DNA from: Psilocybe cubensis
Taxonomy: Eukaryota
Length of the DNA stretch: 64,000 nt
Direction of reading: 5' to 3'
Assembly (NCBI GenBank): GCA_017499595.2
Contig: JAFIQS020000014.1
Location: forward strand, 124,001-188,000
Positions within the stretch are counted from its first letter, which is position 1, and the number at the start of each line of letters is the position of its first letter. The notes under the pieces were generated by a model. The model ran no database searches. It saw only the letters and a list, made by a program, of their open reading frames with translations, and had not been told where the DNA came from. The position numbers and the translations under genes are program-made. Shown here one piece after another: positions 1 to 64,000 of this stretch.

Positions 1-1181
1 TCTACGGCACCATTAACAGTACCACTGCTGAAACCTCCTGGAAGCGGCGAGCAAGGGTTTTCCAAACTTGATTCTGTAACAGTGTGAATTGACCTGCACA
101 ACACACCATGTTACGCGAAGGTACGTTCAGGTAGATCGAAAGACGTACTCTGGATCAAAGACAAATGTGACTGTGTCATTTATCTCAGCGGATATGGTAG
201 GAGGATCGAAGGAATTTCAGCCTTAGCTGCTAGGTGAAGCCTTCATACCTGGCAGTTGCCAGGTGTATGGGAAGTATCTACGCTGGCAACTGCCAGGTGC
301 CACATTTGAAGTCTTCAGCTGGGCGATGGTCAATACAGCCAAACAAATCCCAAACACGGTGAGCGGGGCCCCGCCGGGCGCGAAAAATGGCGTAGCTTGT
401 TGTTCGGGCGGCCGTTTGGGGCGGAAAAAAATGCGTCGGGGTCGGTTCGATGGGCAGACCACGTCGGCATTGTTTGCGCGACGTTATGGACAGCGGATGA
501 TTCATTTGTCTTTGTTTTGGACGTCAACCGGTTGGTGCACGAGCCAACCTTGGTTGTCATTTATCAGATAAAGCGAAGGTGAGGTTTCTTCTTTCAACGA
601 CCAAACCTAAACCTGCGATGAAATCAGACGACTAACGATGGGCAGAAGAAAGACTGAGCTTCACTGCATCACTTGATAAAAACTCCTGGACAGTGGAAGC
701 GAACTAACGGCCATTAGGTGGTCGTTTAATGACATCTTTGACACTGGAACGAGGACCCTTCTATCTTCTATCTTCTATCAATTAAAGGAGCACGTACTGC
801 ATTCAATAGTTATCAGTGAGAATGGGACAGATGAATGACCCCAGAGTGGGGGCCAGAAGAAAGTGTTCAAGGAAGGTCGACGGAAATTATCAGTCTGGGG
901 TCACATTATCGTATAATACTCCACTAAGCTCAGACATCTGGGTTACACAAATAGTAAAATGAATTCTGCTAACGCGAATAAGACACCTCATGGAGTGTCT
1001 GTACCAAACAGAAGAGTCTTCACATACAGGGTCCTGTGATTGGAATGTTCTGGAGCCTATTGTGTCCCTTCTTGTCGTCTACATACTGTACAATACCAGG
1101 GAACCGGTATTTGTATATAAACACGGACGCTCCAATTGATAGTCAAACTACTACCACCTTCATCCATTAACTTCGTCCAAA

Positions 1182-1852
1182 ATGTCTGACGGCGCTGAAC
1201 TTATCCAAAAGCACATCGAATTCACGGAGCTTTCTGCGCAATATCAGGAACTCTCTGTTTTCACACCACAATGTAGACATTCTTACAACTTACAGAGTTA
1301 AGATCTAACCATTCTTCGAACTTACACAGTGCCTGTCGGTGCAAACTGGGGATACTTGGGCCAGGTCGCCTGTACATCTGACGGCGACAATCAGGACCAC
1401 GTAAGAATTCAAATTTCAAAATTCCTCAACACACACTCACGCCTCAATCCCAGCGCGGCCTTATTTTCTTAGCAAAAGACGGCAGCGACGCCCTTGGCGA
1501 CATCATCGACTGGGCACCCGTATTCATCGACATCGAACAACGCCGATTCTCAACCTGGCGCGGTATTCTCGCCGATCCTGAGCGTTACGTGTGCGGTGGC
1601 GATTTCTTTGTGCTTGGGGCGGACAAGCCTACGGCGGAGCAGACAGCTGGTATCAGAGCCATCCGCAGGGATCTCGTTTCGGAACGTCAGCCGCAGCGTC
1701 GTATCTGGGAGGGACGCTTGCCCAAGGCGATATTGAGCATTTGGGATATTGTAGTTACGGACCGCCTCCATGTGATACCAGGCACGTTCGCATCGACGGA
1801 TACGGATTCTGTTGAGGGTTTGACCTTACCTGTGGTCCGTTTCAACGCCTAG
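1182..1852 (+). CDS. Vps62/DUF946-like small protein, copy 1 (186 aa, 3 exons: 1182-1272, 1330-1400, 1454-1852)
   Basis: GT-AG introns join an open frame MSDGAELIQKHIEF...VFTPQLPVGANWGYLGQVA...LAKDGSDALGDIIDW...STWRG...YVCGGDFFVLG..KPTAEQTAGIRAIRRDLV...VVRFNA*. Intron positions match the other paralogs. TATA-like TATATAAA at ~1113. The family name is from motif resemblance only. Confidence 0.85.
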
Positions 1853-2771
1853 AATGTTGTATGAGTGGATTTGGTATGTAATGTGATTGTGATCATGTCG
1901 AGTGCTCGTATTCATAACTCTACGCGTCAGGTGTGCAAAGAGGCCACACGCTTGCTGCGCGTGTATAATCTCTGCCTGGCAGCTATGATAATAGATTTAC
2001 CAGCAAGATGTGTTGTGTTGTGTAGAAAATACGATAAAAGAAAAGGCATTGGCCAAATTGCTGGGTCACATATCAATAGTCTGAACGCATTTCTTAACAT
2101 CAACTGTAAACTTGAATTCACCAGAGAAACCACGATTCCTGCAAATAAGTTACACAATACACTCACGAGTGTCAGAGAACATTCCCTAAACTACTTCTCT
2201 CGTCCTGCAATGCTACCGCGACAGCTGGAACATAGAAAACAGCAAAATACATGTATACAAATTCCCGGCTTGATTGGATGGAAGAGAACTTTGGTTTCGT
2301 GATTGCGTGATTGCGCTTTGAAGGATGAATGGAATGTAACACAGGTTTCCTTCCAACGGGCACCCACCGGAGTTTACCGAGAAAACAACACCTCCCTTGA
2401 AGTCAAGGGCTGGTTCCTCCTATCATTGTCGGTTATTATTTCTCTTGAGTGTTTATTAATAAATGGTCCCCAAAGTTATTGGCTCAGCTGGTCGGTGTAC
2501 CACTTTCACCGAACGCTATTTGTAGCAGTAAGACCAATTAAAGCTCTTTCGTTGGAATATTGGAGCCTTGAGCTAATTGTGGAATGACCACCACTACCTC
2601 ATCCGTGTTCGGTACAACATATATTTAGGGTATGGCAATGGTAATTAGTATAAAAGTCGATGTATTCCTCAGTATGGCATTTCAGAGTCACTTCAACAAT
2701 ATTCACTGATCAGTCAAACTCCTCTTACAGCTACTGTAACTACCACTCTCTAACGATATTCAATATTCAAA

Positions 2772-3477
2772 ATGGCAGATATCAACTCGGAACTGACCAA
2801 GCAGGTTATCGAATTCACTGAGGTCTTTGCCGAGTTGGATGACCTCGTCGTTTTCACGCCAAAACGTACGTTTTATCAACACTAGCTTGAGTGGTCAAAC
2901 AATTCCATCTAATTAACATTCCTCACAGTACCAGTTGGCGCGAACTGGGGATACCTGGGCCCAGTCGCCTGGAAGCGTGATAGTGATATTGAACAGCACG
3001 TATGTCTGCCCGGCATCTGATAATATTATCATTCACGAACAGTTTCAAATTTCCGTACCCTCGCTTTCTCAATCACAGTACGGCGTGATTTTGTTGACCA
3101 AAGACGGCAGCGACGCGCTTGGAGAGATTGTGGATTGGGTCCCCAATATGGGCACCATTGAGCCATCAAGATTCACAACCTGGCGCGGTATCCCTGCCGA
3201 TCCTGAGAAATACGTATCTGGGGGCGACTTGTTCGTGCTCGGCATGGACAAACCAACCGCAGAGCAAACGGCTGGTATCAAAGCGATCCGAAAGGACCTT
3301 GTCATCGAGAGGACGCCGGACCATCTCATCTGGTCGCGCAGGCTTCCGCGTGACACTGTGTCGCTTAACGATGTTAGGATTGTTACCGGTGTTGAACTGG
3401 CTTCGGGAGCGTTTGTGTCAACTAGTGCCCATGCGGGGGAGGAGAGAACTATCCCTGTAATCCGCTTCTTTTCCTAG
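2772..3477 (+). CDS. Vps62/DUF946-like small protein, copy 2 (187 aa; exons 2772-2865, 2929-2999, 3079-3477)
   Basis: Same exon phases and motifs (VFTPK/LPVGANWGYLG/LTKDGSDALGEIVDW/TTWRGIPADPEKYVSGGD/KPTAEQTAGIKAIRKDLV). TATAAAA at ~2648. Confidence 0.85.
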
Positions 3478-4797
3478 TTCTGACTCTGAGTCAAGTACAG
3501 AGCTTCCTGGTATGTGAACATAACAACGCATTGATGTGTTTTCTGACAGGTTATATAGGCTCCAACACGATCGCTGCGCGTGTATAACTTTGTTTGGCAG
3601 TGAAAAAAAAATGTCGAGATGAATTGTACAATGTAGAAAAATAAAATAAAATAAAAAACTTCTGTTCATTTGGAGACATGTCAATGAACTGTGAAAGAAA
3701 GAAAGTCACTAAAAAAATTGATACTAAAGTGGCTGTTTCAAGCAAGACGGAAGTGTACCGTGATGTACGACATCCAACGAGCCATCGTTGAGGTAGGAAT
3801 CTGTTGACACGTGGAAAATATGTTGGTTCCTCTGCGTCGCAGAGTTGCGGGGGTCGAGGAGGAAGGGAGAGCAGTCATTAGGTGATAAAGTAATGTTTGA
3901 ACGATTTTTAGGGAGGTCGAGCTTAGTGGGATGACACTTCCGTACGAGTTCTGAATAGCCTATGGCATGGTGGGCCTTGAGTCAGCTCGGAATAATATAT
4001 TTCCCTTGTACACAGTTTAGGTTTCCTGTATACCGACTAGCTGACTAGAAAGCAGTGGAGGCAGTTCAGTATTACGAGTAAAAGTAGTCTCAAAACCAAA
4101 CCGTTATGTCCCGCCTTCATACCCTGAGCTTTTTCATTTATTCTCCAACACTTCAGATTTTGGTGTTACATTCGATTTTTTTTAATAGTCTGTGGAGATT
4201 ATTTATCAAGTCTGGTCTATTATTCATCCCTGGTGTCTTTGTCTTGTAATAAATCAACTTGATGTAACTGTCCGAACAAATACTCCAAGGCGTGATTTGG
4301 AGAGGCTTCATTGTTCTGGGTAAGCGTAGTCAAACAGCAAGGCAGCTTCTTTAGATAGAGAAGAACAAAGGGAGATTACACGGTATGTAAAGATGCTGTA
4401 GAGATTTTCCACTGATCTTAGGATAGAATCCTTTGATCAGTCATCACTTGAAGCGAGGTTAATGACCCTGAAGTGGGGGACCGAAGACGCTCAAGGAAGC
4501 TCAACGGAAATTATTGCTTGTTATGTATTTCTGCACTCCCGCCAGTTGTTTGGTGTTCTTGGAAGTTGCTATGAAAGAATACAAGGCGGTTCTGAGGGAA
4601 TTTTGCACTCAGAACACACAGGGACCTTTCATTGGAATAATCGGCAACTTATAGAAACGGTGACTTTACAGTACGGAATACGGTAAGTGAACATGGTATA
4701 AAGGTCTCTGCTCTACTAACTGGGCTTTCAGAATCCCTCGAACCGCTCACCCAACATCCAAACTATCAGTTCCTCTTCTCCCTAAACGTATTAAAAA

Positions 4798-5488
4798 ATG
4801 TCTGAAGGTATCGAGCTGGTGAAAAAGCACATAGAATTCACGGAGGTCTTCGCTGAATACGACGACCTTGTTGTCTACACACCAAGATGTAGGTATCATC
4901 GCAGTACCAGTTGCACATATTTGGTCGTTTAACCATCATCTTTTGCATAGTGCCCCTCGGGGAAAATTGGGCATATCTAGGCCAGGTCGCCAGGAAACGC
5001 GATGGTGAAATTCCAGACCATGTAAGAATTCCATCCATTCCTTAGTTATGCAATGTTAATGACCTATCCTGAATCCTTCTGATTTCCAGTCCGGGATGAT
5101 CCTGTTGGCAAAGGATGGCAGCGATCCTCTGGGAGACATCGTCGATTGGGAGCCCGTTATGCATGGCATTCACCCAACGCCATTCTCAAGTTGGAGGGGC
5201 ATCCCCGCTGATCCTGAGAGATACGTGTCAGGCGGTGATTTCTTCGTGCTTGGAATGAACAAGCCGACTCCAGAACAGACTGCAGGTATCAAAGCCATTC
5301 GCAGAGACCTAATTTTGGAGAGTAAACCAGATCGTTGCATTTGGGGTGTCCCCCTGCCATTCAATGGACTTACCATCTGGGATGTTACACTGTTGGTTTT
5401 GACTCACCAGCCAACGGGAGCATTTGTCTCAACATCTGCACAATCCGCCGACGGCATAACCCTCCCTGTGATCTTTTTCAAAGCCTAG
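4798..5488 (+). CDS. Vps62/DUF946-like small protein, copy 3 (186 aa; exons 4798-4888, 4951-5021, 5090-5488)
   Basis: Open spliced frame MSEGIELVKKHIEF...LPLGENWAYLGQVA...LAKDGSDPLGDIVDWEP...LPVIFFKA* with canonical GT-AG introns. Confidence 0.85.
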
Positions 5489-5769
5489 CAGACCGTCATA
5501 AGCACTGGTACGTTATCTCGTGCTCACATACTCATCAGGTTAATGTCTTTTGCTGATCTATTTCACAGAATTGACACGCCGCTGCGCGTGTATAAATTTT
5601 TGCAGTAAAGGAATCGTTGTATAGGTCTCTGTGTCGTTTTGTTAGAAAAAAACAATACAAATATCATTGAGACTCGGACTCAGCACCGTGTACATGAATC
5701 TATGGGACGACAATTCCATGCACTTCTTCCCCATTTATCATGGTTACCAAAACCTCCCGAGTGAGCTAG

Positions 5770-6030
5770 GACGCAATCGTCTCGTCTGCAAGGTACGCTT
5801 TTTCATAAAAATAGCGCTGTCCTGGGTCATTAGACATAAAAGCTTCATTCACGCTCCATCTGGAGCTTTTACTTCGACATCCAACGACTTTGCCAAAGAC
5901 CTAATGCTCCCTGTCGTGCGTTTCAACGCCTTAAAGATTTTCGTAAATCATGGCATGTTACATGATTCCAGATTTGTCACTGTGTTGAAGTATACGATTT
6001 ACACGGCTGCTGCACTGAACATGTATAATG
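5770..6030 (+). pseudogene. 3' relic of a Vps62-like family copy
   Basis: Translates to ...PSGAFTSTSNDFAKDLMLPVVRFNA, matching the C-terminus of copy 1. No 5' exons. A degraded 3'-UTR motif follows. Confidence 0.7.
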
Positions 6031-6623
6031 TTACATAGTAAACGGCATCTGTTGCTGTATCACCCACAATTGCATGTCTTTAGCAAATTACAAGTACCAT
6101 TGTCGGCCATGCATCCACTACATAGTTTTCATACAGCTTCTCAAAGCGTAACCTTACTCAGAATTAACGCGAATCACCATGAAGTGCGGGACCGAGGAAG
6201 GAAGAATCACCAAAGCATGTCGACGGAAATTACCTTTGTGTTACTACACCCCCCGCCGCCAGGTGGCAGGCGGTCAATATACGCTGAAGAAAAATGAAGG
6301 CTGAAATGGTGTATACATCAACGCGAAATAAGCGAGGCGGTTTTTATATATGATGAAGTGAATACCATTCGGAACGTGCGAGCCTTGTGTTGGGTTAGGT
6401 TAGTTAGGTGACGTTGTTATGTTATGTTATGGGAGAGCCAGCGGTGAGATGGGACAGTATAAAAGTCTGTACACCCCGCACCCCACACGGCCTCGAAAAT
6501 TCCAATCGTCTCGAAAACACACACCTACCTCGCTTGGCAGGAAAAGGAAGTGCACCATCGCCACCGACACCGATACCAACTCCAACTCCAACGCAAACTG
6601 AATTCAATTTTTTCAACTTGACA

Positions 6624-7608
6624 ATGTGCAGCCGCGGCGAACTCGTCCAAAAACACATCGAATTCACAAATATCTCCGCTGAATACGAGGATCTGGTAGT
6701 CTTCACGCCAAAATGCAGGTACCATCTCCATCTCTATATTCATCCTTTTTATTCCTATTTGTATCTCTTCGATATGAAATCGAGTTTGAGTTTCAAGTTT
6801 TGAGTTTCGAGTTACGTGGATTCAATTATTATTAAAGGATAACGGAGTTCCTTATAGCTTAATAAAACACTTTTTCCTGTTTTTGTGCAGTGCCTGTTGG
6901 CGAAGAGTGGGCGTACCTAGGCCAGGTTGCGTGGAAGCGGGGTGGTACAACTCCAGATCATGTAAGTCTTCCATTCCACTATACGTAGTAGATAATACTA
7001 TATACACACCAGTTTGACTGATTCCATCTAACATGCGGTTATGCATCGTCCTCACTGCGCATTCATAATATCCCTAGAAAGGGTTGATTCTGCTAGCGAA
7101 AGACGGTAGCGACGCGCTGGGGGATATAGTTGACTGGATACCCACATCCACCTTCTCCTTCTCCGCCTCCACTTCCTCCCCTTCCACCTCGATCACCTCT
7201 ACTTCCCCCTCACCCGTATTCTCAACCTGGCGCGGCGACCCATCCAACCCGCACAAATACGTTTGCGGAGGCGACTTCCTTGTCCTCAGATGCACCAAGC
7301 CCACACCCGCGCAGAAGGTGGGGATTAAGGCAATACGGAGGGATCTTGTGTTGGAGGTTAGACCGGATCGGGGTGTGTGGGCGCGTGAGGGGGTGGTGTG
7401 GGGTGTCGCTGTGGAGGGAGGCGTGGACACGGAGAACTTTGGCGTGAGGGGGCAGATGCTGAGTGTGTGCAATGCAGATAGGGTGGATTTGCTGCATAAG
7501 CGGACAGGAGCATTTGCGGTTGTGGTTGGACGATCAGGATCAGGATCAGGAGCTGGATCTGCGGTTGGGGCCAGTGCGAGGGTTGTTGTTGTACGGTTTG
7601 ATGCGTAG
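6624..7608 (+). CDS. Vps62/DUF946-like protein, divergent copy 4 (~230 aa; exons 6624-6714, 6891-6961, 7078-7608; first intron GC-AG)
   Basis: Family motifs are retained, with Ser/Thr-rich and Gly/Ser-rich insertions. The frame is kept only if the GC donor at 6715 (T|GCAGGT, homologous to T|GTAGGT of copy 3) is used. Confidence 0.7.
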
Positions 7609-7716
7609 GATTGGAGTTCAAGTTGGATTTGGATATTGGATCTGGTTTTGGTTTTGGTTTTAGATATTAGATATTAGAGGGTTCGAGAGAGTTGGTGTGA
7701 ATGCTGGATATTGCAT

Positions 7717-9094
7717 GCGACGGTGAGCAAAGTAACTTATTTGAGTAACTTGGCTAACTTGTCACCCGCCAAGTTAGACACGGTAACTTGCGGTAACTTT
7801 TCTCACGCTTGTGCGCCACTAACTTGTAACTTGCGGGAGTCACGTGTTCTTCACCAAACGGTTCAAACCTTGCATCGTCAAAGTCATTTTTCTGCCACAA
7901 AGGGCCATACAACACTGAAGATTAATTTTCCACAATATTAGATTACAGTATCAATAGAAAAGTAGCTTTGTTGAGTATGTATATGCATGCGTGCAGTTTG
8001 TGCGCAATGAATGTTTCCTCTTGCATATGCGTGAGAACAATGCCTCGGAGAGTGGTCAATACTATCTAGTTTCCTGCCTTTATGTCGTTATGTGAGTCCT
8101 ATGTATAATCAATTAGATAGATACTTGTATGCTATATACAACATCAGAAATAACTGCATAATGTAATATTCTCTGTCTCTGAAATTGAAATAAGACTACT
8201 ATCCTACTTCTTAGTTCTCTTGCTCCTTCTTTTCTCACTCTTGTCCACCACTACCCTAGCCCTGTTTTCCTGCTTGGTTGGGGCTAACTGCATGAGCTGA
8301 TTCCCTTACCAGCGCACATTTCAGTCTGAATTGGAGAATACAAAGTAGTCTGATAATAAACCTTGTGTAATCTGACCTCTACTTGTACCACCTTTGATTG
8401 TGCTTGTTTTTTGTGCCAGAAAATTGAACCAGAAACTCATGTCCGGCAATACCTACTTTGTACTGCATTGGGATTATATCCCACCAGAATTGGTGGACTA
8501 GGATAATAGACCTGGTTTCCATAAGGTCCAATACACCAGATGTAAAGAATATTGTTGTGCATTATTTGGTGAGGGTTTTGGAGTTTTTTTCGGCTGAAAG
8601 AGACCAAAAAAATCCCTTACACGCTAAAGCTTGGTTAAATAACTGAGGGAGCAAAGATCTCCAATTAACGAGATGCATTTAAGTGATCCGTACCCCTCTC
8701 TTGTGGATATCAATGCAAATTGGCTTGGACAAGATTGAATTTGTTGCCTCAATCTATATAACCACTTTAAAGAACACCTTAAAAGTATAAAGTAGCAGTA
8801 TTAGATTAATTCTGAATATATTTGACCATATTGTGTACCGTATTCCATGATTTAACTTCGTCAGCACTCATCTCGGTTGACAATTCCCATGAAGTCAGCT
8901 TGCTAGGGTTAGAGTTAGGGTTAAAATGCTGAACTTTAGGGTTAAAATGTTGAGCTCATGTGCTCTGATCAAGTTAACTTATTTCACACTCCGCTAACTT
9001 TGCGGCGACAAAGTAACTTGCCCTAACAAAAGTTAGAATAAGTTACTTTTGTCACAGCAAGTTAGGTGGTGCAAGTTACTTTGTCAACCACCCC
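7717..9094. mobile_element. Degenerate non-autonomous TIR element with TAACTT/AAGTTA subterminal repeats
   Basis: Imperfect 22-bp inverted termini (GCGACGGTGAGCAAAGTAACTT vs reverse complement GGGGTGGTTGACAAAGTAACTT). TAACTT motifs cluster at both ends. Interior is AT-rich. The TSD is only imperfect (ATTGCAT/ATTTGAT). Confidence 0.5.
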
Positions 9095-9121
9095 ATTTGA
9101 TGTGTGGTAATAAAATTGTAC

Positions 9122-9860
9122 AATAATAGGTTACTTAAAGTTAGCTTCGATATATCTTCGCCTTTTATTTTTATTCAAGTTGTCCGGGTCAGTTCAGACG
9201 GAATATGTCACTTCAGACTTCAGAACTCTGTGCCAAATCAAAGTAACTAACATTAGCTGAAACTGTCATTACCTTATCAAAAATAATAAGTAGGGAGGTT
9301 AAGATGGGATACGGGTGGAGTTTGTCATAATCGATGCCACGGACTTGGCCTTTTGGTTTGAATTTGGATTTTGAAAAATTGTGTAGGTGGGTAAGAGTAC
9401 ATAGGTGTGTTGGAGAGTATGTCATAGACTGATAGAGTTTTGTGATGGGTATCGGATGGTTTGTGTTGCGGATTGTGGATTGTGGATTGCGGGTAAGGGG
9501 AGACGACGGTGGGTATCGAGGAAGAGGTGCCAGTGTCAGACTCAGAGTCAAGGTACGTACCAGAATTGTACCCAATACTGTGTCTATAACCCAAGCTGAG
9601 TGGTGAGTTCTATCCTTATCCTCATCCTCAAGTGCACCACAAAAAAATAAAAGCCAGTGTCAGTGTCAGTATGGCTCTACAAGGTCTTAGGCCTTGACGG
9701 TGAAAAAGGTGAGAGAGTGAATGGGTGATGTCGTCAGCACTGAGCACATATCGCTGTCGGCGCTTTCTCCCCTTGTGAAAAGAAAGGGGCGGCACCAGAA
9801 GACAACAGCATCTGTGCTGTCTGTCTGTCTTAGACTCAGTTACAGTGCTTGTACGTCAAA
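9122..9860 (+). repeat. Dispersed copy of the ~1-kb unit found twice upstream of the MADS-box gene
   Basis: Shares GGAATATGTCA(C/T)TTC, AACTAACATTAGCTG, ATCGGATGGTT, GGTGAGAGAGTGAAT and AAGGGGCGGCA in the same order with 46650-47650 and 47990-49015. Confidence 0.8.
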
Positions 9861-10451
9861 GTTCCTCGCCGAATATCGGCACTCATCAGAGCTCGAATAG
9901 CCAACTGAGTTGGAAAAGTATTTTTAGCTTGCTATTCAACATGTGTTTTTAATTACATCTTGGACAATGAAACGTGAACCCTTCTACTATCTACAATTCA
10001 AACGAGTACGCACGGCTTCCCAGTGTTACCTAGAATGAAAGAGAATACATGAGACAGACAGAATAATGAATCTAAAGTGGGGGTCCGAAGAAGGGGTTTA
10101 CGCAATTTGGTCGTCGGACATTATCGGTCTGAGGCCACATTGTGTCATATACTAGTTTAATGGAAACAATAGCACTCAGTATGTAGGAAACAGACTGATA
10201 TATTCGGTAAGCTGTACCTAATGGAAACAATAGCACTACACGGAAGTTTGAGTAAAGGTAAATAAGGGATATTAGAACATAGCTCACCTCAGTATGTAGG
10301 AAACAGACTGAGGTGGCTCGTCGACGAGAAACAAAATATATAGGGACACAAACATGAATGTTGCGTGTCCATTCAAGAAAGAAAGAACAAAATAAACATA
10401 TGCCAACATGCGCAAACGCGGCGTGTCGGTTTGAATATCCAACACTCCCCC

Positions 10452-13400
10452 TCAAACCGAACGAAGTCCCATCGCCGCCGCAAAGTGTTTTGCCTTCACA
10501 CTAGGTAAGGCCTTGGTCAGAACATCGGCAGTTTGATCGTTGGTCGGGCAATAAATGAGTTTGATGGAGCCAGAATGAATAACGTAGCGAATAAAATGAT
10601 AACGAATGTCGATGTGCTTGGTGCGGGCGTGGTATTGACCACCGTTAGCGAGCGCGATTGCAGATTGGTTGTTGCCGTACAGAGTGGTGGGGTTTTCGAC
10701 ATTGGAAAATATCTCAGAGATAAGCCGGCGCAGCCACACGGCTTCTTTCGCAGCGTGGGTAGCGGCAACGTACTCGGCTTTGGTCGTTGACAAGGTAACG
10801 AGTTCCTGCTTTTTCGACGCCCACAAAACTGCTCCTCCATCCACCATGAACATGTAGCCAGTAATGGCGTGTCTATGCTCCTGCGAAGCTCCATCCGCAT
10901 CCACAAAACCAACCAGGTCCCTCTCCTCTCCACCGTACACCAACGCGAACTCTCGTGTGCCTTTCAAATAACGAAAAATGCGCTTCACGGCCTCCCAATG
11001 GATCCAAGCTGGATTTTCGAGGAACTGAGCCACAGTGCTCGTTGCAAATGCGATATCGGGGCGTGTTCCCAACGCGGCGTACATCAACGACCCGACGGCC
11101 TTGCGATACGGAATGTTTTTCATGCGAGCGATGTCGGCAAGGGAAGTGGGGCATTGCGAGCGACCGAGCGGCTGGTTTGGGTCCATGGGAATCGACGACG
11201 GCTTCAAATCATCGAAATTGAAGCGGCTGAGGATAGAGTTGATATAGGCGGTTTGGGACAGGGAAATGGTTTTCGAGATGGTGTCGCGCACCACCTTGAT
11301 ACCGAGGAGCCATGAACACGCACCCAGGTCCGTCATCGAGTACCTCTTGTTGATGTCGACCTTGAACTGACGTATCATTTTCATGCAGCTTCCTGTCACC
11401 ATGCAGTCATCGACGTGCACCCCCATAATCACAATCTTCCGCCCGTCATTCTTTACAAACACCCCATGGTCCGCCTCCAACCTCCTAAACCCCAACTCCA
11501 TCATTGCCTCGCACAGCGCGTCGTACCAGTTTCTCACCCCCTGCTTCAAGCCATACAGTGCCTTCTTCAAGTGAAAGACATTTGCTTTCGGATCCGCCTC
11601 TGCATATCCGCGAGGCTATTCGAGGTACACGACCTCGTCGTCGGCGAGCGGCGCGTTCAAAAATGCGCTATCAAAATCAAAACATTCAATGGGCCATTGG
11701 TTACGATTGGCGATGGCGATGAGGAATCGGAATGTGGATAGACGGGCGACGGGTGCGTATGTTTCATAAAAATCAACACCGTGGACCTGGATAAAGCCCC
11801 TGGCAACTAACCGCGCCTTGTACTTGTCTATCTCTCCTGCAGCGTTCTTTTTGATTCGCAAGACCCATTTGCAGTCGACAACATTCGCATTTTCCGGCCT
11901 TGCCACGACTTCCCAGGTGCCGTTCTTGCGGAGCGAAGCCAGCTCTGCCTGGATTGCTTGCTCCCATTTCGGCCAGTTGAAACGCTTCCTCGCCTCTGCA
12001 AACGTGGGGTTGAGATTTTCGGCGTCATCCATCACCGTCGCCATCACAAAATCCGCCACCTCGACCATCTCCCATTCATCAACCATCCCCGCTTCCTCGG
12101 TCTGTGATTCCTCCAAACCGAGCTGCAAGCCACGAGGTAGCACATTTCGAGACTTCGGCAGGTTACTCGGAACCCCCTCTCCATCTCGAAGCCGCCGCAC
12201 GTACGCGCTTTCCTTCCTCACGCGCTTCCCCCGCCTAACCTCCTGGTTATCTTCCTCCTCAGTGGCAGCTTCAGTTTCAGGTGCCTTCGTGCTGGGAGCG
12301 GGTGAAATGGGGCGCTCGACCGTCTCTTCAACTTCGTCCTCGTCCAACTCATCCAACTTCTCTTCCTCCCCCTCGAGCGACACAATTTCAACCACGATTT
12401 CCACGTCTTCAGGTAAGAAATTGACGCTTCGCTCAATGGTGACTGTTCGCTTATCCGCCCAGTAGATCCAATGACCCATGCTCTCCTCATCAAATCCCAT
12501 CCACCGCCCTTCCTTTGTCCTTCCGTCAAGCTTTCCGCCATCAGTGTCGTGCACCAAAACTCTGCAACCCCAAGGATGTGTCTGCGATAAGTCCGGCTTC
12601 GACCCAGTAAGGAGCTCAAAGGGTGTGGTGTTCTCGAGAGATCGGGTCCAAGTCCGATTCTTTAGGTAGACTGAGTAGTTGAGGGCCTCGCCCCAGAGGA
12701 ATTTTGGGAGTTTGGCATCGTGCAGCATAGCCCGGTGGAGGCGTTGGATCGGACAGCGCACAGAGGGATGGTGGTGGAAGCTTGTTGAGTCTGCGCTACA
12801 CAATGTACGGAAGTCTATCTACGTGGTCACGTGACTAACAACCGAATCCCCTGGTACATGTTTCCCCGTCCCACAAAAGCAACGTCCGCGTTGCAACAAA
12901 AACACAAACCCAAAATAAAAATTAAAAATATACTAACTAGAAATCTTCTTCAAGCGAGCCTTGATTCGGCGTATGAAGCTTCGAAATTGTGTGGCCGATT
13001 TTCCAAAAGACAGAAGACGGAAAGGGTGAACCTGCTTGCAGCTTTGCCAGTGCAACAAAGGTTTGTCGGAACACGATTCGGGAACTCGAATTTGTGCGGT
13101 AGATGAAACTGTAGTCGAGGTGGGTCTGCTTGGTGGCTGAGAACAGGGAATGCGGGTGGCTGACACCAAACTAGATGAGAAGTGCTCGGAAATTGGTGAT
13201 GGACTTTGGCAACGTTGGAATCGGCGGTGAATGGAGCTGAACGGATTGGGAGTGATTCGGAGGGGTGAATATGGATAGGATTGACCGCCCGTAATAAGAA
13301 AGGAGGATCCAATGAACGTGGGGTGAGTGGTAGGGCATGCCTCCCTGGCCCACCTATTTTTCGGCTTTTTGCTGGCAGATGGCAACTGAGGGGTGGCGGT

Positions 13401-16209
13401 CTCAGGTAGGAAAGGTGGCGGAAGTGTGGAAGTGAGGGTGGGCGGAACCAAAGGGCCCGATATACCAGTCAGAGACGCGGGCCCCATGGGTGAAAATTTT
13501 TTGAGGGGTCCTAGGACCAGGATCTTGTGATGATAGGGATACGAAGATGAAGGGACAGACTGTAGCATTCCAGAACCATATATTCCTGCAGCTCAGTAAT
13601 CTGTAACCCTCTAACCCGTTTACTGAAACTGAATGCCGAAAACTGTAGACTGAAAACTGAATGCTGAAAACTGAAACTGAAGACGGAAGGCTGATGGCGG
13701 TACACGGATAGTGCGGCTGATCCAATATGGCAAGGTCGTGTCGAATCGCTCTGTTGTCACCATATGGAGGCGTCGGATCGGACAGCGCACAGAGGGATGG
13801 TGGTGGAAGCTTGTTGAGTCTGCGCTACACAATGTACGGAAGTCTATCTACGTGGTCACGTGACTAACAACCGAATCCCCTGGTACACCGGACCTTTTCA
13901 AGAAGGGTTCGGTTGAGACGTTCGGCTGTGCCGTTGTATTCGGGGGTGTCATGGACTATGAGTCATCTAATGGTGCCGGAGTGTTCGAGATGGGCAGTAA
14001 ACTCTTTACTCAGATATTCGCCGCCGCGATCTGAGTGGAGTTTCTTGATGCGCTGTCCATGCTGGGTCTGCAACCATGCCTCGAATTTGAGGTATGATTC
14101 GAAGGCGTAGGATTTCTTTGGAATGAGGTAAATGGTGGTGTATCGGCTGTAATCATCTGTGAAGCTGATGAAGTACTTCTTCTTGTTGATAGTCTCGACG
14201 GATGCTGGACCCCACAAATCAGAATGCACTTCCTCGCCCACCGCCTTAGCCTTCTCACCCTCCCTCACTTTCTGAATACCCTTCCGATGGCCCTTTCCCC
14301 GCTCGCACGACATGCAAAATGATGGCTTGCTGGTCTTGTCTAGCTCCACACCCGTCACCATCCCCTTTTCAACCAACTTCCTTGCTGCCTCATGGCCAAC
14401 ATGCCCCAATCGTCGATGCAACTCATCTATCGTGAGGAGTTCCTTCACGCGCCCGTGGTAACCCGCAGTTTCAGGGCGTGCTGAATAGACACGGTAAAGT
14501 CCATTCTTCACATTGACCGTCCCAATATTGACCTTCTCTTTATTGAAGATCCGGCATGTGGTGCCAGCAAAAATGACGATAAAGCCCGCCAGGGCAATAC
14601 GGCTGATGGAGACCAGGGTGACTCCCATCAATGGTGCATAGAGGACATTGCGAAGGAGCACCTTTGACATACCGTCTCTGGTAGGTACGTCCACGTACAT
14701 GTCTCCTTGTCCGATAGCGTTAAATTCACGCTTATCTGCAGCTGAAATGGGCTTTGGGGAGATTTCGATGTAATTGATGAAGCGGTGTCTATGGCCGGAC
14801 ATGTGTCGTGATGCACCGGAGTCGTACAGGTCGATATCAACAAGAGAACTTCCCATGCCACTGGTGGTGAGTGCAGCCGCATTGAAGGTGGTGGTAAAGG
14901 CCTGATCGTCCTCCTCCTTGACCAGCAAGATGAACTCAATACCGTCCTCCATGCTTTCGCCTTCTTTGCAACTCCCACCTGTCAATCCAATCAACAGCTT
15001 CAACATCTCATCCTTGTCGTTATCAGAATCATCCCACCCGTACTCGCTGCTTTCATCCAAGCACTCGTCATCGTCATCGTCTGATTCATCCTCGGAATCG
15101 GACACCTGCTGCAATTCAGGCATATCGCCGTCATCGCTCATGGAGTCGGAATGATCCGTGACATCCGAATTGGTAGGAGAGGGGTCGAGATCAAATTCGT
15201 CTGGTGAAAAGAAATCGGAGAGGGCATCTTCAGTGAGTTCTGAAAGCTCAAATTCATCGTCTGAAAAGGCTGACATGGCCATCCACGCAGCATCCGGCTC
15301 TTCCTCCTTCGCTTTGGCACTAGCCGCAGCATCCTTGCTCTTGCCCTTTCCATCCTTCTCCTTCTCCTTCCCCTTTGGCTCCTGCCCAGCCTTTCCTCCC
15401 CCTTCAGCCCAACAGTCGGCCTTATAATGGCCCTTCCTTTTGCAGTTATAACATTCTGCAAACCTCCTCCCTCTTCCAGTGTTTCCCCTTCCCTTCGACG
15501 AGCTTTCACCTGCACTAAATGCGGCATTCTCCTCTTTCTTTGACGACGATGCCTTTGAGGTCAGAAAACGGCAGTCATATTCATCAGTTAAGGACTGCAT
15601 CAACTCGTCAGCTGACAGAGTTGTGCCAAGCACGCTCGACGTGGCATAAACGGAGGAAATATAGGGATTGTAGGATGGTGGGAGGGAGCTGATGGCTATG
15701 GTGTACATTTCGTCATCTGTTGGGGGGTGGCCCATAGCTGTGAGGTCTTCTCGCATGGTGCGCAACTTCGCAAAGTGTGCACGAACATCGCCTTTCTCTG
15801 GACATCTTTTGTCCTGGAGTCGGCGCCGCAAATCCAAAGAAACCATCCGGGATTTGTTCTCGAAGTCGCTTGCAAGCGCTTCCCAGATCTCGCGCGCAGT
15901 GCCCTTGCCGCGGATCTTCATAAACAGTGAGTCTGGAATCGTTGCTGCAATCTGCTGCTTGACAATAGCTTCGCCCTGTTTCCAGGTCTTCAGCTCCTTC
16001 TTCCATGCGGTTTCCAAGGCCTCGTCTGGCTTCGCACTCGAGTCCAACAACGGGTTGACTGGCTCCATTTCGGAACCATCAATATGCTCGAGGAGACCGC
16101 GTGCGTCGACGGCCCACTGGAACCGATCCTTGTAGACCACCCAGTTGGTACCAGCAACATCGAGCTTTGGAATGCGGAGAAGGTCGTCACCTAGTTTGGT
16201 AGTGGACAT
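10452..16209 (-). pseudogene. gag-pol: Copia gag-pol polyprotein with two nonsense codons (~13963, ~11616) and a TRIM insertion
   Basis: Zinc knuckle CYNCKRKGHYKADC, protease YDSGASRH, GAG-pre HRRLGH, integrase HSDLWGP/HSDRGGEY, RT YKARLVARG/HVDD, RNase H ARTKHIDIRYH. The segments fall in one frame once the insertion is removed. Confidence 0.95.
12736..13887 (-). mobile_element. TRIM-like non-autonomous LTR element (1152 bp) nested in the Copia integrase
   Basis: 123-bp TG...CA terminal direct repeats (12736-12858, 13765-13887; one mismatch seen). 4-bp TSD CCGG. PBS-like TGGTGACAAC and PPT-like GGGACGGGGAAA on the minus strand. Removal restores the integrase sequence ...LLEKVRAMLHDA. Confidence 0.92.
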
Positions 16210-16872
16210 GATTGCAACGGAGTTATTGACAGTAAGGTTTTATGGCAGACAGTAGTGTATATCGAGAATTTAGCAGTGTACACCGGGGCCCATAACCTAA
16301 TGGAAACAATAGCACTCAGTATGTAGGAAACAGACTGATATATTCGGTAAGCTGTACCTAATGGAAACAATAGCACTATACGGAAGTTTGAGTAAAGGTA
16401 AATAAGGGATATCAGGACATAGCTCACCTCAGTATGTAGGAAACAGACTGAGGTGGCTCGTCGACGAGAAACGAAATATATAGGGACACGAACATGAATG
16501 TTGCGTGTCCATTCAAGAAAGAAAGAACAAAATAAACATATGCCAACATGCGCAAACGCGGCGTGTTGGTTTGAATATCCAACATAGTTCACTCACCCAG
16601 ATCTTAGGGGTGCATGGGGGTAAACGAAGGCCGAGAAAATGAATAGATCGATACATGATATCTCAAAGTTCGCCTATACCTAACGGAGCTCGGCACACAC
16701 TGCAAAAATCTGTCATCAAAATGAGTCCCTGCGTGTGTATAAGATACTATACTCAGAATCGACATTTGTATAAGAGCTGTACGCATTCTAAACTGGGCAT
16801 TCAGTATCGCGACAACATCATTCACTTGACAGTCAAACTACTACTACCTCTATCCTTCCACCCATAGCCAAA

Positions 16873-17557
16873 ATGTCTCACAGTAATGAAGTTTTTCAAA
16901 ACCACATTGATTTTCTGGATCTTTGTGCTGAATATCAGGGACTCCAAGTCTTCAAAGTTCAAACCCAAACGTGAGTATGAGTATCCCTACGAGTCACAGA
17001 GGTGTTTTCTAACCATTCTTCGAACTTACACAGCGCTGCCAGTCGGTCCAAACGTGGGATACTTGGGCCAGGTCGCATGTACACCTAACGGTAAAGTTCA
17101 GAACCCCGTAAGTATTCAAATTTTAAAATTTCTCAACACACACTCACCTCAATCCTAGCGCGGCCTGTTTTTCCTATTAAAGGAGGGCAGCGATGCCCTT
17201 GGAGACATTGTAGACTGGGAGCCCGTATTCATCGATATTGAACAAGGCCAATTCTCAACCTGGCGCGGTGTTCCCGCCGATCCTGAGCGTTACGTGTGCG
17301 GCGGCCATTTCTTTGTGCTTGGGGTGGACAAGCCTACGGCGGAGCAGACGGCTAGTATCAGAGCCATCCGCAAGGACCTCGTTTCGGAACGTCAGCCGCA
17401 GCGTCTTGTCTGGGAGATCCGCCTACCCAAGGCGAAACTGAGCATTTGGGATATGGAAGTTACGGACCACCTCCATGTCGTACCATGCGCGTTCATATCG
17501 ACGGTATCAGATTCTGTTGAGGAGTTGGAGATACCTGTGGTCCGCTTTGACGCGTAG
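16873..17557 (+). pseudogene. Vps62-like copy 5, frameshifted in exon 1 by a 7-bp duplication (exons 16873-16970, 17034-17107, 17159-17557)
   Basis: Closest to copy 1. A TTCAAAG duplication at ~16951 puts the exon-1 donor out of phase with exon 2. Exons 2-3 remain open. Confidence 0.75.
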
Positions 17558-18207
17558 AAAGCTGTTCTAAGCGGCCTTGGTATGTGATGTGACCATGTTG
17601 AATGTTCATATATATAACTCATCATTTCATGTGTGCGTAGAGGCCACACACTCGCCACGCGTGTCTAATCTTTGCTTGACAGATGTATTGCGTTGTGTAG
17701 AAAATATAACAAAAAAAAGTTGTCATTGGGAATCATGACCATTCCATCGAAGACATTGACCGAACTCCTGGGATACATTTCAATGTTCTGAAGGCATTTT
17801 TCAAAAACAACTGTAACCTTTAATTCCTCCGAGAAATTAAGATACCTGTAAAGATGTAACGAAGTACTTGGTACACGACGATTGAAGATTTGAGACTTGA
17901 AAAGATGTCACTAGGAGTACCCTTCAAAGTAAACATCCGATGGTCCTTGGTCCACGCCATACCAATTCATCCAGGTTGCTGCGTTCATCAACTAAATAGG
18001 CAGTAGATTACAATGCAATGTAATCCCATACAATAATTTTTTAGTCTTACAAATCCACCCAATTTTTGGGGCCTGGTTTACAATGTCAAGCAATAGTTTT
18101 ATTAGGTTAGAAAGTGGTCATAATTATTCAATTTAAATTTTTATTCATTTGAGTACAGTAGTAGGGACATGTTATGCATGTACATTGAAAGCGCATGCAA
18201 TATCGGA

Positions 18208-18480
18208 CTAGTGTGCGTGCACGTTCTCCTTCCCGCCCGCAGACCAGTGCGGCGCGCCGAGGATGGGGTGCTGATACCCCTGCTGTGCATGAGAATGCTG
18301 CTTGTGCACCTCCTCCGTGACCAGCGCATCCTCTCCGAGCAACACTCTCTCATCCACAGGCTTCATCACGAGCAAGACAGATAAGAATAACACCTAATAT
18401 GATGCTCAGTAAACCCATATTCCAACAGTTAAACAATAGAATGAATACGTACCACTGTCTCGAGCGGGTCAAAGAGAAGC
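18208..18480 (-). pseudogene. Captured 3' exon fragments of an unidentified host gene
   Basis: Codon-like GC-rich exon (VLLVMKPVDERVLLGEDALVTEEV...) with a flanking intron, immediately downstream of HSP60 inside the TIR element. Confidence 0.4.
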
Positions 18481-18777
18481 GTGAGCGGTTTGGCGAGCTA
18501 GAGACGGGTAAATAGAATGTTGTAGAATCAAGTTAGTAAACAACTTTTTGATAGTAACAAATACTTAATAAAAAAAAGGAAAAAAATATGACTGAGCGGG
18601 AGAGTAGTGGATAATGGATCAATGTGAAATAGAAAAAATGCAGAAATGCAGAATGCAGAAAACATATACAGAAAAAAGCAATAAGAGAAGCGTGATAGAT
18701 GCGGCGAGGGACGAGGGATAACGAGGGTTGGAGGAGGAGGTGATGAATAAAACAAAAACCACAGCTCACCTTGCCCT

Positions 18778-20535
18778 CTAAAATCCACCCATGCCACCCA
18801 TGCCACCCATGCCACCCATACCACCCATACCCCCAGCACCTGCCTTCTCCTCCTCGGGAGAATTGACGACACACGCCTCGCTCGTGAACAGCAAGCTGGC
18901 TACGCCGCTTGCATCCACCAACGCCGTGCGCACGACTTTCAAGGGGTCAACGATGTGACCCTTGCGCACCATGTCGACGTACTCGCCCTTGGTGGCGTTG
19001 TAGCCCCAGGAGAACTTGTCTGCGCTGCCATAGCCCGTTGGGCCTGCAAGGAATGTTAGATGGTTCCAGATGTACATTGTGTACAACACCACTCACCCTG
19101 GTTCAAAAGAGCACCAACGATAACAGCACTCTTCTCATTGGCATTATTCAGAATCGCACGCGTAGGCTGCGTAAGCACACGCCTGATAATACCCACACCC
19201 AACTCCTGATCAAAGTTGGCCATACAAATAGGCTGGGCATCTCCACTCACAGGGTTGCTCGTGCTCGCAGCCTGCGCACTCGCCGTCGCGAGCTGCAACG
19301 ACGCCTTGAGGAGCGCAACACCGCCTCCGGGGAGGATACCCTCCTCGACAGCAGCGCGCGTCGCATTGAGCGCATCGTTGTATCTGTCCTTCTTCTCGCC
19401 AACCTCGACCTCGGATGCACCACCCACCTTGATGACAGCTACACCTCCGCTCAGCTTTGCGAGACGCTCTTGCAACTTGCTGCGGTCAAAGTCGCCCGTC
19501 GTGGGGTCCACAATCAAGGCACGGATCTGCTTGCACCGTGCAGCAATCTGATGTGACGCTTCCAGTCGAACCAAGCATCTCCGCTGACGCACGCTCGAGC
19601 TTGACATCGAGCTCGTCCGTGAACACAGTTCCACAAGTGAGAATAGCAAGGTTGCCGAGGATGCTCTTGCGGTTGTCTCCAAACCCAGGAGCCTTGACAG
19701 CGCACACCTGCAGCTGACCACGGAGTTTGTTGAGGATGCAGGCAGTGAGAGCCTCGCCATCAACGTCCTCCGCAATGATGATCAGTGGCCGTCTGGCCTG
19801 CGCCGCGGCCTCAAGGGCAGGGAGGATATCCTATAGAGCAGATATCTTCTTTTCTGAAAGCAGGATGAAGGGCTTCTTGAACTCGACGTGTTGGGTCTTG
19901 GTGTTGGCGATGAAGTAGGGTGAAATGTAACCACGGTCGAAGCGCATACCCTCGGTGATCTCAATCTCGTCCTCAATTGTCTTTCCCTCCTTCACAGTGA
20001 TCACACCCTCCTTTCCAACCTTCTCCATTGCCTGAGCAATCAACCCTCCAACGTGGGCGTCACCGTTTGCGGAAATAGTGGCGTGATTGTTTTGGCGTGT
20101 GCGGAGAGGAAAGAGACGACGCGGTCGACGGCGGCCTGGGAACCACAGCGCAGGTCCATGGGGTTGCATCCAGCTGCGACATTCTTAATACCTTCTGAGT
20201 AGATAGCACACACAAGAACAGTAGTGGTTGTCGTGCCGTCCCCAGTAATCTCGTTTGTTTTTGATGCAACGTCTTGAATCAGGCTGAACAAATCTACTTA
20301 GAGCTTTGCATGAAAACAACGAAATGGGAAGACATACCGAGCGCCCAGGTTCTCAAACTTGTCTTTGAGAGTTATAGACTTTGCGACCGTTACACCATCT
20401 ACCGACAACCAGACCCTCGTCAGCAAACAAGCTGCCTCTCCCAGAACCACGGAACACGCACCCTTGGTGATTTTTGGTCCACTGTACGCCTGCTCAATGA
20501 TCACATTGCGACCCTTTGGTCCAAGTGTTGCACAT
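18778..20535 (-). pseudogene. HSP60: Chaperonin 60 (mitochondrial HSP60/GroEL) pseudogene, 5'-truncated, with introns
   Basis: Motifs [60 protein letters not shown] and the C-terminal GGMGGMGGF tail. Lacks the N-terminus, and has small deletions/frameshifts near 20085 and 19550. Confidence 0.95.
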
Positions 20536-23146
20536 CGACGCAACTATCCGAGCTATGTGAAATAGGTGCCAGCGGTTTCGACGTGGACTCAGAGATGTTT
20601 GTCAAACAAGATCAGCAGATGTCGGAGCTTCAAAATCAAATCAAGCGGAGCCTGAACTCACTTGAAGTCCCGTTGCAAGCAAATCATGTCCACTTTGTTT
20701 GCTTTTTTCTAACCACCACCATCCTCTGCCCACGGATATACATGGGGGCAAGGTACGTGTATTCATCTTTGTAAATTGATGTCTCCTCCTCGCACTAACA
20801 TCATACACATCTTCCTTTAACCAAAACAAGTTATAGATTATACTTTTTTGGTGAGTAATAGATGATTCTCACTCGGTGCTCATCAGTACTCACCACATAC
20901 TAGGACCAACTATCTTGAACACTTGGATGAAGGGTCAGTAGTCTTCAGTGTGCTTTACACTACTAACATTACTTGTGAAAGGTCCCGGACAACCAGACAC
21001 TTGGATACAGACTTGAAAGCATGTACATGTAAGTATATGCGCTTTTTATTGGTTTTTGATTCATTTTTTGATGCATATATTTTGGTCCTCCATTGCCCGT
21101 ACCACTTCAGCTGTTCCGAATGCTGAAAGCTGCCTTTTCCCGTGCGTCTTCACCATTCACACCTTCTTTGTGTCATTGAGTGTAGGAATTGTCAGCTTCA
21201 GGTTCTGTTTTGGTGTTGAGGGTCCGGAGCCGTTCACGCTAGCATGCGGGTTCAATGTGTCTTATATAGTTGTACTATTTTTATGAATAAATAATCTATT
21301 TTTCATTATGATTTTTTGTGTGCTCCAAAAGGCATTACAATTGCAATACCCAGAAATATTGTAAACCTCAAATTAATTTATTCACACTGCAATATTTCCG
21401 TTTTCTTACAACATTTCAAGAGCGTTGTAACGCAGTGCGAGAATTTCGAAGAAAAAAATATTTTATTGGGTTTACAATGCTTTGTAATCTACCCGCACTT
21501 TTTATGATGTTTGTTGATTGAAATCATGGCAGTTGTATGGACGTCCGAGGGCTTCCGAAGAGCCCTGTGCTCAATATCCAGAATCACAACAAAAAGGCAG
21601 AACAAAATGACTTTTAGACTTACTTAAAGTAGACAAACAAATCCGAGCAGGTGAAGTCTGAATCAAGGAAATGGAAGAGGGACATGGGGTCTTCAGCGCC
21701 ACACCCATAATTTCCGTCTATGATTCCTAAACCACTTCCCTCATTCTGACCAGGCTACCAAAATCGCATGAACTTCAACAATAACAGAATGTACGTAATC
21801 CCTCGTCTTCGTTGGATGGAAGAGATTCTTGGCGGGTAATCGAGCCTTGAAGGATGAAGGGTCCCTCCTATCAATATCATATCACGTACCGAATGACCTC
21901 CGAACTAGGGAACCGAAAAAGATTGTCCAATGCAGAGAGCGTAAATGACGGTTGGGAAGGTGAACATACCTCTGGCGCTATATGAACATTGCTATTCGGA
22001 CACGAACTCGGTCCCTCGGAACACGCAGAGACAAGGGCTTTTCGTTGGAACATTCATTCAAGCATGACCTAACCAAATCGTGGAGTCAGCAGCAGCAGCA
22101 GCAGCAGCAGCTCATTGTTTTCTCCCAAACAATCCATATTCACGGTCTGGAGACGATAGTATTAAAAGTTGACGCATTTCGAATCTTGCATTCCAGAGTC
22201 ACTCCACCAACACTCACTGAACAGTTATTTTAATTCTTAAATCCTCTACCGCCCTCTAAAATATATTCAGTATTCGAAATGTCCAACACCAAATCTGAAC
22301 TCACTAAGTATCTAATCAAATTCAGCAAGACCTCTGCTACATATGACAACCTCGTCGTTCTCACTCCAAGACATATGCCTCATCAATACCTCTCATAGTA
22401 AACGAAATATCTCTAACCAACGTTCCTCCTCACATCTACAGTACAAGGATCCTGGGGATACCTAGGCCAGGCCGCCTGGAAGCATGACGGCCCAACCGCG
22501 CCTCCCGTAAGCCATCCCCCAACACCCGCCCAGTCCAAACAAAACCATCCTAACACCCCTCCTTCTCCTTTTCCTCATCCATCCAGCGCGGATTCATTCT
22601 CATGGCCACAGAAGGCAGCGACGCGCTCGGCGACATCGCCGACTGGGAACCAGTCCAGCGCAGCGCCGAGCCCGCGCCGTTCACCATCTGGCGCGGCATC
22701 CCCTCCGACGGGCACTGGAAAATGTCAGTGCAACGTCAGTGCTGTAAGTGCATGTCAGTGCATACCACACCAATGTCAGTGCAAACTGCAGTGATGTCAG
22801 TGCAATGTCAGTGCACATTTACCATCATGTATAAGTTGGTCAGGTTAATTTCTTGTATGTCAGGGACATGTCAGTGCATTTGTCAGTGCATCGTGCAGTG
22901 GCAAAATTTGTACTTATTACTTGAAAGCTGTGTGGCCGTGAGAAAGTTAACTTAGAACAAAGTATGCTTTAATCGTTCGTAGTTTCTGGGTCAGACCTGG
23001 CTAGATAACAAAACATAGTAGTAGATATATACTCTTTAAGACGTAAAGTAGAAATATATTGTATCGATCTGAGCACAAATTGCAGAAAATCAAAAGAATT
23101 GTAGTAGAATCATCGGATAGGCACCTCAAAGTGTCCCTTTGTATAA

Positions 23147-26100
23147 CTAATCCAACATCTTATGTCGACGATGCTTTAGGATTGGCCTTGGCTTGGGCCG
23201 CGGTTCATTAGAGGGCGCTTGGACTGGTCTCTTTGGCAGATCAACATAATTAGGTCCATACTAGAGATATAGTAAGCATAAACCTAATATTGATGTTGAG
23301 TAAATCAGATACTCACTTCTAGTTCTTCTTCATGTTCAAATGGGTCACGGTCACCACCATTCCAATGGGAGGGTAGATCTTGATAGGGACCCCAGTTATC
23401 TTGATGGTTTCCGACGTCCTTACCCCATGGTTTGTTGCCTGCAGGTCCAGAGCAAATAGAATGCTCAAACATCTCTTCTTCTAGAAGTGAAAGACATTCA
23501 AGATCAACATCCACCTTTTTAATGATGCGGCGGCTCTTTGGTGTGCACTGGGCGATCCATGCTCTCTCTATTAGAGACATATTGCGGTGTTCTGTTGAAG
23601 GTTTCGTGTCAGCAATGAGCGAGGCAATATAAACTGTATATGCATGCGCCAGTGGAAGAAGTGAGGTCCAGAAGCGACGCAAAGACCTATCGCCCATTGC
23701 AACATTGGCCTCAAACCAGTTTATAATTTGTGCACACTCGATTGGAGTCAATGGACCCGTGTGTGCAACAATCTCCTTGGAAATATCTTTCTGACTTGCT
23801 TCAAGCCATGCTTTGGCCGGAACAAGGGCAGAATCAACCTTTTCAGGTTCGAGAAGAAGTTCCGTGAGTATATCACGAGCTGGAGATAATGCAGAATCAA
23901 CCATGGTCGAATATCCGATGGATGAGTCGCTCATGATATCATCAGCGTCAGGAAGAAGCCAGGTAGGTGTCCATTTCCCAAGCTGCATCGCAAAAGAATC
24001 TCAGCACACGATATTAATTTAATTTTGAAAGCAGCACCTACCTGTATCTGACGTCGTGCATGTACATCTCCCCATAGCGAGTCAACCACATCTTTCAATG
24101 GCACACGGGACATTCCATTTATCTGTGCAGGTGGGGGCAATATAAACTCACAGCCTCTCCACCATCGTATCGTCAAAAGTCCATCCGAATCTTCAAGCGA
24201 AATTAAGCGCCCGGGATACCAAAAGCCCTGGTGTTTAACAAGTACACCTCTACCACAACGGAGCCTCTTGTTTAACGGCAGAGAAGACAGAGTGCGTTCT
24301 TCCATTTCCCTGAAATAAACTGTTAATATTTACATCAAATGTCAGAGAAGATTGTGAACCTACTTCCGAAGAGCAGCCTGTGAAGGTTTTCTTGATGAAC
24401 GACGAACTGGAAATCTGGGAGGCCTTTCGTTGTGCTTGTAGCAAATGAAACGTGAGCGGTTTCCAAGTCTGCATGCAGTTCCATTTCGCTGACATGCAAT
24501 ATGAGACCACTCTAAGCATCTCGAGCATTGAATTACAGCTCCTTCAATGTCATTGCGATATAACACATTTCCATTTCCAGTGGCTCCACATCGACAGTTA
24601 ATGGAAAAGTCTGAGTCGGGAGGTGATACATCTCGCAATGGACTCGCTGGCATATTGCTGAAATCGTTGGGAGGTCCTGTTGCAAGAAATTCTAGTGCTG
24701 ATTGATCCGAGTCAGATTTGCCTTTGATAGTATGATGAGTTTTGCCGCCAGTTGTTGAGTCTGATTTTGAATCGCTATTGGCTATATGGGTCGAGTCTGA
24801 TTTCGAATCGTCATTGGCTATCTGGGAGATATGGACATATTCAATAGTAGACCGAAGAGCCATCTAGTTTTTGCGCTGTTCATGGGGGAGAAGAACAAGA
24901 TTATGGACGCCTGTTTGAAGAGAAACTGTTGGTAAGGCCATTGATGAATTTTGGGTAAGTTGTATATCATAGCGTCGGAGTAGTGCCTGAGATCAAATGT
25001 CGTAGAACCGCTCTTGTGCTTCAGTACCACCACGAAGACAATAGAGTGCATATATAACACCATAACCGTCAGGAAGTGAGATATTCTTTCCAGAAACAAA
25101 GCCTGCAAATTTCGCCTTGGATTCAACTTTAGGGTGTCCACCATAGAGCTGTCCGTCGTACGTATATATTGTTTTTTGATTGCCTGACACATACCGTAGA
25201 TTGAAATGGCTTGCCGTAGGGCTATGGAGAACGAGAGCAACAAGGTCATAGACAATGAATCCTCGTGGTCTTCATGGAACTTTGCAAATGAAGCAAAGGC
25301 TTGTTCGTGTGTATTTGATAGAGATCCCTTGATGAATTTTCGGCGCTCTTTTCCGACCCGATCCGCATTGAGAAGCACAGGAGTTATATCAGCAACAGAC
25401 TCTCCTGGGCCATTAAGAGTAGGAACTCCCATTACAAGAGCAAGCGGTCCAGACTTTGGATGACTCTCGACAATGGCTTCAAACTGCTGACGCTGTCCTG
25501 GAAGAATATGAAGAATGTGGGTTGGGCGCCGGTGTGTGTGAGTGCCGTGATTAGAAAAGTGAACCCCATACTTCCAAGTCGAAATAACAGACTCAACGGA
25601 ACACAGTTCGTGTTTCCGTTCCAAACCACAGTGGCATGGTAAAGCACATTGAATATCACGGCTAGTTTTTCGAGCCTGAGGTCGGATAATCATTTGGCAG
25701 GTAGGATCCAAACAGACAATAATACCAAGACATTTTCGTGTAATTTGGTGACCATTTTGCCAGACCTCCGCATGCACAGATCTGTTTCGACGTCCACCAG
25801 AGGTAGAAAAGGCCCAGTGAAAAGTAAGATTGCCAGTTTTAGCATATTCTTGATGAGTAAAATCCAGCTCAAGATCACCGTCAGGCCAACCATCCCAAGT
25901 ATTGCTAGTAGTAAATTCTATTCCAGGGATTGACACAGATAGACCTTGTACAGCTGCTGATGACGGAACCGAGTTGACAGTTGGTTGGGATTGTGTAACC
26001 TGCATCGGTGCCGGTGTCACGGAAAGGCGTCCATTAGAATGAGCGTTGGAATTCTCGATATAGCTGATAAGATTCCCTAAGAATAGATTGGTGAGCTCTG

Positions 26101-26280
26101 GTATGGATATAATTTTGGACCGCTAACCCAATGCATCATATACAGGAATAAAAGACTTGACATCTATCACACTAGACGATGCTACGATTGTTGGAACTTT
26201 ATCTGGAGCTTTAGGAGACTTTTCTTCTGGCATGTTGGAATCTTCTTCAAAGTAAGTATATATATGCTTCAAAAAGCCCT
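23147..26280 (-). pseudogene. GCM-domain MULE transposase-like gene with internal deletion of the DDE core (retains GCM-like, peptidase His-box, PHD, Tudor-like parts)
   Basis: WDGWPDG...RKCLGIIVC...IIRP...CHCG...HGTHTHRRP, then a jump at ~25262 to GFIVYDLVALV...HFNLRY...YTYDG. PHD CRCG...QCSRCLEWSHIAC; GRGVLVKHQGFWYPGRL. Collinear with the inner MULE gene. Start approximate. Confidence 0.8.
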
Positions 26281-29200
26281 TTATTTCTAGTTAGCCTTTG
26301 AACATAATTTAGTGCTATACATACTATAAGACCCATTTAATTCGTTGCAAATGCTCTGTATGTTAGTAAAGCAGGAAGAGGGGTTTCTAACCCAGAAAAT
26401 TGCAATCATCCCAAACATTCCCCGTCGCAACCACTCTATCCGGATCCCTTTTGCCCCCTTTCGATAAGTTGATAAGCCCCCTTTAAATATCCAATCACGG
26501 CTGATAACTCACCATTGCATTCCATTGTGTACCTCATTGGAAATAGGGAAAAAAATAAATACAATGTTAGTGCACCGTCAGTGCGTGTCAGTGCATTGTC
26601 AGTGCACTGTCAGTGCGTGTCAGTGCACCGTCAGTGCACCGTCAGTGCATGTCAGTGCATGTCAGTGCATGTTGGCACTAAGTCAGTGCAATTGCTTGGC
26701 AGTCAGTGCATGTGTCAGTGCATTAACTCTTGGCAACAACAATACGTACGGACTCATTAATTTCTTCCACAGAACAAACTACTCAATTGTGCATTTCCCT
26801 CCAAATAATACTCTGTTACTGGAGAAAACTATGTCATTTTGTGCACAACTACATTATCTTTTGAATGGTATATACCATGTATCTTACAAGCTGATGCCCC
26901 GACCTGTGCATATATTTTACTGACGACGCAACTGTGATGGATAGGTGAGATCACGCGGTCTATATTTCTCATTCTTTCATGACATCATTGACCTATATGT
27001 TAACTGCCCGGTTGCGTCATTTATTGCCTTCGTCAAATTTATTTGCGTCAAAGCAACTCTAACACTACCATAGAAGTAACCTAAAAGCAAAAAAATACTC
27101 ATAAGGTACATGTAGCCGGGCATACAGAAATCAGTGTGGCTGCTCGCGTGCGTGCGTTTTTGCGTGTGCTTGCGTGACACACATTTTTGCGCAAGAACTA
27201 TGTTCTGCACGCATATTGATGTGTGCTGCACGCATTGTCACAGCTGTGTCACACGTAGGATTCTAATGTAACAGTGCTCGTTAGCATTCATTTGTAATTA
27301 TTTGGTGCGTAATAATGTATTGTTAGTATGCCCTTGTATTATGCCGGCCACCACCATGGGTATCAAGGAGTTAGGATGTAGGTTATTACATGGTTTATGC
27401 TGTATTTGAACTAATTAACATCATATATACCTTTAAAAGTCTATAATACATGGTATGTGTAGGTGTTTGAGGCTCGGAACCGGTAGAACTTCAATGAAAC
27501 AATTTGCTGTTACAGGGCCATACAAACAATGAACTCAAGGGATGGCTTGGTATGCCGTGTCCCTTGGCGTGTGCCTTGCAACAATCTCCGACTCCACAAC
27601 CAAGAGTCGGCAATAAGATCGGCAAAGATTTATGATTGGTAATATCCGATCAAATGGTGAACTTAGAGAAAAACGACAATTTTGTCTTTTCAACATACAA
27701 TTTATGTTGTTGAGCGACCACCAGCGTGACACCACAGCACGCTAGGTGCACTCAAAGGCACGCATTTGCCACGCAAGCAGCACGCGACCCACTTTCCCAT
27801 GAGAACGTGATGGCACGCGACAGCACGCGATAGCACGCGACCCAATTAAGTGCGTGCAATTAGCACGCAAACAGTTGTGATCTGCACGCGATGGCCCCGC
27901 AAGCACTTTAAGCTTGCACGCTAGTATGAAATAATGCGTTTTGGATTATTCTACTGCAAAATATGTTTGGATGTACCATTAGACATATTGAATTTTCACC
28001 TTGGCATTGATATTGAATGTTTCAAAGATTCAAATAAATTAAAAAGTGAAACTCAATAGCAGTGAACTCATCAAATGAGTATATTGTGGTATGTAGTTGT
28101 GTTCCTGTTTGGGATCTACGTGCCTTGTTACTCGAGTTGCACTACCTCTAGGCTCCACAAGTGGGCATAATATGATCTAGCAACAAAGACATACAACCTA
28201 TATAAAGGGTATTAATTTTCAAGGTCAATAATCATTCTACTCGTCAGATCTTTCCTCACACTTCTTTTCTCATCTTTGATTTGGCAATGAACTTAATTGT
28301 AAGCATATACTTGATGGAACACTCGAGATCTATATTGATCTTAAACTCTTCTACAAGGGCGTTATAAAAAATGTCTATGACTTCTTCTTTGAAAAACGGA
28401 GCCTTGACAGGCTACCAGATCAGTGTATCACAATGAATTCCAACATGGTTCCTATATATGACTCCAATGGTTAGGCCCATTCTTCTAATATGATTATTCA
28501 AAGTTTTGACTATAATTTCAGGAAGGATTGAAGGATATTGTCGCATACAACAGACTAATACTACTGCAGCTCGTAACTATGCCCAGCGCAACAGTGAGTG
28601 TAATTTATCACCCTGAAGTCGGATTAACCTGACGAAATTATCCAAAACTATGGTCTTGTTTCCATTTGAACACCACACTTTGTTTAGCCCCTGCCGCGCA
28701 TTCTAATATCCTTGCACTTCCATCAACTCCTGCTGTTCCATCTGGAACTCTCCCTTTACAACCTACCAATTTGCCTTCTGTAGGAGTGGCTGTAGATTGG
28801 GATGGATGGCCCGATGGAGAGTTTTCTCAAGACTTTTCCTTTGATGAAGTGGCTAAGACTGGCAACCTTCTCATTCACTGGGCGCATAAAGTCAATGGTG
28901 GCGACAGATACGGGAATGATCATGCCAATAAATGGAGAAAGGGAAAACGCTCTTCAAGGCGCTGTCTAGGTGCAATCATATGCGATAATCAGGACTGTAC
29001 AATTGTGATACGTCCAAAGACCAGCCCACAGTCCATAATTATGCAAATGAAGGAATCCTGTCTATGTGGTTCCTATTTGATACGACAGACTTGCAACGTT
29101 GTGGCATATACTTGGAGGTGGTCTGGAGGTGTCCATTTCTACAACACGGGGATTCACAAACATCGTCGTCCTGGCCGCATTCTTCATGCTCTTCCTGTCA

Positions 29201-29645
29201 GGGCAACACTATAATCAGTGTGACAAGGCCACCAACAAAGATTAAGCAAGAGAGAAAGAGAGAGAGCAGAGGGAGAGTAAGAGAGCAAAGAGAGAATAAG
29301 AGAGTGAAAGAGATTCAATGGTTCTAAGAGATCACACCAATGATAGTGGATATCCTAAGAGATTGAAGCTGAAGCTACAGCTACCTACAAGTCCAGTATT
29401 TATACTCTACAGCTATTCTAGAATATTCCCTACATTACATCATAAAGGAAGGTTAAAGAATAAAAGTGACATCATATAGAAAAAGGATAAGTAAGACTAG
29501 GAATCATATAGAATTTACTAGAAAGAAGTGGAGCAAGAAGGCTGTGATGAAAGAAATAAACTATCTAATCAGATAATTGATAAGATAATGAAAGGATAAG
29601 ATAATTCTGTGAAGATAAAGAGGGGAAACTGGAGAAACCCTGACA

Positions 29646-32600
29646 TCACCCCCTCTCTAAGGCACATTTTCCACAATGTGCACATGGATGGGTTAGTTTA
29701 GAGGGTTTAAGAAGAGGAGGAGGTTCAGTAAAGTTAATAATAGGAGTGAAAGAAAGTCTATCAAAGGTCATAGCAGAAATCCTTCTAGGTGCTGAAGGAT
29801 GTTTGGCATGGAAGTCCTTGATAGCCTTAGAAGCATTTTTCAAATGCTCTGCAGGCTCCCAAGTGCATTCTTCATTAGGATAGTTCTTCCACTTGACCAA
29901 ATATTGAAGTTTGTTTCTAAAAAGTCTGCTGTCCTTGATAAATTCAACTTCCCACTCAGGATTTTCTCCTTGAATGACAGGAGGTGGTCTAGAAGGAGGC
30001 TTTCTTTCTACAATATCTGGGTGATAAGGTAGAAGTTTAACCACATTAAACACTGGATGGATTTTCATGGTAGATGGCAGCTTAAGCTCATAGGCATTAG
30101 GGCTAATAACTTTGGTAATTTTGTAAGGCCCATATCTTTTATCATCCAATTTCTTGGAGGGCCTATCAGTTTTGAGGTCCTTGCCATCCAACCATACCAA
30201 ATCCCCAACTTTGTACTGAGTTGGAGTACCTCTGTGTCTATTATAGAATTTAGCCATATCATCAGCAGCTTTTCTAAGTGCAGACTCTGCTTCTTTCCTG
30301 GCTTCTTCCATATTTTTCACAAAGGTATCCACAGTGTCCATTTTACTATCTCTAAGGGGTTCAGTGCCCATTCTGGGATGTCTGCCATTATTGAGCATGA
30401 ATGGTGTCTGCCTGGTTGAAGCCTGAACTCTATTGTTATAAGAGAATTCAGCTAGAGCTAACCATTCAACCCAATCATCTTGTCTATGGTTTATAAAGAG
30501 TCTAAGATACTGCTCAATTTCTTGGTTAACTCTTTCAGTCTGACCATCAGTTTGGGGATGGTAGGCTGTAGATGAGGCTGTCTGGATACCAAGTATTGAG
30601 TTGAGTTCTTTCATAAACCTTGAGACAAACTGTGGACCTCTATCACACAGAATTTTAATGGGTAAGCCATGGTGTTTCCAGACATAATCTCTGTATAGTC
30701 TGGCTGTCCCTTCAGAAGTGACTTCATCTGTAGTAGGGATAATGTGGATCATTTTACTAAGTCTATCCACAACCACCATAATGGCATTATACCCTTGACA
30801 TTCTGGTAACCCCATAATAAAGTCCACAGAGATGCATTGCCAGACATCAGAGGGAATCTCAGTAGGAATTAAAAGGCCAAGAGGTTTGGCTGGAAAGGTT
30901 TTGGTTCTGTTGCATCTATCACAACCTCTGGTATAGGCTGCAATAAAATGTGACATTCCTGGCCACCAATAATTCCTAGAGACTAGCTCAATTGTCTTCC
31001 ATTTCCCTGGATGTCCAGCAATGAAGGCATCATGGTGCAGTTCCACAATCTTTCTTCTAAGATCTTTGTCCTTGGGAACATACACCTTCCCCCTGTAGAG
31101 AATAAGGCCTTGTTCTTCTGACCATTCCTGTCCTTCAATCTTCTTGGTAGAAGATTTCTTGAGCTCCTGAACTGCCTTGACCACCTTTTCATCCATCTCC
31201 TTAGCTTCTCTAATCTTCTTAAGAAGATCATTTTCTGCACCAGTAATGGTAGCATGACCCTGCTTGAGAGCCTGGATTTTAAAGTAGGAAGGTTTGAGGA
31301 GAACTACATTTTGGTTATCATTCTCTCCCTTTTTATGATCTGGTCTCCTAGACAAAGCATCTGGCTTAAGAGATCTTTTACCAGGCCTATGATGAAGAGT
31401 AAAATCAAATCTGGACAGGAAGAGTGACCATCTGGCTTGCCTTCTGCTGAGCTTTTGGGCAACCATAAAGTACTCTAAGTTTTTGTGGTCTGTCCAAATC
31501 TCAAAGGAATGTTGGGTTCCTTCAAGATAATGTCTCCATTCATCTAGTGCTCTGATAATAGCCAGCATCTCTTTGTCATGGATCTCATAATTCCTTTCTA
31601 CTTCAGATAGACTCTTAGACATAAAGGCTACAGGATGCCATTTCCCATCTGATCCTTCCTGAGATAAAACAGCCCCAGTAGCATAATCTGAACTGTCTGC
31701 TTCAACTTTATATGGCTTGTTATCATCAGGGAAAATCAAGACAGGTGAAGAAGTGACTTTCTTCTTTAACTGGTCAAAGGCTTCCTGCTGTCTAAGACTC
31801 CATCTCCAGACTGTTCCTTTCTTTGTCAATTCATGAAGGGGCTTAGCAATGTCTGCAAAATCCTCTATGAACCTTCTATAAAAATTAACAAATCCCAAGA
31901 ATGATTGGACATTCTTGACATTTTCAGGTTCAGGCCATTTAGAAACTCCCTCTACCTTGACAGGATCCATCTCAATCCTGCCTTGTGAAATGATTAGTCC
32001 AAGATATTCAATCTTTTTCTTTTCAAATTCACATTTCTCTGCTTTAAGGTAGAGTTTGTTCTGTTCTAAGATTTGCAGAACTTGCTTGACTACCTCTCTA
32101 TGATGATCAAGAGTCTCAGTGAAAATTAAAATGTCATCCATGTAGACAATGACAACATTTCCATCAATGAGCTCAATAAAGATATCATTCATCATAGTTT
32201 GGAAGGTAGCAGGACTATTGGTTAAACCAAAGAACATGACCAATGGTTCAAACAGCCCTCTATTGGTTCTAAAGGCTGCTTTCCATTCATCTCCCTTTTT
32301 GATTCTGACATTGTTAAATCCCCACCTAACATCAAGTTTGGTGAAGTATTTGGCTTTGCTGAGTTTGGTGATAATGTCAGAAATCAATGGAAGGGGGTAG
32401 GAGTTCTTGATGGTCATTTCATTCAGTTTCCTATAGTCCTGGACAAGCCTAAGAGATCCATCCTTCTTCTTGACAAAGAATACAGGGGAGGCCATAGGTG
32501 ACTTGGAGGGTCTAATCCTGCCAGACTTCAGATTTTCCTCTAAAAAGGCATCAAGTTCCTTTTGTTCATTGGGAGAAAGAGGATAAATCTTGGATCTGTA

Positions 32601-33515
32601 AGGTTCAGAACCAGGTTTCAGCTCAATAGCATGATCCCAAGGCTTTCTGTCTGGTAGCCTATCAAAAGATTCCTTTGAAAAAACACCTTTAAACTGATGA
32701 TAGTGCTTAGGAACAGTTTCTTCAAAGGTTTTCTTAGGGGAATCAGCTTGCTGATGAGACTCTTCTGCTAATTTTTGAGACATAGTAGAAGTAGCATTAA
32801 TAGACTGCTTCTGAGGATGAAGGTATGAAATAAAAATTCTATCCTCAGGCTCAATCTCAGAATCAGAAGAATCTTCAATAGAATCATCTTCTTCTTCATC
32901 AAATTGAGGGAGTTTCCTCCTTTTGACTGCAGCTATTCTCTGCCTCTTTCTTCTGGCTCTTTTGGCTTCCATTTGGCAGTCAGAGGGACATCTAATAAAC
33001 TGGACATCCCCTGTCTTCCAATCAACATCTGGATTATGGTGCCAAAGCCAAGTATGTCCAATGATAGCAGATTTGTCTCCCAAATCACAAACAGCAAAGG
33101 TGGCCCTTTCTGTATGGTTCTTGTGTACCATAATTAAGTCTACTTCCTCATGGATAGAGCCACTCTTGTTGAGAGTACCATCAACATTATAGACTGGAAT
33201 GGCTCTAGGAAGTTTCCTTGTGTTGAGATTATGATACTTCACAAAACCAGAATGCAGAAAGAGGCCAGTAGCTCCAGAATCAAGCAAAGCATCAACAGAT
33301 AACCTTTTCTCTGTGTCCATTGTCTTTAAGATGACAGACAAATGGGTAGAGGTTTTAGGATTATGGTTGAGGATGTAGATCTTTTCAGGGAAGGTAGAAA
33401 GAGAGGAAGAAGAAGACATGATTTCTGCACCAGAATCTGAAGACTGAGGATCAAGTCTGTCAATTTCATTTTCTAGTACATTAAATCTATTCCATTGGGA
33501 CATGTCTTTTACCAA
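29646..33515 (-). CDS. pol: Gypsy Pol (protease, RT, RNase H, integrase, chromodomain), probably via -1 frameshift from gag
   Basis: LLDSGAT, YMDD, ADSSDYATGAVL, integrase HH-CC and DRGPQF/GQTERVN, GPY motif, C-terminal chromodomain WEVEFIKDSR..YLVKWKNY..TWEP. Confidence 0.96.
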   Translation of the reverse strand: MVKDMSQWNRFNVLENEIDRLDPQSSDSGAEIMSSSSSLSTFPEKIYILNHNPKTSTHLSVILKTMDTEKRLSVDALLDSGATGLFLHSGFVKYHNLNTRKLPRAIPVYNVDGTLNKSGSIHEEVDLIMVHKNHTERATFAVCDLGDKSAIIGHTWLWHHNPDVDWKTGDVQFIRCPSDCQMEAKRARRKRQRIAAVKRRKLPQFDEEEDDSIEDSSDSEIEPEDRIFISYLHPQKQSINATSTMSQKLAEESHQQADSPKKTFEETVPKHYHQFKGVFSKESFDRLPDRKPWDHAIELKPGSEPYRSKIYPLSPNEQKELDAFLEENLKSGRIRPSKSPMASPVFFVKKKDGSLRLVQDYRKLNEMTIKNSYPLPLISDIITKLSKAKYFTKLDVRWGFNNVRIKKGDEWKAAFRTNRGLFEPLVMFFGLTNSPATFQTMMNDIFIELIDGNVVIVYMDDILIFTETLDHHREVVKQVLQILEQNKLYLKAEKCEFEKKKIEYLGLIISQGRIEMDPVKVEGVSKWPEPENVKNVQSFLGFVNFYRRFIEDFADIAKPLHELTKKGTVWRWSLRQQEAFDQLKKKVTSSPVLIFPDDNKPYKVEADSSDYATGAVLSQEGSDGKWHPVAFMSKSLSEVERNYEIHDKEMLAIIRALDEWRHYLEGTQHSFEIWTDHKNLEYFMVAQKLSRRQARWSLFLSRFDFTLHHRPGKRSLKPDALSRRPDHKKGENDNQNVVLLKPSYFKIQALKQGHATITGAENDLLKKIREAKEMDEKVVKAVQELKKSSTKKIEGQEWSEEQGLILYRGKVYVPKDKDLRRKIVELHHDAFIAGHPGKWKTIELVSRNYWWPGMSHFIAAYTRGCDRCNRTKTFPAKPLGLLIPTEIPSDVWQCISVDFIMGLPECQGYNAIMVVVDRLSKMIHIIPTTDEVTSEGTARLYRDYVWKHHGLPIKILCDRGPQFVSRFMKELNSILGIQTASSTAYHPQTDGQTERVNQEIEQYLRLFINHRQDDWVEWLALAEFSYNNRVQASTRQTPFMLNNGRHPRMGTEPLRDSKMDTVDTFVKNMEEARKEAESALRKAADDMAKFYNRHRGTPTQYKVGDLVWLDGKDLKTDRPSKKLDDKRYGPYKITKVISPNAYELKLPSTMKIHPVFNVVKLLPYHPDIVERKPPSRPPPVIQGENPEWEVEFIKDSRLFRNKLQYLVKWKNYPNEECTWEPAEHLKNASKAIKDFHAKHPSAPRRISAMTFDRLSFTPIINFTEPPPLLKPSKLTHPCAHCGKCALERG

Positions 33516-33523
33516 TGGTGCTT

Positions 33524-34633
33524 CTAAAAATTTTTCTTTTCCTCATCTTTCTGCTCCTTGCCTTCCAAGATTAATTTCCCAAAGTAGTCAGCCAGTTCTT
33601 CATGGGTCATAGCATTGATGTTAACTAATGACCTGCAGTTTACAGCCTTATGACCAGGCTTTCTGCACTTGAAGCAAACAATTGGCCTAACTGACTTCCA
33701 TCCAGAGTCAACCTCCATGGGAACTACATCTGGTTGCTTTGCCTGAGCACCAAAGGTCCTTGAGCTGCTGTTGGAAAAGACTGGAGGATTTGGAGTAGGC
33801 TTAGGAACAGCCTTGGGAGTTGGGGCTTTAAGAAAGGGAGAAGATGAGGAGGAGGAAAGAGACTTGGTAAAGGCCTCACTCTGTCTCCACTGCCTATCTA
33901 GCCTAGTACTCCATTTAATCCATCCATCCAAGGTTTTGGGCATGTCAGGAACATAGTAGACTGCATTCCTGAGAGTTTCATTGAGCCCAGCCTTGAATTG
34001 GTCTACCAAAGCAGCATCATTATACCCAGTATCTGAGATCAGAGCCCTGAAGCTAGCAACATACTCATCAGCAGTCTGTCTGCCTTGCTTGAGCATGTGC
34101 ATTTTATGCTTAGCTGTGTTGGAGGGGTCTGGATCTGCAAACACTTCCCTAAATTCATAAACAAAGTCAGCCCAAAGACCTTCTTGGGACTGAGCATTGT
34201 CTATTACTTTAGTCTTCTCATATGCCCACTTCCCAGCAGTACCTCCTTTCATATGAGATAGAGCACAAATAACTTTCTGAAAGTCATCTGTAATCCCTTT
34301 CCCATAGAAATATAATTTGAGCTGACTGAGGAAGTTTTCTGCCTTCTCCATAGAACCATCAAATGGATCTGGAGGTGAGACTTTAATGGCAGAGTGTGAA
34401 CAGGAAGGGGCAACATGAGGGGTAGGGAAAGAGTGAATATCTAGAGCAGCAGGTGGTGGTGGTGGTGGTGATAATGGTGACTGACTGACTGGTTGCTGAG
34501 GGTGTGGTGGAGTGGATGATGACTGCTGCTGCTGTCTAAGAAAATTCAACTCTTGGGTAAGGAGCTGGACCTGATGCATGAGCTCTTCCACAGAAGGAGT
34601 GGTGGGAGGCAATTGGGAGGGGTCCATGTCCAT
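33524..34633 (-). CDS. gag: Gypsy Gag with zinc knuckle
   Basis: PDPFDG, LKQG, VPMEVD, CFKCRKPGHKAVNC. Ends in the slippery sequence A AAT TTT TAG, with pol in the -1 frame. Confidence 0.95.
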   Translation of the reverse strand: MDMDPSQLPPTTPSVEELMHQVQLLTQELNFLRQQQQSSSTPPHPQQPVSQSPLSPPPPPPAALDIHSFPTPHVAPSCSHSAIKVSPPDPFDGSMEKAENFLSQLKLYFYGKGITDDFQKVICALSHMKGGTAGKWAYEKTKVIDNAQSQEGLWADFVYEFREVFADPDPSNTAKHKMHMLKQGRQTADEYVASFRALISDTGYNDAALVDQFKAGLNETLRNAVYYVPDMPKTLDGWIKWSTRLDRQWRQSEAFTKSLSSSSSSPFLKAPTPKAVPKPTPNPPVFSNSSSRTFGAQAKQPDVVPMEVDSGWKSVRPIVCFKCRKPGHKAVNCRSLVNINAMTHEELADYFGKLILEGKEQKDEEKKNF

Positions 34634-37600
34634 GGGTAGGGGTAGGTAGGCTCTCTGATGTGTGTGTGGGAGAAGCTATCTACTAAAAGTGCCCTTGAAA
34701 CTATACTAAGTATTCTAAAAAAAATATCTATCTACTGGATACCTAGTTGTCACACCACTCAGGGCTCTAAACCTAGGATCACAGGGTTACTGGATATTTC
34801 CTAGACCACCAAAAACAGAACACTAGTAGGACTGTGTCTGCCCCAACAGTTGGTATCCCTATCTACTAAGTTCACACACAGCACACAACAGAGAGTAGGA
34901 AAGATGATGAGCCAAAGGTCTTGAGGAAAGGTCTTGAGGAGGATGTTGAAGATTGGTGGAGATGTAGAGATTGGTAAGAAGATTGGTGAAGAGGTTGATG
35001 AAGAGGTTGGTGGGTTGGAAGTGGAGGAAGAAGGTTGAGGTAATGGTGTTGAAGAGGTTGAAGAGGTGAAGAGTTTGGTGTTGAAAGAGAGATGGTGGAG
35101 TTGTCTTGAGAGAGCTTCAATCTTCTGTCAGGGCAACACTATAATCAGTGTGACAAGGCCACCAACAAAGATTAAGCAAGAGAGAAAGAGAGAGAGCAGA
35201 GGGAGAGTAAGAGAGCAAAGAGAGAATAAGAGAGTGAGAGAGATTCAATGGTTCTAAGAGATCACACCAATGATAGTGGATATCCTAAGAGATTGAAGCT
35301 GAAGCTACAGCTACCTACAAGTCCAGTATTTATACTCTACAGCTATTCTAGAATATTTCCTACATTACATCATAAAGGAAGGTTAAAGAATAAAAGTGAC
35401 ATCATATAGAAAAAGGATAAGTAAGACTAGGAATCATATAGAATTTACTAGAAAGAAGTGGAGCAAGAAGGCTGTGATGAAAGAAATAAACTATCTAATC
35501 AGATAATTGATAAGATAATGAAAGGATAAGATAATTCTGTGAAGATAAAGAGGGGAAACTGGAGAAACCCTGACACTTCCAGACCAAAAGGACAGATTTG
35601 AAGCTTTGGTCAAAGCACATCCGAACACTGGACCGTTGGGACTCATTGTTGGTGTACCCGGTTTGAGTGGGCCTGGTGAATCTGTTGCAGAAATATCTGA
35701 CGTATACCTGAACGCAGACTGGGTGGCAAAGGAAAGACTTAATCTACGGCGAAAAGCTCTTGGTGAAGGCCTTGGAGGAGACTCGTTTATTTCAGCATTT
35801 ACACGCTTTATGGAAGAGCACCCGGGTTTCGTTATTTACTCCACAGTTGGAGTAGTGACTGTTATCTCTGTTCAATCCAGCTTCATGCGTTCTAATTTAA
35901 TCAAAGACGAGCCTCTGGAAGGACCTATCAATGGGATGGTTAACGATGCGGCGCATGGATGGTGGAAAGAGCACAATTCGCTTCTCATGATCACCTCTAC
36001 CTATTGTTCACGTCTTCTACGATGGGTTCCAGGAGTCATGTCTTATACCAATGGTGCCAGTGCGGAGCATTTCAAATACCACTTTATTGCCGTCTTTCAA
36101 AGCATGGCCCGTGAAGCGGAGTCACGCTCTATAGTCATCAAGGATGAATTATTTGCAGGAGTAAGTAAATTCAAAAAAAAATGTTATATCACACTCATCC
36201 AGCGTTACTATCTTTCTAGGTAATGGACTTCAGCAAAGCGGAGCAAAAGGGATTCATACTTGGGTTTGTAGAGTTCTGGATGTTAAGAGAAGACAACAGA
36301 CGGACCAATCAAGAGCTTATTGTGGGGGCCAAATGTTTGCTGAAGGGGTGCAAAGAGCATTATAGAGCTGCTGTCACTCGCCTCAGTCGTATCAGCGGCG
36401 TAGTTCCACTGGACAAGAAGCATATTTTTGTCTCTCGTGCGATAAACCTACTCAACCTTACGGATAGCTCGGATTTCATTGATCGAGCCGCCCATCTTGT
36501 GCGAGACTTTCCCAAAGTCAAGCCCTGGATGGAGTGGTGGTGCCGTCCCTCAACTGCCTCAATGCTATTTGAATCCGAGCGCATTATGGATATTGAAGTA
36601 TGGGAATCTATACCAGAGACAACCAACACTGAAGAAGCAATGCATTGGAAGCTTTATAGTGCATGTGGACATAATCACGGATTTTTTGAAGGGTTGCATT
36701 CAATGTATGCAGTTGCATATTACTACGAGCGCTTGTTTAAGGCAGCATCAAGTAAGTGTTGGGATAGTATTTTGTCATATTAGGCACAGTCTGACAAAGT
36801 TGTGCTTAGATGGTGTTCCGATTATACACAGACAAGCAGAACGATGGAAAGTGACTGCTGGAAATATTGGACATACAAAGCCTTCTCGCACAGAGGAACC
36901 AGAGACCAAAAGGCGGAAACTTAATGATGGTCGACCACCAGACACATCCAATGAACTGATGAAATCCGATGAGAAATCAAAGAAGTCTGCGAGAGTCCCA
37001 AATTCTCAAATGTATGGCCCTCCCAGCTACCGATGGGAATCAAATTCGTGTTGGCTTGACTCTTCCCTTGAAATGCTGTTTATCTGCATGATGCGCAATC
37101 CGGATGAGGTTTCCAGTGTATTCAGCGATGTTCCTCCATCCTCAGCGTTCAACGAATTCTATAATATCATCAAGTCTAGACTTGAAATAGACGACAGTGT
37201 GGACGACACTTTAGTTACTGCAACTCTTGTCTTGCATCGAAATGCATTTCGTCAAACATTAAAGGACGCTGGAGCAATTACTGGACTCACATCTCCGGAG
37301 TCTGTCATGGTGAGTGCTTGTTTCATGCTATACTATTCTGTAAACACTCTGATTTCTGAATGACTGTAGTGCTGGTTCTATCATATTGTTCGAAATGTGC
37401 CCAACCTTGAGGAATCCCTTCCAGCAGTGTCGTACTTCAGCACCTGGTATGTTGACCTACAGTTCTGTACTGGTTGCAATCATACTGGAGGAAGACACCT
37501 GCAAATTATCCAACCACGTCGCACTGTACCCTTGCAAGCCACTATTCATCTTCACAGAGCTCATAAGGGGAACATTCAGTTGCTCTACAAGGATCATATT

Positions 37601-40600
37601 AGCATCAAGAAGGCCTCTGTTGAGGCGTCAACTTGTTGGCGAGTCAAAGAAGGCAATCTTTTATGCACAGGTACTCGTGAAAATCTTAACCATCTGGTTG
37701 CTTCAATTCCTGTGATTCTTACAATTGAAACTGGTGACGACTCCAATTCCCAAGGTTCTGAACCTCAATCTTGGAGCTTTCCAGCTGCTTTGTATCCGGA
37801 TACACAAGTCCTTGGAAAGAACGATGGCGTTGTATATGATTTAATTGGCCTCGTCCTTTTCAATCCTTCCATCCAACATTTCATATCTCGCTACTCTTCA
37901 CCCGATCGCAAACAGATTTATACCTATGATGGAATGGCACATGGTGGACGGCCCATTATCGAACCAAAGGCTAAATTTGTGAGTTACATTGCTGGCGAAA
38001 AACCAAAACTACCACAGGGATATCGCATATATCAGGCATTCTATCGTCTTCGTGGTGGAGTTCCTGCACAAAAGAAGTTCCATGACATTCGTGTTCATGC
38101 CTTTTCACAACGATTTGGTTTGGTATTTGATAACACAGACTCAGCCATACCAAAAGTTTCTCTGAGGCTGCCTTACGAGGGCTTGACATTACTTGATCGC
38201 TCCAAACGCCAGGCATGGACACAAAGACTTGACAATGCCATCGAGTACATCACCATGGAACCCGGTATATCTGATGAAGACTGCATGGAGATTGATGACG
38301 CTAAGTCCGACACTGGAGAGTCAGAGCGTCCGGACACGCCTATAGTAGAGGACCATCTTGATAAAGAGGAAGATCCACCAAGTTTTCTGGATGGTGCTAA
38401 ATGTGAGGTTGAAGGGGAAGAGCCACCAAATTCGCTGGAAGGTGAACAAATGGAAGAACAGGTCCCACCTAATGGTTCAGATTCTGGAAGAGAATCCTCG
38501 CTCCTCCATTCTCAAGTTTTGTCTATGCCAGATTCACTCTTCTCCATTAATTGTCGCTGTGGTGCCACTGGCAACGGAAACATACTATATCGAGATGATC
38601 TTGAAGGTGCAGTCATATAGTGCAACTCCTGTCAAGAGTGGTCGCATATAGCTTGTCAGCGTCATGGCAGAGCGTGTAGGCTTCACATAAAGGATAGATT
38701 CACATGCCATCATTGCAATCTTGATGTTTTGGAGAAGTTTGATCGCAGACGAGTCTCTGAGCGCAGGTATGAACTCCACTCTAAGTTTGTTTTACACTAT
38801 TAAATGTCAATTCTTTTTTTTTTCAGAGAGATGGAAGATCGCACTCTCTCAAAGAAGCCCTTACACGAACGACTTCGACGAGGAAGAGGAGTTTTGGCAA
38901 AGCACGGATTATTCTGGTATCCCGCTCGTTTAATTCATCTGAAGAACAACGAAGGTTTATTTGGCGTACGCTGGTGGCGAGGTTGCCAATTTCAGGATCC
39001 TGGAGTAAAACCTGATACTGTGAGCTTTGTGGGTCAATTAGATATCGTTGACTCTTTGTGGGGTGATAGATACGGACGTCGTCAGATCCAGGTCAGTTCA
39101 TTTATGTGGCTGAAGCAACCCTACACATACTCATAGATATTTAGCTCGGAAAATGGGAACAAGCATGGCAGATCCCCACGGACGATGATATACTGTCCGA
39201 TCCATCATCAACTCCTTATTCAAGTGAAGTAGACGAGGCTCTTACACCGGCAAAGAAGATACTGTACGACCTTCTTTGCGACCCCGAAAAGGTTGATTCA
39301 AACCTTGTTCCTGCAAAAGCTTGGTTGGAAAGCAAGAATAAGGACATCTTCAAAACCATTATTCCATACACCGGTCCACTCACGGTTGTTGAAAGAGCAC
39401 AAATATCCAATTGGTTTGAATCTGAAATCACCAAGGACAAAAGGCTTAGACGATACTGGGTTTCTCTGCTGCCTTTGGCCCATGCACACACAGTCTACAT
39501 AGCATCTCTCATCTTGAAAAGTCAGCAGAAGGTCAACGACTCGCTTCTTGATTCCGCTTGGGACGTACAGTGCAGTCCAAAACCACTTAGAATGTTTGAA
39601 CGAACCGATGTTGATCTGGAATGTCTCTCTTTCCTAGAAGAGGAGATGTTTGAAAATTCTTTGCGAGCTGGAATTGCTGGAAACTATCAATGGGGGTTGG
39701 ATGTTGGAAACCATCAAGATGACTGGAAGCCTTATTTATGCAGGGATTGGTTCATTGGTGACCGAGAGGTCAATGACGATGAGATGCTGGTATGTGTTCA
39801 TTACAATCTTTTGATAGTATGATCATATTTTGATATCTTTGTATGAAGCCGGGTCCAAAGTACATTGATCAACCCAAAACAAAGGTAGAAGTTCAACCCA
39901 AGAGACCTCGTCCTAAGCCTCGGCCAATTCCAAAGAAACGGAAGTGGGATGACAATTAGTTATTTAGTACAACTGAATGCGTAGCATACTACATTCCTTG
40001 CAGAAAATAGCTTAATATACATTGATTTTCATGCGAATTTTATACAGAACTTTGCACGCAAATAGCACGCTACTTCAACAACGCTGCACGTGTTTAAACA
40101 TCATGCACACGCAAGACATAGCATTTCGCACGCAAAGTTGTGTGAAAGACACGCAAATTTGCTGATTTGCATTTATGCGTGGCACGCAAAAATAGGTCGC
40201 ACGCGGGCTAACCACGCTGATTTCCTGGTGCCCCATGTAGCCTTGTAATGTAAAATTTTATTGAAATAAAGTTTTGCAAGACTGAGTGATGTCAGTGCAT
40301 GTCAGTGCATCGATGTTATATGTCAGTGCATAGACATTATATGTCAGTGCAGACGTGCACTGACATGCACTGACATGCACTGACATTTCTTGTTGCCCCC
40401 CTCCAACCCAACAAAGTACGTGTGCGGCGGGCACTTCTTCAAGCTTGGGGCGGAGAAACCGACCGCAGCTGAGACGGCCGGTATCAGGGCGATCCGCAGG
40501 GACCTCGTCTCGGAGGTGAGGCCGGAGAACCTCGTCTGGAGCTGCCTGCTTTATGGCGATACGCTGTCCTTATATGATGGTGCGTTTGTTGCGGACGATG

Positions 40601-41326
40601 CTGTCCCTTCTGGAGCATTTGTGTCGACTACTGTGGCCCCTGGGACTGGGGTCGATTTTGGAACTATCCCTCTGCTCCGTGTAAAGTGAATGACCTACTT
40701 AGGAGACATGGGATTGAGTGTCTGCCTGTTATGTGAATACGTGCTTGATAATATACATAACACATTGATATGTTTTTGGACATAGGGCAGCACGTGTATA
40801 ATTCTCTTTAGCAGTAAAAAAATACACAAGACAAATATACCATATAGAAAATAAAACTCCAAGTTCATTTGGAGAAATCGGCAAACTTGATTGTAATCGA
40901 GATGCACTTGCGTGCACTTGCATTGCACTTGCATATTGCATGTGAGTGCACTTGTATGCATTGCATAGTAATTGAGTGCCACCGTGCCTATTGAAGGCTT
41001 TTATCGGGGTTGACGCCATGATATCTCTGGAATTAGGTGAGACCGTGACAGTGAGGCTTCCTATGCCCGAATCAAGATACATAGGTCATGGTCGAGTTTT
41101 CCACAGCTGCCTTCAAAATTAAAGACGCAGCCGTCTCCTGCACTGATTCAGACCCGGGAACAGGAACAGACTCTGCCATAGTGTCATCCTCCAAACCTTC
41201 ACTAGCACATCAACGGCTGCAGTAGGCTCTGCTTTTCCGGACAATTTCTATTGGATTGACAACTCCTCAAAAGATAATATTTCTCCACAAATTGATATAC
41301 ACAAATTACAAAGATCAATTGGTACA

Positions 41327-42396
41327 CTATATTGCGCACATGTACCTTTTGACAGCCGATCGACGGGCATTTAATCCATTGGCTGGAATAATGCCCATAG
41401 TATCATTGTAAAAATAAATTAACTTGAGTATATCACCATGTGTTAGGGATTGAGGATCCCCTTCATAAAATGTCGGTGTATCTCCGATTTGAGGTGTGGG
41501 AATTTCATTCACATATGGTTCGAGCACATATTTTGCACTGTTGTCTATATTTGCTGTGATCAGCCCTTGGGCCTTGTCAAGACCTGGCCCAGGTATCTAA
41601 AAAATAGACGGTCAGTTAAAAGATAGGAAAATAGGAAAAATTAAATGGCATCGACATACAACTTTCTGAACTGGTGAATACTCTCCTGTGGGGACTGATT
41701 TGTTTCTAATTTGATCTTGATGTTGTTGGATTGTACAAACCCTAATTGGATGTCGGTTCGAAGTGTGTTCACTTCAGTACGGAGTCCGTTCATGTCAGCA
41801 CGGAGTCTGTTCACTTCAGTAGGGAGTCCACTGAGTCCATTCACTTCCGTACGTAGTCTGTTCACTTCAGTACGGAGTCTGTTTATGCCGGCACAGAGTC
41901 CACTGAGTCCATTCACTTCCGTACGTATTCCGTTCACTTCAGTACGGATTCCGTTTATGTCGTCACGGAGTCCGTGAAGAATCGCCACAATGTCAGCAGG
42001 AGTAGCAGTGTACTCAAGCGTGGCATCTAGCATTACAACAATCGTTAGAAACAAAAGTGAAACACTGAAAAATTGGTGTGGACGCACGGATATTTTCAAC
42101 TGCCACGGCACGAAGCTCTGCGCCTTTTACCACTTCGTCTGTCAAAAATGGGTGCTTTCCAACGGCTTTAAAACAAGACAGATTTAGGCTTCCAGCAAGA
42201 GAAAGGGAAATGAATTCAGTTTGGTCTCACTTTGTAGCACGCAAAGCGCCTGTGCACTAGCTTTGGCATCTGCGACGTTCTCGCTATCGATTTCAGTGCC
42301 GGCCACAATTTGCTGGGTCAAATCGATTGCTCCTATGGTTTCAGGGGTTCCATATTTTGAATGAATTGAGCTGATATCGTTGGGGTAGGTCGGCAT
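41327..42396 (-). CDS. Coiled-coil protein with Mug135-like C-terminal domain; apparent 1-nt frameshift at ~41710
   Basis: Multi-exon gene from MPTYPNDIS. Heptad repeats (LRTEVNG)n at ~41760-41960. C-terminal IPGPG...LTHGDILKLIYFYNDTMGI...RRSAVKRYM. The conserved-looking RNK..YSPVQKV segment is in a shifted frame. Confidence 0.6.
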
Positions 42397-42580
42397 TATG
42401 AAGTTTACGAGGAAGTAGGAAGCAAGCCTCGAAAGGAAGATTGTGGCTGACGTTGAACAGCCGGGCCAAGAGTTGGTCCAGTGCCGCACTGGCAGTCACA
42501 CAGAACTAGTCACACTAGTGATAAATAATTTAGCGCGACGCCAGTTGAAACCAGCAATGCCCACGACCGTGACTGTTTGA

Positions 42581-44180
42581 CTTATAACAGTAAAAAAAAA
42601 GATAAATAAAAGACAATCAGGCAGAAGAAAACAGAACGGGTGAAGAGAGCATTTTTGAGAACGAGGTAGAACGTGAAACGTAGAACGTAACCGTAAACTA
42701 ACCATCTCATACGTACATACCATACCGTGCTATAAAATCGCATTATAAAACACCCAAGACACAAAGTCTGAACAAATCCAACGCTCATGCATTTTTATAA
42801 AACAGCTTCGATTTTCAGATCGAAAAAAAAGCGAAAAAGGAAGCAAGCAAGGACGGAGGAAGGGAGGGAGTGAAGGAAGATTGACGACGAGAAATAAAGC
42901 AAGGAGAGCGTGTGTATGGGTGTATGAGCGTAAGCGCGCGTGTGTGTGTGTGTGTGTTTATGCGTATGTGCGTGTGCGTGTGTGAGGGGTAAATCAGGCG
43001 AGTAGTGCATGAGTAAAAGCATTAAACATCGAACATTGAACATTGAACATCGAACATTGAAATATCGAAATATTGAAATATTGAACGGGGGAAAACAAAA
43101 CAACAAGCCATGGTAGGGAAGCAAACAGGGGAGGTGAGCGAGTGAGACAGACAGACAGACACAAAGGCGAATTGAAAGTGTCCAAATTCACGCCCGAGTC
43201 CAAGAACACATGCAACGTGGGGGACTTGTCGAAAAATCGAAATCGAAATTTAAATCGAGATCCATCGACATTTTTACGAGAAAAAAGAATAGAGCAAAAC
43301 ATAGGGAGAAAAAAAATCAACGACAAAATGGGGTATTGGATGGGATGTACGGATCCACATGGACCTATACACTAACCCTTACCCTATCCCTTAGTATGAC
43401 ACAATTTTCCGTTGAAAAAGCAAACATTGAGAAATAGAGTTGTACTTACTAGTTTTTGGCCTTTCTTTATGTTGTAGTGCTTACATTCTGAGTGTGCGAA
43501 CAGCCTATTGCATGGCATTCTGATAAAATTAGCAAAGACCGTGGTAAATTTAAACTTGTGTCGTGGTAAAGCTGTGGTCAAGTCGTGGTTTCATCAAAAC
43601 CAATGGTGTACGTGTTGGTATTATCCTAGGGCGGTCTCTCTGAAGATGGGCTTCCGTAAAGCAGTTATTTCAACAGATTGTTAAGGGTGCAATTCTTCCA
43701 GAAAATCTGAAATTTAACTGAGTTTATATTGGCCTATCACAGCAAAGCATAATTTGTCTTGCTGTGGGTGTTTACATAGATTATTTTGATGCAGAAGGAG
43801 CCGAGATAAGTTGGAAACAAAAAAAATTGAGAAATAATTACAAAAGTTGTTTGAAAGTGAATAGGACTTGGTATAGGTTCATATAAACCGGGTATTACTG
43901 TATCATTGATAAGAAAACCATTTGATACAGCAATGTAAGCCTAGGTCACAGTACGACCACACCAAAGTACGTTGTTCAACTAAGGGTGTATGTACTAATG
44001 ATTAAGTACTTCATTACGAAACCTGACACAAATGTACGTATCAAGGTTCTGGATTTTCTATTTTTGTACTGACCAAAATCTGAAGCCAGACACTTCGCAT
44101 TTTCAACGGAAAATCGTGTCATACCTTAGCCTGACCCTATCCCTGACTTGGACCCTCACCCACACCACCTTTACTTCCCA
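42581..44180 (-). repeat. Inverted, diverged copy of the MADS gene stop codon and 3' flank (53790-54631), interrupted by a MITE
   Basis: Reverse complement matches from GGGAAGTAAAGGT through GGTCCATGTGGATCCGT, TCTTGGACTCGGGCGTGAATTTGGACAC and AAAAATGCTCTCTTCACCCGTTC to TACTGTTATAA. Confidence 0.88.
43394..44124. mobile_element. MITE (731 bp) with 25-bp TIRs and 4-bp TSD CTTA
   Basis: GTATGACACAATTTTCCGTTGAAAA ... TTTTCAACGGAAAATCGTGTCATAC, flanked by CTTA on both sides. Confidence 0.88.
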
Positions 44181-45970
44181 AAAGATGTCACTAGGAGTAC
44201 TTCAAAGTAAACATCCAATGGTCCTTGGTCCACGCCATACCAATTCATCCAGGTTGCTGTGTGTTTGTTGATTGAGTGCATGACAATTGTACGGCCGACC
44301 GTGGTCGTCCGAAGAGCCCTGTGCTCAACATCCAGAATCACAGCAGAAAGCCAGAGCAAAGTGACTTTTGGACTTACTTAAAGTAGACAAACAAATCCGA
44401 GCAGGTGAAGTCTGAAGCAAGGAAATGGAAGAGGGACATGGGGTCTTCAGCGCCACACCCATAATTTCCGTCTATGATCCCTGAACCACTTCCCTCATTC
44501 TGACCAGCCTACCGAAATCGCATGAACTTCAACAATAACAGAATGTACGTAATCCCTCGGCTTCGTTGGCTGGAGGTGAGTTCTAGGTGGGTAATCGAGC
44601 CTTGAAGGATGAAGGGTCCCTTCTATCAGGCTGATATCATATCATGTACCGAATGACCTCCGAAGTAGGGAACCGAGAAAGATTGTCCAACGCAGAGAGT
44701 GTAAATGACGGTTGGGAAAGTGAGCAGGCGCAAACGCTATATCCGATATCGAGAGATCGATGCTTGCACTGAACGTCGCTATTCGGGTACGAACCCGGAA
44801 CACGCAGAAACAAGGGTCTTTCGTTGGAACTTTCGAGATTGATTTGACCACATCGTGGAGTGAGCACCACCACGACCTCACTGTTCTGCCCCGAACAATC
44901 CACGTACAGGGTCTGGCGGCGATTAGTATAAAAGTCGACGTATTGTGAACCTTGCACTCTAAAGTCACTCCACCAACACTCACTGAACACTTACTTTCTT
45001 CTTACATCCTCTACCACCCTCTAACTATACTCAGTATTCGAAATGTCCAACTCCAAATCTGAACTCACTAAGCACCTAGTCGAATTCACCGAGACCTCTG
45101 CTACATACGAAGACCTCGTCGTTCTCACTCCAAGACGTATGCCTCGTCAATACCTTGCACAGTCACACAAATATCTCTGACCAACATTCCTCCTCACAGT
45201 ACCATACGAAGGAAACTGGGGATATCTAGGCCAGGCCGCCTGGAAACGTGACGGCCCAACCGCGCCTCCCGTAAGCCATTCCCCAAACACCCGCCCAGTC
45301 CAAACAACCATCCTAACACCCCTTCTCCTCCTCCTCCCTCATCTTCCATGCAGCGCGGATTCATCCTCATGGCCGCAGAAGGCAGCGACGCGCTAGGCGA
45401 CATCGTCGACTGGGAGCCAGTCCTGCGCAGCGTCGAGCCCACGCCGTTCACCACCTGGCGCGGCGTCACGCGGGACCCAAAGTACGTGTGCGGCGGCGAC
45501 TTCTTCAAGCTCGGAACGGAGAAACCGACCGCAGCTGAGACGGCCGGCATCAGGGCGATCCGCAGGGACCTCGTCTCGGAGGTCAAGCCGGAGAACCTTG
45601 TTTGGAGCTGCAGGCTTCCGTTTGATACGCTGTCGATTTATGATGTTGCGGTTGTTACGGGTGTGGTTATCCCTACTGGAGCGTTTGTGTCGACTACTGC
45701 GCCGAGTGGGATCAATTATGAAACTATCCCTGTGCTCCGTGTTGAGTGAATGATGTACTTGGGAGACATGGTTTTGAGAGTCTGCCTGGTATGTGAATAC
45801 GTGCTTGATGATATACACAATACATTAATATGTTTTTGGATATAGGACTCCACACGCTCGCTGCGCGTGTATAATTCTTTTTAGCAGTAAATAATACACG
45901 AGACGAATGTACTATATAGAAAATAAAACTACAAGTTCATTTGGAGAAATCGGCAAGCTTGATTGTAATC
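44181..45970 (+). repeat. Segmental duplicate of 17900-17985 + 21510-22709 + 40408-40900 (pre-insertion state of the copy-6 locus)
   Basis: Long collinear identity in promoter, gene and 3' flank, lacking both large insertions. Confidence 0.9.
45043..45749 (+). CDS. Vps62/DUF946-like small protein, copy 7 (186 aa; exons 45043-45136, 45200-45270, 45354-45749)
   Basis: Open spliced frame MSNSKSELTKHLVEF...NWGYLGQAA...AAEGSDALGDIVDWEP...TTWRG...KPTAAETAGIRAIRRDLV...IPVLRVE*. TATAAAA at ~44927. Confidence 0.87.
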
Positions 45971-46649
45971 GCAATGACAAAGTTTCACATACCATCGCCA
46001 TAAAAATTCGGCTGCAAGCTAAAGCTGACATGCGCTTTGACAGTCACTCATACTCATAGTCAAGACGTAGTATTTATATCGTAGACAGACGTTTAGGAAA
46101 AACGTTTAATAAAGCAGAGCACAGTAGAGAAAAGTAAAGTAAAGTAAAGGTACGTAGCAGCAGAACGACATAACAAGAAACATATATTGGAAACAGAAAG
46201 CGAGAATGACGCCTGGCCCCTGGGCGTGGGAATTGGAGTGTGGGAGCGAAGGAGTTAGAGGAGCTTTTGCAAGTGTACGAGGAGAGGAAGATGAAATGGA
46301 TATCCGAGAATGGAACCATAATACGACACCGCCAACGCAAAGAACGCTCACGAATCAAAATGAAAATGAACGATTAGAGGGGAAAGAGTTGTCAATGTAT
46401 ATAAAGGTAACAAACAAAGGAAAAGAAAAGAAGAGAATTCAGGAGAAGAGACAGAGGATGGAAGAGAACGGGTGCAGCCGCAGAAAGCATTTTGATTTTT
46501 GATTTTTGATTTTTGAAAGAGACGTAGAACGTAACCGTAATCCGTAATCCGTAAACTAACCATCGCGTACGAATATACCATACCATTCCGTGCTATATAT
46601 CACACCACAACTGAACAATCCAATGTCACGGTTCACTCGTTAGTGGTCG

Positions 46650-47652
46650 TGATCGTGATCGTGATGCTCAAATTTAAGTTGTTCTGGATAGTGACATTGA
46701 TAGTGATAGTTATAGTGATAGTTCAGATGGAATATGTCACTTCGGATTTGACTGCTATCATTGTATCAAAGTAACTAACATTAGCTGCACCGGGTTTTTG
46801 CCTTGCCATAAATGATAGGGAGGATAGTATGCATGTAGTTGTCGTGATCGATGACTCGGACTGGACGTGTGGTTTTGTGTAAGACTAAGAGTGTGTGAAT
46901 ATAAATAGGTGTGATAGAGTGTGTCATTGTGATAGAGAGCGTGTGTCATTGTGATAGAGCTTAGAGTTTTTGGTGTGTATCGGATGGTTCGTGTTGCGGG
47001 GCTCGTATTGCGTATTGTCGCATTGCGGATTGCGGATTGGCCCGCCTCGTCCTCCCCTCCCCTCCCCCCAGTGTCAGCGTCAGCGTCAACGCTTTTGTTA
47101 GCGTTACGTTACCTCAATTATATAACATTAACAACTGTACCCAAGCTGAACCTTATCCTTATCCTGAAACGCAAATCGCAGAACAAAGAAACAAAACACA
47201 AAAGATAAAAGCCACTGTCAGTGTCAATGTCACTGACTCTACAAGGTCTTCAGCCTTGGCACAGCGACAAAGGTGAAAAAGGTGAGAGAGTGAATGGGCT
47301 TTGGGGGGATGTCGTCGGCACTGAGCACATCTCGCTGTCTGTCACCCCCTGTGAATTTGTGAAAATGTGAAAACGAAGGGGCGGCATCAGGAGAGAAGAC
47401 AACGGCATTTGTCAGACTCAATGGGCTGTCTGTTTTAGTTTTACCCTTGGACTGCGTTGCGGTGCTTGTACCTGTGCTAGCAGCTAGAACTGGTAGTACT
47501 AGTACCAGTAGTGGTAGTGGTAGTGGTATGTAGGATGTCGCACTGTCGGTGATGGGTGAGTCTGTGCGTGGGTTCCACGTGTCAGGGTAGGGAGGGAGAG
47601 TCCGGAATATCAAGGAGGGGTTGTAGCAAGGTCGAGGCGAGGAGACAGTTAA

Positions 47653-47690
<38 letters not shown>

Positions 47691-49015
47691 AGTCGGCGTC
47701 GCCCTGTGATTCAGATTCCGCCGTCACGGTTCCGGCCCCGTGCCCGGTGCGCAAAGTTGCACCTGTAACTGTAACTTAAGCGCTGGTGTATTTTGTTTCG
47801 ACAGTGCATCTTTTAATGTGTTCATAAATCAATCTCCTGAATCCTCGCGTTCGCGCGTTCTTTGTTGGAGCTTGCGATGAGTCTACACTTATAACACCGG
47901 GCGCTTGAGATTTAGCGAGCGGTAGGAGTAGCGGTAGCGGTAGTGTACTGTAAGTATCAGTAGTGTACTGTAACTGTAACTTACTAAATTAATAGGTTAC
48001 TTGAAATTATTATGGTTGTGATCGTGATCGTGATCGTGATCCTGATGCTTAAATTTAAGTTGTTCGGGATAGTGATAGTTCAGATGGAATATGTCATTTC
48101 AGACTTCAGACTTCTGACTTAAATTCAGATTTAGATTTGACGACGCAATCAATGGAACTAACATTAGCTGCACCGGGTTCATCAATACCTTACCAAAAAA
48201 TAGGCAGGATAGGATAGGATGGGATAAGAAATTAAGAATGTAGTTGGAATTTGAATTTTGAAAGGATGTGTAGGAGTGTATACTTGAATGGCTGTGATCG
48301 AGAGTGTTATTGAGTTGTAGAGTTTTTGTGGTGTATATCGGATGGTTTGTGTTGCGTATTACGGATTGCGTATTGTGTATTACGGATTGTGGATAGCGGA
48401 TTGCGGATTATGGATTGCGGATTATGGATTACGTTGAGGCGGAGGGCAGGGGAGGGGAGGGGAGGGGAGGACGAGGCGGGTGCCAGTGTCAGCGTCAACG
48501 TGAACGTGAACGCTTTTGTTAGTGTTACGTACCTCAATTATATACCAAGTTACCAACTGTACTCCAGGCCTTATCCTCATCACCGTAAAACGCAAAACAC
48601 AAAACAAAGAAACAAAAGCCACTAACTGTCAATGTCACTGTGACTCGGACTCTCCAAGGTCGTCGGCCTTGGCACAGCGAGAAAAATAAAAAAAGGTGAG
48701 AGAGTGAATTGGGGATGTCGTCAGATCGCGCTGTCGGCGCTGTCACCCGCTGTCAGTGTGAAAATAAATGCGAAAATGTGAAAACGAAGGGGCGGCATCA
48801 GAAGACAACGGCATTTGTCAATGCGCTGTCTGTCTTAGTCTTAGACTCTGTACCTGTGCTACTACTGGTACTAGTACTACTATTAGTGGTAGCACCGTCC
48901 GTGATGGGTGAGTCTGCGCGTGGGTTCAGCGTGTCGAGGTAGGGAGAACATAGTGCAGAATATCATGGAGGGGTTAGAGCTCAGGTCGAGGCGAGGCGAG
49001 GAGGCGAGGAGACAG
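46650..49015 (+). repeat. Two diverged direct copies (~46650-47650, ~47990-49015) of a ~1-kb microsatellite-rich unit upstream of the MADS gene
   Basis: Shared blocks GTGATCGTGATC..AAATTTAAGTTGTTC, CATTAGCTGCACCGGGTT, GTTACGT(T)ACCTCAATTATA, GTGATGGGTGAGTCTG and GGTCGAGGCGAGG. Confidence 0.85.
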
Positions 49016-49288
49016 TCCTAGTCAACGTTTAACGTCAACGTTGAATTGAATTGAATTGAAATGAATGGACGGCGGAACACGGCTAACAGCATACCCAAGC
49101 CGAATGCCGCATGCCGGCATCAGCGCGGAGCTCAAAACCAAACTAAATTGGTTGAATTGTAAATTTATTTTTAGGAAATGCTTACATACGCTTGTTCTTG
49201 TTTGTCATTCATCGGTTAAACCAAAGGGTGGGTGCGGGGCTTTCTTTCGTTCCAAACTTGAACCCAAACCCAAACCCAAACCAACTGC

Positions 49289-49329
<41 letters not shown>

Positions 49330-49348
49330 GGAAAAAGGACAGTTTACG

Positions 49349-52300
49349 ATGGGGAGAAGGAAGATTGAGATCCAGCCTATCACTGTGCGTACCCTCATCG
49401 TTTTTCGTTTTTTCGCTTTGGTTTTGGTTTGGGGGGGACACGTTACACGTTTTAACACCCATATCCTCCTTCTCAACAGCACGAGCGCAATCGCTCCGTC
49501 ACTTTCCTCAAGGTAAGCATCTCCCTCTGCCCCTCTTGCTCGCCATCTGCTGCTCTGCGCGAAGGCGAAGGGGAGAGACCAAAAAACCTATTTTTGTGCT
49601 GATGTCTTGGCAAATTTTGGTCGCTATTCTTATTCTTATTATAACATTCCATCTCATACGATCATTCGCCCACGACACCGCGACTCTACTCGACTTTACC
49701 TGACTCGACTCGACGTGGTTGGTATGGATGGGCGTGGATAGAGGAAGAACGGGCTGTTCAAAAAGGCCTACGAGCTCGGCGTGCTCTGCTCCGTCGATGT
49801 AGCCGTCATCATTTTCGGTGCGTCCCCCCCCCCCCCCTCCTCCCCCTCCTCTTCTTCGGGCTGCCTGCCTGCCTGCCTGCCTGTCTGTCTGTCTGTCTGT
49901 CGAAGAGCATGTTGACTGATGGTATGCTATCCACCGCTACGCGTGTAGAAGACCGCCCAGGGCACGAGCTCAAATTGCACGAGTATAGCTCGTGCGATAT
50001 TCGCGATATTGTGCAGAGGCAGTTACGGGTACGTCTTTGTCTTGTCTTGTCTTTCCCCGCTCTCTTCCCGTCCTTAAGGGCTCACATTCTCATTCTCATT
50101 CTCATTCTCATGTCTTCAACCCTCCCCCCAAAACCCACAAATCAACAGCACCAAGGCGACATCGACGCCCGCACCCCATCCGACTTTTCCAACTCCACCC
50201 TCACAGCCCCCGGCAAATTCAATTCCATTTCAAACGACGGCGACGGCGACGCAGACGACGACGATGGCGAGGAGGAGGAGGATGTGCCGCTGTCGATGTC
50301 TACGGCGGCGGGGGGGAGAGGATCGGGTTTGGGAGGCGGATCGGGATCGGTGGGGGTGCGCGCGTCGAAGAGGCGGAGGGGGACGCGGATTGCTGATCAG
50401 GATGGGGATGTGAGTTTTTTGGGTTTTTTTTTTTTTTGGTTTTTGGTTTTGTGATTGTTTTGTGGTTGATTTTTGCTGATTTTTGGTTGATTTTTGCTGA
50501 CTTTTTTTTATTTTTGTTTTCGTCGTTGTCTTCTCCTTATCCTCCACTCCGCCATGGGTACATACACACCTCCACCTCCACCTCCGCCTACATACACATC
50601 TACGGATAAAGAGCGACTACATCCCCCCCTCCTCTCTACACCGCAACGGCCACTCCTCCTCCTCACACCACCACTCCTCCTCGCGACTCCCTCCTCCTCC
50701 AATGCCCTCCTCCTCCCACTCCTCCCGAGAACGCGAGCGCGAGCGCGATAGGGATCCAGCATCACTAATTCCACTTTCAAACGACCGCGGCTCTGCGCAT
50801 CCGTTCCATGGGTACGGGCAGGGGCAGGGTCAGGGGCCGGGGCAGGGGTATGGGCAAGGGTATGCGTACGGCCATACGCGCGCTGCGAAGAGGCAGCGTA
50901 CGACGTTGGGGCTTGATATGGATATGGACATGGATATGGATAGAGAGAGAGAGAGGGATATGGACTCAGGGAGCGATGTACCTGGTTCACGGGGGCCGGG
51001 GCCGGAGCTGTATTTGCCTGATCAACACCCTCACCCGCATCATGGGTATCCTCATCCGCACCAGCAGCAGCCGGGGAGGTTTAATAGGATGATCAGGCAG
51101 GCGCATCATACTGCTGCGGGGCCGGGGCCGGGGTCGATGGGTCCGCCTGCGCACCCGCATCCGCACGCGCATCATGGCGGGTATCATCCGCATGATATGC
51201 AAGGTGGAGGACCTGGTGGGCCAGGAGGGCCAGGACCCATGCCTGGGGGAGGAGGACCAGGAGGAGGAGGACCAGGACCAGGAGGAGGACCAGGACCAGG
51301 AGGAGCGTACACCCCGCTCTTCCCCGTTGGCCAGCCGCAGGATGTGACGCCTTCGTTTATCCCTTTGCATGCTTCTGAGTATGGGCATGGGCATCCGCAC
51401 CATTCGCATTCGCATTCGCATGTACATCACGTGCAGCAGCAGCATGAGTATGGGCATCAGACGCGCAGTGGGAATACGTATGGGCGGGATAGTGCTTATG
51501 TGTCGGGGGATGGGGGTGGGCCTGGGGCTGGGGGTGGGGCGAGGGGTGCTGCTGGAGGAGGAGCGGGAGGGAGGCCGTATATGGAACCGCAGTATGATCC
51601 GGCGTTGTACAACGCTACCGCCTCCCCTCCTCCTTCGTCGTCTGCCTCTGCGCTTCCGACTTCGGGGTCGTCGTCCGCGGCTGGAGGTGGTGCTGCGGCT
51701 TCGGGAGCGAATGTGCCTGGGAGCTTGGTCATTGGGTCTGGATCCAGTACGGGTGCCGGTGCAGGAATGGCGGTGGGCTCAGACGCTGGCACAGGCATCG
51801 GCACAGGAATTGGTGCGGGAACAGGCACAGCAAACAGAAGAGAAGAGCGCGCGGACATGTTCGATGCGTTTTTTGAAGCTGATCGGAGGAGGGCGTTGGC
51901 GGAGGCGGAGGCTAGCGCTCAGGCTCAGGTTCAGGGTGGGGTTGGGGTTGGGGTTGGGGTTGGGGTTGGGCAGAAAGGAGTGGGAGGGGGGCAGGGAGGG
52001 GGTGGGCAGAAAGGAGGAGCGGGAGGAGGAGGGGGAGGAGGGGGAGGGGGGTTGGAGTGGCCTAGTCATCAGGATGGGAGTGCGGCGGGAGGAGGGGGTG
52101 GGGAGGAGGGTGAGTGTTTTTCTTTTCTTTTTGTTTTGTTTTTTTGGTTTTGGGTCTTTTTTTGGTTTGGATTTTGAGGGGAGGGGAGGGAAAGAGGTAA
52201 GGGGGGTGGTTGTGTTTTTGGTTTTTTGTGGGATTTGGTTTTGTGGGATTTGGTTTTGTGGGTTCTTTTGAATCCGAGTTTCTCGAATTAAATTTTTTAC

Positions 52301-53800
52301 TTTTGGTTTCCTTTTTGGTTCCTGTCGTTCGTTCGTTCGTTCGTTTTTTTTTTTTTTTTTTCTTTTTCTTTTTTTTTATTTTTTTTATTATTTTTTTTTT
52401 CTATCTTCTATCTTCTATCTTTTCCCTTTGTTCCCTTTGTTCTTCTCTTTGTTTTTTTTTTTTTTTCTGCTCTGTTTCTGTTTCTGTATCTCTTTTTTTT
52501 TCTTTTGCCTTTTTCTCGATGCCGCTTTATACCCATTTTTTTTTAAAAAAAAACACTTACTGACGCCTCGATCCATTTCCTTATCACATTGACAGGCTCA
52601 GCGCAGCATCTTGTATCTTCCAACTCGGGACCTAACGCGAATGCGAATGCGAATGCGAATTCAGCGGGCGGAGGGGGGGATGGGGGGAGCTGGTTTGATG
52701 TTTTCTCGGGGACTGGGACTGGGAATGGAACAAGCACCTCGGCATCAACCTCCAACGCGAATCGCAGCGGGAATGTCAGCGATAATCGGACCGCGCAGCC
52801 GGTTTCTGCACCGGTATCTGCACCAGCTGCACCGGTATCAGCACCTGCACCTGCACCAGCACCAGCACCAGCAACAGCGCCGCAGAGTGCGAGTCAGAGT
52901 CCGAGTGAAAATCCCGCTCAAGGGCAGGCGCAAGGACAAGCGCAAGCGCAGGGTCAAGCGCAAGCGAGGGAAAAGGGTAAAGGCAAGGCAAAGGCGAAAC
53001 CGAAGGCGAAAGCAAAAGGAAAGGCAAAGGCAAAGGGAACAGGAAAAGGCAAAACCGCAGATGAGGAGTTGGAGGGTGAAGCTGTAGCTGTAGCTGGAGG
53101 CGGAGGTGGAGATGGAGATGGAGATGGAGATGGAGGTGGAGATGGAGATGGAGATGGAGGTACGGCGGAGGCTGCTTCGTCGGAGTCTGTGGAGGCGCCA
53201 GCAGCAGCAGCGGGGGCGGCGGTGGAAAACTCGGACTCGAGCTTGGACTTGAACGTGAAGGGTGCATCTGGATCTGGATCTGGAGCGCGGGATACGCAGA
53301 CGCAGACGCAGACGCGGGAGTCTGTAGCTGTAGCTGAGGTTGAGGTTGAGGCTGAGGCTGAGGCTGAGGCTGAGGCTGAGGCTGATGAAGGCGAGGAAGG
53401 TAAAGGAGGAAAAGGAGGCACAGAATCCCAGGGAAATGCGCTAGCGCCCACTGTTGGTGCGACTTTGAGCGCGGGGGGTGACGGTGAAGCAGACGGAGAT
53501 GGTGACGGAGACGGTGGAGGAGAGGCGGATGGCGACGCCGACGCCGACGCCGACGCGGATTTAGATGCAGACGCGGATTTAGATGCTGATGCGGATGCTG
53601 ATGCAGACGACGACGACGACGACGCCGAGGCGGATGAAGATGGGGTTAGCGGGGACACAGTGAGCGCGGGGGCGGGGGCGGGGGCGGGGGCGGGGGTACA
53701 GCGCGTGTCGCCTAGTGCGTTTATTAGCGAGGTTATGAAGGGGAATGTGGATGTGAATGTGAATGTGAAGGGTGAGGGTGCTGGTGAGGGCGGGAAGTAA
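49349..53800 (+). CDS. MADS-box transcription factor, MEF2/Rlm1 type, with long low-complexity C-terminus (exons approx. 49349-49384, 49480-49512, 49742-49817, 49949-50028, 50149-50409, 50612-52109, 52596-53800)
   Basis: Spliced N-terminus [48 protein letters not shown] is a canonical MADS domain. Downstream exons join in phase. Confidence 0.92.
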
Positions 53801-54654
53801 AGGTCAGGGTGAGGGCGGGAAGTAAAGGTCAGGGTGTGTAGGTCCATGTGGATCCGTCCATCCCATCCAATTCACGCTGCTGTCGTCGTCGTCGTCGTCG
53901 TTGTTGTTGTTTTTTTTTTTTTTTTTTGTTTCCCTATTTTTTGCTCCTGTTCGTTTTTTCTTGTAAAAATGTCGGTTGATCTCGATTTGAATTTCGATTT
54001 CGATTTTTCCGATTTCGATTTTTCCGATTTCGATTTCGATTGTTCGATTGTTCGACAAGTCGCCCCACCCACGGCGCGCGTGTTCTTGGACTCGGGCGTG
54101 AATTTGGACACTTTCAATTCGCGTTTGTGTCTGTCTGTCTGTCTCACTCGCTCATCTCCCCTGTTTGCTTCCCTACCATGGCTTGTTGTTTCGTTTTCCC
54201 CCGTTCAATATTCAATATTCAATCTTTGTTCACGTACTACTCGCCTGATTTACCCCTCACACACGCACATACACACACACACACGTGTATACTCGTCTCA
54301 CGCTCTCCTCGCCTTTTTTCGCATCGTCGACAATCTTTCCTCCGTCCGTCCCTCTGTCCTTGCTTCTCTTCTTCTCTTCTAGGTTTTTTGCCACTTTGAA
54401 AATCGAGGCGGATTTTATGAAGTAACGAGTGAATGAATGTTGGATTGTTCATGTGATGCAATATGTAGTACGGTATGGTAGGTTCGTACGAGATGGTTAG
54501 TTTACGGTTTACGGTTTACAGTTACGCTCTACGTTCTACGTTACGTTCTACGTCTTTTCAAAAATGCTCTCTTCACCCGTTCTCTTTTCTTCTGCCTGAT
54601 TGTCTTTTCTTTATTTTTTTTTACTGTTATAAAGTATACAATGCCCCCCCACCC

Positions 54655-55025
54655 ACCCCATATTGGGCACCCAGTCCAGACTCCACGATCTCGCCAAGCG
54701 CGTCGCTGCCGTCTTTTGCTAACAAACAATGCCGTACTGTAGTGTCAATGTGCGTGAGGTAATTTGAGAATGGGAGATTACGGAAATTGGTCTGATGTAG
54801 CCTCGTGCTGTTCATTTTCACTATCACCCTTTCAAAATTCAAGGTGAATGGGCCCAGGTATCCACACTGGTTCGCGCCAACTGGTACTGTGAGGAATGTT
54901 GATTAGATGGAATTGGTTTACCACTCAAGCTATTAGAGTGTTGATGAAACGTACGTCTTGGCGTGAAAATGCCGAGGTTCTGAATCTTCAAGCTCGGCAA
55001 AGAGTCTCGACATTTCTGTGCATCG
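54655..55025 (-). pseudogene. Inverted, truncated relic of a Vps62-like gene (closest to copy 2)
   Basis: Minus strand shows IFTPR|GTACGT, CAG|TACCAGTTGGCGCGAAC, LAKDGSDALGEIV and TGGGTGCCCAATATGGG with frameshifts. The 3' half is missing. Confidence 0.85.
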
Positions 55026-55398
55026 CTGAGCTCCGAGGTTTCCCTGCTATTGACCAATCTCAAAAAGTGACTTTGTCCACTCTTAACCTTAACCGATCTC
55101 TTACGTCTGCCGTGCAATTTGTCGCCTTGTCAGACGAATTAGATGTTGGCGCAGTCTTTGGTGCTAGTTGGTTGACTGTTTGTAAAGCCTAAAAACTGCG
55201 TGTCTGGATTTTTTTTAGGCGTATTCATACTTATAATTCCGCAGTATCTGATCCTCGAAGCCTGATAATGTTTTTTTTGCCTACGGATTGCTTAATTACA
55301 TGCCTTGGAACAATATTCAAAGAGTGTAGATTATATAGTAATCAAATTGTAATTAAATGAATGTGGGTTAGAATTGCATCTTCAAAAATCCGAAAGGT

Positions 55399-55836
55399 GG
55401 AGCTTGAACTCGTTTAGGTGTGCCGAGGTATGGCTGCCCAAGTGGGGAAATATTCCCCGTAAACTTATTTAGGTATTTTTCTTACTGCGTGAATTTGTAA
55501 AAAATATGTTGGAGTGCGGAAACATTTTTTGAGTGCGCAGATTGTTTTCTAGCTTAGCCGTAAATATATTTGATTGCGCGGAAACATATTTGACTGCGCG
55601 GAAACATATTTTGGACATATTTTGCTAGCGCACGTAAATTTCTACTGCCCTCAATTACATTTAATGCATAAATACTGTGCGCGTAGATACATTTTGTGCC
55701 GCAAACAAATCTTTCGATGCGCGGAAAACATTGTTCAGTTGCACTATTTCTAGCCTAAAGTGACCAGCCGTTATGCCGAGATTATGTAAAATGATCAAAA
55801 ATGGCACCTCGGCAAACGCAAATTAGTTCAAGCTCC
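55399..55836. mobile_element. Possible MITE / inverted-repeat-bounded relic
   Basis: ~31-bp imperfect inverted repeats GGAGCTTGAACTxxTTTxxGTxTGCCGAGGT. Internal TGCGCGGAAACATATTT repeats. No TSD found. Confidence 0.5.
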
Positions 55837-56149
55837 GATTGTTCTCTACAAAATAAATAGCTATTCTCTATTCATTACCACTTTATAGAGAAGTTTAACA
55901 GCTTCTTTAATAGTATATATGTGTTAAATACACACTACAGGTCACTTTGAGGACTCCCCATCAATAGTACAGCCTGTACGCCATTTAAGACAGCTCTGGC
56001 ACTATGTGAAAACCACCGTGGGAAAGACATCAATCAGTACATCTGTGTGTGTGGTATGCTGACTATCGTCGTTACTGACGTGATGCGGGAATTTCCATAG
56101 AATTCCATGGAATTTAAAAATCACGTGTTACACATGGTATACGTGCCTC

Positions 56150-57062
56150 GCGGCACTCCAGTGCTGCACCTCTGTGCCACTCCGGTGAAGCAGACCTGCG
56201 GCACTCCAGTGGTGCAGATGTGCAGCACTCCGGTGATGCAAGGGGGTGCCGGGGTTCAAAAAAAAAACACGACCTCATATTTTTTATTTCGAGGTAATTT
56301 GGGCAACCTACCTACCTCGTGACCATTACATAACGATCAAAATCGCCTAAAATGGGAATTGCCAAGGGCCAAGACATTGAACTTCATCAAAATTCACTCA
56401 ATTTCCCGACATCGGACAGGTCAAAGTGTAAATAAGTAATTATAGAACTAATTACAACCCCGTTTGCTCCCTTTACATGTGTGGCACACCCATGTCTTTG
56501 AGACAGCGTCCAGACGGTAAATCAATGATCTCAGTCAAAATCAGGTCAAATATCTGTGTTGTTTGAAGCCCGGCCACCTATCATGAAGATTTTAACCTGA
56601 ATTTCAACGAGATTGGCATTGTGTTTGTTTAAAAACATAATTTGTCTATGAAATACAGTCCAAAATGCTCTAAACTTGATTACAGACAACTTTGGACCGT
56701 GAAATTCCTCAGAAATTAGACAAAAAAAATATGGTACATTTTTTTTTTGGGGGGGCTGATCGGCCAACCTACCTACCTAGGTGGTGTCCGAATTTTGAAC
56801 ACCGGCACCCCCTTGCGGTGATGCAGACTTGGGGCACTCCAGCGGCACCCCGGTGATGCAGACCTGCAGCACTCCGGTGATGCAGACATGCGGCACCCCG
56901 GTGATACAGACTGGCAGCACTCGCAGCACTCCAGTGGTGCAGGCCTGCAGCACTCCGGTGATGCAGACGTGCGGCACCCCGGTGATACAGACCGGCAGCA
57001 CTCTAGTGGTGCAGGCCTGCAGCACTCCGGTGATGCAGACGTGCGGCACTCCGGTGATGCGC
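56150..57062. repeat. Minisatellite of ~21-bp unit TGC(A/G)GCAC(T/C)CCGGTGATGCAGAC, interrupted by a MITE
   Basis: Tandem units at 56150-56238 and 56816-57062. Confidence 0.85.
56239..56815. mobile_element. hAT-type MITE (577 bp)
   Basis: TIRs CAAGGGGGTGCCGGGGTTCAAAA / TTTTGAACACCGGCACCCCCTTG. 8-bp TSD CGGTGATG. Confidence 0.85.
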
Positions 57063-58192
57063 CTACCTTTCTTTAAACTCAGAATGACACACTTAGTCGC
57101 ATGTTGACGGGCGTTGTCTGTGGCTGCCACTACCCCCACCACGCCACAGTGCGTTCAACCGCAAACGAGGGACGACGCAGAATGTACTGGTGGACAACAA
57201 GGGGGGACCCATGTAGGGGAGGCCCTGATGGTGAGTCACACAAGTACACACTGTTTTATATATTGCACACTCATGCATCCCAACAGTCCAGTTGACGAAG
57301 AATGGGTCCCGACTGACAGCAAGAGCTCGTTGTTGCATGGCTGATCCCACACCCTTCACAACAAGCGACAGAACGACTTCCTCGTCACGCACCCGTTGAC
57401 AAAACAGCAGTGTGTTGTGTACCATCGGGCACCAGCATTCAGACGGTAGGCAGCCCATGGCGTTCTTACACCACCCCCAGATGCAAACTAGTTCAGGCAG
57501 ACCCTCCATCAGAGCATACAGCTCTTTGTATGTTGACTGTGTACTTTGCAACGTGCATATTGTCTTCATTCCCGCAGAAAATCTACTATAGAGGTGTCAA
57601 ATGGGCTTTTTTCCGCCGGAAAGAAATCACTATTATTAAAGCACAAGTCAGAGGTGGCAGCGCACTACTGAAGCGCTCAAAGATCCACATCATCAAGACT
57701 CAGAAGGACAACATCAACAAGTACGCTGCATTCCATCTTTCATTTTGGATCCACACTAATAACTGCCCGGATGGAATTATTCCCTTTCTCTTGATCACAT
57801 AAGACAGTTTATTTATAACGTACATTACCTAAGATTTAATAATAAGGATATTACGTGAGACACGGTGGATTTACTCCCGCTACCTAATTAGGAGATTAGC
57901 GTGATGTACGTGTGATTTATCCTGGCAAATCATAGCGTACATGACGTGCCATTTAGCACTAAATGGAGCCGCCGGGTGGCATGCGGGATCCGCGTGTCGG
58001 GCTGCACGGGAAAAACACGGGCCGCAAATGAACCGGACGGGTCCATCTACATCCCGTGTATTGCAAGCAGACGGATCCGTTTTGACCCGTGTTGTGCTGT
58101 CAGACGGACCCATTTGACCCGTGTCTTCCCAGAGAGGGAGGGTTATTTATGGGGTATTGCAAGTCAATGAGCACAAGGGCTCCAAAAATAAT

Positions 58193-59443
58193 TTATTCAT
58201 CTCTACCGGTATACAAATGCTTTTCCAAACTCGATTCAATCCCTGCCAGCCCAGCGTCAATTTCCTCCAGCGCATTATAAGTCAGAATCTCTGACTGCAG
58301 CTGATGCAGCCGGAGGTTCTTGAACATTGTAACCTTTCCGTCATAACTACTGTCGCCGACGGAACTGTCAATTATTTGGTCGTATGTTGCCCGTAGCTGC
58401 TGCTCAGTATAATTCTAAAATAGTTGTCAGTATCTAGTGCTTGGTAATATCTGAGTACATACATATAGAAAAGGAGGGTTAAAATACGCCGTCTGATCTG
58501 TTACATTCTCGAACTCAATGTCAGACTGGGTGGGAGGCGAACCAGGGTAGCCGCCCATGGGATCAAACCTGCCGTAGGTTCGAAAATAAGGGTTTTGAAG
58601 GAGCAGGTGGCATGCTTCAGGGGGTGGAGAATAGCGACCTTGCTTCCTCTCAGAGGAAATAGCTGGACGAGAGTCCATAATGATTTTGTCGACGACAGAC
58701 GTGTATGAAACATGTGCTGCCATCAACGGCGGAGCCGCATCATCCCGGATGACAGGCATAGGTGGAGGATCCAGGGTATCTGAAATAACAGGCATAGGGG
58801 GAGGATCCAGGGTAGGTGGAATGACAGGCATAGGGGGAGGAGCTAGGTTATTTGGAATGATTGGCATTGGCGGCGGAGCCAAGTCGTTCCGGATGACAGG
58901 CATTGGCGGCGGAGCCGTGTCGTTCCGGATGACTGGCATTGGCGGCGGAGCCAGGTTAGCTGGAATGACTGGCATAGGGGGTGGAGCCAGGCTAGCTGGA
59001 ATTACTGGCATTGGCGGCGGAGCCAGGTCTTTCCGGATGACTGGCATAGGGGGCGGAGCCAGGTTAGCTGGAATGACTGGCATAGGGGGTGGAGCCAGGC
59101 TAGCTGGAATTACTGGCATTGGCGGCGGAGCCAGGTCTTTCCAGATGACTGGCATAGGGGGCGGAGCCAGGTTAGCTGGAATAACAGGCATAGGGGGTGG
59201 AGCCAGGTTAGCTGGAATTACTGGCATTGGCGGCGGAGCCAGGTCTTTCCGGATGACTGGCATAGGGGGCGGAGCCAGGTTAGATGAAATGACTGGCATA
59301 GGGGGAGGAGCCAGGTTAGCTGGAATAACAGGCATAGGGGGTGGAGCCAGGTTATCTGGAATGACTGGCATTGGCGGCGGAGCCAAGTCATCCGTCCTTG
59401 CTGTGCGTTTGCTTTCCTTAGAGTTGCTAATATTTGAAGACAT
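58193..59443 (-). CDS. Hypothetical protein with ~18 tandem 12-aa xxLAPPPMPVIx repeats (5' end uncertain, may extend to ~59790)
   Basis: 36-bp tandem repeat 58720-59395 in an open frame. An intron after PPFLY joins a last exon NYTEQQLRATY...LEKHLYTGRDE*. Confidence 0.65.
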
Positions 59444-59926
59444 TGCTGATGCTCAGAAATCAATTTAAATTTACTTGAATTAATGCAATTAGTCTTACAT
59501 TTTATAGGTTTTACGGGAGGAGGTTCCTTCAGTTTTTTGAGAAGCCTGGTAAGATTGTTGAGACTGGTGTAGTCAATGGGGGAATTTTTGCTAGAGGTGG
59601 GAATAAAGTTGTAGGAGGACATACAGTCCAGAAAGTGCAACTGGGTGGGCTTGTTTATATATCTCACGGAATACAATACTATCCGAGGATTCTCCATGAC
59701 ACGGAAATAGATTCACCCGTGTATCGAACTTAGCAACTTTTGCACAAACTGGATCTGGTGAAGAAATCACATGACTCAGATTGTACATGTTTGTGTATGG
59801 TTTTGTTTTGCGGGACCGCTTTTTTTTAGACTTTTTTTAGACTAACTCCAACCACGATCACCACCCCACGTTCTACCGTGCCTCACCCATTAACGCGTCT
59901 TCCCCCCAAAAAAAAACGCTTTCCCA

Positions 59927-62503
59927 ATGGCCTCTTCATCTTCCGCCACCGCCACCTTCGCCCAACGCCTTGCTGACTGGGAAAAAACCTTTACAGAGTG
60001 CTACCGCAATGGCGAAAGCGCGTTCAACACTCAGTTGGAGCAGCTCTACAGGGACTTGGTGAGTAATCGATATCCCTTGAGCATAAGACTTACTGAACAA
60101 AAAAAATTCATCCAAATAGGTTCCACTGTGTCAAGAACACGTCAGGGACGCGGCCAACTTCCGCCTCGTGGATTATGTCGCAAGCCCTGTCGTGTATTCA
60201 TACAAGACCAGCCAGGGCAAGGACGGCAAGCAGGTAGCAAGGTTCGAGGTCGACTGGGCAAATTTGCATCATCAAGTTGCAAATTTCAAGGCATACCAGC
60301 AAGGCCAGGAGGCACAGAGGAAGAGGAGGGAGGAGGAAGAGCAAGAGAAGAGGAGGGAGAAGGAGGAGCAAGAGGAGAAGGAGAGGCAGAGGGTGGAGGA
60401 GAGGAGGAAGAGGGAGGTGAGGAGGAAGAGGGAGGAGAAGAAGAAGAGGGAGGAGGAAGAGGAGAGGCAGAGGGAGGAGGAGGAGGAGAGGCAGAGGGAG
60501 GAGGAGAGGAGGAAGAGGGAGGAAGAGAAGCAGAAGGTGGAGGAGAGAAGGAAGGAGGAGAGGAGGAAGAGGGAGCAGGAGAGGAAGACCAGGGAGCAGG
60601 AGAGGCAGAAGGCGGAGGAGAGAAGGAAGAGGGAGCAGGAGCAGGAGCAGGAGACAGACGAGGAGAGGAACAAGGAGGAGACGGAGAAGAGACGGGCCAA
60701 GAAGGGCAAGGGCAAGGCAGTCGAACCCCCGGTGGAAGACGGACCCGTGACAGACGCCCACAAAGACAAGGGCAAACGGAAAGCGGCGGACCCCGTGGAG
60801 TCCATTCAGTTGGCTCCAGCGGACTACAGGGGCCCACGGACAAGGAAGGGGGAAATCATTCCCCACATCACCGCCTCCAACATGCCTGGTCACCCAGCGT
60901 ACAGGGAGAAGCTGGAAAGATTGGCGAAGTCCAAGCAGGGGAAGTTCAGGAGCAAAGCAATCATAGGAAGCCACACGGACAAAGACGCGGACGCCAACGT
61001 CGACGAGGACGATGAAGGCGATGACCAAGAGGCCCCGCCTACCACCCCCACCCGGAAGATGCTCACCCGGTCTGCAAAGAAGGACGCCAACCAGGACAAT
61101 ATCCCCCCCATCAGGAAGGCGCGGTCGAGATCCGAGAAAGCGCGCCAGGTGCCGGAGGGGATGGTGGATATGGTGGAAAGGTGCACGGGATGCACCAAAT
61201 TCAAGGTGCCGTGCCATGTCAAGGGAGAGACAGGCACTGAGCCTCTTGTCCCCGTAAAGCACCAATTTTGTGAGTCTTGCAAGTCTTGCAAGATTCACTG
61301 CAGTTTCTACCCGGGACGTTTCTACCCGGGACGCAACATTGTCGCCGGGCAATTCAACCTCTCGACGCCGCTGGGAAGTTACGGGGAGGTGTTGAAGTTG
61401 GAGGAGGGAGAGGATGTTCCGGCGAAGGGGAAGGCCGGGGAAGGGTCGTTCCCCGAGGATGTGGGAGAGCTGCTTGTGCAGCTGTTTGAGCGACAAGGCC
61501 GACTGATGGAACGGATGGATGGCCTTTCCGCGTCCATGACGGCGATAAACGCATGGATTGCAACGTTTGCCGAGACAAACTTGGCGGTGGAGAAGAGGAT
61601 GAAGACCGTCGAGGACAGCTTCCAAGAGCTGAAGGCCGAGTGGACCACGGCAAAAGAACAAGTGGCAGGAAACACTTCGCTTTCCGTCACGATGTTCAAC
61701 AACATCAAGCAGGCGATCCAGGACGTTCAGTACGTGGTTGGGGTTTTGCTGGAGCAGGATGAACAAAGGAATCCCGCCCCCAAACAGGCAGCAGAACCCT
61801 CCAAGACGGAGGTCGAACAAGAATCGGGTCCGTTGCGGACCCGTGAACCCACCTCTGCGCCACAATCCCCCAGCCCACCACCACCGCCAGCACCCCTCCC
61901 TTCCCCACCTCCACCTCCAGCAGCACCCATTCTCCCTTCCCCTCCTCCACCACCGCCAGCACCTGTCCTCCCTTCCCCACCCCCACCTCCACCCGCACCC
62001 GTCTTCCCTGCCGTGTCTGCGCCACCAACAGCGCTATTCTTGCCCGGTTCGACTCCAGAAGCGCCTTCGCCCCCCCCAGCTGGCCGACCCTCGCTCCCAC
62101 CGGTACCACCCGTCCTTTCCCTGTCTCCACCACCCCCTCTCCCAGCTCCACGTCCTCGAAGTTCGACGTCAAAGGCCGCACCGTTGTCAAAGGGTGCACC
62201 ATCGTCAAAGGCCGCGCCATCGTCATCGTCAAAGGCCGGCCCATCCTCAAAGGCTAAGCCATTGTCAAAGCTAAGCCATCCTCCAAGGCTGGGCCATCCG
62301 GGAATGGACACTCATCGGAGTTGTCTGATCCCTCGGACAGCGACGAGGTTGAAATTGTGGAGGAGGATGTTGAGATCGTGGCGTCCACGCTGCCCGCGTC
62401 GAACATAGCCACAAAGACAAGGGCTGGACGGAAGCGAAAGGCGGAAACGACTCTGGCTGAAGCATCGCGCTCGCCCAAAAAACCCAAGGCCCAAAAAAAG
62501 TAG
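59927..62503 (+). CDS. Hypothetical nuclear protein: E/R/K-rich helix, Zn2Cys6-like motif, coiled coil, Pro-rich region (exons 59927-60058, 60120-62503; apparent 1-nt frameshift ~62270)
   Basis: CTGCTKFKVPC...CESCKSCKIHC. The SKAxP repeats continue in a shifted frame into an acidic patch and an NLS-like GRKRK..PKKPKAQKK*. Confidence 0.7.
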
Positions 62504-62768
62504 TGTATTTCAAATCTTTGTAACTTTTTTTGGTCTCCTTTTTTGCCTTGTCTCATAGATTGCATTGTACAATTTTTAATATTTGGACTGTATATAGTTT
62601 TTACTCTCATGTGCTCATCTGTTTTATATCTCTCCCAAAAAGTAGCACTTGATGATTTTTAATGAACCCGCTTTCTGTTTTGATTTTGTGTGAAAACATG
62701 TTTGAGAAACATCAAGATAAGAATGAAAAGCATCACATTTAATAGGTATTATGAATCTACTTCAGCAG

Positions 62769-64000
62769 CTAGGCTTTCAAAGTTTTTTTTCTTTGTCTTT
62801 TACCTGCTACAACAAGCAGACTTGCTTCCTGAAGTGCTAAGGCATCCGAAGTCACATTCCTGCGGGCCCGTGTTTCATCCGTATCTGGACTTGTTACTGT
62901 CTCCACAAAGGCATCACAAGTCACGTCCCTGCCGGCCCGTGTATTATCCGTGTCTTGGGTTGTTCCTGTCTGAACTCCACTTTCTTCCACTGTGTCAAGT
63001 GGATCTGAGTAGGGCTTTGTTTTTTTCCTAGGTTGAATCCTTCTAGTTGGTTTTGGCTTAACTGGGGCCGGTACAGAACTCTCTTCATCGGGTCCGTCCA
63101 TTTCCGCCGTTCCGACATATGGCTTTGTTCTTTTTCTTGGCATAATCTTTCTAGCTGGCTTGGGAGGCGCCTCCTCAACCTCTGGAGTTGGGCTGGATGA
63201 TGGATTGACAATTGTTGGGCTGGATCTACTTGGTAGAGAGGGTGGCTCGCTAGATCTTGAAGGTGCGTCGGTAGGAGTCTCATCCGTCTCTGGCGTGACT
63301 TCAAATCTGGCAGTAGTGCGTGGCATCGCGGATGCCGGACTGCCCCGTCCATTATCAAACTCTGACAGATTGGATGATTCAGAGTCGCTTGAAGATTGGG
63401 TTTGAAGTCATATAGCTTTTTGCCTCAGGCGACGTTTGGTTATTGCTGCAGGAGGTGGAGGTATCGGGTGGGCTTCTAGGCCGTCAAACAAGTTGGACGG
63501 ATAGAGAGGTTCCATAATATCATAGCCATTTCCAAAACCCTTTGAAAATTTAAAGGGGATGTCTCCTTGGGCTTGACGGTCCCTCCATAGCTTGAGAATT
63601 GCAGAGGTTGACTCCAGGCGGAGCCGGCTCGGATCCGTCACGGGGATTGAACTTGGCCAATACTCTGGATCAATCATTTCTGCAGAACGCCTTTCAAGAG
63701 CATCCCAAGGAACACTTGAACCAGGCCTGTCCTTGGCTAAAGCTGTATACATAGTTAGCAAGTTTGTTGAGGACATAGACAAATTACACACCATAAACCT
63801 TGTTCATGTAAATTCTAATAATTGACTTTTGTGCATAAGCGACTTCTCTCCCAGTTGAGCCATAGATAGGACTAGGTACTATTGGAAATCCATTGCTGCT
63901 AAACTTGAGGGATTTTTCATGAAACGATGCATCTGGCAGTGCTGGATTGGCCACACCCTTCTCTATTTCTGAAATGTGGACGAGGTATTGAACAAACGCT
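62769..64000 (-). pseudogene. 3' part of a hypothetical gene running off the window, in-frame stop at ~63408
   Basis: VPWDAL...IDPEYWP...DPSRL...LWRDRQ segment, then TGA and an in-frame S/P/K-rich tail ending GKRQRKKTLKA*. Confidence 0.5.

Follow-up and report, generated by a model that had tools for sequence, protein, structure and literature searches.

Related structured RNA elements

Structured motifs have been described in the 3' UTRs of fungal genes, among them rps0 (PMC5640933) and thioredoxin, GLY1, MET13 and others (PMC8216456). Each is short, conserved and linked to the 3' UTRs of a single gene family, and a protein reader has been proposed for them. As the text on one structured-RNA screen gives ascomycete query genomes only (PMC8216456), and no basidiomycetes are named in the main text of another, according to a word count (PMC5640933), mushroom mRNAs look little explored.

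The window analysed here is a 64,000-nucleotide stretch of the basidiomycete Psilocybe cubensis (contig JAFIQS020000014.1, positions 124,001 to 188,000), with a cluster of predicted stand-alone beta-tripod proteins related to MACPF targeting domains. An undescribed, lineage-restricted, selected 3'-UTR element lies behind four of these genes (copies 1, 2, 3 and 7). A literature search, with the motif-alignment supplements of PMC5640933 and PMC8216456 outside its reach, yielded no paper on the element or the gene family. The element shares the general features of the ascomycete motifs named above; however, these show covariation over tens to hundreds of genomes, whereas the element shows none and comes from four paralogues of one species. 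Its basidiomycete host, its possible pseudoknot and its position after a UTR intron also set it apart.

The preQ1-I riboswitch and the classical viral H-type pseudoknots agree with the fold predicted for the element in their length of about 35 nt, an S1 of 5-6 bp, the shortness of L1 and the AUAA with which L3 starts. In the element L3 would be pyrimidine-rich instead of A-rich and L2 would measure 0-1 nt, there is no slippery site, and the position is 24-45 nt behind the stop. The plant-virus xrRNA_LT and xrRNA_D are likewise compact 3'-UTR hairpins whose loop pairs downstream (a 4-5-bp pseudoknot), with an AGY near the 3' strand as in the element (PMC7668246). However, the element lacks the P1-J1/2-P2 architecture and conserved core described for them, its AGY would be part of the pairing strand and not adjacent to it as in xrRNA_LT, and it resides in a cellular mRNA, while they are viral (PMC7668246). 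Rfam gave 0 matches in the window at the gathering score and 2 at E <=10 in the region 1850-6100, neither on the element, in agreement with the earlier note, which had recognised no named element. The Smaug/Vts1 element (loop CNGGN(0-1), PMC2573929) is also a short mRNA hairpin with CUG in its loop, but the element's loop is (U)YGCUGC and a CNGG loop is absent from 4/4 copies.

The motif and its conservation

The pattern ACACG-N(1-3)-YGCTGCGCGTGTATAA matches at 1946-1968, 3565-3587, 5574-5595 and 45852-45874, at genomic distances of 93, 87, 85 and 102 nt from the stops of copies 1, 2, 3 and 7, respectively. The distance of about 85-105 nt given by the earlier note was thus borne out, as were its coordinates for copies 2 and 3, whereas the ends noted for copies 1 and 7 were one base too long. 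None of 100 shuffles reached four matches. A search of the 46.6-Mb genome returned exactly four exact matches, all behind the four tandem paralogues of the window, so the suggested scan for the motif behind unrelated genes led back to the family only; viral contigs and prokaryote genomes gave 0 exact matches each. Relaxed genome patterns gave at least 10 matches for S1 + TATA (at least 24 for the reversed control) and at least 14 for CGTGTATAA..GCAG (at least 13 for the reversed control). On these lower-bound counts the patterns were no commoner than their controls, so nothing points to the element behind unrelated genes. That the motif is a Helitron-type end or a transposon remnant was rejected, the copies being four only and tied to genes.

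The motif could be confirmed, and its conservation far exceeds what would be expected under neutrality. Fifteen consecutive UTR bases are identical in all four copies; the longest run in common elsewhere is 8 nt (coding exon 3), 4 nt (introns 1-2) or 6 nt (the 300 nt upstream). Among the four paralogues dS is 0.96-3.37, i.e. near saturation. The element is considered selected because this 15-nt invariant run stands against only 5/38 four-fold sites that are the same in all four genes. With the measured invariance, a run this long has a probability of ~6e-12, and even with 60% invariance one of 0.02.

Features of the window (positions in the window; S1, S2 and L1-L3 refer to the candidate pseudoknot)
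Feature	Positions	Strand	Details
Copy 1, coding	1182..1852 (exons 1182-1272, 1330-1400, 1454-1852)	+	186 aa; equals P0004
Copy 1, 3'-UTR intron	1874..1940	+	67 nt, predicted; GTATGT donor, AG acceptor; acceptor picked by copy 5 homology
Copy 1, element	1946..1983	+	S1 ACACGC/GCGTGT, L1 TT, S2 GCTGC/GCAGC, L3 14 nt
Copy 1, likely poly(A) signal/cleavage site	2023..2050	+	TAGAAAA block and CATT 24 nt later; inferred
Copy 2, coding	2772..3477	+	187 aa in the present model
Copy 2, 3'-UTR intron	3510..3558	+	49 nt, predicted
Copy 2, element	3565..3603	+	S1 5 bp, L1 A, S2 7 bp TCGCTGC/GCAGTGA, L2 G, L3 13 nt
Copy 3, coding	4798..5488	+	186 aa; P0001; predicted stand-alone beta-tripod/Vps62-like fold
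Copy 3, 3'-UTR intron	5508..5568	+	61 nt, predicted
Copy 3, element	5574..5606	+	S1 6 bp, L1 C, S2 GCTGC/GCAGT, L3 10 nt
Copy 3b (c3b), 3' gene fragment	5830..6045 (left limit approximate)	+	Stop 5934; decayed element near 6001
Copy 4	6624..7608	+	~230-aa open frame if intron 1 has a GC donor; no element behind
Copy 5	16873..17557	+	Exon 1 frameshift; element decayed near 17646, GCAGY strand lost
Copy 6	22279..40689	+	One gene interrupted by a Mutator-like insertion
Copy 7, coding	45043..45749 (exons 45043-45136, 45200-45270, 45354-45749)	+	186 aa
Copy 7, 3'-UTR intron	45789..45845	+	57 nt; RNA, indirect
Copy 7, element	45852..45888	+	S1 6 bp, L1 TC, S2 GCTGC/GCAGT, L3 13 nt; in spliced mRNA
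Copy 7, likely 3'-end signals	45907..45941	+	AUGHAH, TAGAAAA/AATAAA, CATT; inferred

The 3'-UTR intron and the mature mRNA

The earlier note described the UTR around the motif as diverged, yet it overlooked that much of the upstream sequence is intron: a previously unannotated 3'-UTR intron of 49-67 nt is predicted in copies 1, 2 and 3 and has indirect RNA support in copy 7. Runs X1 and X2, neither of them recorded as RNA, were taken as such because they contain spliced joints that are absent in X4 and X5. Both coding introns of copy 1 are spliced GT..AG in X1 and X2, and the exon 1/2 junction of copy 7 is present in an X1 contig. A copy 7 RNA contig (X1 record 6) retains the motif but falls exactly 57 nt short of the unspliced model. 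As this equals the length of the intron, the element stands at the start of the last exon in the mature mRNA, a result that concerns copy 7 and was read indirectly from one contig of one study. The UTRs of copies 0-4, with the 3'-UTR intron region of copy 1, have no cover in X1 and X2, which are therefore no evidence either way for them. After splicing, the element lies 45 nt behind the stop in copy 7 and a predicted 24-38 nt in copies 1-3. The distance from acceptor to motif is 5 or 6 nt. By splice signals, the terminal intron is present in 8 metagenomic relatives too.

Candidate 3'-end signals follow the element, i.e. TAGAAAA in 4/4 copies (the A-rich block that had been pointed out before), AUGHAH in 2/4, and CATT 21-33 nt after TAGAAAA. 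The Cryptococcus profile has an AUGHAH or A-rich peak ~20 nt before the CA cleavage site (PMC3990503), and no basidiomycete poly(A) signal of that profile occurs inside the element. As to the suggested resemblance to a polyadenylation element, the likely poly(A) signals form this separate block further downstream.

Hairpin and candidate pseudoknot

Isolated copies are predicted to form a 5-6-bp stem with a 6-9-nt loop, and not the inner YG-CTG-CG triloop proposed previously. The hairpin alone has no extra stability compared with shuffles (z-scores -1.6 to +0.5), its nested-fold probability in the mature UTRs is 0.07, 0.01, 0.96 and 0.24, and nested folding prefers other pairings in 3/4 copies. 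As to covariation, a check also suggested before, the four sequences, few as they are for this purpose, show two-sided changes in 0/5 S1 pairs, and all 5/5 never vary.

A plain hairpin would give no reason for either the invariant loop or the GCAGY that follows downstream, whereas a pseudoknot covers both. The loop's invariant GCUGC and the conserved downstream GCAGY are complementary, and an H-type pseudoknot of about 33-38 nt is predicted in 4/4 motif copies, with S1 ACACG(C)/(G)CGUGU, L1 of 1-2 nt, S2 GCUGC/GCAGY, L2 of 0-1 nt and L3 of 10-14 nt (AUAA followed by pyrimidines). All four have two crossed stems of at least 5 bp within the limits of 1-3 for L1, 0-1 for L2 and 4-20 for L3, and each scores above 100/100 shuffles, in a test that was written after the pairing had been seen and on copies that share one origin. 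GCAGY is retained despite a spacing that varies between 10 and 14 nt; one S2 pair switches between G-C and G-U, and in copy 2 the sixth S1 pair is lost and S2 has 7 bp. Assuming one origin, an S2 partner of this kind would turn up by chance with a probability of 0.7-6%. The S2 pattern occurs four times genome-wide, always in these copies, and the pseudoknot appeared in 0/5 other paralogue ends and, as a weak one, in 1/8 relatives. On the other hand, the CAG after TATAA is also kept in c0 and C6, both of which lack the loop, hence GCAG may persist for another reason. The pseudoknot fold is a plausible candidate. The selected cis-regulatory stem-loop of the earlier note thus stands as regards selection and, for copy 7, location in the spliced mRNA, but not as a simple hairpin.

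Copies without the element

As noted before, the motif is damaged in the broken copies 3b, 5 and 6 (near 6001, 17646 and 40786) and missing behind copy 4. The insertion in copy 6 measures 17.7 kb (22710-40398) and is flanked by a 9-bp target duplication with one mismatch; the UTR donor of this copy is altered and the element partly deleted. The motif is absent from the open-frame paralogues c0 (just left of the window), c4 and C6 (on contig C6), and from 8/8 metagenomic relatives. The c0 protein has changed no faster than that of c3 (11 versus 12 derived residues).

Possible functions

The element probably takes part in controlling what becomes of the transcript. Our leading explanation, to which we would give somewhat less than an even chance, is a family-specific cis-regulatory RNA element at the start of the last exon that has a pseudoknot fold and is read by a protein. 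Removal of the 3'-UTR intron would leave the element at the opening of the non-coding last exon, where it would fold into a compact H-type pseudoknot; a protein might then read this fold together with the invariant UGUAUAA and set the stability or translation of the family transcripts jointly, this step being the weakest. Should the H-type pseudoknot prove functional, it would be unusual for the 3' UTR of a cellular mRNA. A 35-nt element whose conservation has outlasted that of the surrounding coding sequence is a directly testable handle on mushroom post-transcriptional control, with a reach that is so far limited to one gene family of one species.

The least unlikely alternative is a linear or simple hairpin-presented site of an RNA-binding protein, in which selection acts on GCUGCGCGUGUAUAA and the complementarity to the downstream GCAG is a coincidence. 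Every stem position is invariant and none covaries, folding is weak, and the UGUA that forms the core of PUF and CFIm sites is present. Yet such a site would explain neither the conserved 5' ACACG complement nor the GCAGY at variable spacing, and 15-20 invariant bases would be long for it. The Puf3-type consensus (UGUAHAUA) is matched in 0/4 last exons, which bears on the Puf3 type of the PUF resemblance suggested before, nor is there an SRE loop, and both a Puf3 site and a Smaug/Vts1 SRE were rejected on these grounds.

More doubtful is a role in splicing or 3'-end processing, where the element would enhance the upstream acceptor, or its fold would hide a second one (ATAAY-pyrimidines-CAG), the element being kept or removed by alternative splicing. 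This could account for the fixed 5-6 nt from the acceptor, the terminal intron that the 8 relatives share by splice signals, the distal AG inside S2, and the TAA-pyrimidine-YAG found in 9/9 aligned paralogue ends (c4 left out). However, TAA followed by YAG is common (223/819 window sites), ATAAY is a weak match to the branch-point consensus, poly(A)-like signals are found separately, further downstream, and the single informative RNA contig is spliced at the proximal acceptor and continues across the distal AG (in copy 7 the two lie at 45845 and 45887). A variant that we find slightly harder still to credit is a new class of compact switch pseudoknot in cellular fungal mRNAs, set at the start of a non-coding exon of its own and with the alternative acceptor in S2. 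Its folding, governed by a protein or small ligand, would decide whether the beta-tripod transcripts retain or lose the element, or would leave a nuclease-resistant 3' fragment behind.

It is improbable that the element acts on the array as DNA (a transcription-factor site or TATA-like box) inherited with each duplication. The invariant sequence, the inverted repeat and the TATAA core would suit such a site, and in a tandem array each UTR precedes the next gene; but no member of the family follows copy 7, the arms of the inverted repeat stand 8 nt apart in some copies and 9 nt in others, the element keeps its place relative to the splice acceptor, a G-U alternating with G-C in S2 is in keeping with RNA, and no conserved downstream unit was seen beyond about 100 nt. 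Very improbable is a functionless motif, left by common descent or by short gene-conversion tracts between what are, after all, tandem paralogues, and dispensable in c0, c4 and C6, as synonymous divergence approaches saturation, the introns have no run longer than 4 nt in common, conversion would have had to strike the same ~20 nt in four genes while sparing the flanks, and the element decayed fast in young broken copies. A short peptide T-R-x-L-R-V-Y-N made via readthrough, a downstream ORF or an alternative donor can practically be dismissed: copies 1, 2 and 7 do differ partly at third positions of that frame, but in copy 3 the frame is off by one base, the motif does not start at a constant distance from the acceptor and synonymous positions are invariant, and a coding role was rejected because the readthrough frame reaches the peptide in copy 7 only and no AUG precedes the junction in copies 2 and 3.

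The encoded proteins

According to a structure model (pLDDT 92.8), the four paralogues encode stand-alone beta-tripod (Vps62-like) proteins. The model matches 6FBM (E 9.4e-08, TM 0.78), a fold like the C-terminal domain of GNIP1Aa, and the PlyB chains with TM of about 0.55-0.59; a first structure fold from 9 sequences was poor. Pfam had no match in the three window proteins scanned whole and a PDB sequence search gave one match (E 1.3), while some homologues match PF06101 or carry the domain behind MACPF. The predicted fold thus resembles the beta-tripod of GNIP1Aa (partial Vps62, PF06101) and the C-terminal domain of pleurotolysin B; unlike these proteins, those of the window are 186-aa domains without a pore-forming domain. 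By eye, the Psilocybe rows do not show an evident D-X-G-S/T-G-X3-D signature (PMC8624791), whereas similar repeats are visible in distant rows, and no leader peptide is evident. The proteins possibly serve in defence. The source model of copy 2 (P0003) has 199 aa and uses a different acceptor. Homologues of the gene family exist in P. cyanescens (CVT25_006341, CVT25_015573, CVT25_006647) and Agrocybe.

Conservation of the element

The ACACG...CGTGT-ATAA block, described in an earlier note as a selected 3′-UTR hairpin, is present in copies 1, 2, 3 and 7 of a tandem array of paralogues (see table), and none of 100 shuffles reached four matches. The 46.6-Mb own genome yielded four exact matches in total, all of them those of the window, and one extra match elsewhere when a single mismatch was permitted in the 15-nt core.

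The four copies share 53-60% protein identity, with pairwise dS of 0.96-3.37 and 5 of 38 four-fold sites invariant. The longest string common to all of them measures 15 nt behind the stop, 8 in exon 3, 6 upstream and 4 in introns 1 and 2; in a simple independent-site model, a 15-nt invariant run has a chance of ~6e-12 with the invariance as measured, and of 0.02 if 60% is assumed. Copy 6 has lost 13 nt of the element, the rest of its UTR showing 89% similarity to that of copy 7; in copy 5 the downstream strand is missing. The positions of the damaged versions agree with those reported before. As the run contrasts with the diverged coding sites and introns, and as the element decays in young broken copies, there is good evidence from sequence comparison for purifying selection, in line with the earlier proposal. 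Against this, c0, the paralogue just left of the window, has an open frame and has lost the motif (11 derived residues versus 12 in copy 3, a similar rate), and copy 4 and the paralogue on contig C6 are also without it.

Features of the array and its surroundings (window coordinates, unless another stretch is named)
Feature	Position	Remark
Motif, copy 1	1946 (start)	
Motif, copy 2	3565 (start)	
Motif, copy 3	5574 (start)	
Motif, copy 7	45852 (start)	
Copy 5		frameshift in exon 1
Copy 6		split by 17.7-kb Mutator-like insertion
3′-UTR intron, copy 7	45789-45845	57 nt
Putative GC donor, intron 1 of copy 4	6715	
Putative GC donor, intron 1 of C6 copy	L011 1309	
Upstream motif pair	878; 4471-4513; 6182-6232; 10075-10123	
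Copia element	10452-16209	
Presumed HSP60/chaperonin-like sequence	18700-20650	- strand, broken
Mutator-like element	22710-40398	
Gypsy ORFs	29646-34633	
Opposite-strand gene	L016 1150-2155	- strand

Position in the mRNA

A 3′-UTR intron of 49-67 nt, previously missed, can be delimited in copies 1, 2, 3, 5 and 7: its donor, GTATGT or GTACGT, lies 19-39 nt past the stop codon, and its AG precedes the motif by 5-6 nt. Four of the five listed sequencing runs were aligned to 10 kb spanning c0 to copy 4. Both coding introns of copy 1 were seen spliced in X1 and X2 (one study), but not in X4 and X5. One 722-nt X1 contig cross-matched twice on this stretch, and its loose ends correspond to the copy-7 exon 1/2 junction and to 27 nt behind the copy-7 motif. 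Measured from these anchors, the contig is shorter than the unspliced UTR by exactly the length of the copy-7 intron; judged by this length rather than by a displayed joint, the spliced copy-7 mRNA therefore keeps the element, at 45 nt from the stop. The motif's place in the mRNA is thus shown indirectly for copy 7 by this one contig, and for copies 1-3 homology predicts the 3′-UTR intron.

Eight metagenomic relatives, taken from 49 candidate stretches, also have splice signals for an intron at or close to the stop codon; the motif is absent from the last exons of all eight. The terminal intron looks old and the element lineage-restricted. The last exons of six closely related metagenomic homologues (L018-L022, L024) have a conserved block of their own, GGATTGTATGGCGC-TTTTGTAGT, which may be a different element occupying this position.

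Downstream of the element, TAGAAAA is followed 21-33 nt later by CATT. This spacing fits the 3′-end profile described for Cryptococcus in PMC3990503, in which A-richness peaks near -20 and cleavage falls at a CA; the poly(A) site is therefore probably downstream of the element.

Predicted fold

The hairpin proposed in the earlier note survived in part. A 5-6-bp stem is predicted in the isolated motif copies, but because z-scores are ordinary (-1.6 to +0.5), nested-fold probabilities in the mature UTR mostly low (0.07, 0.01, 0.96 and 0.24) and all five core pairs invariant, the modelled simple hairpin is weakly supported; no covariation is seen in this small set of four paralogues.

The invariant loop GCUGC is complementary to GCAG(C/U), kept 10-14 nt after the stem in 4/4 copies. 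A post hoc script run on 17 last-exon starts (copy 4 omitted) found an H-type pseudoknot in all four motif copies, which are of one origin, with 0/100 shuffles as good in each, and in none of 5 other paralogue ends (copy 4 again omitted); among metagenomic relatives, one of eight gave a weak pseudoknot (18/100 shuffles as good). Summed stem energies are -21.4 to -22.8 kcal/mol before loop penalties. In copy 2, the sixth pair of the first stem is lost and the second stem has 7 bp. If the copies are counted as one origin, a second-stem partner of this kind would arise by chance with a probability of 0.7-6%. A pseudoknot fold appears plausible.

Possible function

A selected RNA-level role, all such readings combined, is quite probable. 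The most likely single reading, which we advance tentatively, is that the element is a pseudoknot read by a protein, whose binding would set, for copies 1, 2, 3 and 7 together, either mRNA stability or translation. Recognition of the invariant run as a linear protein site is rather less likely. A splicing or 3′-end element is unlikely: the conserved GCAG could alternatively serve as a second splice acceptor, but this putative acceptor is unused in the one RNA contig. A DNA site is improbable, absence of function more so despite the motif-less paralogues, and a coding role behind the stop is scarcely credible.

The element departs from the Puf3 consensus. It gave no match in Rfam, and it lacks the loop of the Smaug/Vts1 SRE (as in PMC2573929) and the architecture of xrRNA_LT (compared with PMC7668246). 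The nearest kind are gene-specific fungal 3′-UTR structures, as presented in PMC5640933 and PMC8216456. Nothing on this element was found in the literature, few subscription papers being covered, and we regard it as a real, undescribed and selected 3′-UTR element, represented by four paralogues in a single species.

Host genes and neighbourhood

The source names of the best protein matches point to Psilocybe cubensis, and homologues occur in P. cyanescens and Agrocybe pediades (9 matches among 36 candidates); a profile search gave 68 relatives. In the own genome, the family comprises the array on contig C14 (c0, copies 1-4, fragment 3b, copies 5, 6 and 7) and the single C6 copy. To keep an open frame, copy 4 and the C6 copy both require a GC donor in intron 1. 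Three window proteins scanned whole had no Pfam match; among 24 proteins scanned, some relatives match Vps62 or bear the domain behind MACPF. A structure model from 36 sequences (pLDDT 92.8) matched GNIP1Aa (E 9.4e-08, TM 0.78) and also pleurotolysin B in structure comparison. The matched GNIP1Aa domain is a beta-tripod target-recognition domain, according to PMC8624791; we infer that the host proteins may act in defence.

The pair AAGTGSGGGWCCGA then CGWCGGAMATTA lies ~300-400 nt upstream of the start in copies 3 and 4 and, with its second half alone, in copy 1; it also occurs left of the copia element preceding copy 5; reversed AGACGGAAATTA occurs upstream of copies 6 and 7. The pair likely represents family promoter sites.

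The Mutator-like element that splits copy 6 has terminal repeats and a 9-bp target duplication, and a gypsy element sits inside it. CpG observed/expected is 0.0 in the gypsy ORFs versus 0.92 in the copia element, complete loss thus affecting only the former. A CpG-to-CpA change lies inside the motif in all four damaged versions (c0, 3b, 5 and 6), though the coding regions show no strong CpG depletion (0.71-1.18). A broken sequence between copies 5 and 6 is, as we take it from ORF translations, HSP60/chaperonin-like. Between c0 and copy 1, a separate opposite-strand spliced gene, with three introns by run X2, reaches the first bases of the window.
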